Assembly (NCBI GenBank): GCA_964016885.1
Contig: OZ024743.1
Location: 360,778,001-360,842,000, forward strand
DNA from: Eledone cirrhosa
Lineage: Eukaryota
DNA: 64,000 bases
Direction of reading: 5' to 3'
The number at the start of each line of letters is the position of its first letter. The stretch's first letter is position 1. The position numbers were made by a program, and so were the translations under genes. The notes below the pieces were generated by a model. That model saw only the letters and a program-made list of their open reading frames with translations. It ran no database searches and was not told the origin of the DNA. Positions 1-64,000 of this stretch are shown here, in pieces.

Positions 1-16
1 CAGACGCACACACACA

Positions 17-99
<83 letters not shown>

Positions 100-116
100 A
101 TATATATATATATATA
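1..116. repeat. (CA)n followed by (TA)n microsatellite
   Basis: Direct reading of the sequence. Confidence 0.95.
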
Positions 117-193
117 ACGAAGGAGGTGTGGTAAGGAACCCGATGGACCGTAACGCACCAGGGTACTCAATACTTAGGGTAGTAGAGTGGGTA

Positions 194-287
194 ATAGGAA
201 AATGTTTAACCCCGTCGGCAGAGCTGAAGCCGTTTTCGAGGTCGCAACGGCTTGAGCTCTGCCGTCGGGGTTAAACATTTTTTCTAT
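194..287. repeat. ~42-bp-arm inverted repeat built from a Penelope-like terminus (hammerhead 3' half)
   Basis: ATAGGAAAATGTTTAACCCCGTCGGCAGAGCTGAAGCCGTT pairs with AACGGCTTGAGCTCTGCCGTCGGGGTTAAACATTTTTTCTAT. The right arm matches 43909-43950 at the end of a Penelope relic. Confidence 0.8.
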
Positions 288-310
288 ATATTTATAGGTA
301 GATAGATATT

Positions 311-342
311 ATAATAATAATAATAATAAAAATAATAATAAT
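311..342. repeat. (AAT)n tract, left boundary of the retrotransposon array
   Basis: Direct reading; abuts the 3' end of Tx1-like copy 1. Confidence 0.95.
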
Positions 343-583
343 GCTTTCTTTATTAACCAAAAGGATTTACATAAAGTAGACATTAAGGACAGTACAGGAC
401 AATACAGTCGGTACAAATGGGCATTACTGCGTGTAAAAAACAAGAAACAGAGGATGTAATAATGAAAAAATTCCCCAATAGGGGGGAGACCTCCGAGGGA
501 CATTCGTGGAGAAAGCCCATTAAAAAGCCACAGTGACCCTGACCACCAGGGCAAGTGCCCTCTCCCAGTTTTCCACCTTTAAT

Positions 584-3500
584 TTACAGACACATACTCA
601 GAGTAGGCCCATTTACTGGGGCCATTCTTGCCTCTCTCACCCATCTTTCAACAAAATGCTGGGAAGAGAACACTTCCCTTTCTACCCTGATTTTCCTTTT
701 TAAATGAAATCTGAAAAAGTTAATCAGGGCATCACCGAAGAGGTAAGTGCTCGTCTTCAGCCCTTTCAAACGTGTCCACCATACTATCTCTTTCGCCATG
801 GCCACCAGACAGATAAAAACTGCCTGCCCTTCCCGGCTAAAGGAAGAGGGCGGCGCAATCCTCACAATGGACTCAGCTGATAGCTGGATCCGTCCTACAC
901 GTGACAGCAGGTGTTCGACATAAACCCACAAGTCAGCAATGCTCGGACACTGGACGAGTGCGTGCAGGACGGTTTCGTCGCCATGCGCGCATCTCGGACA
1001 TGCCCGGCTGACGGCACCTCCATGCCTGTAGAGTTTATCCAGAACTGGCAAAGCTCCTCGGTAAAACTGCCAGACCAAGGATTTCTGGAAGTTGTCCATA
1101 GGCCCCGGCCCGAAATTTCTTCCGAAGTGATTGGCTAGTTGATTTTCGTCGACGCCTAGATTTTCTCCAAGTACGTCGTCGCTCTTCACTTCCACTAATC
1201 CTCTATAGAACGCCAAGGTGGAGTTTCCACCGATCACATTGCCCGATTGATCGAGGGCTGTGACCGCCTGAAGACATTCCAGTCTCCAAGCGCTCCCTCT
1301 CGGTCTTCGCTTGACCCAGGACTGCAGCTCCGTCAATGAAACGAGCTGGGGAAATATGTGTCTAGCAAACGGCGACCACACCTGATCACCGTCGGGGAAG
1401 AGGTGGAGATGTCGTAGCCTGAGCGCGTGTCTGCGCATCATCAGCCACGGCATTCCCAGCCCTCCACGTAGCGGGTGTTTACAGCGGATGGATCGCCTGA
1501 CCATCGGAGCGCGTCCCTTCCACAAAAAGTGAAAGAGCAAACGCTCCAGCGCAGTCAGGCGGGGCTTAGGACAAGGTACGACGGTCAGGCGGTAGTAGAT
1601 GACGGACGCGATATACGCGTTAGCCACCTCCGCTCGATCTTTCAGGGATAGCTTCCCTAGGCCCATTTATGGGTGAGAGAAGCTACCCTGCTCGTCACCT
1701 CGTCCCAGTTTTTTTTTTCCGTCTGGAGGTCCGGACCGAACCAGACCCCGAGCAATTTAACCGGTCCGTCCAGCGCCCGACGACGCTGTTGGACGGCATG
1801 GGCCTTCTTCTCCAGGTGCCTAGCTGCAGGCCCACTGACGTTTCCTGGTTGAACATTGCTCCTGTCACCGCTTCGTATTCTCTTAGTGTAGTTCCGATCG
1901 CCTTGATGTGTTTGGCGTTCGACACCACTACGGTGACATCGTCCGCATATGCTGACACGGATCTTCCGCATCCTATTTCGCGCGGGACCCCCTCAACGTC
2001 TCCAGTTTGTGCAGTAATGGCTCGAGAGTCAATACGTACAAGAGGGACGAGAGGGAACATGCTTGGCGGACCGAGCGCATGATGTTCAACGGTTCCGAAA
2101 GGTGACCGTTCACTCTCACCACAGAGCAGATGTCGCTGTGCATGGCAGCGATCCAGCCTCTGAAGACGGTCCCAAAGCCAGCCGCCCTCAGGACTGCCGC
2201 TAGGTAACGATGGTCGACCCTATTGAAAGCTTTCGACTGATCTAAATTTATCAACGACCCACCCATGCCAGGTTCCCTAGCTACCCTCTCTACGATGTAT
2301 ATCATGAGGTGGAGGTTGTCGTGGATGAATCTGTCGGGTATGGCGCATGTCTGCGCCTCTGCCACCAGACCATCAACGACAATCGCCAACCTCTTTGCTA
2401 GCACCCTGGCCAAAATCTTGAACTCTGTGTTTAGCAGAGTTATGGGCCTAAAATTATCTATGTTATCCCCCTTGTTCGGATACTTTTGTGCAGCGCCACA
2501 GCTCCTCGGCTCACAGAGCTGGGAATTGCCCCGTTCTGTTGCCAGTTGCAGTAGACGTCTACCAAGAGGCCTCCGAATAAGTCTGGCATCTGTACGTAAA
2601 GTTCATAGGGCAGACCATCCAAACCAGGCGATTTACTCCTTGTGCAGCTAGTCATTGCCTCCCGTACTTCAGCGGCTGTTATCGGCATTTCGCAACACTC
2701 CGCCTCAGTGGCCGAGAGCCGCGGCAGTCCGTCGAGGTAGACACTAAAGTCCATCCCTCGATCCGGCCCGCCGCTTCCCCCGGTCAACTGAGCGAAGTGT
2801 CGCTGAAAAGCTTCACACATTTTCCCGGGATCGAGTAGCATGTGCACGTCGTGGTCCACCAAAAACCGGATCGTGGCTTTGTTGCCACGACGCGCCTCCG
2901 CCACTCGGTCCCATTGAACCGCTTTCGTCCCCACGTGTCTGAGAGCACGCACCCTAGCTCTGACAACGCAGCCTTCGTGCTTTGCATTGAAGAATTGGTC
3001 AAGGGCCAATTTCGCCGCAAGTACTTCGGTCGCGATGCCTTTGCTAAGCGCCTCGTCTAATTTTCTAACTAATTCTCCCTCTGCTCTAATTTTCTCTATT
3101 GCTAAAGCCTTACTAAACCTAATGAACTCTATTCTAATTGCTCTTTTCAGAGCAAACCACCACTTGTTGTTGATGATGGCCCCCGTCAACGCCCGCTTAA
3201 CTAGTTCGCTAATCCGGTCTCTGTAGGCCTTGCGCGCTGGTAAGGACTTGTTTAGCTTCCAGTAGCCGGGTCCTCGTCTATGAAGCCTATCTAAGTCAAG
3301 CACACAGATCACGAATTTGTTATCCGTGTAGCTGACTATCTTAAATTGTGGACAGTCTATGCTAGACCTATCTATTTCTCTACAAAATACTCTATCTAGA
3401 TATGATCTGGATGACACTATGCGATTTGTCCAAGTCCACATTGGCACATTCGGGAAATACAATCGGTACCGGTCAGACAATTCAAAACGCCTGAGCAGGT

Positions 3501-4000
3501 TGGTGAGGCTCTTGCACCCTCCTCCCCTATCCGCTAATCCCACACTGTCCCAGCGTGCATCTAGGATCCCGTTCCAGTCGCCCACTAACACTAAAGAGCG
3601 GGACGTTCCAAGAAAGGTCTCTAGACGCCGGAAGAAATCAGGCCACCCTGCTCCTGTCGGAGCATAGACGGCCACTAGCCTGAAAGCTTGCCCGTCTCCG
3701 CTGGTCACGTCTAGCACCACCAACTTACCTTCTGGGTCCAGGAAGATGGCCCGTATGGCGAGATCCAAACCTCTCCGAAAAAGCACAGCAACTCCCCCCC
3801 CCCGACCCCCGAAGGCTGGGAGATGCGTACACATCGTATCCACCGAAGATCGGTGCGAAGGCCCGTGCTTCGGAGATTCTGGTTTCGCTGATGGCCACTA
3901 CATCTATGTTTAGTGACCTGAGGTCGTTGTGCAGGTGGCCCTGCTTCCATGACGACCCCAAGCCACGCGCATTTATGCTGCCTATCCTGAGTGAGGTCAT
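584..4000 (-). pseudogene. Tx1-like ORF2 (APE endonuclease, RT, C-terminal Cys/His motif), frameshifted
   Basis: ORF pieces 3725-4000, 2458-3843, 1973-2413, 1695-2060, 1657-1971 and 584-1666 carry SINARGL, VGDWN, SYLDRVF, KSPGLDGL, LDQSKAF, YADD and CPRC..ETVLHALVQC, collinear with the intact 1139-aa ORF. Confidence 0.93.
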
Positions 4001-4034
4001 GTTGAAATGGAGTGGAAAAAATGGGAAAGACCAC

Positions 4035-5982
4035 TTACCTTACTTCTCGTAGAGGAAGGATGCTTTGTCCATCCTTTTCACTGCTTGTGGCCTCCTCCGG
4101 AAGAATGTCCTTATACATCCTCCTGGAGAGTGTTTGTCGGAAGTCTCCGATGTCTTTGGGGAATTTTTGTTTTAGTGTCGTGTACGTTTTCTGTGTGATG
4201 CGTGTGATTTGTATGTGTGGAGGTGGTGTGAACTTTTGGGTTGTTGTGTAGTCTTTTTCTGTAATGCTGGTGTTGTGTTGTATGTAGTGTAATAATTGGT
4301 TGCTGTTCAAATTTAATGCTGTGTCGTGTGTATTGTTTTGGTTGTTTTGTTTTGTTTGCGTTTGTTGTGGGTTTGTTTCTGTTACGCTTTTTGGTGACTT
4401 TTGTGGTGTTGGTGATGGTGGTGTGGGGTTAATGATGGTGATAGTGTTGGTGTTTGTGGTGATGGGCTTGGTGATGCTGGTGTGGATGGTGACATATCTG
4501 TCCTAACTTTTTTCTTTGATAATTTATTTATTTCCCTCTGTATTTTGTTTTTGGAGGGGGAAGGAAGAGAATTTTTTTCTTTTTTGGTTTCATTTTTTCT
4601 CTTTTCCTGATACCGTTTCCCACTCCTCCTCGTCACAATCTGTCTCCAGTTGTGATAGGCCGGGGAGTGGAAAATCCTCCACAGGCGTTGGTTTTCGTTG
4701 TGGCGTGGTGGATGATGTAGGCGCTGGTGCTAGGTCTGGCGCGTTGGTTGGTGGTAGTGTTGGTTTTGGTTTTGCTACTGTTTCTGGGGTTGTTGCTGTT
4801 ACAGTTGCTTCTGTTGTTGCAGCTACAGATGTTGCTGCCATTTCTGCTGCAGGTGGTGGTGATGGTTGAGTCACTGGGGTGGGTAATAGAGGTGGCCTCA
4901 ACCTTTTAGCCTGAGGGCAGAAAGCCCTTAGGTGGGTTCCTTCACCACAAACGACACACCTAGGCCTTCTGCCCTCGACAATTACGGTGAGGTGGTTGCC
5001 GTCAGTGAGGTCTATTACCTCTGGGATCCTCCTCAATGCTTTTATGGTCCGCTTGGATCAGGAGCTCCATCCCAGATCCGGACTAGTTCTCATGCTTTTC
5101 TTTCGCTATTTCAATTACCTTGGTGTTGGCCTCGATGCCGGCGAGGACGGCAGACATTAGCCAGGGAATTTCGATGTCCGTTGGAACGTGGGTCACCCTG
5201 ATCTTCACAAGTCTCTGGCCACAATAGCTTGGGACGAGTGTGAAGTCGTCACTTCTTAATGGGGCCATGGAGTGTTCTCTGGCCTCCTGTTGTGTTTCAA
5301 AGAACACGTCTACGGTTCCATACTTCTGCCCACGTCTGATGTGGGGTTTTCTTGCCCACACATGTCCCAAAGCATTTTGGATTTAGGACTCGGATGCCCG
5401 TTCCACTCGGCGCGATTTTATGTTAATTGTCCGATAAGACACGGTGCATAGGCGCCGATGCTCCATTTTATTATTAGAGGCTGACCCTGTAACCATCCCT
5501 CTTTTCCATTTTTTTGGCTTCTTCTAATTCCTCCTGAGTTACCAGAAATGCTTCGCACTGTTTTGCTACTCTGGCAAAACTAAGGGTGGTTTTCTTAATT
5601 TCATTGTTGCTGTTGTTGTTATCGTTATTTTTGTTATTATTAATTTTAGTTTCAGTTGTGGTGTTGGTGGCGTCAGTGGTGTTCGGTGTGGAAGAGTACA
5701 TTTTGGTTGAATTCATTTCGATATCCCGAGTTAATTTATTTTTTCTTTTGTTTCTGTTGTCGCGGTGGTGGTGGGGGTGGGGGTTGTGACGGTGGTGGTG
5801 GTGGTGGCGGCTTTAACACCTGCAGTCATTGGTAATGACGGGAAATGAATATCTGCCTGAGACATATTTAAAATATTGCTACTGCTTATATTTTTAGTGT
5901 TGGCAAACATAGTAATATTTACAATGGTGGTGTCGGTGTGAGGTGTTAGTTTGTGAGGAAGGAGTGACTTTGAGTCATCCAT
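4035..5982 (-). pseudogene. Tx1-like ORF1 (RRM-like region + CCHC zinc knuckle), disrupted
   Basis: Fragments include KYGTVDVFFETQQEA and CVVCGEGTHLRAFC (CX2CX4HX4C), homologous to ORF1 at 14647-16746. Confidence 0.85.
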
Positions 5983-6196
5983 GATTTTTCAAATAAAAAT
6001 TTTTTGTTTGATAATTATAAAAGTTTAAATTTTGGGCTCAAGGCCTCAATCTTTTTGGGTGTCCTTTTCAGATAACAATGTATGTGCACTTATATACAGT
6101 TAACAATAACAATTTTCCATGAATGGCAATTTTAAATAACTGAAATAACAAACGTTTGCGGAGCTCACAATGATACGATTTACTACGTAGATCGCC

Positions 6197-6202
6197 AATA
6201 AC

Positions 6203-6248
<46 letters not shown>
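6197..6248. repeat. (AAT)n spacer at a head-to-head junction
   Basis: Direct reading. Confidence 0.95.
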
Positions 6249-7286
6249 GGGAAGAAGACGCACGAGGTGACGGAGGTCATGAAATCGCTCCCGTAAGTTT
6301 AGAATTTTTAACATATTTAAATCATTTGTGAAATAACAACTCTTAGTACAAATGCTACGTAAATCTTGAGCCCCAAAAAATTCGGACCCAAAATATATTG
6401 TTATAAGGCTCAAATATTCAAATATTCAACTTTGTATTGTACACTGTATATCCAAAAAAGAAAATGGCTATAAATGGAAGAAGAAACCCCCCTCCTCCTC
6501 TGTCTACACTATATAGAACAGCCAAACTCACCAACACAAGAAACTAGATACACCACCCACCCCATCACCTGTGTACACTAAACCACCACCGCTCACTACG
6601 GCCATCATTACAACCATTATCCCATCACCGCCGCCACCACCCCTTCACTCCTTCACTGCTACCTCCGCTACAGCACCATCACTACAGTAATACGGTCACA
6701 TCACCGCCACCACTGCCTCGGTATCGACATCACCACCACAACTGTCTCAGTATCGCTACCGCCGCCAGTCTCCCACTTCTTTCAGCTGGCTGCTGCCACC
6801 ACATTATAGAATCCCTGCTGCTAAAAAAGAGGAAGGCATCAAAATATATAGATAGACTCAAAAGAAAAAAGAAAAAACAAACAACAAAACCAAAGCAGCA
6901 CAGCAACAACAGCAAAAAACGAGAAAAACAAACAGAGAAAAACAAAAACAAAAAAAAAAAAACCCCCAAAACGTAAAGAAAATAAGAATGAAGAGAGAAG
7001 CAGGCGGACGGACAGAGAAGAGGGGGGAAAAACTAAAACTTAAAAAACAAAAACTAAGTCAGACATTCGAACACTACATTACAATGAAACTTATGCTTAT
7101 TCATTTTTGGGGCCCTTTCTGCCTGTGTGTTTGTTTGTTTATGTGTGTTCGTATACAGCGTGGTAATAATGCCACACAAGAGCCAAGTGGAATGGCGGAT
7201 CCACAGATGGATATGTAACCATACATTCGCCAATCCTCGATAAGAGTGTTTAAATATCGAACATAAACAGTTCGAATAACGGTGAA

Positions 7287-9340
7287 ATGGAGACTAGAAC
7301 GTCATGTGACAGACTCTCACCCAACAGGTGCCCCCTGGCTCAGCAGCAGGAACCTGACTGTCAACCAAATACTGCTGATGTTGGAGGAAGGAGAAGAAGG
7401 AAAGGGGCCAGAACCAACTGGACGAAAGAATTGAATAGAACTGTTATGCAATGTTACCTGAAAAGTAACCCCAAGGAGAGGGGCTACAGGAGACGGATGC
7501 ATAACATCTGGAACGAGATTGGTTTATTTAAATTAGATGAACAAAAATTGGCCGGGCAGGCTCGGGTAATAAGAACTAATGGATGGATAAGCGAGCTGGA
7601 ACTGGAGGAACTGAGCAGAGAGAATGGCTTGGAGATGGCGGGTGTAGTATGCTAGACAAGCGAGCCAGTGGGAAATGAAGGTGAAGAGGTCCTGAGAACG
7701 GAGGAACCAGCCGAAGCAGACAATGATCTGAATACTGAGATAAATAATACCTGGAACAGAGATACGGCCACTGAGGAGATGAATGCTGACGGGCTAGGAC
7801 AAGATTCGGTTGACATCCTAAATTTAGTGGTAGATGAATTGAACAATGATAGTGGGAGACCTATGAATCTAAGATTTGTAGACAGGAAAAAGTTAAAAGA
7901 AACAACAGCTAAGGTAAACAAAGTCATCCCATACCTTGAGGCGAGGAGCCTTCACCAGTGCAACAATATCCTCAAAGCAACAGCAAATACGGTGAGGAAA
8001 CTACTTGGTATAAAAGCGAGAGGAAACAACAGACAAGAAAGAGCAGAGCCGTGGTGGAAGAAGCGACTGAGTGGGCAAATCGGGGAAATGAGAAATGACA
8101 TAGGAAAGCTTGAGTCACTACTGAATGGGACACTAAAAAACATAGGCACTAAAAATAGACGGGAAATAAGATACAAAACTAGGAGGAAAAAGCTAAATAT
8201 TATCATAGAGGAACTGAAGCAACGCATTGTAGCAAAGAGTGCAAAAATCAGGCGATACGAGAACAGAGTCAGTCAGTATAAACATAACCGCATGTTCGAC
8301 AACAACCAGAAGATGCTGTTTGGACAGCTTGAGGGGAAAGAAAGAGGCAACGACTTGATCCCTGGGGCGGAGCAAACTAAAACATTCTGGAGAGGAATAT
8401 GGGAGCAGAATGTTAGACACAATGCCCAGGCAGGGTGGATTGAGACAGTGCGGAGGGAGATCGGTGAGCAGGCACAACAACAAACTGATTTGAGTATCAC
8501 AGTTGAAACTCTTAAGGGGCAGGCCAAAAAACTAACCAACTGGAAATCACCAGGCCCAGATAGTGTGCAGGGGTATTGGATTAAACATTTAACATCCCTC
8601 CACCCGAAGCTGACGGCCATGTTCAATGACTGCTTGGTGTCGGGTGAGGTGCCAGAGTGGTTGACAAAATGTACCACAGTTCTGATAATGAAAGACCGAA
8701 TCAAGGGTAATGATGTTACCAACTATAGACCTATCACATGTCTGTCCGTAATGTGGAAACTGTTGACGAGCATTGTGTCTGAGGAAATCTACCATCACCT
8801 CCACACAAACAACTTGTTACCGGACGAACAGAAAGGATGCCGAAAGAAGTCACGTGGTACAAAGGACCAGTTACATATTGATAAGATGGTAATGGGGAAT
8901 TGCAGGAGGAGACACACTGATCTTGCCATGGGATGGATAGACTACAGAAAGGCATTTGACATGGTGCCTCATTCCTGGATCACGAAAAGCCTGGAGATCT
9001 TCAGGGTGGCAGATAACATCAGACAGTTGCTAGGCAGGAGTATGGGGTCCTGGGAGACAGAGTTGACATCAACTGGAGTATCCTTGGGAAGCGTGAAGAT
9101 CAAGAGAGGTGTCTTCCAGGGAGATAGCCTGTCCCCTCTGTTGTTTGTCCTTGCCCTGATGCCCTTGACCATTATGCTGCGAAAACTGAGAGCAGGATAC
9201 AAGTTGGGAAGGGGAGAGCTTACCATCAATCACCTCCTCTTCATGGACGATCTTAAGCTCTTCGGGAAAAGTGAGAAGGAGTTGGATATTTATTTCAACA
9301 AACTTTCCAGTTAACTAACATCAATGACTGAGACTCAAAG

Positions 9341-9394
<54 letters not shown>

Positions 9395-10802
9395 GTGAGA
9401 AGGAGTTGGATGTGCTTGTTGACACTGTCCGTATTTTCAGCAGTGATATATGTATGCAGTTGGTATTGGTAAATGTGGAGTCATTGTGATGAAGAGGGGT
9501 AGGTTGAGCAGAAGTAACGGGATCCAGATACCAACAGGTGAGATGATAAAGGAAATTGACTCTGAGGAAGGATACAAGTATTTGGGCGTTCTGGAGGCTG
9601 ATGGCATAAAGAACAAAAAAATGAAGGAATTGTTAAGAACTGAATACATTCGGAGAGTAAGGAGCGTATTGAAGTCACATCTGAACAGCAGAAATGCCAT
9701 AAGCGCAGTAAATTCCCGAGCTGTGTCTATTATTAGGTACAGTGCGGGAATTCTGAGATGGAATGTTGCTGAACAAAAAGAAATGGATAGGAAGACTAGG
9801 AAGCTATTGACTATCTACAACATGTTCCACAAGAGGAGTGATGTCGATAGACTCTACCTAAGGAGATCTGAGGGTGGAAGAGGTCTTATCAGCATAGAGG
9901 ACTGTGTTCAGATGGAGAAAAACAACCTATACAAATACGTGACCTATAGTAAGGAGCCAATGCTCAGAACTGTACTGAAGGAGGGGACAGTAGGCCAGGG
10001 GATGTCCAAGGAGGAAATAACATCAAGGAGGAAGAGCAGCCTTAAGGGAAAATCCCTTCATAGTACCTTCTTTGAGAAAACTGAATTTAGAGATCCACAG
10101 ACATGGAACTGGTTGAGAAGAGGAGACCTCAAAAAGGCTACAGAAGGAATGCTAATGGCTGCGCAGGAGCAGGCCCTCAAAACGAAGTGGTTGAAGCACC
10201 ATATCTACAAGGAGGAGGCTAGCCCACTGTGCAGGATCTGTGGATTGAGAGAGGAGACTGTGGCTCACATTGTGTCCGAGTGTAAACACCTAGCCCAGAC
10301 CCACTATAAGGGCTGGAGACACGATGTGATGGGCAGGGTGATCCACTGGCACCTGTGCAAAGTAAACAATTTACCACATTCTGAGAAATGGTATGAGCAT
10401 AGGCCAGAGGCGGTGATGGAGAACAATCAGGTGAAGGTGCTGTGGGATTTTAGGATACAGACGGACAAAAAACTGGAACACAATAGACCTGACCTGGTGG
10501 TTGTGGACAAAGAAAAAAGATCGTGTCTGATTGTGGATGTGGCCTGCCCGTTCGACACGAGAGTGCAAGAGAAGGAGAGGGAGAAAATTAACCGATACCA
10601 GGACCTAAAGTGGGAGGTGAAAAGGATTTGGAACTGCCATGAAGTCAAAGTGATCCCGATTGTCATAGGCGCACTGGGGACTATCTCCAAAAGTTTCCAG
10701 GGATGGTTAAAGAAAATCGGCCCCTTCACGCTTTTTGGAACGCTTCAAAAGGCATGCTTGCTTGGAACAGCAAGAACCCTCCGATACGTCCTGAATATCT
10801 GA
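7287..10802 (+). pseudogene. Family A ORF with premature TAG (7653-7655) and nested insertion
   Basis: CAG>TAG relative to copy 2. A 104-bp insert plus 20-bp duplication after FMDDLKL shifts the frame. Confidence 0.92.
9288..9391 (+). mobile_element. Extremely 5'-truncated family-A-like insertion (53 nt of 3' UTR + AAT tail) with 20-bp TSD
   Basis: ACTTTCCAGTTAACTAACATCAATGACTGAGACTCAAAG matches the family A 3' UTR. AAAGTGAGAAGGAGTTGGAT occurs at 9268-9287 and 9392-9411 but only once in copies 2 and 3. Confidence 0.92.
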
Positions 10803-10876
10803 GGCTGCAGGTAGTGGCTTGATATTCAATCCAACGGACTTTCCAGTTAACCAACATCAATGACTGAGATTCAAAG

Positions 10877-10885
10877 AATAACAAC

Positions 10886-10927
<42 letters not shown>
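10877..10927. repeat. (AAT)n spacer at a tail-to-tail junction
   Basis: Direct reading. Confidence 0.95.
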
Positions 10928-10929
<2 letters not shown>

Positions 10930-11191
10930 TTTCTTTATTAACCACAAGGGTTTACATAAAGTAGACATTAAGGACAGTGCAGGACAATGCAGGACGGTAC
11001 AAATGGGCATTTCTGCGTGTAAAAAAAAACAAAAATAGAGGATGTAACAAAAATAACAATGAAAATAACAATGAAAAATTCCCCAATAGGGGGGAGACTT
11101 CGGAGGAACATTTGTGGAGAAAGCCCAGTAAAAAGCCACAATGACCCTGACCACCAAGGCAAGTGCCCTCTCCCAGTTTTCCACCTTTAGT

Positions 11192-14100
11192 TTACAGATA
11201 TATACTCAGAGTCGGCCCATTCACTCGGGCCATTCTTGCTTCTCTCACGCATCTTTCAACAAAATGCTGGGAAGAGAGCACTTCCTTCTCTACTCTGATT
11301 TTCCTTTTCAAATGAAATTTGAAAAAGTCAATCAGAGCATCACCGAAGAGGTAAGTGCTCGTCTTCAGCCCTTTCAAACGTGTCCACCATACTATCTCTT
11401 TCGCCATGGCCACCAGACAGATAAAAACTGCCTGCCCTTCCCGGCTAAAGGAGGAGGGCGGGGCAATCCTCACGATAGACTCAGATGATAGCTGGATCCG
11501 TCCTAAACGCGACAGCAGGTGTTCGACATAAACCCACAAGTCAGCAATTTTCGGGCACTGGACGAGTGCGTGCAGGACGGTTTCGTCGCCCTGCGCGCAT
11601 CTCGGACATGCCCGGCTGACGGCACCTCCATGCCTGTAGAGTTTATCCCGAACTGGCAAGGCTCCTCGGTAGCACTGCCAGGCCAGAGATTTCTGGAAGT
11701 TGTCCATAGGCCCTGGCCCGAAGGTTCTTCCGAAGAGATTGGCTAGTTGATTTTCGTCGACGCCTAGAGTTTCCCCAAGTACGTCGTCGCTCTTCCCCTC
11801 CACTAATCCTCTATAGAACGCCGAGGTGGAGTTTCCACCGATCACATTGCCCGATTGGTCGAGGGCTGTGAGCGCCTGAAGACATTCCAGTCTCCAGGCG
11901 CTCCCTCTCGGTCTTCGCTTGACCCAGGACTGCAGCTCCGTCAAGGAAACGAGCTGGGGAAAAACGCGTCTAGCAAACGGCGACCACACCTGATCACCGT
12001 CGAGGAAGAGGTGGAGATGTCGTAGCCTGAGCGCGTGCCTGCGCATCATCAGCCACGGCATGCCCAGCCCTCCACGTAGCGGGTGTTGACAACAGATGGA
12101 CCGCCTGACCATCGGAGCACGTCCCTTCCACAAAAAGCGAAAGAGCAAACGCTCCAGCGCAGTCAGGCGAGGCTTAGGACAAGGTACGACGGTTAGGCGG
12201 TAGCAGATGACAGACGCGATGTACGCGTTAGCCACCTCCGCTCGACCTTTCAGGGATAGCTTCCTCTCCGCCCATTTCTGGGTGAGAGAAGCCACCCTGC
12301 TCGTCACCTCGTCCCAGTTTTTGTCCGTCTGGAGGTCCGGACCGAACCAGACCCCTAGCAATTTAACCGGTCCGTCCGTCCAGCGCCCGACGACGCTGTT
12401 GGACGGCATGGACCTGCCTCTCCAGGTGCCGAGCTGCAGGCCCACTGACTTTTCCTGGTTGATCATTGCTCCTGTCACCGCTTCGTATTCTCTTAGTGTA
12501 GTGCCGATCGCCTCGATGTGTTTGGCGTTCGACACCACTACGGTGACATCGTCCGCATATGCTGACACGGATCTTCCGCATCCTAGTTCGCGCGGGACTC
12601 CCCTCAACGTCTCCAGTTTGTGCAGTAATGGCTCGAGAGTCAATACGTACAAGAGGGACGAGAGGGGACATCCTTGGCGGACCGAGCGCATGATGTTGAA
12701 CGGTTCCGACAGGTGACCGTTCACTCTCACCACAGAGCAGATGTCGCTGTGCATGGCAGCGATCCAGCCTCTGAAGACGGGCCCAAAGCCAGCCGCCCTC
12801 AGGACTGCCGCTAGGTAACGATGGTCGACCCTATCGAAAGCTTTCGACTGATCTAAATTGATCAAGGACCCACCCGTGCCAGGTTCCCTAGCTACCCTCT
12901 CTACGATGTATCGCATGAGGTGGAGGTTGTCGTGGATGGATCTGTCGGGAATGGCGCATGTCTGCGCCTCTCCCACCAGACCACCAACGACAAGCGCCAA
13001 CCTCTTTGCTAGCACCTTGGCCAAAATCTTAAACTCTGTGTTTAGCAGAGTTATGGGCCGGAAATTGTCTATGTTATCCCCCTTGTTCGGATCCTTTCTC
13101 AGCAGTGCCACCGCTCCTCGGCTCACAGAACTGGGAATTCTCCCGTTCTGTTGCCAGTTGCAGTAGACGTCCGCCAAGAGGCCTCCGAACAAGTCTGGCA
13201 TCTGTACGTAAAGTTCATAGGGCAGACCATCCAAACCAGGCGATTTACCCCTTGTGCAGCCAGTCATTGCCTCCCTTACTTCAGCGGCTGTTATCGGCTT
13301 TTCGCAACACTTCGCCTCAGTGGCCGAGAGCCGCGGCAGTCCGTCGAGGTAGACACTAAAGTCCATCCCTCTACCCGGCCCCCCGCTGCCCCCGAACAGC
13401 TGAGCGAAGTGTCGCTGAAAAGCTTCACACATTTGCCCGGGATCGAGTAGCATGCGCCCGTCGTGGTCCACCAAAGACCGGATCGTGGCTTTGTTGCCAC
13501 GACGCGCCTCCGCCACTCGGGCCCATTGAACGGCTTTCGTCCCCTCGTGTCTGAGAGCACGCACCCTAGCTCTGACAACGCAGCCTTCGTGCTTTGCATT
13601 GAAGAATTGGTCAAGGGCCAATTTCGCCGCAAGCACGTCGGTCGCAATGCCTTTGCTAAGCGCCTCGTCTAATTTTCTAACTAGTTCTCCCTCTGCTCTA
13701 TTTTTCTCTATTGCTAAAGCCTTACTAAACCTAATCGATTCTATTCTAATCGCTCTTTTCAGAGCAAACCACCACTTGTTGTTGACGATGGCCCCCGTCA
13801 ACGCCCGCTTAACTAGTTCGCTAATCCGGTCTCTGTAGGCCTTGCGCGCTGGTAAGGACGCGTTTAGCTTCCAGTAGCCGGGTCCTCGTCTATGAAGCCT
13901 ATCTAAGTCAAGCACACAGATCACGAATTTGTGGTCCGTGTAGCTGACTATCTTGAATTGTGGACAGCCTATGCTAGACCTATCTATTTCCCTACAAAAT
14001 ACTCTATCTAGATATGATCTGGATGACCCTATGCGGTTTGTCCAAGTCCACATTGGCACATTCGGGAAATCCAATCGGTACCTGTCAGACAGTTCAAAAC

Positions 14101-14611
14101 GCCTGAGCAGGTTGGTGAGGCTCTTGCACCCTCCACCCCTATCCGCTAATCCCACACAGTCCCAGCGTGCATCTAAGATCCCGTTCCAGTCGCCCACTAA
14201 CACTAAAGAGCGCGACGTTCCAAGAAAGGTCTCCAGACGCCGGAAGAAATCAGGCCGCCCTGCTCCTGTCGGGGCATAGACGGCCACTAGCCTGAAAGCT
14301 TGCCCGTCTCCGCTGGTCACGTCCAGCACCACCAGCTTACCCTCTGGGTCCAGGAAGATGGCCCGTATGGCGAGATCCAAACCTCTCCGAAAAAGCACAG
14401 CAACTCCTCCACCCGATCCAGGACGGCTGGGAGATGCGTACACATCGTAGCCGCCGAAGATCGGTGCGAAGGCCCGTGCTTCGGAGATTCTGGTCTCGCT
14501 GATGGCCACTACATCTATGTTTAGTGACCTGAGGTCGTTGAGCAGGTGACCCTGCTTCCATGACGACCCCAAGCCACGCGCATTTATGCTGCCTATTCTG
14601 AGTGAGGTCAT
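11192..14611 (-). CDS. Tx1-like ORF2p, 1139 aa: APE endonuclease + reverse transcriptase + C-terminal zinc-binding motif
   Basis: APE: SINARGL, ISETR, VYAP, VGDWN, SYLDRVF, TDHKFV. RT: NFRPITLLN, LDQSKAFDRVDH, VRQGCPLS, YADD. Then CPRC..ETVLHALVQC. Confidence 0.96.
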   Translation of the reverse strand: MTSLRIGSINARGLGSSWKQGHLLNDLRSLNIDVVAISETRISEARAFAPIFGGYDVYASPSRPGSGGGVAVLFRRGLDLAIRAIFLDPEGKLVVLDVTSGDGQAFRLVAVYAPTGAGRPDFFRRLETFLGTSRSLVLVGDWNGILDARWDCVGLADRGGGCKSLTNLLRRFELSDRYRLDFPNVPMWTWTNRIGSSRSYLDRVFCREIDRSSIGCPQFKIVSYTDHKFVICVLDLDRLHRRGPGYWKLNASLPARKAYRDRISELVKRALTGAIVNNKWWFALKRAIRIESIRFSKALAIEKNRAEGELVRKLDEALSKGIATDVLAAKLALDQFFNAKHEGCVVRARVRALRHEGTKAVQWARVAEARRGNKATIRSLVDHDGRMLLDPGQMCEAFQRHFAQLFGGSGGPGRGMDFSVYLDGLPRLSATEAKCCEKPITAAEVREAMTGCTRGKSPGLDGLPYELYVQMPDLFGGLLADVYCNWQQNGRIPSSVSRGAVALLRKDPNKGDNIDNFRPITLLNTEFKILAKVLAKRLALVVGGLVGEAQTCAIPDRSIHDNLHLMRYIVERVAREPGTGGSLINLDQSKAFDRVDHRYLAAVLRAAGFGPVFRGWIAAMHSDICSVVRVNGHLSEPFNIMRSVRQGCPLSSLLYVLTLEPLLHKLETLRGVPRELGCGRSVSAYADDVTVVVSNAKHIEAIGTTLREYEAVTGAMINQEKSVGLQLGTWRGRSMPSNSVVGRWTDGPVKLLGVWFGPDLQTDKNWDEVTSRVASLTQKWAERKLSLKGRAEVANAYIASVICYRLTVVPCPKPRLTALERLLFRFLWKGRAPMVRRSICCQHPLRGGLGMPWLMMRRHALRLRHLHLFLDGDQVWSPFARRVFPQLVSLTELQSWVKRRPRGSAWRLECLQALTALDQSGNVIGGNSTSAFYRGLVEGKSDDVLGETLGVDENQLANLFGRTFGPGPMDNFQKSLAWQCYRGALPVRDKLYRHGGAVSRACPRCAQGDETVLHALVQCPKIADLWVYVEHLLSRLGRIQLSSESIVRIAPPSSFSREGQAVFICLVAMAKEIVWWTRLKGLKTSTYLFGDALIDFFKFHLKRKIRVEKEVLSSQHFVERCVREARMARVNGPTLSIYL

Positions 14612-14646
14612 GTTTAAAATAGAGTGGAAAAGATGGGAAAGACCAC

Positions 14647-16746
14647 TTACCGTATTTTTGGTAGAGGAGGGATGGTTTTTACATCCCTTTTCACTTGATC
14701 GTCTGGTGAAGGGACCGTTGAATCGTCCCTTCGGCTGGTCGTCGGCTCTTCTAAGAGAATGTCTGAATATACTCTTCGATTAATGGTTCCTCCTAGGTCC
14801 CTGAAATCACCAACTGCGTTGGGGAATTTCGTTTTAATGTTTGTGTATTGTTTCTGTGCTATTTTTAGCAGTCTTATGTTAGTTGGCGTTTTGATTGGTG
14901 CTGGTATTATGTAGTCCTGTTGTGAAATGTCTGTGTGTTCAATTATGTAAGTCATTAGTTTCTTGTTGTGTGTGTTTATTGCCGTGCATTTGTTTTTCTG
15001 GGGGTGGGGTGTGGTTCTGCTATTTTCTTGTCGTTGTTGCTGGGTGTGTGTGTTTTGTTGTTGTGTTTGCGATGTTGGTGCTTGTGGTGGTGGTGTTGAA
15101 GGTGTTGTTGGCGGTGGGGTTGTCGCCGGTGGTGATGGTGGTGCTGGTGTGGGTGGTGATGGTGTTGGTGGTGTTGCTGCTGTGGGTCTCTTTGCAGTAG
15201 ACTTTACCCTTTTCTCATTTCTTTCCTCCCTTTTCAAAGGCGACGATGCGCTGCTTCTGCGTTTGTGCCTTCTTGAGACCTTTTGCCATCCCTCTCCCAC
15301 CTCACACTCCATGTCTGATTCTGTAAGGTCGGGGAGGGGTACCAGCTCCACTCTTTCACTTGTTGTTGTTGGTGATGTTTGCACTGGAGTCTCTGTTGCA
15401 GCTGCATTTGGTATTGCTGTTGTTGTTGTTAATATTTCCACTGCTGCTGCTGTCTTTGATTTCCGTGGAGTGGGTATGGGTGCCACGGACCTATCGTTCC
15501 TGGTTGCCGCTTGTCCTGTTGCTGGTAGCCGTGGAACCGGATTCGGGAGGAGGGGGGTTTTCTCCTTTCTCAGGGTCTTCTCGTTGCAGAAGGCCCTGAG
15601 GTGAGTCTTCGATCCACAGCGAAAGCATTTCGGGCGTTTGCCCTCAACACTTATGGGCAGTTGAGTGCCGTTATCGAAGTCTATCACATCCGGGATAGCT
15701 TCGATGCACTCCTGGTTGGTTTGGATTAGCATCTCAATGGAGGAGCCGACCCAATCTTCTCTTACTTTTTTCTGTACTTGCAGTACAGTTGTTTTGTCCT
15801 CGATTCCGACGAGGACAGACGCGGCCAGCCAAGAAGGGGTCATTCCGGGGGGGACGTGGGTCAGTTTGACCCTCACAATTTTTTGCCCGCAGTAGGAGGG
15901 CACCAACACCATTTCCTCGCTCCTTAGGGTCACTACTGATTGGGCCTTTGCCTCCTGGGGTGTGGCAAAAAGTACGTCTACGGTGGCGTATTTTTTGCCT
16001 CGGGTGATGTGCGTTTTCCTCTGCCACACAGACCCCAAGGCTTTTTGTATTTGGGCCTCTGTGGCTCTTTCCACCCTACGGGATTTTGTACTTACTGTAC
16101 GGTACGTGACCGTACAGTGCTCTTGGGTTTCGAAAAAATTTTTCGCTGCCTTGCAGATTGCTCGGTGTCCGTTCTTTGTCACCATCTTCTTCGCTTCCTC
16201 TAATTCCTCATTTGTTATGAGGATTGTTTCCAGGTTTTTCGCAATACCTGCAAATGAGATTGGTTTTTCTCTGCTGTTGTTGTTGTCGTCAGAGCTGCTG
16301 GTACTTTTGTTGTTGCTGCAGGTACTACGACTACTGCCTCCGCCGCTGTTGCTGTGGTTGTTGTTGGTGTTGCTGCTGCTAATGCTGTTGTTGTTTATGC
16401 TGCTGGTGATGCTGTTGCGGCTGCTACTGTTGTTTTCATTGTCACTGTTGCTGTTGTTATTACGGCTGCTACTGCTATTATTCCTGACGTCAGACGAATG
16501 AACTGGGTTTTCGTATTTCCCGCACACCTGTTTCGTCGCTGTCGTCGTCGTCGTGGAGAAACCTTGCACGCTTTGCACGAGACTTTTCTTTTCTTTCGTC
16601 GCTTGCGAAAGAGAAGGTAGGGAGAGAGACACATTTAAAGAAGGGAGGGAGAGAGACAATCTTCTCTCTCCTGTAGTGATGATTGAGGAAGAAGAAGACG
16701 GAATGAGTGGGAGTGACGTATGAAATTTTTTTTTTTTGGTAGCCAT
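14647..16746 (-). CDS. Tx1-like ORF1p: low-complexity N-terminus, RRM-like region, CCHC knuckle, Pro/Thr-rich tail
   Basis: First ATG at 16746 (frame open from 16779). Contains CFRCGSKTHLRAFC and lies directly upstream of ORF2. Confidence 0.9.
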   Translation of the reverse strand: MATKKKKFHTSLPLIPSSSSSIITTGERRLSLSLPSLNVSLSLPSLSQATKEKKSLVQSVQGFSTTTTTATKQVCGKYENPVHSSDVRNNSSSSRNNNSNSDNENNSSSRNSITSSINNNSISSSNTNNNHSNSGGGSSRSTCSNNKSTSSSDDNNNSREKPISFAGIAKNLETILITNEELEEAKKMVTKNGHRAICKAAKNFFETQEHCTVTYRTVSTKSRRVERATEAQIQKALGSVWQRKTHITRGKKYATVDVLFATPQEAKAQSVVTLRSEEMVLVPSYCGQKIVRVKLTHVPPGMTPSWLAASVLVGIEDKTTVLQVQKKVREDWVGSSIEMLIQTNQECIEAIPDVIDFDNGTQLPISVEGKRPKCFRCGSKTHLRAFCNEKTLRKEKTPLLPNPVPRLPATGQAATRNDRSVAPIPTPRKSKTAAAVEILTTTTAIPNAAATETPVQTSPTTTSERVELVPLPDLTESDMECEVGEGWQKVSRRHKRRSSASSPLKREERNEKRVKSTAKRPTAATPPTPSPPTPAPPSPPATTPPPTTPSTPPPQAPTSQTQQQNTHTQQQRQENSRTTPHPQKNKCTAINTHNKKLMTYIIEHTDISQQDYIIPAPIKTPTNIRLLKIAQKQYTNIKTKFPNAVGDFRDLGGTINRRVYSDILLEEPTTSRRDDSTVPSPDDQVKRDVKTIPPLPKIR

Positions 16747-16959
16747 GTTTTTTTGTTTAAAATGAAATTTTGGGTACAAAACCCCAATAACTGGCTATTT
16801 AACCCCGAAGGGCCAAATAACGGACAGAAAGACCCCTCTCACGAGGAGGAGGGTGTCTTTATCAACAATTTGGTTCAAGTTTTAAACAATTTACAATTGT
16901 TTTAACGGTTAAAAATTACTATACCTTACAGAGCCGAGCCTCCGTCAACCATGGCATTC

Positions 16960-16997
<38 letters not shown>

Positions 16998-17007
16998 TAA
17001 TAATAAT
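16960..17007. repeat. (AAT)n spacer at a head-to-head junction
   Basis: Direct reading. Confidence 0.93.
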
Positions 17008-20000
17008 AAAAAAAAAAATAAAATGGCTATAAATGGAATAAGAAGAACCCCCCCTCCTCTCCTCTGGCTACACTATATAGGACAGCTAAACTCACCAACA
17101 CCAGAAACTAGATACACCACCCACCCCACCATCTGTGTACACTAAACACAACAGCATTTTCACCTTCACCGCCACCGCTCACTACGGCCATCATTACCAC
17201 CACTATCCCATCACCGCCGCCACCACCCCTTGACTCCTTCACTGCTGCTGCCACCGCTACAGCACCATCACTACAGTAATACGGTCGCATCACCGCCACC
17301 ACTGCCTCGGTATCGACATCACCACCACCCCTGTCTCAGTATCGTCAACGCCGCCAGTCTCTGCTGGCTGCCACTTCCACATTATAGAATTCCTACTACT
17401 AAAAAAGAGGAAGGCATCAAAATATATAGATAGACTCAAAAGAAAAAAGAAAAAACAAACAACAAAACCACAGCAGCACAGCAACAACAGCAAAAAACGA
17501 GAAAAACAAACAGAGAAAAACAAAAACAAAAAAAGAAACCCCAAAAACGTAAAGAAAATAAGAATGAAGAGAGAAGCAGGCGGACGGACAGAGAAGAAGA
17601 GGGGGGAAAAAGTAAAACTTAAAAAACAAAAACTAAGTCAGACATTCGAATACTACATTACAATGAAACTTATGCTTATTCATTTTTGGGGCCCTTTCTG
17701 CCCGTGTGTTTGTTTGTTTATGTGTGTCCGTATACAGCGTGGTGATAATGCCACACAAGGGCCAAGTGGGATGGCGGATCCACAGATGGCTATGTAAACA
17801 TACATTCGCCAATCCTCGATAAGAGTGTTTAAATATCGAACATAAACAGTTCGAATAACGGTGAAATGGAGACTAGAACGTCATGTGACAGACTCTCACC
17901 CAACAGGTGCCCCCTGGCTCAGCAGCAGGAACCTGACTGTCAACCAAATACTGCTGATGTTGGAGGAAGAAGAAGAAGGAAAGGGGCCAGAACCAACTGG
18001 ACGAAAGAATTGAATAGAACTGTTATGCAATGCTACCTGAAAAGTAACCCCAAGGAGAGGGGCTACAGGAGACGGATGCATAACATCTGGAACGAGATTG
18101 GTTTATTTAAATTAGATGAACAAAAATTGGCCGGGCAGGCTCGGGTAATAAGAACTAATGGGTGGATAAGCGAGCTGGAACTGGAGGAACTGAGCAGAGA
18201 GAATGGCTTGGAGATGGCGGGTGTAGTATGCCAGACAAGCGAGCCGGCGGGAAATGAAGGTGAGGAGGTCCTGAGAACGGAGGAACCACCCGAAGCAGAC
18301 AATGATCTGAATACTGAGATAAATAATACCTGGAACAGAGATACGGCCACTGAGGAGATGAATGCTGACGGGCTAGGACAAGATTCGGTTGACATCCTAA
18401 ATTTAGTGGTAGATGAGTTGAACAATGATAGTGGGAGACCTATGAACCTAAGATTTGTAGACAGGAAAAAGTTAAAAGAAACAACAGCTAAGGTAAACAA
18501 AGTCATCCCATACCTTGAGGCGAGGAGTCTTCACCAGTGCAACAATATCCTCAAAGCAACAGCAAATACGGTGAGGAAACTACTTGGTATAAAAGCGAGA
18601 GGAAACAACAGACAAGAAAGAGCAGAGCTGTGGTGGAAGAAGCGACTGAGTGGGCAAATCGGGGAAATGAGAAATGACATAGGAAAGCTTGAGTCACTAC
18701 TGAAGGGGACACTAAAAAACATAGGCACTAAAAATAGACTGGAAATAAAATACAAAACTAGGAGTAAAAAGCTAAATATTATCATAGAGGAATTGAAGCA
18801 ACGCATTGTAGCAAAGAGTGCCAAAATCAGGCGATACGAGAACAGAGTCAGTCAGTATAAACAGAACCGCATGTTCGACAACAACCAGAAGATGCTGTTT
18901 GGACAGCTTGAGGGGAAAGAAAGAGGCAACGACTTGATCCCTGGGGCGGAACAAGCTAAAACATTCTGGAGAGGAATATGGGAGCAGGATGTTAGACACA
19001 ATGCCCAGGCAGGGTGGATTGAGACAGTACAGAGGGAGATCGGTGAGCAGGCACAACAACAGACTGATTTGAGTATCACAGTTGAAACTCTTAAGGGGCA
19101 AGCCAAAAAACTAACCAACTGGAAATCACCAGGCCCAGATGGTATGCAGGGGTATTGGATTAAACATTTAACATCCCTCCACCCGAAGCTGACGGCCATG
19201 TTCAATGACTGCTTGGTGTCGGGTGAGGTGCCAGAGTGGTTGACAAAAGGTACCACAGTTCTGATAATGAAAGACCGAATCAAGGGTAATAATGTTACCA
19301 ACTATAGACCTATCACATGTCTGCCCGTAATGTGGAAACTGTTGACGAGCATTGTGTCTGAGGAAGTCTGCCATCACCTCCACACAAACAACTTGTTGCC
19401 GGACGAACAGAAAGGATGCCGAAAGAAGTCACGTGGTACAAAGGACCAGTTGCTTATTGATAAGATGGTAATGGGGAATTGCAGGAGGAGACACACTGAT
19501 CTTGCCATGGGATGGATAGACTACAGAAAGGCATTTGACATGGTGCCTCATTCCTGGATCACCAAAAGCCTGGAGATCTTCAGGGTGGCAGATAACATCA
19601 GACAGTTGCTGGGCAGGAGTATGGGGTCCTGGGAGACAGAGTTGACATCAACTGGAGTATCCTTGGGAAGCGTGAAGATCAAGAGAGGTATCTTCCAGGG
19701 AGATAGCCTGTCCCCTCTGTTGTTTGTCCTTGCCCTGATGCCCTTGACCATTATGCTGCGAAAAGTGAGAGCAGGATACAAGTTGGGAAGGGGAGAGCTT
19801 ACCATCAATCACCTCCTCTTCATGGACGATCTTAAGCTCTTCGGGAAAAGTGAGAAGGAGTTGGATGTGCTTGTTGACACTGTCCGTATTTTCAGCAGTG
19901 ATATATGTATGCAGTTTGGTATTGGTAAATGTGGAGTCATTGTGATGAGGAGGGGTAGGTTGAGCAGAAGTAACGGGATCCAGATACCAACAGGTGAGAT

Positions 20001-21332
20001 GATAAAGGAAATTGACTCTGAGGAAGGATACAAGTATTTGGGCGTTCTGGAGGCTGATGGCATAAAGAACAAAAAAATGAAGGAATTGTTAAGAACTGAA
20101 TACATTCGGAGAGTAAGGAGCGTATTGAAGTCACATCTGAACAGCAGAAATGCCATAAGCGCAGTAAATTCCCGAGCTGTGTCTATTATTAGGTACAGTG
20201 CGGGAATTCTGAGATGGAATGTTGCTGAACAAAAAGAAATGGATAGGAAGACTAGGAAGCTATTGACTATCTACAACATGTTCCACAAGAGGAGTGATGT
20301 CGATAGACTCTACCTAAGGAGATCTGAGGGTGGAAGAGGTCTTATCAGCATAGAGGACTGTGTTCAGATGGAGAAAAACAACCTATACAAATACGTGACC
20401 TATAGTAAGGAGCCAATGCTCAGAGCTGTACTGAAGGAGGGGACAGTAGGCCAGGGGATATCCAAGGAGGAAATAACATCAAGGAGGAAGAGCAGCCTTA
20501 AGGGAAAATCCCTTCATAGTACCTTCTTTGAGAAAACTGAATTTAGAGATCCACAGACATGGAACTGGTTGAGAAGAGGAGACCTCAAAAAGGCTACAGA
20601 AGGAATGCTAATGGCTGCGCAGGAGCAGGCCCTCAAAACGAAGTGGTTGAAGCACCATATCTACAAGGAGGAGGCTAGCCCACTGTGCAGGATCTGTGGA
20701 GAGAGAGAGGAGACTGTGGCACACATTGTGTCCGAGTGTAAACACCTAGCCCAGACCCACTACAAGGGCTGGAGACACGATGTGATGGGCAGGGTGATCC
20801 ACTGGCACCTGTGCAAAGTAAACAATCTACCGCATTCTGAGAAATGGTATGAGCATAGGCCAGAGGCGGTGATGGAGAACAGTCAGGTGAAGGTGCTGTG
20901 GGATTTTAGGATACAGACGGACAAAAAACTGGAACACAATAGACCTGACCTGGTGGTTGTGGACAAAGAAAAAAGATCGTGCCTGATTGTGGATGTGGCC
21001 TGCCCGTTCGACACGAGAGTGCAAGAGAAGGAGAGGGAGAAAATTAACCGATACCAGGACCTAAAGTGGGAGGTGAAAAGGATTTGGAACTGCCATGAAG
21101 TCAAAGTGATCCCGATTGTCATAGACGCACTGGGGACTATCTCCAAAGGTTTCCAGGGATGGTTAAAGAAAATCGGCCCCTTCACGCTTTTTGGAACGCT
21201 TCAAAAGGCATGCTTGCTTGGAACGGCAAGAACCCTCCGATACGTCCTGAATATCTGAAGCTGCAGGTAGTGGCTTGATATTCAATCCAACGGACTTTCC
21301 AGTTAACCAACATCAATGACTGAGATTCAAGG
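17008..21332 (+). mobile_element. R4/Dong-type family A copy 2 (ORF intact, leader 5'-truncated by ~200 bp)
   Basis: Begins at the A-run preceding AAATGGCTATAAATGG of the leader; ends GAGATTCAAGG then (AAT)n. Confidence 0.94.
17866..21258 (+). CDS. R4/Dong-type protein, 1130 aa: Myb-like N-terminus, RT, CCHC knuckle, restriction-like endonuclease
   Basis: NWTKELN..MQCY; KSPGPDG, NYRPITCL, IDYRKAFD, GIFQGDSLSPLLF, FMDDLKL, YKYLG; CRICGEREETVAHIVSEC; RHD, RPDLVV..VDVACP..EKINRYQDL. Confidence 0.96.
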   Translation: METRTSCDRLSPNRCPLAQQQEPDCQPNTADVGGRRRRKGARTNWTKELNRTVMQCYLKSNPKERGYRRRMHNIWNEIGLFKLDEQKLAGQARVIRTNGWISELELEELSRENGLEMAGVVCQTSEPAGNEGEEVLRTEEPPEADNDLNTEINNTWNRDTATEEMNADGLGQDSVDILNLVVDELNNDSGRPMNLRFVDRKKLKETTAKVNKVIPYLEARSLHQCNNILKATANTVRKLLGIKARGNNRQERAELWWKKRLSGQIGEMRNDIGKLESLLKGTLKNIGTKNRLEIKYKTRSKKLNIIIEELKQRIVAKSAKIRRYENRVSQYKQNRMFDNNQKMLFGQLEGKERGNDLIPGAEQAKTFWRGIWEQDVRHNAQAGWIETVQREIGEQAQQQTDLSITVETLKGQAKKLTNWKSPGPDGMQGYWIKHLTSLHPKLTAMFNDCLVSGEVPEWLTKGTTVLIMKDRIKGNNVTNYRPITCLPVMWKLLTSIVSEEVCHHLHTNNLLPDEQKGCRKKSRGTKDQLLIDKMVMGNCRRRHTDLAMGWIDYRKAFDMVPHSWITKSLEIFRVADNIRQLLGRSMGSWETELTSTGVSLGSVKIKRGIFQGDSLSPLLFVLALMPLTIMLRKVRAGYKLGRGELTINHLLFMDDLKLFGKSEKELDVLVDTVRIFSSDICMQFGIGKCGVIVMRRGRLSRSNGIQIPTGEMIKEIDSEEGYKYLGVLEADGIKNKKMKELLRTEYIRRVRSVLKSHLNSRNAISAVNSRAVSIIRYSAGILRWNVAEQKEMDRKTRKLLTIYNMFHKRSDVDRLYLRRSEGGRGLISIEDCVQMEKNNLYKYVTYSKEPMLRAVLKEGTVGQGISKEEITSRRKSSLKGKSLHSTFFEKTEFRDPQTWNWLRRGDLKKATEGMLMAAQEQALKTKWLKHHIYKEEASPLCRICGEREETVAHIVSECKHLAQTHYKGWRHDVMGRVIHWHLCKVNNLPHSEKWYEHRPEAVMENSQVKVLWDFRIQTDKKLEHNRPDLVVVDKEKRSCLIVDVACPFDTRVQEKEREKINRYQDLKWEVKRIWNCHEVKVIPIVIDALGTISKGFQGWLKKIGPFTLFGTLQKACLLGTARTLRYVLNI

Positions 21333-21344
21333 AATAACAATAAC

Positions 21345-21416
<72 letters not shown>

Positions 21417-21473
21417 AAGAAGAAGAAGAAGAAGAAGAAGAAGAAGAAGAAGAAGAAGAAGAAGAAGAAGAAG
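21333..21473. repeat. Compound microsatellite (AAT)n(AAG)n
   Basis: Direct reading. Confidence 0.95.
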
Positions 21474-22385
21474 AACTGCTACAGAAACTGGCTAAGAAAT
21501 GGCAAGAAAAGCCTATGTATGGAAAATACCCAGAGCGAGCTAACAATCCTGATGTGGACAAAACTTTAACCCATCAGTGGGTGGCATCCTGTGGACTGCA
21601 ATCGGAGACTGAAGGACTGATTATATCAGCACAAGATCAGTGTCTGCCAACAAAAAATTACCAAGCCAACATAATAAAAAATGGATGCAGCCCATTATGC
21701 CGTGTATGCAAAAAACAACCAGAGACCATTGACCATATAATTTCAATGTGCAGTCCTATAGCTCCAACCGAATACCTAAACAGGCATGACAGAGCTGCAC
21801 AATACATACATTGGATAATGTGTAAGCATTTTGACCTGCCCCATCAAAAGAATTGGTGGGAGCATCAACCACCTCCCATACTTGAGAAAGATCACATCTC
21901 AATCTTGTGGAACTATAGCATCCAAACAGACCGAAAAATAGATGCAAATAGACCTGATATAATATTGAAGGACTTTCAAAGGAGGGTATGCCTGCTAACT
22001 GATATGTCTGTTCCAATAGACAAGAATGTATCTATAAAAACATTTTAAAAATTGAGCAAGTATAAGGACCTGGAGATAGAAATTGGAAAAATGTGGAAAT
22101 TGAGAACTAAAACAATACCAGTGGTTGTAGGCGCTCTGGGAATGATACCTAAGGGGTCTAATGATTACTTATCGCAAATCCCAGAAAACCCGCGTATAGG
22201 AGAAATACAAAAGATAGTACTAATGGGAACTGCCCATATACTAAGGAAGATTCTGTCAATATAAGTACATCACAAGTCTAAACACTAAAGATGCATGTGT
22301 GAGTATGTATGTTCTTTCTTGAACATGGCGGACCTTGTTGTCTCTTGAGGTCACTGGTTGTGAACATAAAGCAAGATAAATGCAA
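21471..22385 (+). mobile_element. R4/Dong-type family B, 5'-truncated copy (zinc knuckle + RLE region), disrupted
   Basis: Near-identical to ~26423-27356, with GAA>TAA at 22046-22048 and a ~20-bp deletion in the 3' UTR. The 5' junction has AAGAA microhomology with (AAG)n. Confidence 0.93.
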
Positions 22386-23270
22386 CTGTAATAATAATAA
22401 AAATAATAATAATAATAATAAGTTTTTGATTTTTAACATATTTAAATCAATTGTGAAATAACAAGTCTTTTTACAAATGATGCATAAACCACCGAATCAA
22501 GTCTCATAAAATTTCGGAGCCATATTATATTGTTATATCGCTCAAATATTCAATTTTGTATTCAAACAAGAAAATGGTTATAAATGGAAGAAAACACCCT
22601 CTGTCTACACTATATAGAACAGTCAAATAACAGCAATTTCACCAACACCAGAAACTTGATACACCACCTACCCCATCACACTAAATATAACAGCCAGATA
22701 ACGGCAATTTCACCACCACCACCACCAAACCCAGCATAATAATAATAATAATTACTATTATTATTTTCTCAAGTTTTAACAAAATGTTTAATTCCAATTT
22801 TACGTGAATATGTCAACACAATATATATTAAACATACGCGACACAAACGCATAGATACTACAGATCAAACAAAACTAGTTTATTTAACACATATATTAAA
22901 CATACGCGACACAAACTCATAGATACTACATATCACAAAACACTGTAACGACAACGCCACCGCCGCCACCACTCCATCCATCATTGCTACCACTATCCCA
23001 TCACCGCCACCGCCACACCTTCATTGCTACCACCACTATTTCCCTGTTAACTTAAGAAAGTGGGAAGGTGGCGGTATCACTAGACAAGGGAGAGGCTAGC
23101 AAAAGATATAATAGATTGACTTAGTGACACGGCCACCGGCCAAACGTCATCAACTATGGCACTGCAGGCTCCCCCTTCCTCACCAACAATATAAAAAGCC
23201 CCAGCACCACCACCGACATAGCCAACAACAATAACAGGCAACTTCAGCAAAAAGTATATTATATTATTGT

Positions 23271-23320
23271 AATGCACTGGGTGATTGCTGGCCTTGTGCC
23301 TGGAGTGGAGACAATTATTA
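23271..23320 (+). mobile_element. SINE 3'-tail fragment inside the family B leader
   Basis: AATGCACTGGGTGATTGCTGGCCTTGTGCCTGGAGTGGAGACAATTATT matches the SINE tail at ~63206-63255. Confidence 0.75.
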
Positions 23321-23565
23321 ATAATTTCATTCTTAAGCCACGCAATGCTCACATTAAGGAACCACTCATGATAATAACAATTTAAAAAAAACAACAAAAA
23401 GAAAATCCCCTGACCAAGAAATACCGGGATGGCGGCCGGCGGGGAATAGCCATGTCTCTAGGGGAGAACGACCCCTCTAGTCTTTGTTGACACTCGTTCT
23501 AGAAGTGGTAACACGAAATGATTACCCCTTGGCGGATAAGGATAAAACGCGACAAAATAAAGTAA

Positions 23566-26500
23566 ATGTCTAATGATAAAATCTCATACCGGATCGGCCG
23601 TCACCCGGGTAAAAAAGGGCCGCGTCCCTCAGAGAGGAACCAGACTGGGGTCGAAAAATCAGCTAATGGTTCAAACCTTCCCATCACTTCGGAGCTGGAG
23701 ACCTCCCATAACCGGAATACTCCTACTGTTGGCCCTCCATGCTCACCACCAAGAAATCCAAAGAAAAAGAGAGAAAAATGGTCAAGGGAAGATAATAAAG
23801 AAGTCCTTGAGGCTTTCTACACTGCCATGTACTACCCATCAAATACATCGAATACAGAACAAACATATATCAACTGGAAAAAGAAACATCCCGAAAACAG
23901 AGGCTATATTGACAGTAACAAACTAGCCAATATACGAAGAAATATTGTAAGAAAAAAGTTACTAACTGATATAGAAATTGATCAGATCAAGCTAGTAGCA
24001 CAAAGTCAGCGAAGGGAAAATGAAGCATGTGTCAGTGAAAACGAGGTAAACTGTAACACTTCGAATCCCAGGGTTGGGGCGGAATCACTGGTAACAGAAC
24101 AAATTAAAGAAAGGAGCGAAAAAGTGGAGGGAGTGCATGCTCAGGATGAAACTCCAAATGAAAATAATGAGATCGTAAATGATAAAGAAATGAATGAGAA
24201 TGAACTTGCCAACTTGAAGGATGAAATTATGATCGAATGGATGAAAATGAAAGAATCTGACATGGGGCAACGAGACACCCTCCCTAAGATCCAGAACTCC
24301 AAACAGAACCAAAAGATAATACACAAGACTAACATAATTCTCAAAAACATTATCATCACAAACAAACTAAACATTACTGACTTAAATCATCTCTATTATG
24401 CATCGGCTAAAGTCACCACTCACTTATGTGGAGTGAAGATGAAAAAACAAAGGAATTCCCACAAGAAATCTACTTGGCAAGATAACATCAATCGCCAAAT
24501 AAACCTTCTCCGATCTGACATAGAAATTTTAACAAACTATAAAGTAGGTGAACATGTTAAACAAACTAAACTTAGAAAATTGAAAAAAAAGTACAGTATA
24601 AGATCAACATGTGACATAGACATGCTGATAGAAACAATCAAGCAAAAAGTGTCGGCCAAAGCTGCTCGTATAAGGCGCTTTGAAAAACGATCTAGATTCT
24701 ATAAGGACAATAATATGTTCAAAAACAACCAAAGAAACTTCTACAGAAAAATTGGTAAGTCAACAATAACTGCTAAATCAATACCACCCAAGGAGGAAGT
24801 GCAAGAATTCTGGGAAAAGATCTGGGCCGAAGAAAAAGTTCATAACATACATGCCCCATGGATAGACAGACAAATGAAAGAAACAGCTCACCTTGAAGAA
24901 CAAACATGGGAAAATATAACAGTTGAACAGCTGCGCTTGGCTCTAAGAAAAACCAGCAATTGGAAATCCCCAGGAAAAGACAAAATACAAAACTTTTGGA
25001 TAAATGCCTTCACAGAGTCTCATGAGCTGTTAGCCCAACTTTACAATGAAATAGTTAAGGAGCCAGAAAAGATACCATCATGGCTAGTTAACTGCATTAC
25101 ATTCCTGCTACCGAAGAATGATGAGACAAACAATCCCACAAATTACAGATCGATAACCTGCTTGACCACAATGTATAAAATTTTAACATCAGTCCTAACT
25201 GAATACACATATGACCACCTGATAACAAATGACCTATTTCCCATTGAGCAGAAAGGGTGTAAACGAGGCTCATATGGCTGTAAGGATCAGCTTCTGGTTA
25301 ACAAAATGATACTGGAAGATTGTCATAATAGACACAAAAATCTATCGATTGCTTGGATAGATTATAAAAAAGCATTTGATAGTTTGCCACACAGTTGGAT
25401 TGAAAAATGTTTAGAGATTTTCAAAATATCCCCCGTGGTCAGGAGGTTTTTGTCATTCAGTATGAGGACATGGAGAACGACACTCCTTTTGAATAGTGAA
25501 ACAAAATCACTGGAAGCTGGAGAAGTTAACATTAATTGTGGAATTTTTCAGGGTGACTCTTTATCACCGCTTTTATTCTGCATCGCACTTATACCATTAA
25601 GTAAAATGCTCAATGAAACAAAACATGGATATATAGTCTATGACAAAACCATTAATCACCTGTTCTACATGGATGACCTGAAACTATTCGCAAAAAATGA
25701 TGAACAATTGCAAGGGCTATTATCCACTGTGAAGCAGTTCAGTGATGACATTAAAATGGAGTTTGGACTGGATAAATGCGCCAAAGCAACGTTCACCAGA
25801 GGAAAGCTGCTGAAGAGTCCAGACATTAATCTTGATCGGGGGAACGTGATAAGAGAGCTTGATCAAGATCAAACTTACAAATATCTAGGTGTTTGTGAAG
25901 GAGACGAAATCAAGCACTCGACAATGAGGGAAAGGATAAGGAAGGAATGTTACCGCAGAGTCAGAGCAATCTTAAGAACGGAATTGAATGCAAGGAATAG
26001 GATCGATGCCATAAACACGCTTGCCATACCAGTAGTAACCTATAGTTACAATGTCATCAACTGGTCAAGCACAGAGATCCGTAGGCTCGATACAAAAATC
26101 CGAAAATTCTTAACCATGCACAGAATGCATCACCCTAAGGCAGACATAGATAGAATATATCTCCCGAGGAAAGAAGGAGGACGTGGGTTAATCCAGTTAG
26201 ACATTGCGTTGAAAACTGCAACAATTGGATTATCCACATATCTAAGGGAATCACATGATTGGATGATCAAACTCGTTTTGAAACACGAAAGCACCAAAAG
26301 ATCATATTCCATTACAAAAGATGCACAAAGATACAGTAATGGACTACAAATTTCAGAAGTCCCATTTACTGCTGAAATGGAAAACACAGAAAAAGCAAAG
26401 CAGGTAAAAGTAACTGCAAAGAAAGAACTGCTACAGAAACTGGCTAAGAAATGGCAAGAAAAGCCTCTGTATGGAAAATACCCAGAGCGAGCTAACAATC

Positions 26501-27216
26501 CTGATGTTAACAAAACTTTAACCCATCAGTGGTTGGCATCCTCTGGACTGAAATCGGAGACTGAAGGACTGATTATATCCGCACAAGATCAGTGTCTGCC
26601 AACAAAAAATTACCAAGCCAACATAATAAAAAATGGGTGCAGCCCATTATGCCGTGTATGCAAAAAACAACCAGAGACCATTGACCATATAATTTCAATG
26701 TGCAGTCCTATAGCTCCAACCGAATACCTAAACAGGCATGACAGAGCTGCACAATACATACATTGGATAATGTGTAAGCATTTTGACCTGCCCCATCAAA
26801 AGAATTGGTGGGAGCATCAACCACCTCCCATACTTGAAAAAGATCACATCTCAATCTTGTGGAACTTTAGCATCCAAACAGACCGAAAAATAGATGCAAA
26901 TAGACCTGATATAATATTGAAGGACTTTCAAAGGAGGGTATGCCTGCTAATTGATATGTCTGTTCCAATAGACAAGAATGTATCTATAAAAACATTTGAA
27001 AAATTGAGCAAGTATAAGGACCTGGAGATAGAAATTGGAAAAATGTGGAAATTGAGAACTAAAACAATACCAGTGGTTGTAGGCGCTCTGGGAATGATAC
27101 CTAAGGGGTCTAACGACTACTTATCGCAAATCCCAGGAAACCCGCGTATAGGAGAAATACAAAAGATAGTACTAATGGGAACTGCCCATATACTAAGGAA
27201 GATCCTGTCAATATAA
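23566..27216 (+). CDS. R4/Dong-type protein, 1216 aa (RT + CCHC + RLE), family B
   Basis: KWSREDN..AFY; KSPGKD, IDYKKAFD, GIFQGDSLSPLLF, YMDDLKL; CRVCKKQPETIDHIISMC; RHD, RPDII..IDMSVP..KLSKYKDL. Confidence 0.96.
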   Translation: MSNDKISYRIGRHPGKKGPRPSERNQTGVEKSANGSNLPITSELETSHNRNTPTVGPPCSPPRNPKKKREKWSREDNKEVLEAFYTAMYYPSNTSNTEQTYINWKKKHPENRGYIDSNKLANIRRNIVRKKLLTDIEIDQIKLVAQSQRRENEACVSENEVNCNTSNPRVGAESLVTEQIKERSEKVEGVHAQDETPNENNEIVNDKEMNENELANLKDEIMIEWMKMKESDMGQRDTLPKIQNSKQNQKIIHKTNIILKNIIITNKLNITDLNHLYYASAKVTTHLCGVKMKKQRNSHKKSTWQDNINRQINLLRSDIEILTNYKVGEHVKQTKLRKLKKKYSIRSTCDIDMLIETIKQKVSAKAARIRRFEKRSRFYKDNNMFKNNQRNFYRKIGKSTITAKSIPPKEEVQEFWEKIWAEEKVHNIHAPWIDRQMKETAHLEEQTWENITVEQLRLALRKTSNWKSPGKDKIQNFWINAFTESHELLAQLYNEIVKEPEKIPSWLVNCITFLLPKNDETNNPTNYRSITCLTTMYKILTSVLTEYTYDHLITNDLFPIEQKGCKRGSYGCKDQLLVNKMILEDCHNRHKNLSIAWIDYKKAFDSLPHSWIEKCLEIFKISPVVRRFLSFSMRTWRTTLLLNSETKSLEAGEVNINCGIFQGDSLSPLLFCIALIPLSKMLNETKHGYIVYDKTINHLFYMDDLKLFAKNDEQLQGLLSTVKQFSDDIKMEFGLDKCAKATFTRGKLLKSPDINLDRGNVIRELDQDQTYKYLGVCEGDEIKHSTMRERIRKECYRRVRAILRTELNARNRIDAINTLAIPVVTYSYNVINWSSTEIRRLDTKIRKFLTMHRMHHPKADIDRIYLPRKEGGRGLIQLDIALKTATIGLSTYLRESHDWMIKLVLKHESTKRSYSITKDAQRYSNGLQISEVPFTAEMENTEKAKQVKVTAKKELLQKLAKKWQEKPLYGKYPERANNPDVNKTLTHQWLASSGLKSETEGLIISAQDQCLPTKNYQANIIKNGCSPLCRVCKKQPETIDHIISMCSPIAPTEYLNRHDRAAQYIHWIMCKHFDLPHQKNWWEHQPPPILEKDHISILWNFSIQTDRKIDANRPDIILKDFQRRVCLLIDMSVPIDKNVSIKTFEKLSKYKDLEIEIGKMWKLRTKTIPVVVGALGMIPKGSNDYLSQIPGNPRIGEIQKIVLMGTAHILRKILSI

Positions 27217-27542
27217 GTACATCACAAGTCTAAACACTAAGGATGCATGTGTGAATATGTGTGTTCTTTCTTGAACATGGCGGACCTTGTTGTCTCTTGA
27301 GGTCACTGGTTGTGACTTGGTGATAACTCGTATAAACATAAAGCAAGATAAATGCAAATAATAATAATAATAATAAGGGAAGAAGACGCACGAGGTGACG
27401 GAGGTCATGAAATCGCTCCCGTAAGTTTTGAATTTTTAACATATTTAAATCATTTGTGAAATAACAACTCTTAGTACAAATGCTACGTAAAGCACCCGGC
27501 TTGAGCCCCAAAAAAATTCGGACCCAAAATATATTGTTATAA

Positions 27543-28180
27543 GGCTCAAATATTCAAATATTCAACTTTGTATTGTACACTGTATATCCCCCAAAAAATG
27601 GCTATAAATGGAAGAAGAAGAACCCCCCCCCCTCCTCTCCTCTGGCTACACTATATAGGACAGCTAAACTCACCAACACCAGAAACTAGATACACCACCC
27701 ACCCCATCATCTGTGTACACTAAACACAACAGCATTTTCACCTTCACCGCCACCGCTCACTACGGCCATCATTGCCACCACTATCCCATCACCGCCGCCG
27801 CCACCCCTTGACTCCTTCACTGCTGCTGCCACCGCTACAGCACCATCACTACAGTAATACGGCTCAAATATTCAAATATTCAACTTTGTATTGTACACTG
27901 TATGTCCAAAAAAAAATAAAATGGCTATAAATGGAAGAAGAAGAACCCCCCCCCCTCCTCTCCTCTGGCTACACTATATAGGACAGCGAAACTCACCAAC
28001 ACCAGAAACTAGATACACCACCCACCCCATCATCTGTGTACACTAAATACAACAGCATTTTCACCTTCACCGCCACCGCTCACTACGGCCATCATTACCA
28101 CTATCCCATCACCGCCGCCACCACCCCTTGACTCCTTCACTGCTGCTGCCACCGCTACAGCACCATCACTACAGTAATAC
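27543..28180 (+). repeat. Tandem duplication (~320 bp x2) in the family A leader
   Basis: 27543-27860 and 27861-28180 both run GGCTCAAATATTCAAATATT...ACAGTAATAC; copy 1 has one unit. Confidence 0.9.
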
Positions 28181-28755
28181 GGTCGCATCACCGCCACCAC
28201 TGCCTCGGTATCGACATCACCACCACCACTGTCTCAGTATCGCCAACGCCGCCAGTCTCTGCTGGCTGCCACTTCCACATTATAGAATTCCTACTACTAA
28301 CAAAGAGGAAGGCATCAAAATATATAGATAGACTCAAAAGAAAAAAGAAAAAACAAACAACAAAAGCAGCACAGCAACAACAGCAAAAAACGAGAAAAAC
28401 AAACAGAGAAAAACAAAAACAAAAAAAGACACCCCCAAAACGTAAAGAAAATAAGAATGAAGAGAGAAGCAGGCGGACGGACAGAGAAGAGGGGGGAAAA
28501 AGTAAAACTTAAAAAACAAAAACTAAGTCAGACATTCGAATACTACATTACAATGAAACTTATGCTTATTCATTTTTGGGGCCCTTTCTGCCCGTGTGTT
28601 TGTTTGTTTATGTGTGTCCGTATACAGCGTGGTGATAATGCCACACAAGGGCCAAGTGGGATGGCGGATCCACAGAAGGCTATGTAAACATACATTCGCC
28701 AATCCTCGATAAGAGTGTTTAAATATCGAACATAAACAGTTCGAATAACGGTGAA

Positions 28756-31700
28756 ATGGAGACTAGAACGTCATGTGACAGACTCTCACCCAACAGGTGC
28801 CCCCTGGCTCAGCAGCAGGAACCTGACTGTCAACCAAATACTGCTGATGTTGGAGGAAGAAGAAGAAGGAAAGGGGCCAGAACCAACTGGACGAAAGAAT
28901 TGAATAGAACTGTTATGCAATGCTACCTGAAAAGTAACCCCAAGGAGAGGGGCTACAGGAGACGGATGCATAACATCTGGAACGAGATTGGTTTATTTAA
29001 ATTAGATGAACAAAAATTGGCCGGGCAGGCTCGGGTAATAAGAACTAATGGGTGGATAAGCGAGCTGGAACTGGAGGAACTGAGCAGAGAGAATGGCTTG
29101 GGATGGCGGGTGTAGTATGCCAGACAAGCGAGCCGGCGGGAAATGAAGGTGAGGAGGTCCTGAGAACGGAGGAACCACCCGTAGCAGACAATGATCTGAA
29201 TACTGAGATAAATAATACCTGGAACAGAGATACGGCCACTGAGGAGATGAATGCTGACGGGCTAGGACAAGATTCGGTTGACATCCTAAATTTAGTGGTA
29301 GATGAGTTGAACAATGATAGTGGGAGACCTATGAACCTAAGATTTGTAGACAGGAAAAAGTTAAAAGAAACAACAGCTAAGGTAAACAAAGTCATCCCAT
29401 ACCTTGAGGCGAGGAGTCTTCACCAGTGCAACAATATCCTCAAAGCAACAGCAAATACGGTGAGGAAACTACTTGGTATAAAAGCGAGAGGAAACAACAG
29501 ACAAGAAAGAGCAGAGCCGTGGTGGAGGAAGCGACTGAGTGGGCAAATCGAGGAAATGAGAAATGACATAGGAAAGCTTGAGTCACTACTGAATGGGACA
29601 CTAAAAAACATAGGCACTAAAAATAGACTGGAAATAAAATACAAAACTAGGAGTAAAAAGCTAAATATTATCATAGAGGAATTGAAGCAACGCATTGTAG
29701 CAAAGAGTGCCAAAATCAGGCGATACGAGAACAGAGTCAGTCAGTATAAACAGAACCGCATGTTCGACAACAACCAGAAGATGCTGTTTGGACAGCTTGA
29801 GGGGAAAGAAAGAGGCAACGACTTGATCCCTGGGGCGGAACAAGCTAAAACATTCTGGAGAGGAATATGGGAGCAGGATGCTAGACACAATGCCCAGGCA
29901 GGGTGGATTGAGACAGTACAGAGGGAGATCGGTGAGCAGGCACAGCAACAGACTGATTTGAGTATCACAGTTGAAACTCTTAAGGGGCAAGCCAAAAAAC
30001 TAACCAACTGGAAATCACCAGGCCCAGATGGTGTGCAGGGGTATTGGATTAAACATTTAACATCCCTCCACCCGAAGCTGACGGCCATGTTCAATGACTG
30101 CTTGGTGTCGGGTGAGGTGCCAGAGTGGTTGACAAAAGGTACCACAGTTCTGATAATGAAAGACCGAATCAAGGGTAATGATGTTACCAACTATAGACCT
30201 ATCACATGTCTGCCCGTAATGTGGAAACTGTTGACGAGCATTGTGTCTGAGGAAATCTACCATCACCTCCACACAAACAACTTGTTGCCGGACGAACAGA
30301 AAGGATGCCGAAAGAAGTCACGTGGTACAAAGGACCAGTTGCTTATTGATAAGATGGTAATGGGGAATTGCAGGAGGAGACACACTGATCTTGCCATGGG
30401 ATGGATAGACTACAGAAAAGCATTTGACATGGTGCCTCATTCCTGGATCACCAAAAGCCTGGAGATCTTCAGGGTGGCAGATAACATCAGACAGTTGCTG
30501 GGCAGGAGTATGGGGTCCTGGGAGACAGAGTTGACATCAACTGGAGTATCCTTGGGAAGCGTGAAGATCAAGAGAGGTATCTTCCAGGGAGATAGCCTGT
30601 CCCCTCTGTTGTTTGTCCTTGCCCTGATGCCCTTGACCATTATGCTGCGAAAAGTGAGAGCAGGATACAAGTTGGGAAGGGGAGAGCTTACCATCAATCA
30701 CCTCCTCTTCATGGACGATCTTAAGCTCTTCGGGAAAAGTGAGAAGGAGTTGGATGTGCTTGTTGACACTGTCCGTATTTTCAGCAGTGAAATATTTATG
30801 CAGTTTGGTATTGGTAAATGTGGAGTCATTGTGATGAGGAGGGGTAGGTTGAGCAGAAGTAACGGGATCCAGATACCAACAGGTGAGATGATAAAGGAAA
30901 TTGACTCTGAGGAAGGATACAAGTATTTGGGCGTTCTGGAGGCTGATGGCATAAAGAACAAAAAAATGAAGGAATTGTTAAGAACTGAATACATTCGGAG
31001 AGTAAGGAGCGTATTGAAGTCACATCTGAACAGCAGAAATGCCATAAGCGCAGTAAATTCCCGAGCTGTGTCTATTATTAGGTACAGTGCGGGAATTCTG
31101 AGATGGAATGTTGCTGAACAAAAAGAAATGGATAGGAAGACTAGGAAGCTATTGACTATCTACACCATGTTCCACAAGAGGAGTGATGTCGATAGACTCT
31201 ACCTAAGGAGATCTGAGGGTGGAAGAGGTCTTATCAGCATAGAGGACTGTGTTCAGATGGAGAAAAACAACCTATACAAATACGTGACCTATAGTAAGGA
31301 GCCAATGCTCAGAGCTGTACTGAAGGAGGGGACAGTAGGCCAGGGGATATCGAAGGAGGAAATAACATCAAGGAGGAAGAGCAGCCTTAAGGGAAAATCC
31401 CTTCATAGTACCTTCTTTGAGAAAACTGAATTTAGAGATCCACAGACATGGAACTGGTTGAGAAGAGGAGACCTCAAAAAGGCTACAGAAGGAATGCTAA
31501 TGGCTGCGCAGGAGCAGGCCCTCAAAACGAAGTGGTTGAAGCACCATATCTACAAGGAGGAGGCTAGCCCACTGTGCAGGATCTGTGGAGAGAGAGAGGA
31601 GACTGTGGCTCACATTGTGTCCGAGTGTAAACACCTAGCCCAGACCCACTATAAGGGCTGGAGACACGATGTGATGGGCAGGGTGATCCACTGGCACCTG

Positions 31701-32147
31701 TGCAAAGTAAACAATCTACCACATTCTGAGAAATGGTATGAGCATAGGCCAGAGGCGGTGATGGAGAACAGTCAGGTGAAGGTGCTGTGGGATTTTAGGA
31801 TACAGACGGACAAAAAACTGGAACACAATAGACCTGACCTGGTGGTTGTGGACAAAGAAAAAGGATCGTGCCTGATTGTGGATGTGGCCTGCCCGTTCGA
31901 CACGAGAGTGCAAGAGAAGGAGAGGGAGAAAATTAACCGATACCAGGACCTAAAGTGGGAGGTGAAAAGGATTTGGAACTGCCATGAAGTCAAAGTGATC
32001 CCGATTGTCATAGGCGCACTGGGGACTATCTCCAAAGGTTTCCAGGGATGGTTAAAGAAAATCGGCCCCTTCACGCTTTTTGGAACGCTTCAAAAGGCAT
32101 GCTTGCTTGGAACGGCAAGAACCCTCCGATACGTCCTGAATATCTGA
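28756..32147 (+). pseudogene. Family A ORF with a single 1-bp deletion near 29101 (real or sequencing error)
   Basis: GGCTTGGGATGG versus GGCTTGGAGATGG in copies 1 and 2; the rest is open for >1000 codons. Confidence 0.88.
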
Positions 32148-32221
32148 GGCTGCAGGTAGTGGCTTGATATTCAATCCAACGGACTTTCTAGTTAACCAAC
32201 ATCAATGACTGAGATTCAAGG

Positions 32222-32233
32222 AATAACAATAAC

Positions 32234-32314
<81 letters not shown>

Positions 32315-32338
32315 AAGAAGAAGAAGAAGAAGAAGAAG

Positions 32339-32380
<42 letters not shown>
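32222..32380. repeat. Compound microsatellite (AAT)n(AAG)n(AAC)n, right boundary of the array
   Basis: Direct reading. Confidence 0.95.
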
Positions 32381-32381
<1 letters not shown>

Positions 32382-32389
32382 ATGTTTCG

Positions 32390-33355
32390 TTTACATATAC
32401 TAAGATTTTAATTGTCTATCGGCCTGTTACGCGCGTTTCGCAGAGGATAGGCTTGCATTCACGCATAGTAATAATGAACCCGACTCCATTATCGATCTGC
32501 TCTTCAGATTGGTGATCCTACAAAAAAAATCTCTGCATCACATAAATTATATACATATGAATTATTATTAGTACAGATTAAGAGTTTAACCATTACATTT
32601 CTGCTTTCAAACTAAGTGGGTTCATCTGAAACTGAGAAAAATCAGTTTGTAGACACAGAAGTAAATACCTTAAAAACGTTACGACAACATATTACCTTTA
32701 GAAAACAGGGAGATATAACGGTTGTGCATGAAATTGTTCTCTTGAGATGGGCGAAATGTATATAAACATATTTAACGCTATTATGTGGAGGGAGAAGAAC
32801 AAATACTTGCTAGGTAAAAATCACATTCCGTCTAACGGAAGACTAATCTAACTAGCAGGTCGCTCTTCAGTGCTGCTAGTAATATGTAACCCTGTGCAAC
32901 CTGTGCATGTTCTGATCTCCGGCGACTAAACCGGCAGCCTTACCAAGCAAACTTGGTGATGAGGGTGATGAAAAACAAAACCCTTCAAAGGGCGGAGCAA
33001 CTCATGAGATTCAGCGGTCTTCGAATAAAGTATTTGGAGGGTAGGGTAGGGAGCAAGACACTCCTAGTTTTCATGAAGACATCTCTCTACGAGAAGGTCA
33101 CGGGTGATATAAAACTTGTGACTCTTTGCAGTTAATGATGTAGATCAGTTCTACTTTTTGAGTAAATGCATTCAATGGTCAGAGAGTGGGATTGCCACGT
33201 GAAAAGATTTTCCTTACTTAAAAAAAGCTTCAAGCGCAGGAATCGCTTGATATGTGGCATTATTTTGCGATGCATAGCCATAGGCAAATCCATAGCAGGA
33301 CTAAAAAGCGACGTCTCATGCTTAAGTATCAAGCGATGGTATTACTTGAAACCGA
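32390..33355 (-). mobile_element. Highly decayed Penelope-like relic with terminal hammerhead-like core
   Basis: Minus strand reads CTGAAGA-GCAGA...TCTGC-GAAA-CGCGCG-TA at ~32428-32507. Upstream coding remnants are weak. Confidence 0.45.
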
Positions 33356-33367
33356 GTTGCATCCATC

Positions 33368-33404
33368 AAACACACACTCACACATACACACATACACACA
33401 CTCA

Positions 33405-33454
<50 letters not shown>

Positions 33455-33468
33455 CACACACACACACA

Positions 33469-33529
<61 letters not shown>

Positions 33530-33530
33530 A
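33368..33530. repeat. (CA)n microsatellite
   Basis: Direct reading. Confidence 0.95.
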
Positions 33531-34532
33531 CTTATTACATAACTTAAAAGAAATACACAAAGAATATTATTAAAATGACTATTGTATCAAATGGGAAGTC
33601 AGTCTGAAATGTATAAAAAATCTATTTTTGCTCTACTAGACAGTGTCAGGCAAGAAATATTCTGTATTTACCACTCTGGCACAGGGTGTAGTAACATATT
33701 TTGGATGCCCAAACTTTCTGTGCAATGCTTGGGATGCTACAAATATATTTCTATACATTTGCATTGTGGTTTTGAATTTTTCTTCAAACGTAAAATTCCA
33801 TCGCTTTGTTGCAAGACACTCCATATGGTGTCTTCATAAACGGATCGATGTTTTATCAATTTTGAATTGTATAACTTACTTGGGTTGTTTGTAAAGTATA
33901 TAATTTGGGATAGAAACTTTGTAAATAAAGAATTTGTATTGATTTTCACTCGAAACACGTGTTATAAAAAGGAATTTATTCTGTTCAGCAACAGTTGTTT
34001 AGATCTTGAATAATCTAAATGATTACAGTCTAATAATGCTAATGTATCTGAAATTTATTTAGGGAAATTCAATGCATCAAAATGACAGAAAATTATATAG
34101 ATTTATGATGAAATAAACAGCTAAATCGGAAACAATCTAACATAACATTCAGAAATCCATTTATGAAAGACGCCTCATATGCTCAATGGAATTTGCGTTG
34201 GTTATAAAATGACATCGAATACGTCCCTAAAACTTTCATTTCTTGAGAAACATTTAAAAAATATATCTTAACGTTTTAGAAAAAAAAGTACCAATCAATA
34301 TACAGCTTATAATTATATACATATATCCCTTTGAATTTAATATATACTCCCGTAAGGTCGAGTAAAGCTCTAGGCAGTATCTGGCTGAGCTTTCTAGCAA
34401 CCAGCCTACCCGCCGACTGGCAACCAATCACAAATTTCTTCCTTGACCGCTAGCCACATGATACTTCTTAGCCATTTTTGAATTCATTTCTGGCGGGGAT
34501 CACGGTAGAAACTTTAGTCCAGACTCGAGGCG

Positions 34533-34615
34533 CCTCTTGATGAGTTCCAAGCCTCTTGAACAGATCCATGATCGAGTATATCCCCCAAAAAGGAACGAAA
34601 CTACCGGTAGTCGAA
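34533..34615 (+). ncRNA. Degenerate type I hammerhead-like motif
   Basis: TTGATGA-GTTCC...GGAAC-GAAA-CTACCGGTAG-TC; C3 is altered and stem I is weak. Confidence 0.5.
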
Positions 34616-35278
34616 TTTTGATAAAGTTTATATGCATTTTTTCTTCAAACTTCTATTTTAAACCTAACTCCGTGTAGTTGATTATTTGTCTAGTCAATTT
34701 CTACCGGCTAAAAGGAATGACTAGGTAAATTTTATCTGGCTGTCCCTCGCGGAAGATAGTCTGTATCATTTGTCTATTATTTCTTAATAGTGACATTTTA
34801 AACTTATAGCCTCGTTTAAATGATTATTTATGTGGTTGATTCATACGGACTAAGGGGAGGAAATACTGTATATAATTATCTAATAATTCTTCAAACTTGC
34901 TATTTTATATATATTCCTTGTATCCCATGTCTGATTTAATTTAGAGAATAACTATGTGTATGTGTGTGTGATCCATACATATATTTATTATGTTTTAATA
35001 TCTCTGTGTGTACATTGGTTATATATACATATGATTATTCTTTTAACTTTCCAATTGAGTTCTTATACACGTGGTTAATACCTAACAGGTTTAATTGACC
35101 AGCTTGTATATTGTTTTATTTTAAGATGACCTCCCTTTACCCTTTTGGGGGACAGCGTGTAACATTTCTTTGGGAGAACTGCTGGATTCTAATCTTCCAG
35201 TCTCTTCTTAGCGCTGAGGGAGACCATCACCATTCTATTAATGTCAATATAATTCTTATATCGATATTAATTTGGGCA

Positions 35279-35402
35279 TCCACTGATGAGTTTATAAAAG
35301 CCCGCTTGTGTATAAAACTACGGATTATATACAAGATTCTACATAACCTGGAAATTATTTATCCCAAATTGTAGAAATCTTATAACGAAACGGCCATCTG
35401 GA
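35279..35402 (+). ncRNA. Type I hammerhead ribozyme-like motif (one stem III mismatch)
   Basis: TCCA-CTGATGA-GTTTATAA...TTATAAC-GAAA-CGGCCA-TC-TGGA; stems I and II pair and loop III is palindromic GGCC. Confidence 0.65.
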
Positions 35403-35421
35403 AGGAAAGAGATATTTATTT

Positions 35422-35606
35422 AATAATTGTTTCTACTTTTGGCACAAGGCCAGCAATTACCCAGTACATTACTGGTACTTTATTTTATCGACCCCGTAAG
35501 GATGAAAGGCAAAGTTAACCTCGGCGCGATTTGAACTCAGACCGTAAAGGGACGAAACTATAGTGGAAAGCATGGCGTCCGACTCTCTACTGATACTGCC
35601 AATCCA
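35422..35606 (-). mobile_element. tRNA-derived SINE
   Basis: Reverse-complement homolog of 63065-63255, B box GAGTTCAAATC. Confidence 0.85.
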
Positions 35607-35733
35607 TGTGTCTCATATAAAATAATACAACCAGCTATCCACGAAATACTGATTAGTAATGTTTGTTGAGTGAGACGGAGTTGGTCGGAGTATCGCTTAA
35701 GGCTTTCTCTGTTTATGTATTGTATATATACAC

Positions 35734-35930
<197 letters not shown>

Positions 35931-35961
35931 GGTGAGAGTAGTTTCATTTACATTGCACAAT

Positions 35962-36035
35962 ATAATTGTTTCTACTTTAGGCACAAGGCCAGCAATTACC
36001 CAGTGCATTACTGGTACTTTATTTTATCGACCCCG
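35962..36035 (-). mobile_element. SINE 3' fragment (same family)
   Basis: Matches 35424-35496. Confidence 0.85.
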
Positions 36036-38129
36036 TTATAATACCAGTTAAACATGTAAGTGATAAGATGACCGGAACTCAATTTACTTTTATAATCATG
36101 CCATCAATAAGAGTATAGCATACTTTTCATTGGTAATAAAACATTTATCTTTTACTTCTGCTTGTTTATGCAATTCGTCTGTAAAATATAATGTTGCGTT
36201 TTTTTTTTTCATAAATTTTAGCAAAAACGATCTGTGTTATATTATATTTCTTTTAAATTATTTGTATTGTCAACTGACTCAGCGTATAATTCACGTTAAC
36301 ATCACATTATCCCGTGAGACATGCACACAGTTATGTGTATGTATGTGATGTGTGTATGTGTGAATGCGTGTATATATATATCTATTTACGTATCGAATTT
36401 TTTACTTTCTGTTGATATATATATCTTTCCATTTATCTGCCCATCTATTGTATTAACCATCTATTTTACCTTCGACTTATTTAGTTTTTCGCATTCTTTA
36501 CTTTCAATCAACTTTATTCTTTTTTACCTTCTCCATACACGACATTGTAAGTTTTCTATCTCTGTATGTCCCCCAGTAACTATCACTTTAATGTTTAAAA
36601 TTCCTTTCCCGTTAATTCAACGCTAAAATAGCCTTCTATTTTCGTACTTTCTTTTATCTTATCACCTGTCATCTCTTCCTTAATACTCCACAAGTCATCA
36701 TCTTCTATGAACGGAACCATTTAAAATTTTCTAATCTTTTATTCCCTAATCGATCGCTATATTTTTCATTATCTGCTATCCATCTTCATAGGCATATTTA
36801 ATCTTTCATTGACTTGATGTTAATGTCTTATTTGCACGAATAGTTTATTTTCCATGGGCATATTATTAGACTGGTTCTCGTTCTTCATCTATTGTTTAGA
36901 GAGTTTCGTTTCTCCTGAAGCGAGAGAGGAGAGGAAACACACTTATTTTTGCTTGATGTAAATATAAATGGTAACACTTTCTCCATTAGTTTTTCTTTCA
37001 CGTTCAATTTTGAAATGCTTATTTTATGCACTTACTCTTTCCTCATTACGGTTCCAACACCATAACTTGGATATATGTATCTTGTTTCAAACATTTAGAG
37101 ACAATTAGATTTTCTAGCTAATTTTGACTTATATATATAATTTAACATCAATCTTTCACAAAATCCGTATCATCACTCTCAGCAACAACACCAAATATAC
37201 TTGGTAATTTCTGAAAATTTTACATTAAATTTTATATTTATTTTACATTTTCTCACAATTATTTTATAGCTAAATTTTCATTTCTGAAAAGAAAAACTTG
37301 TTGCTTTTATTTCTCTTTTATTGCCCATTTGTCTCTTTTATTTTCAGTTTCTCGCTTTTCTTCCAGCATATTCGCAATAGATCAATGTTTCACCTGTCCT
37401 TAACCTGCCCACCACAATGGAGGCTCGCCCTCACAAAAAACATTTTAATGGTCTGAATATTCTGTTTTTTTGGTATTACAGTAAAAGTTTACGCACGTGT
37501 ATGACGATATCGAATTTTTTGTGCCATGCAAGAACACACTAATAATGTCCCTCGTTTACTTCCATATATTATTATTTTATGTCTTCCTCTTTTTCAATTT
37601 CCATTTCATCTCTTGTCATAGATTTAACACTTGATTTGTTTGCTTTTTGCATTTTTTATACTTCGATTTTCTTTTTATTGTTCTGCGCTCTGAACTGCAA
37701 CATATAATTCAGATTAGCTATATAGTTTCCAAGAACATATGATACATGTGTAGATATTTAGGCATCTAGATGAGTGATAAACAAGGGATGAAAACGCTTA
37801 TTTATTTATCTATATACCTAAACATCTCGTTTCTTTCTATTCCTCCGATAATTTCTCTTTACATCGTTCTCAGTCTCTCTGATTATCTATTTATATATCA
37901 GGTTGCTCGTATTATTCAATCTTAGTAAGCGTACACACATACACACAGACACACACACTCGCAGAGACGCACACTGTCACATAACACACACACATATATA
38001 CATATATACAATTATATATATATATATATATATATATTTCTTTTCAATGGCTGACAATACCTTACCAGTGCTACTCGAATAAGGTAATTATTTAACCCAT
38101 AAATGGGGCCCTAACAAGTACTACTACTC

Positions 38130-38650
38130 TGGAAGCAAAGATTGGGAATACGGAAGATGATGTGGTTGAGAGGAAGAGCAAAGCCTGGGCGGCGTGCCAC
38201 AGTTTGAGATCGGCGTGGAAGTCGGACCTTCCTGAAGAGCTGAAGATCCGCCTCTTCATTGCTGTAGTGGAGTCTGTGCTGCTGTGCGGGTCTGAGACTT
38301 GGACACTGACCAAGAAAGTCACTCAGATGGTGGATGGGTGCTACACTAGAATGCTAAGGATAGTTCTGAACATTAATCAGTATACACTGAGGATGAAGAA
38401 GTCAGAGCTGTACGCGAGCCTCCCAAAGTCAGCTCAAAAGTGACACAGAGGAGACTGAGGTTAGCTGAACATGCTCACCGACATCCAGAGTTCACACTGC
38501 ATTCAGGGCTTCCGTGGGAGCCCCTGCATGGACACACTGGTTAACGTATGTTGATGCCCTAAGGACAGACAGTGGTCTGTTGGAAGCGCAGGACATGTCA
38601 GCGATAATGAGGGACAGAGACCGATGGAGATAACTCGTCCAAGGATCTCG
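38130..38650 (+). mobile_element. RTE-type LINE 3' fragment
   Basis: LKIRLFIAVVESVLLCGSETWTLTKK..DGCYTRMLR, typical of the post-RT region of RTE elements. Confidence 0.75.
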
Positions 38651-38663
38651 GGAATTTTACCCG

Positions 38664-38739
<76 letters not shown>

Positions 38740-39559
38740 TAGAGCAAACGACGTTAATAATTATCAAATGTAACATTTCACCCCTTATAAATACGGAACA
38801 TGATCTGATGGAACAGATATATATATGGAACAGATATATATATATGGAACAGATATATATATATATATATATGTATACATATAGATATATATATGTGTGT
38901 GTGTGTTTATGTATGCGTGTGTGTGTGTCTGCATCTGTGTGTGTGCGTGTATGTCGGTGCGTTTGTTTCTGGTATGGAGTGTGTATGTGCGTGTGTCTGT
39001 ATCTGTGTCTGTATGTGTCTGTGTGTGTTTGAGGGTACAGTGTTGCTCAGTCTTTTGAGGACACATTTTGTAATAACTCTAACATTTATCTGATTTGCTC
39101 TGAATATCATTTATTTTCCGATAAATGAAGACAGGTATAAATGTAACTCAGAAATTAAAATGGCTCGCTCTAATTGTTGCCTTAATAGACTGTTCCCTTC
39201 CTGAATAGTGTACTGTCTTTGTTATCAAGCTTTACAAAGCTGGGAGCCACTGACGTGGATTCTACAGCTGTAAGCAATCATTAAACACTGGCCAGATCAC
39301 CCACATATTTGTACGAAGCGTGCAACAATGTAACTATAAAGACCCCAGAAAGTCAAGTAGCGCTTTTTCTAAGAAACTCATAGTTTCAAGGCATTCTATC
39401 AGAAGATATCTGGATGAGAACATTTGTTACTAGACATATGTCATACGGTGAGGCCAATTCATTTCTGCAAATAAACAAAGATAACCAACGTTTGTTGGGT
39501 AAGTTGAAACCCCAAGAGCCTGAGATTCTTTGTTTTTCTCTGATGATCAGGATTAAAAT

Positions 39560-39970
39560 GTGAACCAAAGGAATGGTAGATGTTTATGCAGTGATACTAA
39601 AGACGTGCCGAGCATTATGCACGTAATGTTCCCGGCAAATGTAGTGAAAAATGAGGAATACATATCATGCTTCCTCCCTTCATTCACCTTGGCTTAAGGT
39701 TCAATGCTGCTTATTATAGGAAGATGTTGGAGAATGTTGAGAGACCTTGGATGGAGATCTTCACGATCAAGTCACCCAGAACATATTGTCTCCTACCTCT
39801 CCAGATCTGAAGCCGCTGGACTACTACGTATAGAGCGCAATCAAAACGAAGTTAATCAAAGCCCGTACAACATTATATAATATCTAAAGTCTAACAAAAA
39901 CCAGTACAACATCTAAATAAGGTGCATCTCATTCGGACATATCAACGATTCGGACTTCATATAGAAGTAG
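39560..39970 (+). mobile_element. Decayed Tc1/mariner-superfamily transposase remnant
   Basis: SPTSPDLKPLDYYV at ~39789-39830 resembles the PxSPDLNPxD motif. Confidence 0.55.
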
Positions 39971-41543
39971 TAATCTATGATAACAACGAATTCATTAGGT
40001 AGATGCTTCAAGTAGTGTGCCAAGATTATTCATGTCAATTTTTATGTATGCAGCTTTTATTAGATTAATGCAAATGTCCTCAAACAACGCAGAAAACCTG
40101 TATATGCGTATGCATGTGTATGTTTATATAACATGAATTTTATACTTCACTTACTTTTTGTAAACATTCAAAATCTCTCTCGCGCTCTCATATTTTCTCT
40201 CTTTTTCTTTCACTCTTTTTCTTTCTCTCTTTTTCTTTCTCTCTTTTTCTTTCTCTCTGTTTCTTTACCTTGTCAAATGCCATTCTCTGTCTCTAATTGC
40301 CTTAAGCTTACCCTTGTATGTTTCTACCTACCATATACATATGCATATACACACACATATTCACAGATATACACTTGCATACATATACACATGGACACGG
40401 ATATACAACCACGCACACACACAGCATAAACATTCACATATTTACACCGAAGAGTGCAAACATATACATTCCGTTTCAGGTATTGTTTCGTATATAATAT
40501 GTTTGATATCGAGCTCCTTTTGAATCTTTCGTTTATCACTTCCTTCTGCCATCCTTATCGAAATTCTGACTATGTTCAAATCACACAAACGCATGAAGAG
40601 GGCGAGAGAGGAGGGCAGTCAAGGTGGAGGTGACTAACTACACATTGGCTTCTTTCCTGTCTTAGGGTTTCTGGTCATCTTTTTTTTTTACACCCATCCC
40701 TCTTAGTGTTCCTCCTTCTCCCAAGCATTCATTCTACACTCGGTCATTTTATCCTGCGATGAGAGACTAACGTGTGACACATTTTTCTACTATATCAAGC
40801 GTTAAACTAACATATGTCATCATTGTATTGTATTGTTCTTCCCTGTTTTTCCTATGTTAACTATTCTCTTAAACTATATATATCTATATGAATGTTTAAG
40901 GATCGCTCACTCGTCATATTCTCTCCGAATAGATGTACGTATATACATACACAAGCGTTTATATATATATTTATGTTCACTTATTGTTAAGAGGATCGTG
41001 GGAGAAAATACACGAAGCATGCCTTCCAGAGTCACTTATCGAAGGCAATTATATTTGATGAACTCTGTGTACGTGTGTTGATTTCATATTTCTATTTTGT
41101 TACTAGTAAAAATACCTTAAACGGGGAATTTCTTTCATAGATTTATAGTATTGTTAAATAATGTTTGTGTATGTAGTTTCTTGCCTGTACTAAATTGTAA
41201 TATTTTACGGTGTCCACTTTTAATACATGTTGATTAGACTGGAATATGACATATTTCAATAGTACATACACTATTTTAGCGCTACACAAATGCTACGGCA
41301 CTCTCAAGGCGCACAAAATATAAATAACCATCTCCAGCACATAATTCCGAAAGATACACATATATAAGTTCTCCAGTCGACTGGATAGAATTTATGATAA
41401 AATATCTGCTCTACCAAGACATATCCTTAAACGGTTCCTGTATCCCAGAAAAACTTGATTTCCTTTCCATATAGAGAGTAATACACCCACACACACACGC
41501 ACATACATACATCTATATATACATACACACACACACACACGCG

Positions 41544-41592
<49 letters not shown>

Positions 41593-41625
41593 ATAAACGT
41601 GCTGCGAGGTTGCGAATGGGTTACA

Positions 41626-42610
41626 TATGAATAAAGTTAGTCATTCATCAGTGACCTTCCAACCATCATTGGAATTTCATCGCTTTAAAGACCATATACC
41701 TTGGTTGGTGCGAGCAACAGCTAAAAAAAGTCGTTGGGACACGTAAATATAGGGGAGACGAGGGTGTAAGCAAACAAAGATGGTGAAGCAACGAAAAGTG
41801 AGGAAGAACGAGTCAAGTCCCACATTTCCATGAATATAAGTTCGGTGAAATCGTGAACGAGAGAGAATAAAGACCATCAAACCTGGTTGGAATGTGAGCA
41901 AGGAAGGAATTCCGTACAGGTCTAACGGGAGGAAGAAGGAATCTAGTCTGTGAATTCGGTGAACATAAGTTCTGTGAAATCGTAGCCGAGAGAGAGAGAA
42001 AAAAGGCGAACCAGCCTGACCAAGCGTGCGAAAGAAAAGAATTACGCACAGGTCAAACGGGAAGATGGAGGAGGAGGAGAGGTAGTAACAGAGAGTGAGT
42101 GAGTGAAGGGTGGGGAAGAGGCTAACAGAGAGAGAGTGACTGTTAGAGAAGGTAAAGATACAGAGAAAGAGGAAGCAGTAAGAACGAAATAGACGGGTCA
42201 TAGCGGGGGGAAAATACGTAATTCTTTTCTTTCGCACGCTTGGTCAGGCTCGTTCGCCTTTTTTTCTCTCTCTCGACTACGATTTCACAGACTAGATTCC
42301 TTATTCCTCTCGTTAGACCTGTACGGAATTCCTTCCTTGCTCACATTCCAACCAGGTTTGATGGTCTTTATTCTCTCTCGTTCACGATTTCACCGAACTT
42401 ATATTCATGGAAATTTGGGACTTGACTCGTTCTTCCTCACTTTTCGTTGATTCACCATCTTTGTTTGTTTACACTCTCGTGTCCCCTTTACTTACGTGTC
42501 CCAACGACTTTTGTTAACCGTTGCTCGCACCAACCGGAGGTATATGGTCTTTAAAGCGATGAAATACCAATGATGGTTGGAAGATCACTGATGAAGGACT
42601 AACTTTATGC

Positions 42611-42613
<3 letters not shown>
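41626..42613. repeat. Long inverted repeat, arms 41626-42046 and 42217-42613, 170-bp spacer; probably Penelope-like termini
   Basis: Arms are reverse complements with scattered mismatches and one ~27-bp indel. Each has CACTGATGA near its outer end. Confidence 0.9.
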
Positions 42614-42642
<29 letters not shown>

Positions 42643-42643
<1 letters not shown>

Positions 42644-43944
42644 ACCTACAATCTCACTTGAAGCTTACTGTCCAGAGCTAACTCTTACACAGGAGGACGC
42701 CGTCCGTGTAACTTATGCTCGGAGGAAACATTACAAATGCTGTTTTCGAGGGACCAACTCCTAAACAAGAAAGACGATTTGGTAACTGCATGCAAACACA
42801 GATTGCGTAGGACTTACCTCGCCCTCAAACCCCATAATGTCTCGAGGAGGCGGGGGTAGACAAGGGCTGAAACACCCCCACTTGGCGACTTTGTAAGGGG
42901 TAACCCCTGCTTACAAAGGTAGACGTAACTTTTTTATTTATTTTGTTTTTTTAAAAATCTTTTCTTCTATATTTCCTACTTCCTCTATCTCTCCCTAGTC
43001 CTTCCAACCCAGATCTCCTTCCTTGTTGATTTTTTTGTTCACCTTTTCGCCCACTCCGATGCAGCTCATCGGTCCTCTGTAGCCTCAGTACCACATCCCC
43101 CTAATTTTAAGATAGAATTGGCAAATTACGCTTTTTATAGCAGATGTGTTAGACCCTAGATAATTGCTTTCTTTCTGGTTGCTGCCCCATTTCCGTGATT
43201 TCTAAATTTCTTAGTGGTATTTTTCCATTAGTATTCTTGTATTAGTATTTATGTATTAGTATTCTGAATTAATATTTCGTATTAGTTTTTTTAGTATGTC
43301 TGTCCTCAACTTATTAACCTGTCATTGTAAGATAGCATTGGCTGATTACTACTAACTATAGCAGTGGTGTTAGACCCCTGTAAAGATAGATTTATAAAAT
43401 TATTTCACTACAATCTCGTATTAGTATTCTTCTCCACCTATTAAACTTTTCTATAGCTTAGCAATACCAATGATAGATTTGGTGATTGTGGGGATGGAGT
43501 AGTAACCAGAAATTGTTTTTTATATTTTTTATATATTTATTTCCTCATTTTTATAATGGCTTTTTTGTTTATTCCCTTTCGATTTACCTATTTTTTCACA
43601 CACACGCCCCATCCGCTTCCCCAGTACACTTTTTTCGACCATCTATACACTATCCTTTGAATCTGCTGTAGAGATTTCACTCTCAACGCTTGACTGGGTT
43701 TCCCCCACTCCCTCTTTGTTCTACCGACAAGTTCAGCTACCCCTACCTTCCACTAAATGCCATGATAGAATCATATGTCTTTACAACAAATTTTGGACCA
43801 AACCTTTTGACAATTACTATCTTCCTATATATGGAATTACCCCCTGAAATGTTCGGCTATTTATTTACCAAGCTAAAAATTCTTATTTAGTCCAGAATTA
43901 GCCGTCGAAACGGCTTGAGCTCTGCCGTCGGGGTCAAACTTGTT

Positions 43945-43950
<6 letters not shown>
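42643..43950 (+). mobile_element. Penelope-like element 3' relic (GIY-YIG C-terminus + terminal region)
   Basis: 42643-42830 is homologous to 57532-57720 (CNLCSEE..LLNKK..ACKH). Ends in a hammerhead-like motif. Confidence 0.8.
43839..43934 (+). ncRNA. Degenerate type I hammerhead-like motif
   Basis: ACCCC-CTGAAAT..CGGCTA...TAGCCGTC-GAAA-CGGC.loop.GCCG-TC-GGGGT; three stems pair but the CUGANGA box is damaged. Confidence 0.6.
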
Positions 43951-44017
<67 letters not shown>

Positions 44018-44660
44018 ATACTTGGGGAGGGTCATATTGTTATAGTATTGCCAGAAATAATAATAGAACACACTCACTGTTTTATTTGGATTCGTTTTCG
44101 CTTCTGTATCTTTTATGTCTCCATAGTTAATTTATATGGTAATCAATGTTTATCATTGTTTGACCAGCGGTTAAAAATATAGATATAAATATATATAGCT
44201 ATATAGTCTATCAAAGTTCGCACATCTGTGACATCATCAGTGGTACTATTATGTTCCCTCCCAGTGTATTGTAATGTCTACGCCATTTTTATTTAATCAA
44301 TTTATTTATTTCTTCTTGTCTCTGTCTCTGCGCATGCGTTTGCGTGTGTGTATAATGTTTCGTGTTTGTTCGCATTTGAGTGTATGTGTTTTTGTTTTTG
44401 TATTCTATCTTTGTTCCCTTGTGAGAGTTTATATATGTTTGTTGTTATTGTACTTGTGTATTTATTCATTTATTTATTTATTTATATTTCCCTTAAGTCA
44501 GTTCAGTATTGTTTGGGTATGGTTGTTGTTGTTTTTATTCCATTCGTTCTTGCTGTTCAACTTCGGTCTTCTTACTTCTATAGCAGTTGCTTCTCTGATT
44601 TGCCTACCTGTTGAGTCATTTATATGCTTAGAGATTATTTTAATTTCTATGTTGTCTATA

Positions 44661-44800
44661 CTACCGTGATGTCTTTGTCTGGCGTGTTCGTATAGGACTG
44701 AACCGTTTTTTGTTCTTTTGTTCCCCCTCCCCCCAGTGTTGGTCTATTCTTTCTCCTATGCTTTGAGCTGTCTCACCTATGTATGTCGTTATCATGTTTC
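44661..44800 (-). mobile_element. Penelope-like GIY-YIG endonuclease fragment
   Basis: TTYIGETAQSIGERIDQH. Confidence 0.65.
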
Positions 44801-44815
44801 TGCATATTGTCATGT

Positions 44816-44867
<52 letters not shown>

Positions 44868-45849
44868 ACCATCTCTTCCCACACTCGAGGGAACAACCTC
44901 AAGAACTTACCCACGAACATACACTCACATTTATTTTCGCACCACGCCACCCACATTCACACCACATATAAATACAAACACACACGTGCGTACCCCCACT
45001 TATATATACTCTCAACCTCCGGAATCCAGAACATGGAACCTCGTCCTTCTTCTCACATACACACACACACACACACACTCACGTACGCCTACACACATAC
45101 ACAAACACCACCTTCAGCCTTCCCCGCTTCGACCCCCCGCCTCCGTTGCCCAACTCCACCCGCCACCACACTTACACGCCTCACCACTTGCTCATCTTAT
45201 TGTTAATTCTTATGTTTATTTTTACGTTTAATTTTATTTTTATTTTTATTTTTCTCCTTCCTCCTTTTTTCTAAATGTATTTCCACACACCCTCGGATCT
45301 TTCTTCCTACCCTATTTATCCTGAAGAAGGGCTTATGCCCGAAAGGCCTCCCCCCACCACTCTCAAAAGCGTGAACCTAATAAACCTTTATTTGTGTGCC
45401 TCTCTGTTTTGTTCCCGTATAAATTTGCACTATATATATAGAGATGCGTCAGTTCTCCTGGTCCGACGGGCAGACCTCCCAACCATTTTGAGTGGTTGAA
45501 AGATGTGTTCTCTGTTGAAAATGGCTATAGCTTTTATTAAGTAAAATCCCTCTATTTTGCTCAATTCTCCCTGTTTTGGAGCACTTTTTTCATGGTATTT
45601 CCCGTTTGGACTTTAGAGGTTGGCAGTCTGCCTTTAGAATGGAGGGATGTTGTGAATTATATATGATTGCGTGTATTTATATGTAAAAAAGAATAAATGA
45701 ACGTATAAATAAAACACTTGTAATCCCTTAGAATTCATTCAATATACAAAATATGTTCATGTATTCATGTAAAGAATATAAAATATAGTTCATGAACACG
45801 TTTTCTTTTTCCTTATTCCTTTCAATGGACATTTGGTGCATAAACATAG

Positions 45850-46123
<274 letters not shown>

Positions 46124-49100
46124 GTGTGTTGTAAAACACCTATTTATATGAACGATACATACACTTTAACATATAAATGCAACGTTGTTATATTACATTT
46201 ATAAAGAAATATACAAGTAACGTTTTCGATTCAGAAACAAAAATATAAGTGTTTGAACTGTGAATATCTTGTGATTAGGTTGTAGAACACCTATTTATAT
46301 GAATGATACATAAACTTTAACATATAAATACAGCGTTGTTATATTATATTACATTCATAAAGAAATATACTAAGTAACGGTTCTTTTTGTTCTCGATTTA
46401 AACGATTCAAGAACAACGTTTAAAACACAGTTGTAGAATTAAAAACTAACTGAAAAGAAATATTACCCAAGCTGTGAATAACTTTAAATTTGATTCTGAC
46501 AGAACTTTGTCGAAACTTTTAAAGAAGATCATCGACTATTTTGAAAAATAAATACGAAATATTAGTGAATAGACAAACTCATCATGGCAAAAAGTACAAG
46601 TCTCCTTCGACCAAATCGCAACTACAACCGTTGTACACAGTGGAGCTACGAGCTTAACAAAGTATTATATGAAGCATACAAACAATCTGAACCCCAAAAG
46701 TTCGGTTTTATGCAAACACCCAGAATTATACTTTTCTCCAAAGCATTTAAATGAACAGGCAAAACGTATCATTAGATGTAAATTGATACATCTAACGGAA
46801 TTGAGTGATACTACAAATACAGCCCTTGTAGACAACCACCCCACCTCCACTGACAGACAAAGAGAATGGCCAGCTAAATCTAACAGTGAACAGCTCACCA
46901 ACACTTTTGCTGAAATCCATCCCACTTCCACTGAAGAACAGCGAGAAAGGTCAGCTGACTCTAGTAGTAATTGTCACCACATCAACAACGAGGCTGAAAT
47001 TCATGACTCTACTGAACAAACAGCACCAACAACTTGTGGGCACCCTACAAGTGATATGGAACGATATGTTTCAAGAGATACACAGCCTTAATGTGAGTGA
47101 CAGACCATACAACACTAGAGTCAGTAAAGAACCCACTAAATTGGAATTGGAAGCGGTGAACGAAATAGCTGGCAATTATCTGAAGGCTATACGATCTAAA
47201 AGTGTAGAAACGACATTTGAAACGCTTAATGTTTTGTTATATGTTTCAGCTGTCACATTGCTATCATATAACACACATCTAAAACCACGCAATCAAGATA
47301 CAAACAGAAAGACTGAACCTGCGTGGATGCGAAATTTAAAAACCAAAATGTTGTCCCTGAGACGAAGTATCTCACACATCGCAGTCGTTATGAAATGTAA
47401 CATAGAGAGCAACGTCACACGACACCAGGAAGACCTAAAGAAAAAGTTAGAGAGACGATTTGGAGATACAAAATTTAAAACTTTGAACTCAAAATTACAC
47501 CAGTTGAAACAACAACTCACAGCTACAACAGAAAGACTAAAATATAAGTCAACAGCACATAAACGACAAGTGCTAAATAGATTGTTTGCCAGAGATCCTA
47601 AATCAGTTTATCGCAGCTTCGGTGGCAAAAGCTCAATCCCTGTACACGACACCACTTCAAAAGAACAGGTTGAGAGCTACTGGAGATCTGTATGGGAAAC
47701 GGATGACGGATTCAACAGACAAGCTAATTGGCTAAAAGAACTGGAACAGGACTACTGCCAACATGTCCAGACAAAACAATATGAAATAGATGGGTCAATA
47801 CTGGAAACAGCTCTACAGAAAATGTCGAATAAAAAATCGCCAGGCCCAGACCTCATTACAGTATACTGGTTGAAGAATTTCACTTTCTATCGTCAAGATC
47901 TCATACGGCTGTTTACAGAAACCATTAAGGGCACACAAGAACTGCCCAGATGGTTATCAACTGCCACTACTCTCCTCATTCCCAAAAATAGCCAAACCAC
48001 CCTTGCTAAAAATTACCGCCCAATTGCCTGCCAAAACATCATGTATAAATGATATACTGGGTGCCTTAACCTGTTCTTACAGGATCACTGTGCTACCAAC
48101 AACATCATAACACCTGAGCAAGCTGGTGGAAAGAGTGAGGTGTGGGGTTGCATAGATCACCTACTAACTAACAAAATGATTCAGGAAAAAACAACAAAGA
48201 ATCGCAGAAACATGACTGTCGTGTGGCTGCACTATCAAAAAGCATTTGATAGTGTACCTCATGAGTGGATTATTAAGGCTTTACAGTTAGCTAAAGTGCC
48301 ACAACCATTGGTAGCTGCTGTTGAACGCCTGACCAAGAACTGGTACACCAATTTGATCCTTAGAGGTGAGGAGGAGCAGGTTAAGACTGATAAGATACAT
48401 TACCAGAAGGGCATCTTTCAGGGAGATAGCTTGTCAGTGCTACTCTTCGTTCTCTCACAGAATCCACTATCTTACCTACTGAGGAAACAAGGTGGACAAA
48501 GAAGTGGGCCCAGAAGTATCTCCCATCTTTTCTTTGTTGATTACCTGAAGTTGTATGGGCCAAATATCAAAGACATCAAGAAACAATTGGACCTCATTAC
48601 ACAATTTTCAAACGACATCAAAATGAAATTTGGTGAGTCCAAGTGTGCATAGTTGGCAGTAAAACGTGGAAGAGCTGTGCCCTCCTCTAGAAATCTAGAG
48701 ATGAACGGCCTGACACTACAACCTCTGCAGTCAGGTGACAACTACAGATATCTTGGACAGGATGAGAATGTCAAATATGATGGACCCATAAATAAGGAGA
48801 GAACCAGAACTGAATACCTCAGAAGAGTAAAGAAAATATGGTCATCAGAACTGTCAGCATACAACAAATACATTGCCCACAATACTTATGCTGTGCCAAT
48901 TCTAACGCCAACATTTGGCCTACTGAACTGGTCATTGCAAGAACTAAGTGAGATGGATGTTAGAACTCGAAAACTTCTCAGTGTTACTGGGAACTTTAAC
49001 ATCAATGGTGATGTGGATAGGCTATACTTCTCACGCAAGGAAGGTGGCCGGGGTCTAAAATCAATATTAACAACATATGAGACCCGGATAGTAACACTGA

Positions 49101-50146
49101 AGCAACACCTTCAACAGAGGAAAAAGGTTGGCAACCATCTTGCCCAGGTTTATGAGCATGAAAAAAGAAATATCATTAGAATAGCGACTGATCTGGAGGA
49201 GAGATATGGAATAAAGCCTGATATAAATCTCTCACCCAGAGAAATCGGAAGATCCTATTCAATGTTCAAACAAGATAAAATAATTGACCAATTTACAGAA
49301 AAAGTTGTGCATGGATACTTGAGGCATAAAACACAGACCATAGAGGGGATAAACCACTCAAAAAGCCTGGCATGGAGTTCCGACAAGTTTATGACATCAC
49401 ACCTTGAGGGATATCTCTATGCAATACAGGAACAAGAACTCCCTACCAAATATCTGCTGCACAAAAGAGGAGGGCCAGCAGCTGACAATAAATGTAGGCT
49501 ATGTAAAACAAAGATCGAGGATGTAAGCCACATTGTTGCCAGCTACGAAAGAATGTCATCTCGCTACTACCTCCCCATGAGACACGATGGGATAGCTAGA
49601 ACCATCTGGAACGCACTTTGGGAAACAAAATTAACAACAGACGAGGAAGAATATATTGAGACAGATGGCACTAAGGAATACTGGTGGAACCTGAAAATAA
49701 AAACTGCCACCAAATTAAAGAACAACCGGCCTGATATTGTAGTTTGGGACCACACATTGAAAACGTGTTCTGTTGTGGAGATCAGCTGCCCACTTGTGTA
49801 AACGTTGTCAGAAAAATACAGAAGAAGGAGGATACAGCTACGGACCATTGATGAGGAGTTTACAAATCCAGTATCCCAGATACACCTTTAGCTTCATACC
49901 CATCATTATTGGTGCTACGGGTTATATACCAACCCGCTTGGACCAAAGTATGACTGAACTTGGATTTGCGGACAAAAAGCGCAGCTCCCTAATTCATAGT
50001 CTACAAATGGCTGCGATAGCTGGCACCTTCAAAATTTGCAAAACATTCTTGCGATTCAAGGGATGACAATTTCTTTTCTTTTACAACCTTGCCACCAGGA
50101 AGGTGGCCGGTCAAAAAAATATACTCGAAATTAAGAGAAAGAGAAA
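46124..50146 (+). mobile_element. R4/Dong-like RT-RLE retrotransposon, family C, degenerate, flanked by (ACAT)4ACAA
   Basis: Fragments 46886-48052, 48140-48652, 48653-49801 and 49773-50066 carry KSPGPD, NYRPIAC, GIFQGDSLS, YRYLG, CRLC..HIV, RHD, NRPDIVV..VEISCP. The same 20-mer lies at 46104-46123 and 50147-50166. Confidence 0.88.
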
Positions 50147-50600
50147 ACATACATACATACATACAACAAATATACACACATATATATATAAGGAATGATA
50201 ATTTGCTTGAAGCATTGTGGGGTGTGAAACTGAAAAGTCTGTTTGTATAGAAAGTAGTACGATACAAGTGGCTAGGTTGCCAAGGTAATAATCAGAAGGG
50301 AATTGAGTGGGAAAGCAAAATAAAATAAATGACGGTGATTAAAAGTTTCGTCAGCAATTTATTATTTCCAAAATCTTTCGGATTACCCATCCATTACTGA
50401 AGTGGAGCTCTCGAGAGAAAACAGAACTGTTGTTTTGGAAGCCGTTTATATATATGTGTGTGGATGTATGTATATGTGAACACATAAATAAATATGTAAT
50501 AAACATAAAGGAAGAGCATTCCTGTACTGCGTTTTTCCGTGTCTGTACTTAAGTTGATACGGCTTAATAGTGTGACATTTGTTTGTCTGAAACGTATATA

Positions 50601-50660
<60 letters not shown>

Positions 50661-51929
50661 AATACAATGGGCTTCCGTATCAAATTGTATTGTTCAGACA
50701 CTGTCTACACATGTGCCACATAATGGGATAGAATCCAGAAACACGTTTTTGCTATGTCATCATCTCTATATCAGAGTTATGCCTACGCTTATCTATATGA
50801 TATGATAGGAAATATAGTTAGATTGTATCATATATTTCATAGTTTATATATGTTTATAAGTTTCCATTGAAAGAAACCTAAGAGTTTTATGATGACGGGT
50901 AAGTACAGTAATTGGTTATCAACACCTACATGTATTCTATTCGATGGTCTATTTGACCCCAGGTATCGTAAGCGTGAATAACAATATTTGATGGCGTCCA
51001 ATAGATTTTGAAGGACTTTACCGACGGCAGAATGTTGAAAATAACTAAAACCGTAAACCGAGAACAAACATTTACTCAACGGCTTTGAACAAAGTTTTCT
51101 ATAAGTAGTATTATGCTTTTACCTTGAAAGTAGTGTGTGAGAGATGCATTACGTTATAGCACTTCTTCCTACATTTCAATGGTTTCTGCAACGACAATTA
51201 TTTTGACATATTTCAAACTAACAATTCAACATATAATGACGTGTTTCAACATAAAATCATCTAGCTTTAACTTATTCCAAGAAGTTATACATCTCAATTT
51301 TGTGACAAAATGCATTTTACAGGTATATTTTCTTCATATATCGGAGAGATTATTTTTACTATTTTAGCAACACCGTCTTCATTTCTCTACATTATTTCCT
51401 TTCACTGGTTACTTGCTTATTGTCTTGGTTGTCAAAAATTCTATATCATTTATATTTTAACGTATCATCTTATTTGCTGTGTCCTTTACTACACGTTCAC
51501 ATTTCTGTCTGACAATACTTAAATTTTGGATCTGCAAGACGAACGCAACATATTTAACTATCTATTCGTAAAAATATGAATTAGATCTTTCCTCAAAGTG
51601 GCTGTCTATATAACTGACAAGGTCATACGTAAAATATTCTTTCTTTTGAATTGGTGGGACATTCGATATCACAAATCCGGCTCCTTAAATTACAGATAGA
51701 GTCGATAATATGGGCTTACACACAAATTCTAATGTCAAAATGAAATCATGGATAGGTCTGACACCTACTCAAAATAGCACTCTCTGGTCTCAAACGGTAT
51801 TTACCAAGGAAACTCGGCTCTGCATGAGCCCTAAACTACTTTTGCAAACACCCGCTCACGAGCACACACGCGTATTTGGACGATTGCGCTCAGCTGTGGA
51901 CGCCCCACAATGTCAAACTAACTGCAAAT

Positions 51930-52390
51930 GTTGAAGCAATCCAACGAAGCTACACCAAGAGGATTGCCTGAATGAAAGAGATGAGCTACTGGGACAGGCT
52001 GAACAAAACTAATGCTTTACTCCCTGGAACAAAGACGGGATAGGTAAATAGTGGTATACATATGGAAGATAATGGAAGGGTTAGCACCAAAATTTGGCAT
52101 TGGAGGCAGGACCAGCCCACGAACAGGATGCCACTGGGTAGAGCTAACGCTGCCATCCGTCGCATACAAAATAAGGACCACATACTGATATAACCTGGGT
52201 TTCAAGTGACCTCCAGGTTTCTAATAAGCTGCCAAAAAGCCTGAGAGATATACATGATGTGCATGTAAATATGTTTAAGAGACATCTCGATATTCTACTG
52301 AACAAGATCCCTGATGAACCCACCACACGAAGCGAAGCACAAGTAAGGGCAGCAACAACAAACTCCCTTTTGCATCAATGCCCAAGGATG
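51930..52390 (+). mobile_element. CR1-type LINE 3' fragment, degenerate
   Basis: QRSYTKRI..MSYWDRL..LYSLEQRRDR..YIWKIMEGL; FKRHLDILLNKIPDEP. Confidence 0.7.
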
Positions 52391-52844
52391 GCTGGGTATA
52401 GTGCAGCGTCAATGGAGTTGAACATGCAATTGAAAATAACGTAACTTTACCGGTTTCAGAAATTCCTTGTTTTCAAAAGTTAAAAAGGATGGAGATATTG
52501 TGGCTATGCCGATCAGCAGTGCCATGGTTCTTTTAGTTTTATGAAAAAGGGGCTTAATTTGCTATATGTTTAAAGTATAATTAAATAGGCAGAGGAAGAT
52601 CATGATATTAAGCATCGAATTTAGGGGTACTTTCGGTCAGAAAGCAGGTGTGTCATGGCTTACGGAATATTGACAATGGCAATTCATGACTGGTTTTTGT
52701 GTATTCAGTCGTGAAGGGAAGCTGGTATAGTATTTGTAGCAATCCCCAAAATTCAAAAGTACATAACTGTTGTTAATGTATGTATGTCTGTTTTTGTTGA
52801 CTACTACGTCCGAATAATAATAAGGCCAACCATTATCGAGGAGG

Positions 52845-53092
52845 GGAAAGTCGATAAATCGATCCCAGTTACTTACTGGTACAATATTTTATCGACCTCG
52901 TAAAGATGAAAGACAAAACTGACCTCGGCAGAATTTGAACTCAAACCGTAAATAGCCGTAACTTTATGCTGCAAAGCATGGCGTCCGACGCTAACCGGTT
53001 CTGCCAAACAATAAAATAATAACAAAAAGTAGAAATAAAAATAATAATAATTGTTTCTACTTTTGGCACAAGGCCAGCAATTACCCCAGTGT
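52845..53092 (-). mobile_element. tRNA-derived SINE copy (52845-53007) and separate tail fragment (53045-53092)
   Basis: Homologous to 35422-35606. Confidence 0.8.
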
Positions 53093-53217
53093 AATAATCA
53101 TTATTTTTATGGCCATTAACATCACGAGAATAATTACAACTATAATGATAATGATTCAATCAGCAGAATGAACAGAAATGTACGTTACACTATGTGTGTA
53201 TTTGCATGTGTAGCGGC

Positions 53218-53923
<706 letters not shown>

Positions 53924-55329
53924 TGAAGTTTCCGTTGAAAATTGAAAAAGTCATAGGAGTGAAGAGTGCTCTATGTAAGTGGCAGAACTAAATGTAATGT
54001 ATAATAATCAATACAATATAATTACCTCATTACCAGAGGTTTCCTGAATAAGACGAATACGAAAAACGTCTCATTCTTTCATCGGACAAGGCAATTTAAA
54101 CATATTGAAATATTTGAAAAATCTCCTCAAGAAAGGCAAGAGTTTAATGGGCAAAAAATATATAAATAAAAATAATGCAAGAGATATATAAAAATATAAG
54201 GAAATATAGTTAGGGTATGTGTATATGTATGTATATACACTCACAAATGTACATTTGTGTATATGTACAAATGCATGTGTATGGTGAAAATGTGTGCGTA
54301 AGTACATATATGAGGGCATCTATATATTTGTCTATATGTGACCACAAATACGTATATAATATGAGTTGAAAAAGAAATTGCAACATAATATAGTTAACAC
54401 GCATCCAGATACAGGTATTAAATACACATACGAGTATGAAAGCACACGTATAAACACACACACACGCGGGGTCACTTATATGCGGAAGATAAAGAGGGAA
54501 GGGGGTGTAATAGTAAAAAGAAGTGTCATTCTCGATATATGTATAAAAATGAAATAATATATGAGAATGAAAACAAATTTTAAATCAAAGAGAAAGTAAT
54601 CAATTAACACTAGAAAAAAGAAAACAAACATAGGTACGCACGTACACACTCATATATATATATAAATATTTATACACACAAATACGTACAGAAAAGAGCG
54701 CATGCATGCGTGCATACATACAACCGAGGCACGTATATATATATATATATATCACCACATGTATATCTAATCACACGCACGTACGCGACTATATATATAT
54801 ATACATATATACATACAGACCCATACATACGCATACATATGCACACATATACATACACATACACATACATTCACCCACATACACACACAAGTATACATAT
54901 GTATATAAAAAACATAGATATATAAAAACATAGATATAAAAACACACATATACACATATATATATACGTACGCACGCACACATACGGAGGCGTTCGTATA
55001 CATATACAGAACGTATACACACATATGCACACTCACACGCATAGATACAAATTATAAACCAGCCGTATGAATAAATGAGTACAAATATAAAATCGGCTGC
55101 GAAACAACATAATATATCTGGGGTGGAAAACGCAAGTGACCAGTGATATCAGGTAGTGAAAGAAAATAGGGAAGTAAAATTTGGAATGTGAAGATATTAG
55201 GTAAGTGAATCGAAAAGTAGGGGGGGGGGGTTACTGATGGATGTGAAGTAAAAATAAAAATAAAGTTAAAAATAAAGTTAAAAATGAAAGTAAATCAGAA
55301 AGAGAAGTCTGTAAAGAGGATAATTTAAG

Positions 55330-55800
55330 GAAAGTGAACAACAAGAGTTTATGGAGGATAAGTATCTGAAAGGGAGTTAAGTTTATATGAGCTGGAAAGC
55401 AAGTGTGATTTCATGTGTTGGCAATTGGTGAACATTTCTGTTTTTGTATTTAGGCAGGTTTTTGGTGATTTAAGGTTCTGTAAAATCCAATATTTTTCAC
55501 TTATGCAGAGTGTGCATCTTCTTGTTCCTCTTGCATATTCTTTAAATTGGTTCAAAACTGACCAATCCAATTTATATTGGATACCTTGGTCTTTCAAATC
55601 CCATATTCTGCTAGCCAGAGCTGTTGTGAATCTTTTTTCTGGATGTCGGAAAGATGTGAGTAATAACGCGTTTTGAATTTGTCTTGTGTCATACGCACAT
55701 ATCGTTCGCTGGTGGCTGGTTGGTTGTTGCTGATAGTTGTCACTTTACCCGCATATACAATGGCTTTGGTGTTGAATTTACCTTGTAATGGGCATTAACT
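55330..55800 (-). mobile_element. Penelope-like GIY-YIG domain relic
   Basis: IWDLKDQGIQYKLDWSVL..RRCTLCISEKYWIL..CLNTKTEMFTNCQH. Confidence 0.8.
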
Positions 55801-55805
55801 TGTGA

Positions 55806-55894
<89 letters not shown>

Positions 55895-55900
<6 letters not shown>

Positions 55901-56160
55901 AAAGTCTGTCTTAAGCCAGAAGGCTCATTTGGCCGGTGCTTATCCCGGTTTCATGGCGTGAAGCGACTGACATTGCAACACCCCACCCTGGACAGGATGC
56001 CAGTCCATCGCAGGGTTAAAATCCCACCTATTGCTGGTACTCATTTTCACCTGAGTATACTTGATCAACGTAAAATGAATTGTTTTGCACAAGAACACAC
56101 CACTCAACTCAGGAATAGAACCCACGACATTACCACTAGGCCACGTGCCTCCACCACTCA
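55895..56160 (-). mobile_element. Second tRNA-derived SINE family with a conserved central domain (V/Meta-like)
   Basis: Minus strand has GGTTCTATTCC (B box), GTGTTCTTGTGCAAAAC and CCTGCGATGGACTGGCATCCTGTCCAGGG. Confidence 0.7.
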
Positions 56161-56283
56161 CAATCTCTCTCTCTATCTCTATCACACACACAAACACATA
56201 CACACACACCTACACACACTCACACACAGACACACACGCACACACAGACACACACGCACACACATACACACACACACACACAT

Positions 56284-56360
<77 letters not shown>

Positions 56361-56379
56361 CTTGCCTGTAGAACATAGA

Positions 56380-58290
56380 TAGTTACTACGCCTCTATTAC
56401 CTTACCGCTCCTTACGGCCGCTTTGGACTCTTCCAAAATACTCACGCCCATCACCGACCAGGAAAGAAACATCATTCTCCACGATATGAAGACAGTCCTC
56501 CTTTTCGACTACTCCAAGTGGATAAAGAGATCTCCCGACTCCGCCTTCGACATCAGTATGGGCGCGACCGACTCGGCCAAGGTGACCGAACTTATAGGAT
56601 TATTCCTACTATATAAACTCACCGAAATGTTTCCTGCATTCGGCGGTGGATTGTACGAAGACGATGTGCTCCTTACCCTCAAAGGGTACAACTCCAGTAG
56701 TACAAACCGGGTCCGTAAACAACTAATCAACTTCTTCCGGGACTGGGGATTTAAAATCCCCCTACAAACGTCCCATACCCGAGTCACTTTCCTGGACGTT
56801 ACGTCAACCTCGAAAATGATCTGTACTACCCATATAGGAAACCAAACGACAACCTGCACTACATCCACCGCCCTTCTAACCATCCTAGAAACATCACCAA
56901 TAACGTGGTTAAAAACAAATACACTCCACATATCTCGTTTGTTCGCTAATCAGCATATATTTGATGAACATGCGCCTCACGCGAAGCAGCTTTCGGGAGG
57001 AAATCTCATTTTATCCCGCTTCCTTAGCAGAACCAGCAAGCGACGCCGCCGCTCACGCCACATAACGTGGTTCAACCCTCCCCAAAATGCCGAGGTGACA
57101 ACATCATCGCAAAATCTTCTTTCTCTTCGAAAAACACTTCCCAACACAACACCGCTACCACAAGATAATCAACAAAAACACTATCAAACTCTTCTACAGC
57201 ACCACACCAAACCACGCACAAAACATTGCCTCCTCAAACAACAAGAAACTCAACCCCTATGGAAGAAACAACCTAGACATTTGTGGAGAGCCGACCAGGA
57301 TGTGTAACTGCCCTGATAAATCTACGTGTCCCCGCAATAACAGATGCCGAGAACGTAACGTGATCTACCAGCGTAACGTGAGGACGGAAACCTCCAACAA
57401 AGTCTATATAGGATTAACTGCTTGCGACTTTAAGACCCGGCTCTACCAACACCGGGACACGTTCCGAAACCTCGCCCGGCGACATGCCACTACACTTTCG
57501 GGCCACATCTGGGACCTCCAAGATAACAACATAACATACAATCTTATTTGGAGCTTACTGTCCTGGGCTAACTCTTACACAGGAGGCCACCCTCCGTGTA
57601 ATTTATGCTCGGAGGAAACATTACAAATGCTGTTTACGAAGGCCCAACTCCTAAACAAAAAAGACGAACTTGTATCTGCATGCAAACACCGATTGCGTAG
57701 GACTTACCTCGCCGTCAAATCCCCTCATGAACCGGGTGGTGGACAATGGCTGCAACATTCTTCTTTTCCCCACCTGCCGAACACGAAAGTGGAAACCCCA
57801 GCTAACATAGGTAGATGTACTTCTTTTCCTTTTTTTCTGCTCTTTATCGCTTTCTATCTATTCCTTCCACTCCCTATCCTCTTCCTTTGCCTGTTTTCCC
57901 TTTCGCCTACCCCGAGGCAGCTCATCGGGCTTTTGTAGCTTCAGTACCGACACCCCAGTAAATTATATATAGCATTGGACGAAAATACAATAACAACTAA
58001 ATATAGCAGCTGTTTTAGACTCTAGAAATTTGTTATTACTTCTTACTATCCAATTTTATATTTTTATATATTTTTTATTTATTTATTATCTTCTAATCTC
58101 AATTTATTAACCTATTCTATAACGTCCACTCTCTATTTTCTCCAGAATCCCTTTTCGCCTAATACATCTAGCCTATTTTCGTACACAATCCTTAGAATTT
58201 GCTGTATAGAATTCACTTTCAACGCTTGACCGGCTCCACTCACCCCCTCATTGTTCTACAGGCAAGTTCAGCCATCCCCCACCCCCACAT
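56380..58290 (+). mobile_element. Penelope-like element, 5'-truncated: RT fragment + Cys-rich linker + GIY-YIG
   Basis: FDISMGATDSA..LYEDD..VTFLDVT; CNCPDKSTCP..VIYQ..VYIGLT..FKTRLYQH..CNLCSEE..LLNKK. Confidence 0.88.
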
Positions 58291-59823
58291 ATATATATAT
58301 TTTACAGAATAAAGACAATCAGTGTTGCGACGAAAGGAATTTATTGAACATATTACAAATGTTTCTCGGGTGATCAGCTCGAGGCACGATCGATATGATG
58401 ATCATACCTGACTCTGAAATCAACACGGTCGTCAGATATGTCTCGATTCTACGAAGCAGATTTTCCAATCATATATATATATATATATATATATAATAAA
58501 ATAAAACAAGGACGAATGGTTATTCCTTCATTAGGTTTATTGAATTTATATATTTGTGTATATGTAAGTACGTGTTCATTCGTGTGCTTGTTTGTGAGTA
58601 TGTGTGTCTGTATGTGTGTGTGTTTAGGTACCCTGTTCCGCTTTTGGATGTTGAAACATCAGGATTAGTTTTGCTGCCTACTCTGACGGGTCTGGAGGCG
58701 GCAGATGAGTACTGTTCGGTTCAGGAATACTTTCCCAAGTGCAACACATTTTGGAATTTGTGAAATCTGCATTACGCATAACTTTGTTATAGGAAGCTTC
58801 GTCTTAGAAGTATCAGTTTTTCATTTTTTTATTTCAATATTTTGAACATCACTGCTACTAAAAAAAAGAATGAAAAAGAGAACATTAGAAAATTAGAGAA
58901 AGGGAGGTGAATGAGCGAATGAAGGAAAGAATGTGTAAAATTTGCTGTATTATCTAATTGTTTTATTATATAACTCGTAAAATTACGAAGGAGATTCTTT
59001 GATGCATTGCTTGAAATCATAATTTCTTTTGACGAGTTCATACACATGGCTTCTTTGATGTTTCCATTTAGTATTATTTGATTTACTATACCAAAAAATT
59101 CGAATATTGGCTGAAGGCTGATGTCAACGGCGTAAATACATTTTTGCTCTGTTCCTTTCATTGGATAATAGAATACAAACAGAAGTGAATAGGTTTGTTT
59201 TAAATATCGAAGTTGTCAAATGTATAAATAAATTTATTTTGTGTAGAGCAGATGTTTTTATACCAAAGAAGAACGCATCCAACAATAGAAAACAGAACAT
59301 CTATATAATGAATTCCATTTGATGAATGTTATTCCTATTTTACTTTACCTGAAGATTCGGGGCCAAACTAAATACTGTTTTATAGATTGCCAATCTTATA
59401 ACTCACGAACTCATACTATATATAATTTTATGTATAACATTTCTATAACTTTTCTTCTCAGCGGAAAAGGCATCACTGTAACCTAAAGGCACAATACCAA
59501 TTTAATTTCCTTTCGACCAATCGTATTCCAGCATCATTTTACCAAGGATTTTTCGAATTAAACAATCGCCGAAAGATATTGATTTGCAATTTATTCAGGA
59601 GCTTAATTGAATTTTAAAACGATTTAACGTTTTGTTTTAAGAGAAGTGAAATTTCAGTTGCAGCTTAATGTGGCTCCATAACAGGCGTTTTAATTACATT
59701 TGTTTCATTCTTAAACGAGAAAGACATATATTTTGAGAGGAAAATGCTAGACATTTCTTAATTGCAGCAAAGTATATCATACTTGATATAACATTTCTAT
59801 CAACTAAACTATATAAAATACAT

Positions 59824-59862
<39 letters not shown>

Positions 59863-59872
59863 ACACACACAC

Positions 59873-59916
<44 letters not shown>

Positions 59917-60134
59917 ATTATATGTTGAAATATTGGATTTTATTGCTACTTCTCTCAACTACATATTCGAGTTAACTTAAGAAATATGTCATTAGCATAT
60001 AATATTTACCGAGTGATCAGATAGTTGTATTACAAATTACGCATTATTCCTACGGGTTGACTATTTACCAATATTGTCATTTACTAATTTATTTGATTAT
60101 ACACATATATGAATGGTTGTAAACACACCTGATT

Positions 60135-60177
<43 letters not shown>

Positions 60178-62392
60178 AGACACAGACACACAGACACACA
60201 CACACACACACACACTCACACATATATATGTATATAAACTTTTTAAAAATTAACAAAGAGAGGACAAGATAACGGACAGAAAGAAGGCAAAACGAAAAAC
60301 AATTTTTTAACGGGAAATCTTAAAAGAATATTTTTCAAAAATAAACACACAAACGAAGGACACAGAACTCTTGGGCCATTGAGATGATCTTTAGCAGTTT
60401 CGACCCCTACCAACGGTACTGCTGGTCCACCCACGGTCATACCATCTGACATAAGCCAAACGCTGTCCAGTGTAGTAAGAGACGACAGACAAAACAGTAA
60501 TGTATAGCAATTACACTACAAGTCCACATAGGATTTGAAGTGACATCAAGGAAAAAGTGTGGTGCCACTTATAGCATAAGAGTCATAAATGAAATAAAAG
60601 AAAATGCGAAGAAAAAAGAAAGGAAGAACAAAGCAAGAAGAAAGTAGCATATCGTGTTAATAATATCATTGCAATAATTGGGGGAGAAGAGATAACTCGT
60701 ATGTGACATTAGTATAGCAAATAGTGGTTTTCCTTCCAGTTATTATTTTTCTTTTGATTATTTTCGTAATCTATTTCTGTTGGATGTACCAATCTTGTGG
60801 TCCTATGATTAAACACCTGTTTCAGCTTTTCTATTCCTAAAATATAGCTCAGCAGTTATGTATTTGTTTTTTTTTCTTACCTCACAGAATATGCATGTAT
60901 TTTATATGCACCTGTGTTATTAATAATGGATACTAATATTCCGTAGATTTTGAAATGCAATGTGTTCGTTCATATTTCTTTTCGTTTCGGTTTTCAAATT
61001 AATTTGTTTTTATTGGAAAGCTAAATCCTTCATATTTATACATTGAAGATGTTTTCCCACCAGTCGAGCTTATTTTTATATCTTCATTAGTTAGTACATT
61101 ATTTGGCTGTCACTTTCAGGATTATCAGATTTTGTCTGTACATTGAGATACAACATTTTCTCATACTGATGTGGTTATTGCAATTCTATTAAGAATACCA
61201 AGCATTATTTGCATATTTCTTATTCGTGTGTTAAATTGGTTACAATATAAGAGTTTATTCAATGCTGGTAGGTATAAGTAGCTTGACCTAGAGTCAAATC
61301 TGCCAGTCAAGATTTGCAGTAGAATTATTTGATTATTTTCTTTGTTTAACGAAAGATAGCTTCGTTGTAATGTATTTGGAAATTAAAGGATAATAACTTG
61401 GTAATAAGATTGTACAACAAATATACTATAGATATTTGTGATTCACGTCAATGAGACGGTTATCAATTTTGATTAGTCATTCTCCTAGTCCATTACCAAA
61501 TCTCCGTTAAAATGGCATAGATACGATTAATGAGATTGGTTTAGTCCAATGCTTACATTTGTTTTAGAGACTTTAATAATTGGCAGAAATAATTATAAAC
61601 GATTTACGATTTCGAGATTAGAAATGAATTTAATACTGGCTACATTTGTCAACTACTTCATACACATAATTACTCAAAGAAACTTTTGAATAAGAATAGA
61701 TTAAAGTCCAAGATCTGTGAACAGGTATGTTGATCTTAGAAAGAATTATTTAATAGGAGTGGTTGTGGAAGAGATTGATGAGTTCAATTGATGTGAGATG
61801 TAAATAATCTAAAAGTTCGTATGTTACCCTTTATTAGATCGAGGACTGAGAGTTCATCCAGGCGAAGACTAGGATTATTCACTCAGCAATTGAACTTATT
61901 GATATCTTACGGTAATGCACGATATTCATATAGCAGCAATTTGGTTTTAAAATGTTGCCATATATATAATTCCGTGAAAACAAACAAATCCTGATTAGTA
62001 CCCTCAAGAGAAAGCTTGTGTATTGATGGAATTTGTATAGTCTGGAATGTAAAAGTACAAATAAACTGTAAAACTAGAATTGTAGTTTATATCATAAAAT
62101 GCGCAGAGAGATAATGTAGAAACACAATCCCAATGTTTATAGGTGAGGCGGCTCGCGGTATAGGAAAAGGGATGAAGGAAGAGTGGTGAAACTTCAATAC
62201 GAGTAAAAGTCATCAGTGATCTACCAGCATGTGGATGTAGAACATCTGGACTCACTAGCACATTGAAATGCGAATTATTTCTACACACCGAACAGATGCA
62301 ACACTGATATATATAACTGAATGCAAGATAAGCCCAATAGAAAGCGTAAATGGAATAACAATAATCATACAAACTATCAACTAAAGACACAA

Positions 62393-62502
62393 CAGTGTGG
62401 CTGGATGCTTAGAGAATTAGATTCGCATTCGTTAGGTTGTGAGTTTGATTACCGGACCGGGTGATGCGTAATGTCCTTGAGCAAGAAACTTTATTTTACG
62501 TT
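62393..62502 (+). mobile_element. Degenerate SINE 5' fragment
   Basis: GAGTTTGATTACC (B-box-like) followed by TGTCCTTGAGCAAGAAACTT. Confidence 0.55.
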
Positions 62503-62646
62503 CCTTCCCCTACCTGGATTTGCGACCGATATATAGTATTAAGAATTGGAAAGACCAACGGAAACATTGTTTCCTCCGTCTGATCTGACGAGCTCCACTC
62601 CACTCCTTAAGCGAATGACGTCTGGGATCTTGTTGATTGATTGTCG

Positions 62647-62740
<94 letters not shown>

Positions 62741-62929
62741 GTTCCCTTTTGAAACGTCCTGTCGCACTTTCGCCCCGGAGCTATCCCAAAGCTATTTCAC
62801 TATAACATAACATTTGCGGGACTCTGGGACACCGGCTTGCCTGGCAGTGCCGATTTTAACGTGAGAAACACGTGCTTCTGCCCAAGCACGTCCGCAAATA
62901 ACCCATCATGTGGAACAAGTTTTCTCCAC

Positions 62930-63275
62930 TGGCACGGGAAGTTGACTATTGTGGTGTACTATGACCCTACAGACATCTCAAATGACACTTTCCAGGAGGA
63001 CAACTCTGACAATCTCCAGCAGGTTTTAGACCAAAGTCCACCGTGTATTATTACGATCATCATAGGCGGTGGATTGGCAGTATCAGTAGAGGGTCGGACG
63101 CCATGCTTTCCAGCATAGTTACATCCCTTTACGTTCTGAGTTCAAATCCCGCCGAGGTTGACTTTGCCTTTCATCCTTACGGGGTCGATAAAATAAAGTA
63201 CCATTAACGCACTGGGATAATTGCTGGCTTTGTGCCTAAAGTAGAAACAATTATTATGATCATCATGAAGGACGA
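62930..63275 (+). mobile_element. RTE-type APE endonuclease relic interrupted by a SINE
   Basis: KLTIVVYYDPT..NLQQVLDQSP..IIMKD, resuming after the SINE. Confidence 0.5.
63064..63249 (+). mobile_element. Full-length tRNA-derived SINE with 17-bp TSD
   Basis: A-box-like TGGCAGTATCAG and B box GAGTTCAAATC. TSD ATTATTAYGATCATCAT at 63047-63063 and 63250-63266. Confidence 0.9.
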
Positions 63276-63803
63276 CAATACTGCCCTCTCTTCTTGTCAG
63301 GTTCCCTCCCCGCACAACTGTTTAATAAATCCTGAAAACAAAGCAAATCATCGATCTAAGTAACCGATTATCAATTACTAACTATCGACTTTTGTAAAGC
63401 ATCAAACACCATTTACACATCAGTGGGGGTGGTCTCTATATATGTCTCACACTGAACAAAATGCAATATATCTGTCCAGAGGACGAATTTTAAATCTCCT
63501 CCACATGGTGTCAAATAAACATTTAAAAGCAAGGGCAGAGATAAAGTGGACAGGACGTTATAATTGCTAGACGAAGCTCCCACATACCAATTCCAATTAA
63601 GGAAACTCGACTTGAAATTCTTTGATATGTTGGAAAAATCGATAGTTGGAAATCAATAATCTATTCCTTAGGTTCATGGTTTACTTCATTTTTGGATTTA
63701 TGAAAGGGGCGTATGGAGATTAGAATATACGTTTATTTTACATTTTCCTATACACCTTCCTCTCACTCCCTCTCTCCCCTCTCTCGCCCCTCTCCATCTC
63801 TCT

Positions 63804-63852
<49 letters not shown>

Positions 63853-64000
63853 CGTTCAAATTTGGTGGTTTACAGTTGGGTAGAATTGGTTATTCTGAAA
63901 TATTAACCATGACGTAATATGAGCACTGTTTAGAGAAATAAATAATTCAACCTGACTGACCTCCTGATATTTTACTTTATTATATATATATATATATATA

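Follow-up and report, generated by a model that had tools for sequence, protein, structure and literature searches.

How do retrotransposons of two unrelated classes come to lie end to end, and facing opposite ways, within one AAT repeat? The question is posed by positions 311..32380 of a 64,000-nucleotide stretch of the Eledone cirrhosa genome (GCA_964016885.1 OZ024743.1:360778001-360842000; hereafter the window), which we analysed by open reading frames (ORFs), tandem repeats, self-comparison and Pfam searches. Eight segments were resolved, in the order Tx1(-), A(+) in two parts, Tx1(-), A(+), truncated B(+), B(+) and A(+) (Table 1). An earlier note on this DNA had given the same order and strands but had counted seven retrotransposons; the first A copy is interrupted at 9288-9391, hence the eight segments. 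The AAT tracts that it described were found at all array junctions, with no host DNA between elements, but AAG extends the repeat in two places rather than the one reported: at the junction between A3 and the truncated B, and in the terminal (AAT)(AAG)(AAC) tract. Sequence, ORFs and Pfam domains also bear out that APE and RLE copies stand in opposite orientations within the array.

Table 1. Segments, junctions and principal ORFs of the retrotransposon array (window positions)
Feature	Position	Strand	Remarks
Left target tract, (AAT)5 AAA (AAT)4	311..342	+	
Decayed full-length Tx1-like LINE (copy 1) of the second subfamily	343..6196	-	Pfam and comparison
(AAT)17 junction	6197..6248	+	
RLE family A, 5' part, older variant	6249..9287	+	Full 5' start
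53 bp of A 3'UTR and (AAT)17	9288..9391	+	Flanked by 20-bp direct repeat
RLE family A, 3' part, younger variant	9392..10876	+	CCHC, RHD and PD..D nuclease motifs
(AAT)17 junction	10877..10927	+	First units AAC-interrupted, belonging to A tail
Tx1-like LINE copy 2, young, full length	10928..16959	-	6,032 bp
Tx1 copy 2 ORF1	16746-14647	-	699 aa, CCHC knuckle
Tx1 copy 2 ORF2	14611-11192	-	1,139 aa; APE, RT, zinc finger
(AAT)11 AAA (AAT)4 and A run	16960..17021	+	
RLE family A copy (A3), about 210 bp 5'-truncated	17022..21332	+	Intact single ORF, 17833-21258
(AAT)14 (AAG)29 junction	21333..21475	+	
RLE family B, 5'-truncated, last 0.9 kb	21469..22388	+	97.8% to full B
(AAT)3 AAA (AAT)6 junction	22389..22421	+	
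RLE family B, nearly full length	22420..27356	+	Without about 47 bp of 5' end
ORF of the full-length B copy	23566-27216	+	Intact, 1,216 aa
(AAT)6 junction	27357..27376	+	
RLE family A (A4), full length	27377..32221	+	
Right target tract, (AAT)17 (AAG)18 (AAC)13	32222..32380	+	Host DNA beyond

Both minus-strand elements encode APE, RT and zinc finger domains. The Pfam matches of ORF2 were PF03372 (N-terminal APE), PF00078 (RT) and PF13966 (C-terminal zinc finger), and the catalytic motifs ETR, GDWN, YTDH and YADD are present. In copy 1, which has its own 5'UTR and ORF1, the APE-RT-zinc finger ORF2 lies in broken frames; in copy 2, AATAAA immediately precedes the 3' end and poly(A) is absent. 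The 699-aa ORF1 is separate from ORF2 and contains a C-x2-C-x4-H-x4-C knuckle, although a Pfam search with it returned no match; a separate ORF1 with a CCHC knuckle is a feature of the Tx1 clade. For the Tx1 elements the nearest solved relative was human L1 ORF2p (E 4e-52, as against 1e-21 for R2), and among 10 matches the sole one named after a family was 'Transposon TX1 149 kDa protein' (32%), all of which suggests that the minus-strand elements belong to the Tx1 clade (L1 group). The two copies in the window are of different subfamilies, with about 95% DNA identity in ORF2, about 50% protein identity in ORF1 and differing 5'UTRs. Among 36 Tx1 loci picked by 3' end, 33 held a full-length copy, 29 an intact ORF2 and 25 both ORFs intact. 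Since 25 of the 33 full-length copies keep both ORFs intact, and the genome has about 2,400 young 5' ends, the family is likely to be active.

Families A and B each have a single ORF in which RT is followed by CCHC, RHD and a PD..D..K nuclease, without APE (Pfam and motifs), and judged from these sequences they are probably Dong-like elements of the R4 clade. Relatives of A were nearly all unnamed, some being lepidopteran proteins at 33-38%. The A and B proteins are 35% identical and their coding DNA cannot be aligned, yet their 5' DNA is about 79% alike across the first 240 bases and in further patches. This shared 5'UTR, like the swap of ORF1 between the Tx1 subfamilies, suggests that 5' modules have been exchanged. 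A search of A and B 5' ends for an HDV-like ribozyme gave no Rfam hit near threshold and none with a strict descriptor, searches that diverged ribozymes would escape. Truncation is the usual state of RLE 5' ends, and many join through microhomology; the start of the B fragment lies within AAG microhomology in the 21333..21475 junction. A4 carries a 323-bp tandem duplication in its 5'UTR (27539-28182), and its ORF is broken once near 29.05 kb. An (AAT)5..(ATT)3 sequence at 22738-22765 was considered as an insertion and rejected, being part of B's own 5'UTR and present also at another locus (L199). A third RLE family showed a separate preference, for ACAT.

Target polarity was assessed genome-wide at 5' ends, since the 3' tail may be the element's own product. 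The young Tx1 5' end had 2,413 exact matches in the genome, of which 2,330 were directly adjoined by (AAT)3 in a single phase, and 28 of 29 5' ends of the older, second subfamily adjoined AAT in the same phase. At the Tx1 3' end, genome-wide matches were preceded by (AAT)4 3,076 times and by (ATT)4 once. The full 5' start shared by A and B followed (AAT)3 in 1,486 matches, equivalent to about 1,050 sites (forward matches are partly double-counted; 530 lie on the reverse strand), and followed (ATT)3 in four, all with a longer AAT tract just upstream. We also read junctions, deduplicated by sequence, at 198 best-scoring loci (the first 200 minus two that were the window itself, from 417-1,226 candidates per search). 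At these loci Tx1 was bounded by ATT at 69 of 70 3' ends; on the 5' side ATT was present at 66/66 ends that were full and 8/11 that were truncated (one was opposite and two had neither). A single Tx1 fragment, at locus L070, stood in reverse. AAT bounded family A at 66/66 3' ends and 46/52 truncated 5' ends, family B at 41/42 and 28/34, and all 14 full A or B 5' ends; no RLE end in ATT occurred among the 198. The 5'-truncated RLE copies are informative because their 5' flank cannot be their own tail. For comparison, at least four in-phase AAT units occurred in 0.2% of 36-bp host windows per strand.

The supposition of the earlier note that an APE and an RLE lineage share this trinucleotide thus extends well beyond the window: Tx1 copies are flanked 5' by the microsatellite in a single orientation, contrary to the outcome that the earlier note had named as a refutation, truncated RLE copies follow AAT and never ATT at the best-scoring loci, and mixed Tx1/RLE arrays recur across the genome. 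Targeting with fixed opposite polarity is a genome-wide rule, of which we have scarcely any doubt. It is also very likely that the Tx1 and RLE enzymes nick opposite strands, because target-primed reverse transcription (TPRT) is primed by whichever strand lies opposite the element.

Polarity might instead arise with no endonuclease specificity at all, if (AAT)n and (ATT)n tails paired with breaks in AAT repeats. At 3' ends tail and target are indistinguishable; the AAC-interrupted AAT tail of A is inherited by its copies, so that A RNA likely bears target-like sequence, and RNA-target pairing aids SART1 (PMC7265360). Such an origin is nevertheless quite improbable in our judgement, as the phase of Tx1 is fixed at both ends in the best-scoring loci, C being followed by ATTATT in 58/58 complete 3' ends and ATTATT by G in 64/66 5' ends. 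The ACAT preference of the third RLE family likewise points to sites set by the enzyme, and the specificity of TRAS/SART has been switched by exchanging the endonuclease (PMC7265360).

An origin of the array through mosaic assembly or through duplication of DNA in place was considered as well. The reads obtained over 120-9500 and 10860-17030 (four runs each) yielded short contigs and 150-base reads, none of which spans the array. However, subfamily, age and point of truncation vary among the copies, the internal A junction has no second occurrence in the genome and the same junction grammar occurs at thousands of sites, making this explanation hardly credible. A3 and A4 in particular were rejected as local duplicates, A3 being 99.5-99.7% identical to dispersed copies and about 99% to A4. 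On a smaller scale, target duplication may account for the two AAG tracts and for AAA(AAT)4 at positions 328 and 16993. A long target duplication made by the B fragment was considered for AAG; at four junctions elsewhere in which AAG precedes the 5' end of an RLE element, no later AAG tract was present in the DNA examined.

The manner in which such arrays grow is most legible where Tx1 copies stand head to tail, as they often do. The 88 full copies compared (115 minus those with at least 45 differences or incomplete cover) include ten arrays, of which the two largest comprise 21 and 13 copies. Array members represent different haplotypes that occur on other contigs too; only one of 49 adjacent pairs was identical, and the linkers between copies repeat the same marks, indicating that each unit is an independent insertion, set apart from the next by duplicated target. 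These marks are interrupted repeats peculiar to a locus, and they recur always from the 5' junction onward. In the C11 array (AAT)6GAT opens 13/13 5' flanks, which end variously at 33, 36, 42 and 44 bp; in the C2 array (AAT)14AACAAC opens all five linkers; and in the 21-copy C4 array (AAT)6AAC opens 13 of 20, the other seven being pure AAT, which implies that ordinary independent insertion happens too. Longer flanks are also repeated, namely a 571-bp flank holding an A fragment (2/2) and one of about 870 bp holding a B fragment, identical in a pair of copies with 59 differences across their full length. Repeated flanks thus range from 24 to about 870 bp and inter-copy distances from 18 to about 890 bp, so the duplication is not of fixed length, and the fixed unit count at the linker start speaks against a staggered nick in pure repeat. 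Carriage of the marks to other loci in RNA was rejected, each being confined to one locus among the 88 copies except for one flank common to C6 and C3. Of RLE tandems, two of seven candidate pairs were examined, one repeating a marked linker and the other being a B-A pair with pure linkers.

Neighbouring copies also resembled one another at their 5' ends. Adjacent pairs differed at 2.69 positions in the 5' kb compared with 4.68 after shuffling (2,000 shuffles, none as low; P<0.0005), and at 3.71 compared with 3.48 in the 3' kb, in a set of 49 pairs drawn from the best-scoring young copies, 32 of them from two arrays, with 6-kb tandem arrays at 99.7% identity being open to mis-assembly. Taken array by array, the median ratio was 0.31 for the 5' kb and 1.05 for the 3' kb (Wilcoxon p=0.006, 10 arrays), with a 5' ratio below 1 in nine of the ten. 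Rare variants were common to 10/49 pairs in the 5' third and to two and one elsewhere. Identical 5' tracts of more than 1 kb were seen in 14/26 pairs with marked linkers against 5/23 others (p=0.04, linker classes assigned by hand) and in 9% of comparisons between loci. One copy of the C2 array has a body haplotype known from other contigs and a 5' end like that of its neighbours. The 5' polarity was absent from a second set, six older adjacent C1 pairs taken from the genome-wide list, whose 5' kb differed at 8, 14, 13, 8, 6 and 46 positions compared with 8.3 between loci; one pair alone in this set had a repeated marked flank, that of about 870 bp, and it differed 25 bp from the 5' end.

Our preferred account, which we regard as probable, is that a single lineage of Tx1-like APE retrotransposons and two families of Dong-like RLE elements piled up in (AAT)n, with nicking of opposite strands and insertions often completed on a neighbour. 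The Tx1 endonuclease would cut the AAT strand at the TpA step (AAT^AAT) and the RLE of A and B the ATT strand; TPRT would start from opposite strands, on RNA from any source copy, and each insertion would leave target on both sides. The new cDNA would then pair with a resident neighbour and be extended by copying the resident's 5' end together with as much flank as lies before the nick. This homology-guided completion is predicted to duplicate a stretch of 24 to about 870 bp, reaching from the resident 5' junction to where the new nick falls, and to favour exchange of 5' modules. For this completion step taken separately we are somewhat less assured, though on balance in favour, and the window's own array bears no direct sign of flank copying. 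The self-extending landing pad pictured in the earlier note appears incomplete, in that growth would also proceed through copying of a resident's flank.

The same targeting and polarity could hold with Tx1 arrays growing by unequal crossover, together with polar conversion in which TPRT beside a resident's 3' end replaces its 3' part without adding a copy. The predictions coincide in part, as crossover with conversion would likewise yield the same polarity, linkers cut to prefixes and local 5' ends. Four of the 49 pairs have two differences or fewer, whole arrays have been duplicated as DNA as well (the same Tx1/B junction occurs at three loci), and R1 arrays expand by unequal exchange (10.1101/158386). 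However, conversion would have had to reach nearly every unit once it was duplicated, the initial duplication in the C2 array would require exchange within 6-8 bp of homology, and the two copies with the same flank of about 870 bp are separated by 59 differences along their entire length. We therefore consider growth by crossover unlikely and retain completion on a neighbour.

Each ingredient of this reading has precedent, Dong on TAA, microsatellite-specific Tx1 elements and opposite-facing TRAS/SART all being published. TRAS1 and SART1 belong to the R1 clade and are both APE elements on telomeric repeats, whereas here APE and RLE elements meet on an interstitial microsatellite. TRAS1 and SART1 enter one repeat in opposite orientations, and the nick made by the endonuclease of TRAS1 falls between T and A (PMC7265360). 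Dong targets the TAA microsatellite (PMC3812793, which also gives the targets of Kibi, Koshi, Waldo and Mino), with TAA repeats upstream on the sense strand, as read from a primer (PMC3774820). Bombyx Dong, DongAg and DongBg resemble A and B in this sense-strand TAA target and in a single ORF with RT and RLE; the Eledone case differs in having two families of such divergent proteins with a common 5'UTR, and Bombyx Dong self-cleaves at its 5' end (PMC3774820), whereas our ribozyme searches of A and B were negative within the limits given above. Among the recently active LINE groups of Octopus vulgaris, the largest is Dong-R4 (five families, 1,129 insertions; PMC13282606), and the portions of PMC13282606 and PMC9115989 that cover octopus Dong-R4 and L1-Tx1 leave target sites unmentioned.

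Microsatellite-specific APE elements of the Tx1 clade, including Kibi, Koshi and crocodilian families, are known on (TC)n, (TTC)n and (TTCC)n/(TTTC)n (PMC4494074). The Eledone Tx1 is like them an APE element on a microsatellite, and at 2,330/2,413 it lies far above the >20% of flanks taken there to indicate target preference; it differs in its (ATT)n target, unnamed in the portions of that paper compared, in its abundance of young 5' ends, in sharing its target with RLE elements and in forming pure arrays of up to 21 copies. PMC4640811 and 10.1101/2024.08.27.596794 were likewise compared. An ATT-specific Tx1, a Tx1/Dong pairing and variable flank copying were all absent from the papers searched; further Tx1 targets are listed in figure 3 and the supplements of PMC4494074 and may bear on novelty. 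We lean towards regarding the ATT-specific Tx1 as truly undescribed. More tentatively, and as somewhat less likely than not, we put forward the whole combination of an ATT-specific Tx1, target sharing with Dong-type elements and satellite-like arrays built by routine cDNA invasion of a resident, with up to about 0.9 kb of flank copied, elements of other families included.

The closest parallel for array growth is Drosophila tandem R1, in which new copies enter the duplicated target at a resident's 5' end and models have the second strand primed by pairing of cDNA with target (PMC2718515, 10.1101/158386). In R1 the linker duplication has a set length of 14 bp (or 33 nt), whereas the Tx1 flank varies in length, always starting from the resident 5' junction. 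A further difference from R1 is that neighbours in the Tx1 arrays share 5' variants. In cultured cells, L1 cDNA reportedly anneals to endogenous L1 and yields chimeras and duplications (Gilbert et al. 2005), events reported as rare and scattered; in Eledone the process looks recurrent and array-building. By one account second-strand priming of LINE insertion remains murky (PMC2881922), and if our reading is right the arrays are a natural record of it that would also explain the 5'-module swaps between subfamilies and between RLE families. Marked linkers between non-identical neighbours would supply hundreds of natural events with a readable second-strand template, and arrays of this kind would show one route from retrotransposon to satellite. 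An APE and an RLE that work from opposite strands on a single trinucleotide repeat would make a simple pair for questions of target and strand choice, and the Tx1 family is likely to generate structural variation and is a candidate tool for site-specific delivery.

The interruption of the first A copy is a smaller matter of the same locus. The ORF of its 5' part (6249..9287) ends abruptly within RT, 20 bp are repeated on both sides of the interruption (9268-9287 = 9392-9411), and the left and right parts are 97-99% and 98-100% identical, respectively, to other A copies. An internally deleted A family was rejected, as the 9288 junction occurs only once in the genome. Either 9288-9391 is a mini-copy inserted at a non-AAT site with a 20-bp target duplication, or an older A copy suffered a deletion and was followed by a truncated younger A.

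Among the loci sampled genome-wide, a single exception was found to the opposed orientation of Tx1 and the A and B elements relative to the AAT strand. At this locus (L070/L165; G000:C3:85.33-85.35 Mb in the same Eledone cirrhosa genome) an old truncated Tx1 lies between two A copies that face one another, and the strand of the repeat flips from AAT to ATT at the truncated Tx1. The two Tx1 subfamilies are nearly identical in ORF2 but differ in ORF1 and the 5′UTR (window 4100-6196 for the older versus 14700-16959 for the young). Sequencing run X5, from another organism, covers the young type from end to end and the older type chiefly in ORF2. Pure Tx1 arrays are also present in the genome (table).

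Families A and B share a 5′UTR that is about 79% alike (window 6249-6500, 22420-22700 and 27377-27620), despite proteins that are only 35% identical. The A fragment carried within an A copy in the window is arranged in a way that occurs once genome-wide, and another truncated A (L075) starts 1-2 bases or less from the site of this fragment. The mini A at L333 consists of about 90 bp of the A 5′ end and 20 bp of the A 3′ end. Window 180-275, directly left of the array, holds an inverted repeat whose arms each span about 30 bases.

Features located in the window and elsewhere in the genome
Feature	Location	Strand	Description
A 3′UTR fragment + (AAT)17	window 9268-9411		in RT gene of A; bounded by 20-bp direct repeat
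L333 tandem	G000:C1:95268500-95278100		marked linker repeated; mini A (107 bp) at its end
Third RLE LINE	window 46123-50146	+	decayed; (ACAT)n flanking both sides
Pure Tx1 array	G000:C4:357938510-358059756		21 full-length copies, about 127 kb; satellite-like
Pure Tx1 array	G000:C11:49979116-50051919		13 full-length copies, about 79 kb; satellite-like
Short repeat copies	window 35420-35610, 35960-, 52830-53110, 63070-63260		ending in ATT

ACAT-like repeats terminate most of 15 other matches to the third RLE LINE, and ACAT precedes several truncated 5′ ends; together with the repeats flanking the window copy, these sequence features suggest an RLE family that prefers ACAT. The short repeat, which is likely a SINE, carries at its end either CCTTGTG, as the Tx1 3′ end does, or a near motif, and a piece of its own 3′ end is contained in the B 5′UTR near window 23270-23330. 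At window 41626-42613, a stretch of about 420 bp is duplicated in inverted orientation with 90% identity.

What the first reader, a model, noticed from the sequence alone, without database searches (positions are those of the whole stretch)
9268..9411. A mini-copy inserted into its own family's RT gene and brought a new (AAT)n tract to a non-AAT site
Seen: 53 nt of family-A-like 3' UTR plus ~17 AAT units sit just after the FMDD motif, flanked by a perfect 20-bp TSD. The empty site in copies 2 and 3 has no AAT repeat. The insert differs at several positions from the three local 3' UTRs, and its 5' junction shows GAT microhomology. Inference: the tail is supplied by the element (read-through RNA or RT slippage), so off-target events seed new target microsatellites. 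The event also exposes a ~20-nt cleavage stagger that is invisible inside repeats.
Basis: partly seen in the sequence, partly recalled or inferred. Interest (0 to 1): 0.74.

Follow-up and report, generated by a model that had tools for sequence, protein, structure and literature searches.

The report
Retrotransposon fragment plants new AAT repeat
A tiny piece of a jumping gene that normally lands in AAT repeats landed inside a related copy and left a new AAT repeat where there was none, a small twist on how jumping genes are known to create repeats.

Summary
A 124-bp insertion (53 nt of 3' UTR, 17 AAT units, an exact 20-bp duplication) interrupts the RT gene of a Dong/R4-like retrotransposon with a restriction-like endonuclease; two sister copies show an AAT-free empty site. 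The tract lies between the duplicated sites, so it is new there. Corrections: the donor is a sister variant (7-9 of 53 differences; a contig in another run matches it more closely); overlaps at both junctions make the stagger 15-20 nt. Best reading: 5'-truncated off-target target-primed insertion by Dong-type machinery (0.72). The event sits in a 32-kb nest of seven LINE copies in AAT tracts; a split (AAG)n tract suggests a second seeding event (inference). Generality is not shown: in a distant relative, tails run from 0 to 15 units and 0 of 20 non-AAT copies had a duplication over 8 bp. Tail seeding is published for RTE, CR1 and L1/Alu, and ~20-bp duplications for other restriction-like-endonuclease elements; one paper says Dong only uses existing repeats. 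No genome or reads of this individual were available. Modest variant of a known process.

The parts
9268..9287 (+). Left copy of the 20-bp target-site duplication; its last 3 nt (GAT) also match the element's 3' UTR
9288..9340 (+). 53-nt 3'-UTR fragment of a family-A sister variant (7-9 differences from local copies); same orientation as the host
   Evidence: closer match in run X4, record 16
9308..9330 (+). Predicted 6-bp hairpin near the 3' end, intact in insert and A copies; not significant against shuffles on its own
   Evidence: z about 0; a similar motif in 19 of 32 AAT-tailed relatives, motif chosen after seeing them
9341..9391 (+). New (AAT)17 tract with one ACT unit
9392..9411 (+). 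Right copy of the duplication; its first 2 nt (AA) continue the tail phase
6249..10876 (+). Host copy A1: single-ORF LINE (Myb-like N-terminus, RT, CCHC knuckle, PD-(D/E)xK-type endonuclease); also broken by a stop at 7653-7655 and a 1-bp deletion near 9459
10877..10927 (+). A1 tail / AAT tract, starts AAT AAC AAC
17010..21332 (+). Copy A2 (5'-truncated in the UTR, open ORF); empty site at 19847-19866
27377..32221 (+). Copy A3 (323-bp duplication in the 5' region, 1-bp deletion near 29101); empty site at 30736-30755
10928..16959 (-). Family B copy 2: two-ORF LINE with AP endonuclease, L1-like, sitting in the AAT tract in the opposite orientation
343..6196 (-). Family B copy 1 (broken; 5' part only about 65% like B2)
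21387..21475 (+). (AAG)30 tract; left part of a possibly split AAG tract
21468..22388 (+). 5'-truncated family C copy (97.8% like C), joined to the AAG tract by a 5-nt overlap and followed by an AAT tract
23566..27216 (+). Family C ORF, second restriction-like-endonuclease LINE, 35% amino-acid identity to A
32222..32380 (+). A3 tail (AAT)21 followed by (AAG)19(AAC)14; right end of the nest

Best explanation
An RNA of a family-A sister variant (a full LINE or a non-autonomous partner with the same 3' end), bound by a Dong/R4-type protein, was inserted off-target by target-primed reverse transcription. The restriction-like endonuclease nicked the T-rich lower strand in the A-run at 9267-9270. 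The freed TT end paired with the AA of the RNA's AAU tail and primed cDNA synthesis through the tail (copied from read-through RNA, perhaps lengthened by slippage) and 53-56 nt of 3' UTR. The upper strand was cut 15-20 nt downstream, its end annealed to the cDNA through GAT, and fill-in made the duplication. The result is a fresh AAT tract, which is this family's own target. Shown: the anatomy, the AAT-free empty site, the donor's divergence. Inferred: which protein cut, the priming details, the source of tail length, and later use of the tract as a target.
For: Element 3' end exactly at the tail, 5' truncation, duplication and overlaps at both junctions. Host family is a single-ORF RT closest to R2 among solved structures, with CCHC and PD-(D/E)xK-type motifs and a Myb/SANT-like N-terminal model (best Z 5.8, a weak score). 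The primer strand is T-rich, as in A's normal AAT sites and opposite to family B, whose tail reads ATT. Donor divergence exceeds decay (P about 1e-4); a 78-nt contig of run X4 at depth 18.8 differs at 1 position over 9292-9332, where A1 differs at 5, and an RT variant with 10 differences in 145 nt is in the same run. All three A tails share an AAC at unit 2, so the proximal tail travels with the element. 32 of 55 relatives' 3' ends with enough flank carry 3 or more AAT units. In family G001, 12 of 38 ends belong to pieces under 150 nt and 6 of 20 copies with non-AAT 5' flanks carry 4-15 tail units. Duplications of about 20 bp are published for other such endonucleases: reptile Utopia 20 bp (PMC4640811), young EhSINE1 mostly 18-24 bp (PMC2996970).
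Against: One event. No listed contig spans either junction; the tool skipped 9333-9401, showed 19 piece rows with 1740 hidden, and the runs are not this individual. The site looks little like AAT (at most 9 of 20). In G001 the longest junction match among 20 non-AAT copies was 8 nt (in an AT-rich minisatellite) and 7 nt (L099); a 15-unit tail (L110) had no duplication; L114 and L117 follow AAT tracts yet carry no AAT tail. In 45 ends of other relatives no unique duplication of 11 nt or more flanked an element, though most contigs lack the 5' flank. The donor's upstream sequence was not seen.
Confidence: 0.72

Rival explanations
1. Only a few AAT units came with the element; the tract grew to 17 units afterwards by replication slippage. 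This is compatible with the best explanation and changes only the size of the seed.
For: Tracts of the nest are mostly 17-22 units whatever their history, as if length were set after insertion. Tails of G001 copies are often 0-5 units. The ACT unit at position 5 could mark the end of the inherited part.
Against: The two target copies are identical at 20 of 20 and the host has only 80 private substitutions in 4268 columns, so time for growth was limited; very short perfect tracts slip slowly (PMC3812793 passage on thresholds).
Confidence: 0.25
2. The A-type RNA was mobilised in trans by an AP-endonuclease LINE (local family B, or an RTE elsewhere in the genome), so the 20-bp duplication says nothing about the restriction-like endonuclease.
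For: B is present and young in the same nest. The nick lies in a T-run, as L1-type enzymes prefer (recalled). An RTE with a 20-bp duplication and a repeat tail is published (PMC2887409).
Against: B's tail polarity implies an A-rich primer strand, the opposite of this site. The insert keeps the A-type 3' hairpin and tail. Cross-clade use of a stringent 3' end is uncommon (general knowledge, not tested).
Confidence: 0.1
3. DNA repair copied a genomic A' 3' end plus its AAT tract into a staggered break (templated insertion with tandem duplication), with no RNA step.
For: Overlaps of 3 and 2 nt at the two junctions are also typical of microhomology-mediated repair (general knowledge). Long duplications were not seen in the relative.
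Against: No template within the window: the four matches to the UTR core are the insert and the three A copies. The piece ends exactly at the element's natural 3' end with a clean duplication and no deletion.
Confidence: 0.1
4. Assembly artefact: a chimera of two family members.
For: No listed contig from three laid runs shows the junctions; the locus is a nest of 98-99% identical repeats.
Against: A chimera would not be expected to make an exact 20-bp duplication around a variant absent from the window; those runs lack this copy's private words altogether (best share 0.57 against 0.65 shared words).
Confidence: 0.04

Closest known systems
Dong (R4 clade) TAA-targeting non-LTR retrotransposons of silkworm, mosquito, snail, ostracod
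   Same: Single ORF with RT and restriction-like endonuclease, Myb/SANT-like N-terminus without zinc fingers, insertion into (TAA)n (PMC7998251, PMC3812793 passages; here).
   Different: PMC2887409 states that Dong uses pre-existing repeats and would not add SSRs; here a Dong-type 3' end has added one between duplicated target sites. No named Dong sequence was available for a tree.
Microsatellite seeding by RTE, CR1 and L1/Alu tails
   Same: Truncated 3' ends deliver a repeat between two target copies; same argument that the repeat did not exist there before (PMC2887409, PMC3157835, PMC3812793 passages).
   Different: Those elements use AP endonucleases and do not target the repeat they seed; here the seeded repeat is the family's own target, allowing feedback.
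EhSINE1/EhLINE1 of Entamoeba; reptile Utopia
   Same: Restriction-like endonuclease with duplications near 20 bp (22-bp example; 18-24 bp in young copies; 20 bp).
   Different: Not microsatellite-targeted. Placement of EhLINE in the R4 clade and the 13-bp duplication of Ascaris R4 are recalled, not seen in a call.
Drosophila I factor (TAA tail) and eel UnaL2 (slippage on a repeat tail)
   Same: Repeat tail used for priming and lengthened by slippage (PMC3747384 passage).
   Different: AP-endonuclease clades without repeat targeting.

Membership tests
R4/Dong clade | Single ORF with non-LTR RT | tested here: met
   A2 has one 1141-codon frame with RVT_1, E 4e-22; best solved relatives are R2 proteins, E 2e-28, ahead of L1, E 1e-13.
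R4/Dong clade | C-terminal CCHC knuckle and PD-(D/E)xK restriction-like endonuclease, no AP endonuclease | tested here: met
   Motifs read in the translation and invariant or nearly so in 38 aligned proteins; no Exo_endo_phos hit in A, unlike B. The motif definition is recalled.
R4/Dong clade | Divergent Myb/SANT-like N-terminal domain without zinc fingers (PMC7998251) | tested here: inconclusive
   Four-helix model, pLDDT 78; many top structural matches are Myb/SANT-type (GT-1, Zeste, ISWI, TRF, DMAP1) but best Z is 5.8; no Myb hit in Pfam or PDB by sequence.
R4/Dong clade | Insertion into (TAA)n repeats | tested here: met
   All three A copies have AAT tracts on both sides; 16 of 38 G001 ends have AAT at the 5' flank.
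R4/Dong clade | RT tree groups it with named Dong/R4 elements | not tested
   No named reference came back: 1 of 9 clusters looked up carried a name, an unnamed beetle protein.
R4/Dong clade | HDV-like self-cleaving ribozyme at the 5' end (PMC3774820) | tested here: inconclusive
   No ribozyme family in Rfam at E <= 1 over 1-33000; a descriptor written from memory found nothing here or in 9 relatives and had no positive control.
Target-primed retrotransposition product | Intact 3' end with tail, 5' truncation, target-site duplication, empty site known | tested here: met
Local family A lineage (A1-A3) | Divergence no greater than the host copy's own decay | tested here: not met
   7-9 of 53 differences against about 1 expected: sister variant.
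SINE or internal-deletion partner of family A | Non-coding head upstream of an A-type 3' end | not testable with these tools
   The insert holds only the last 53 nt; no genome is held and the UTR pattern found 0 matches in metagenome contigs.

The most novel reading that the evidence does not exclude
AAT-targeting Dong-type LINEs routinely make their own landing pads: each off-target insertion plants an AAT tract that later draws further elements of several clades, so nests such as this 32-kb array, and much of the genome's AAT content, are nucleated by the elements rather than found by them; the family's endonuclease cuts with a fixed stagger near 20 nt. The split (AAG)30 ... (AAG)19 around the C-fragment/C/A3 block would be a nest grown from such a seed.
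Probability: 0.25. Interest if true: 0.6.

Novelty: new variant of a known kind. Interest (0 to 1): 0.38.

Why it matters
For microsatellite-targeting retrotransposons the tail, the target and the duplication cannot be told apart inside the repeat. This event separates them: it gives a cleavage stagger (15-20 nt) and shows that the repeat can arrive with the element. If common, it overturns the stated view that Dong-type elements only exploit existing repeats, explains nests of LINEs in AAT tracts by positive feedback, and gives a direct genome-wide test. As a single event with mixed support from a relative, it is a useful data point rather than a discovery.

Tried and rejected
Run search: 24 rows, 20 hold part of the stretch, 7 hold half or more of its words, best 0.57; no RNA holder listed. 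The raw-read run X24 laid 0 reads, which is no test. UTR pattern scan of metagenome contigs: 0 matches. Earlier findings: nothing in 3 look-ups. Protein atlas: only generic RT clusters. Rfam: two sub-threshold hits, chance. Folding of the 3' UTR is not better than shuffles. Pfam and PDB sequence searches for the N-terminal domain gave no Myb hit. Rejected as second off-target examples: L003 (tail joined to its own 5' region at a contig end), L086 (head-to-tail array, not a duplication), L101 (27-nt match is a tandem duplication of mini-pieces), L125 and L131 (minisatellite flanks). L020 (tail joined to its own reversed 3' UTR at an A-run) may be a library chimera and is left as a lead. Six of the 20 non-AAT G001 rows share one 5' boundary, so their true 5' ends were not seen and they are not valid tests. 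The G001 search scored 40 of 67 candidates. 3' transduction of the AAG tract and a pre-existing AAG-AAT-AAG tract were considered for the split AAG and not excluded.

Full report
Observation. The window holds an exact 20-bp direct repeat at 9268-9287 and 9392-9411. Between the two lie 53 nt resembling the 3' UTR of the host family and 17 AAT units with one ACT unit. The two other family copies lack exactly 124 bp here, and their empty site matches AAT phases at only 7, 9 and 4 of 20 positions. Only 2 non-simple exact 20-mers recur within 300 bp in the whole window, so chance is not a concern. Both junctions overlap the target: GAT at the 5' side and AA at the 3' side. The duplication therefore fixes the stagger at 15-20 nt; it is 20 if both overlaps were target overhangs used for pairing, which is the usual model (inference).

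Host and setting. Family A is a single-ORF LINE with RT, closest to R2 proteins among solved structures, with CCHC and PD-(D/E)xK-type motifs conserved in 38 aligned proteins. Its N-terminal domain models as four helices and resembles Myb/SANT folds weakly (best Z 5.8). This fits the description of R4/Dong elements, which target (TAA)n (PMC7998251 passages; PMC3812793 passage); no tree with named members was possible. The stretch 311-32380 is a nest of seven LINE copies separated by AAT tracts: two AP-endonuclease L1-like copies on the minus strand, three A copies, and a fragment plus a full ORF of a second restriction-like family C, 35% identical to A. Of 14 perfect runs of four or more AAT in the window, 13 lie in this nest. 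Host A1 is also broken by a stop and a 1-bp deletion, with 21 silent and 21 amino-acid-changing private codons.

Donor. The insert differs from A1, A2 and A3 at 7, 8 and 9 of 53 positions, where about 1 is expected from A1's private rate of 80 in 4268 columns (P about 1e-4). Laying contigs of three runs on 9130-9560 at 85% likeness showed A-type 3' ends joined to A-type coding sequence, and in run X4 a 78-nt contig at depth 18.8 with 1 difference over 9292-9332, where A1 has 5; an RT variant with 10 differences in 145 nt occurs in the same run. So an insert-like variant exists elsewhere at a depth near that of the A-type contigs (26-27); that it is multi-copy is inferred. No listed contig spans a junction, but the tool skipped 9333-9401, showed 19 piece rows with 1740 hidden and 12 loose-end rows with 69 hidden, and the best run holds 0.57 of the words against 0.65 shared with A2/A3, so these runs do not carry this copy.

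Mechanism. The anatomy is that of target-primed reverse transcription with early 5' truncation. The primer strand is T-rich, as at A's normal sites and unlike family B, whose tail reads ATT in its own sense. The insert keeps a small 3' hairpin that is not significant alone but resembles a motif found in 19 of 32 AAT-tailed relatives against 3.2% in shuffles; the motif was chosen after seeing those sequences and some are kin. All three A tails have AAC at unit 2, so at least the first units are inherited. Whether the 17 units came from read-through RNA, RT slippage or later growth cannot be told here.

A possible second case. The block C-fragment, C, A3 is flanked by (AAG)30 on the left and (AAG)19(AAC)14 on the right, and the C fragment joins the left tract by a 5-nt overlap. 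The simplest history is one AAT-AAG-AAC tract whose AAG part received the C fragment; its AAT tail then received C and A3. This is inference; 3' transduction or a pre-existing mixed tract would also do.

Relatives. Scans gave 91 loci. Of 58 3' ends, 55 had enough flank: 32 with three or more AAT units, 4 ATT, 3 poly(A), 16 none. In 45 ends no unique duplication of 11 nt or more flanked an element, though most contigs stop at the 5' end. Handle G001, a bacterial MAG whose contigs hold many such LINE copies (host DNA, by inference), gave 45 matches of a family 44% identical to A. Of 48 ends, 38 had both flanks: 16 with AAT upstream, 2 tandem, 20 other; 12 of 38 were pieces under 150 nt, so mini-copies are ordinary. 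Six of the 20 carry 4-15 tail units, which supports element-borne tails. Against generality: the longest junction match among the 20 was 8 nt (3 of 380 mismatched pairs reached 7, none 8), six of the 20 are not valid tests, L110 has 15 units and no duplication, and L114 and L117 follow AAT tracts yet carry no AAT tail.

What is known. Seeding of repeats by LINE tails is published for RTE (PMC2887409), CR1 (PMC3157835) and L1/Alu (PMC3812793). Duplications near 20 bp are published for restriction-like endonucleases: Utopia of reptiles (PMC4640811) and EhSINE1 (PMC1635306, PMC2996970). PMC2887409 says that Dong and TRAS insert into existing repeats and so would not add to them; this event is a small counter-example if the attribution holds. 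Of all these papers, and of PMC5678591, PMC3774820, PMC3747384, PMC5389967 and PMC7650587, I saw search listings and term-matched passages only, no whole texts and no supplements. Nine searches listed no paper on off-target Dong copies with tail and duplication, but I saw Kojima and Fujiwara 2004, Xiong and Eickbush 1993 and Burke 1995 only as reference entries, Shivram 2011 is not held, and Repbase reports were not searchable, so the point may be in print.

Verdict. Real feature; most likely an off-target, 5'-truncated insertion from a sister variant by Dong-type machinery (0.72). New variant of a known kind; interest 0.38.

Noticed in passing
window 311-32380: Nest of seven LINE copies of three families (two restriction-like, one AP-endonuclease in opposite orientation) separated by AAT tracts; 13 of the window's 14 perfect (AAT)4+ runs are here.
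   Followed up: partly
window 21387-32380: (AAG)30 and (AAG)19(AAC)14 bracket the C-fragment/C/A3 block; possibly a nest grown from an AAT tail seeded into an AAG tract.
   Followed up: partly
window 343-6196 and 10928-16959: L1-like AP-endonuclease family B appears to target the same AAT/ATT repeat from the other strand; clade (Tx1-like by recollection) not tested. B1 and B2 are 94% alike in ORF2 but about 65% in the 5' part.
   Followed up: partly
window 22419-23023: Region upstream of the C ORF is 73-86% like family A's 5' region although the proteins are 35% identical: a shared or exchanged 5' UTR, or an older A-like fragment.
   Followed up: no
window 9268-9460: The 124-bp insert and a 1-bp deletion about 48 bp downstream sum to a multiple of three, but stops lie inside the insert; probably coincidence. 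The deletion is absent from laid contigs and could be an assembly error.
   Followed up: partly
window 9515 (run X1 contig): One contig joins an AAT tract to the RT sequence at this position through TAA: a truncated copy in an AAT tract or another tailed insert in another copy.
   Followed up: no
window 27539-28182: 323-bp tandem duplication in the 5' region of A3.
   Followed up: no
window 46832-50070: A further degenerate restriction-like-endonuclease LINE without an AAT tail.
   Followed up: no
L020 3700-3815: AAT tail joined at an A-run to the reversed 3' end of its own family; a second self-insertion or a library chimera.
   Followed up: partly
L129, L130, L132-L135 (G001): Six copies about 80% like the LINE's last 400-450 nt share one 5' boundary and a common upstream stretch: possibly a SINE-like partner family.
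   Followed up: no
L083-L087, L080-L082: Several bacterial MAG records contain animal-type LINE arrays, suggesting host contamination of the bins.
   Followed up: no
window 8900-9800: Seven runs under four organism codes hold half or more of family A's words, so near-identical copies occur in several samples; close species or horizontal spread not examined.
   Followed up: no
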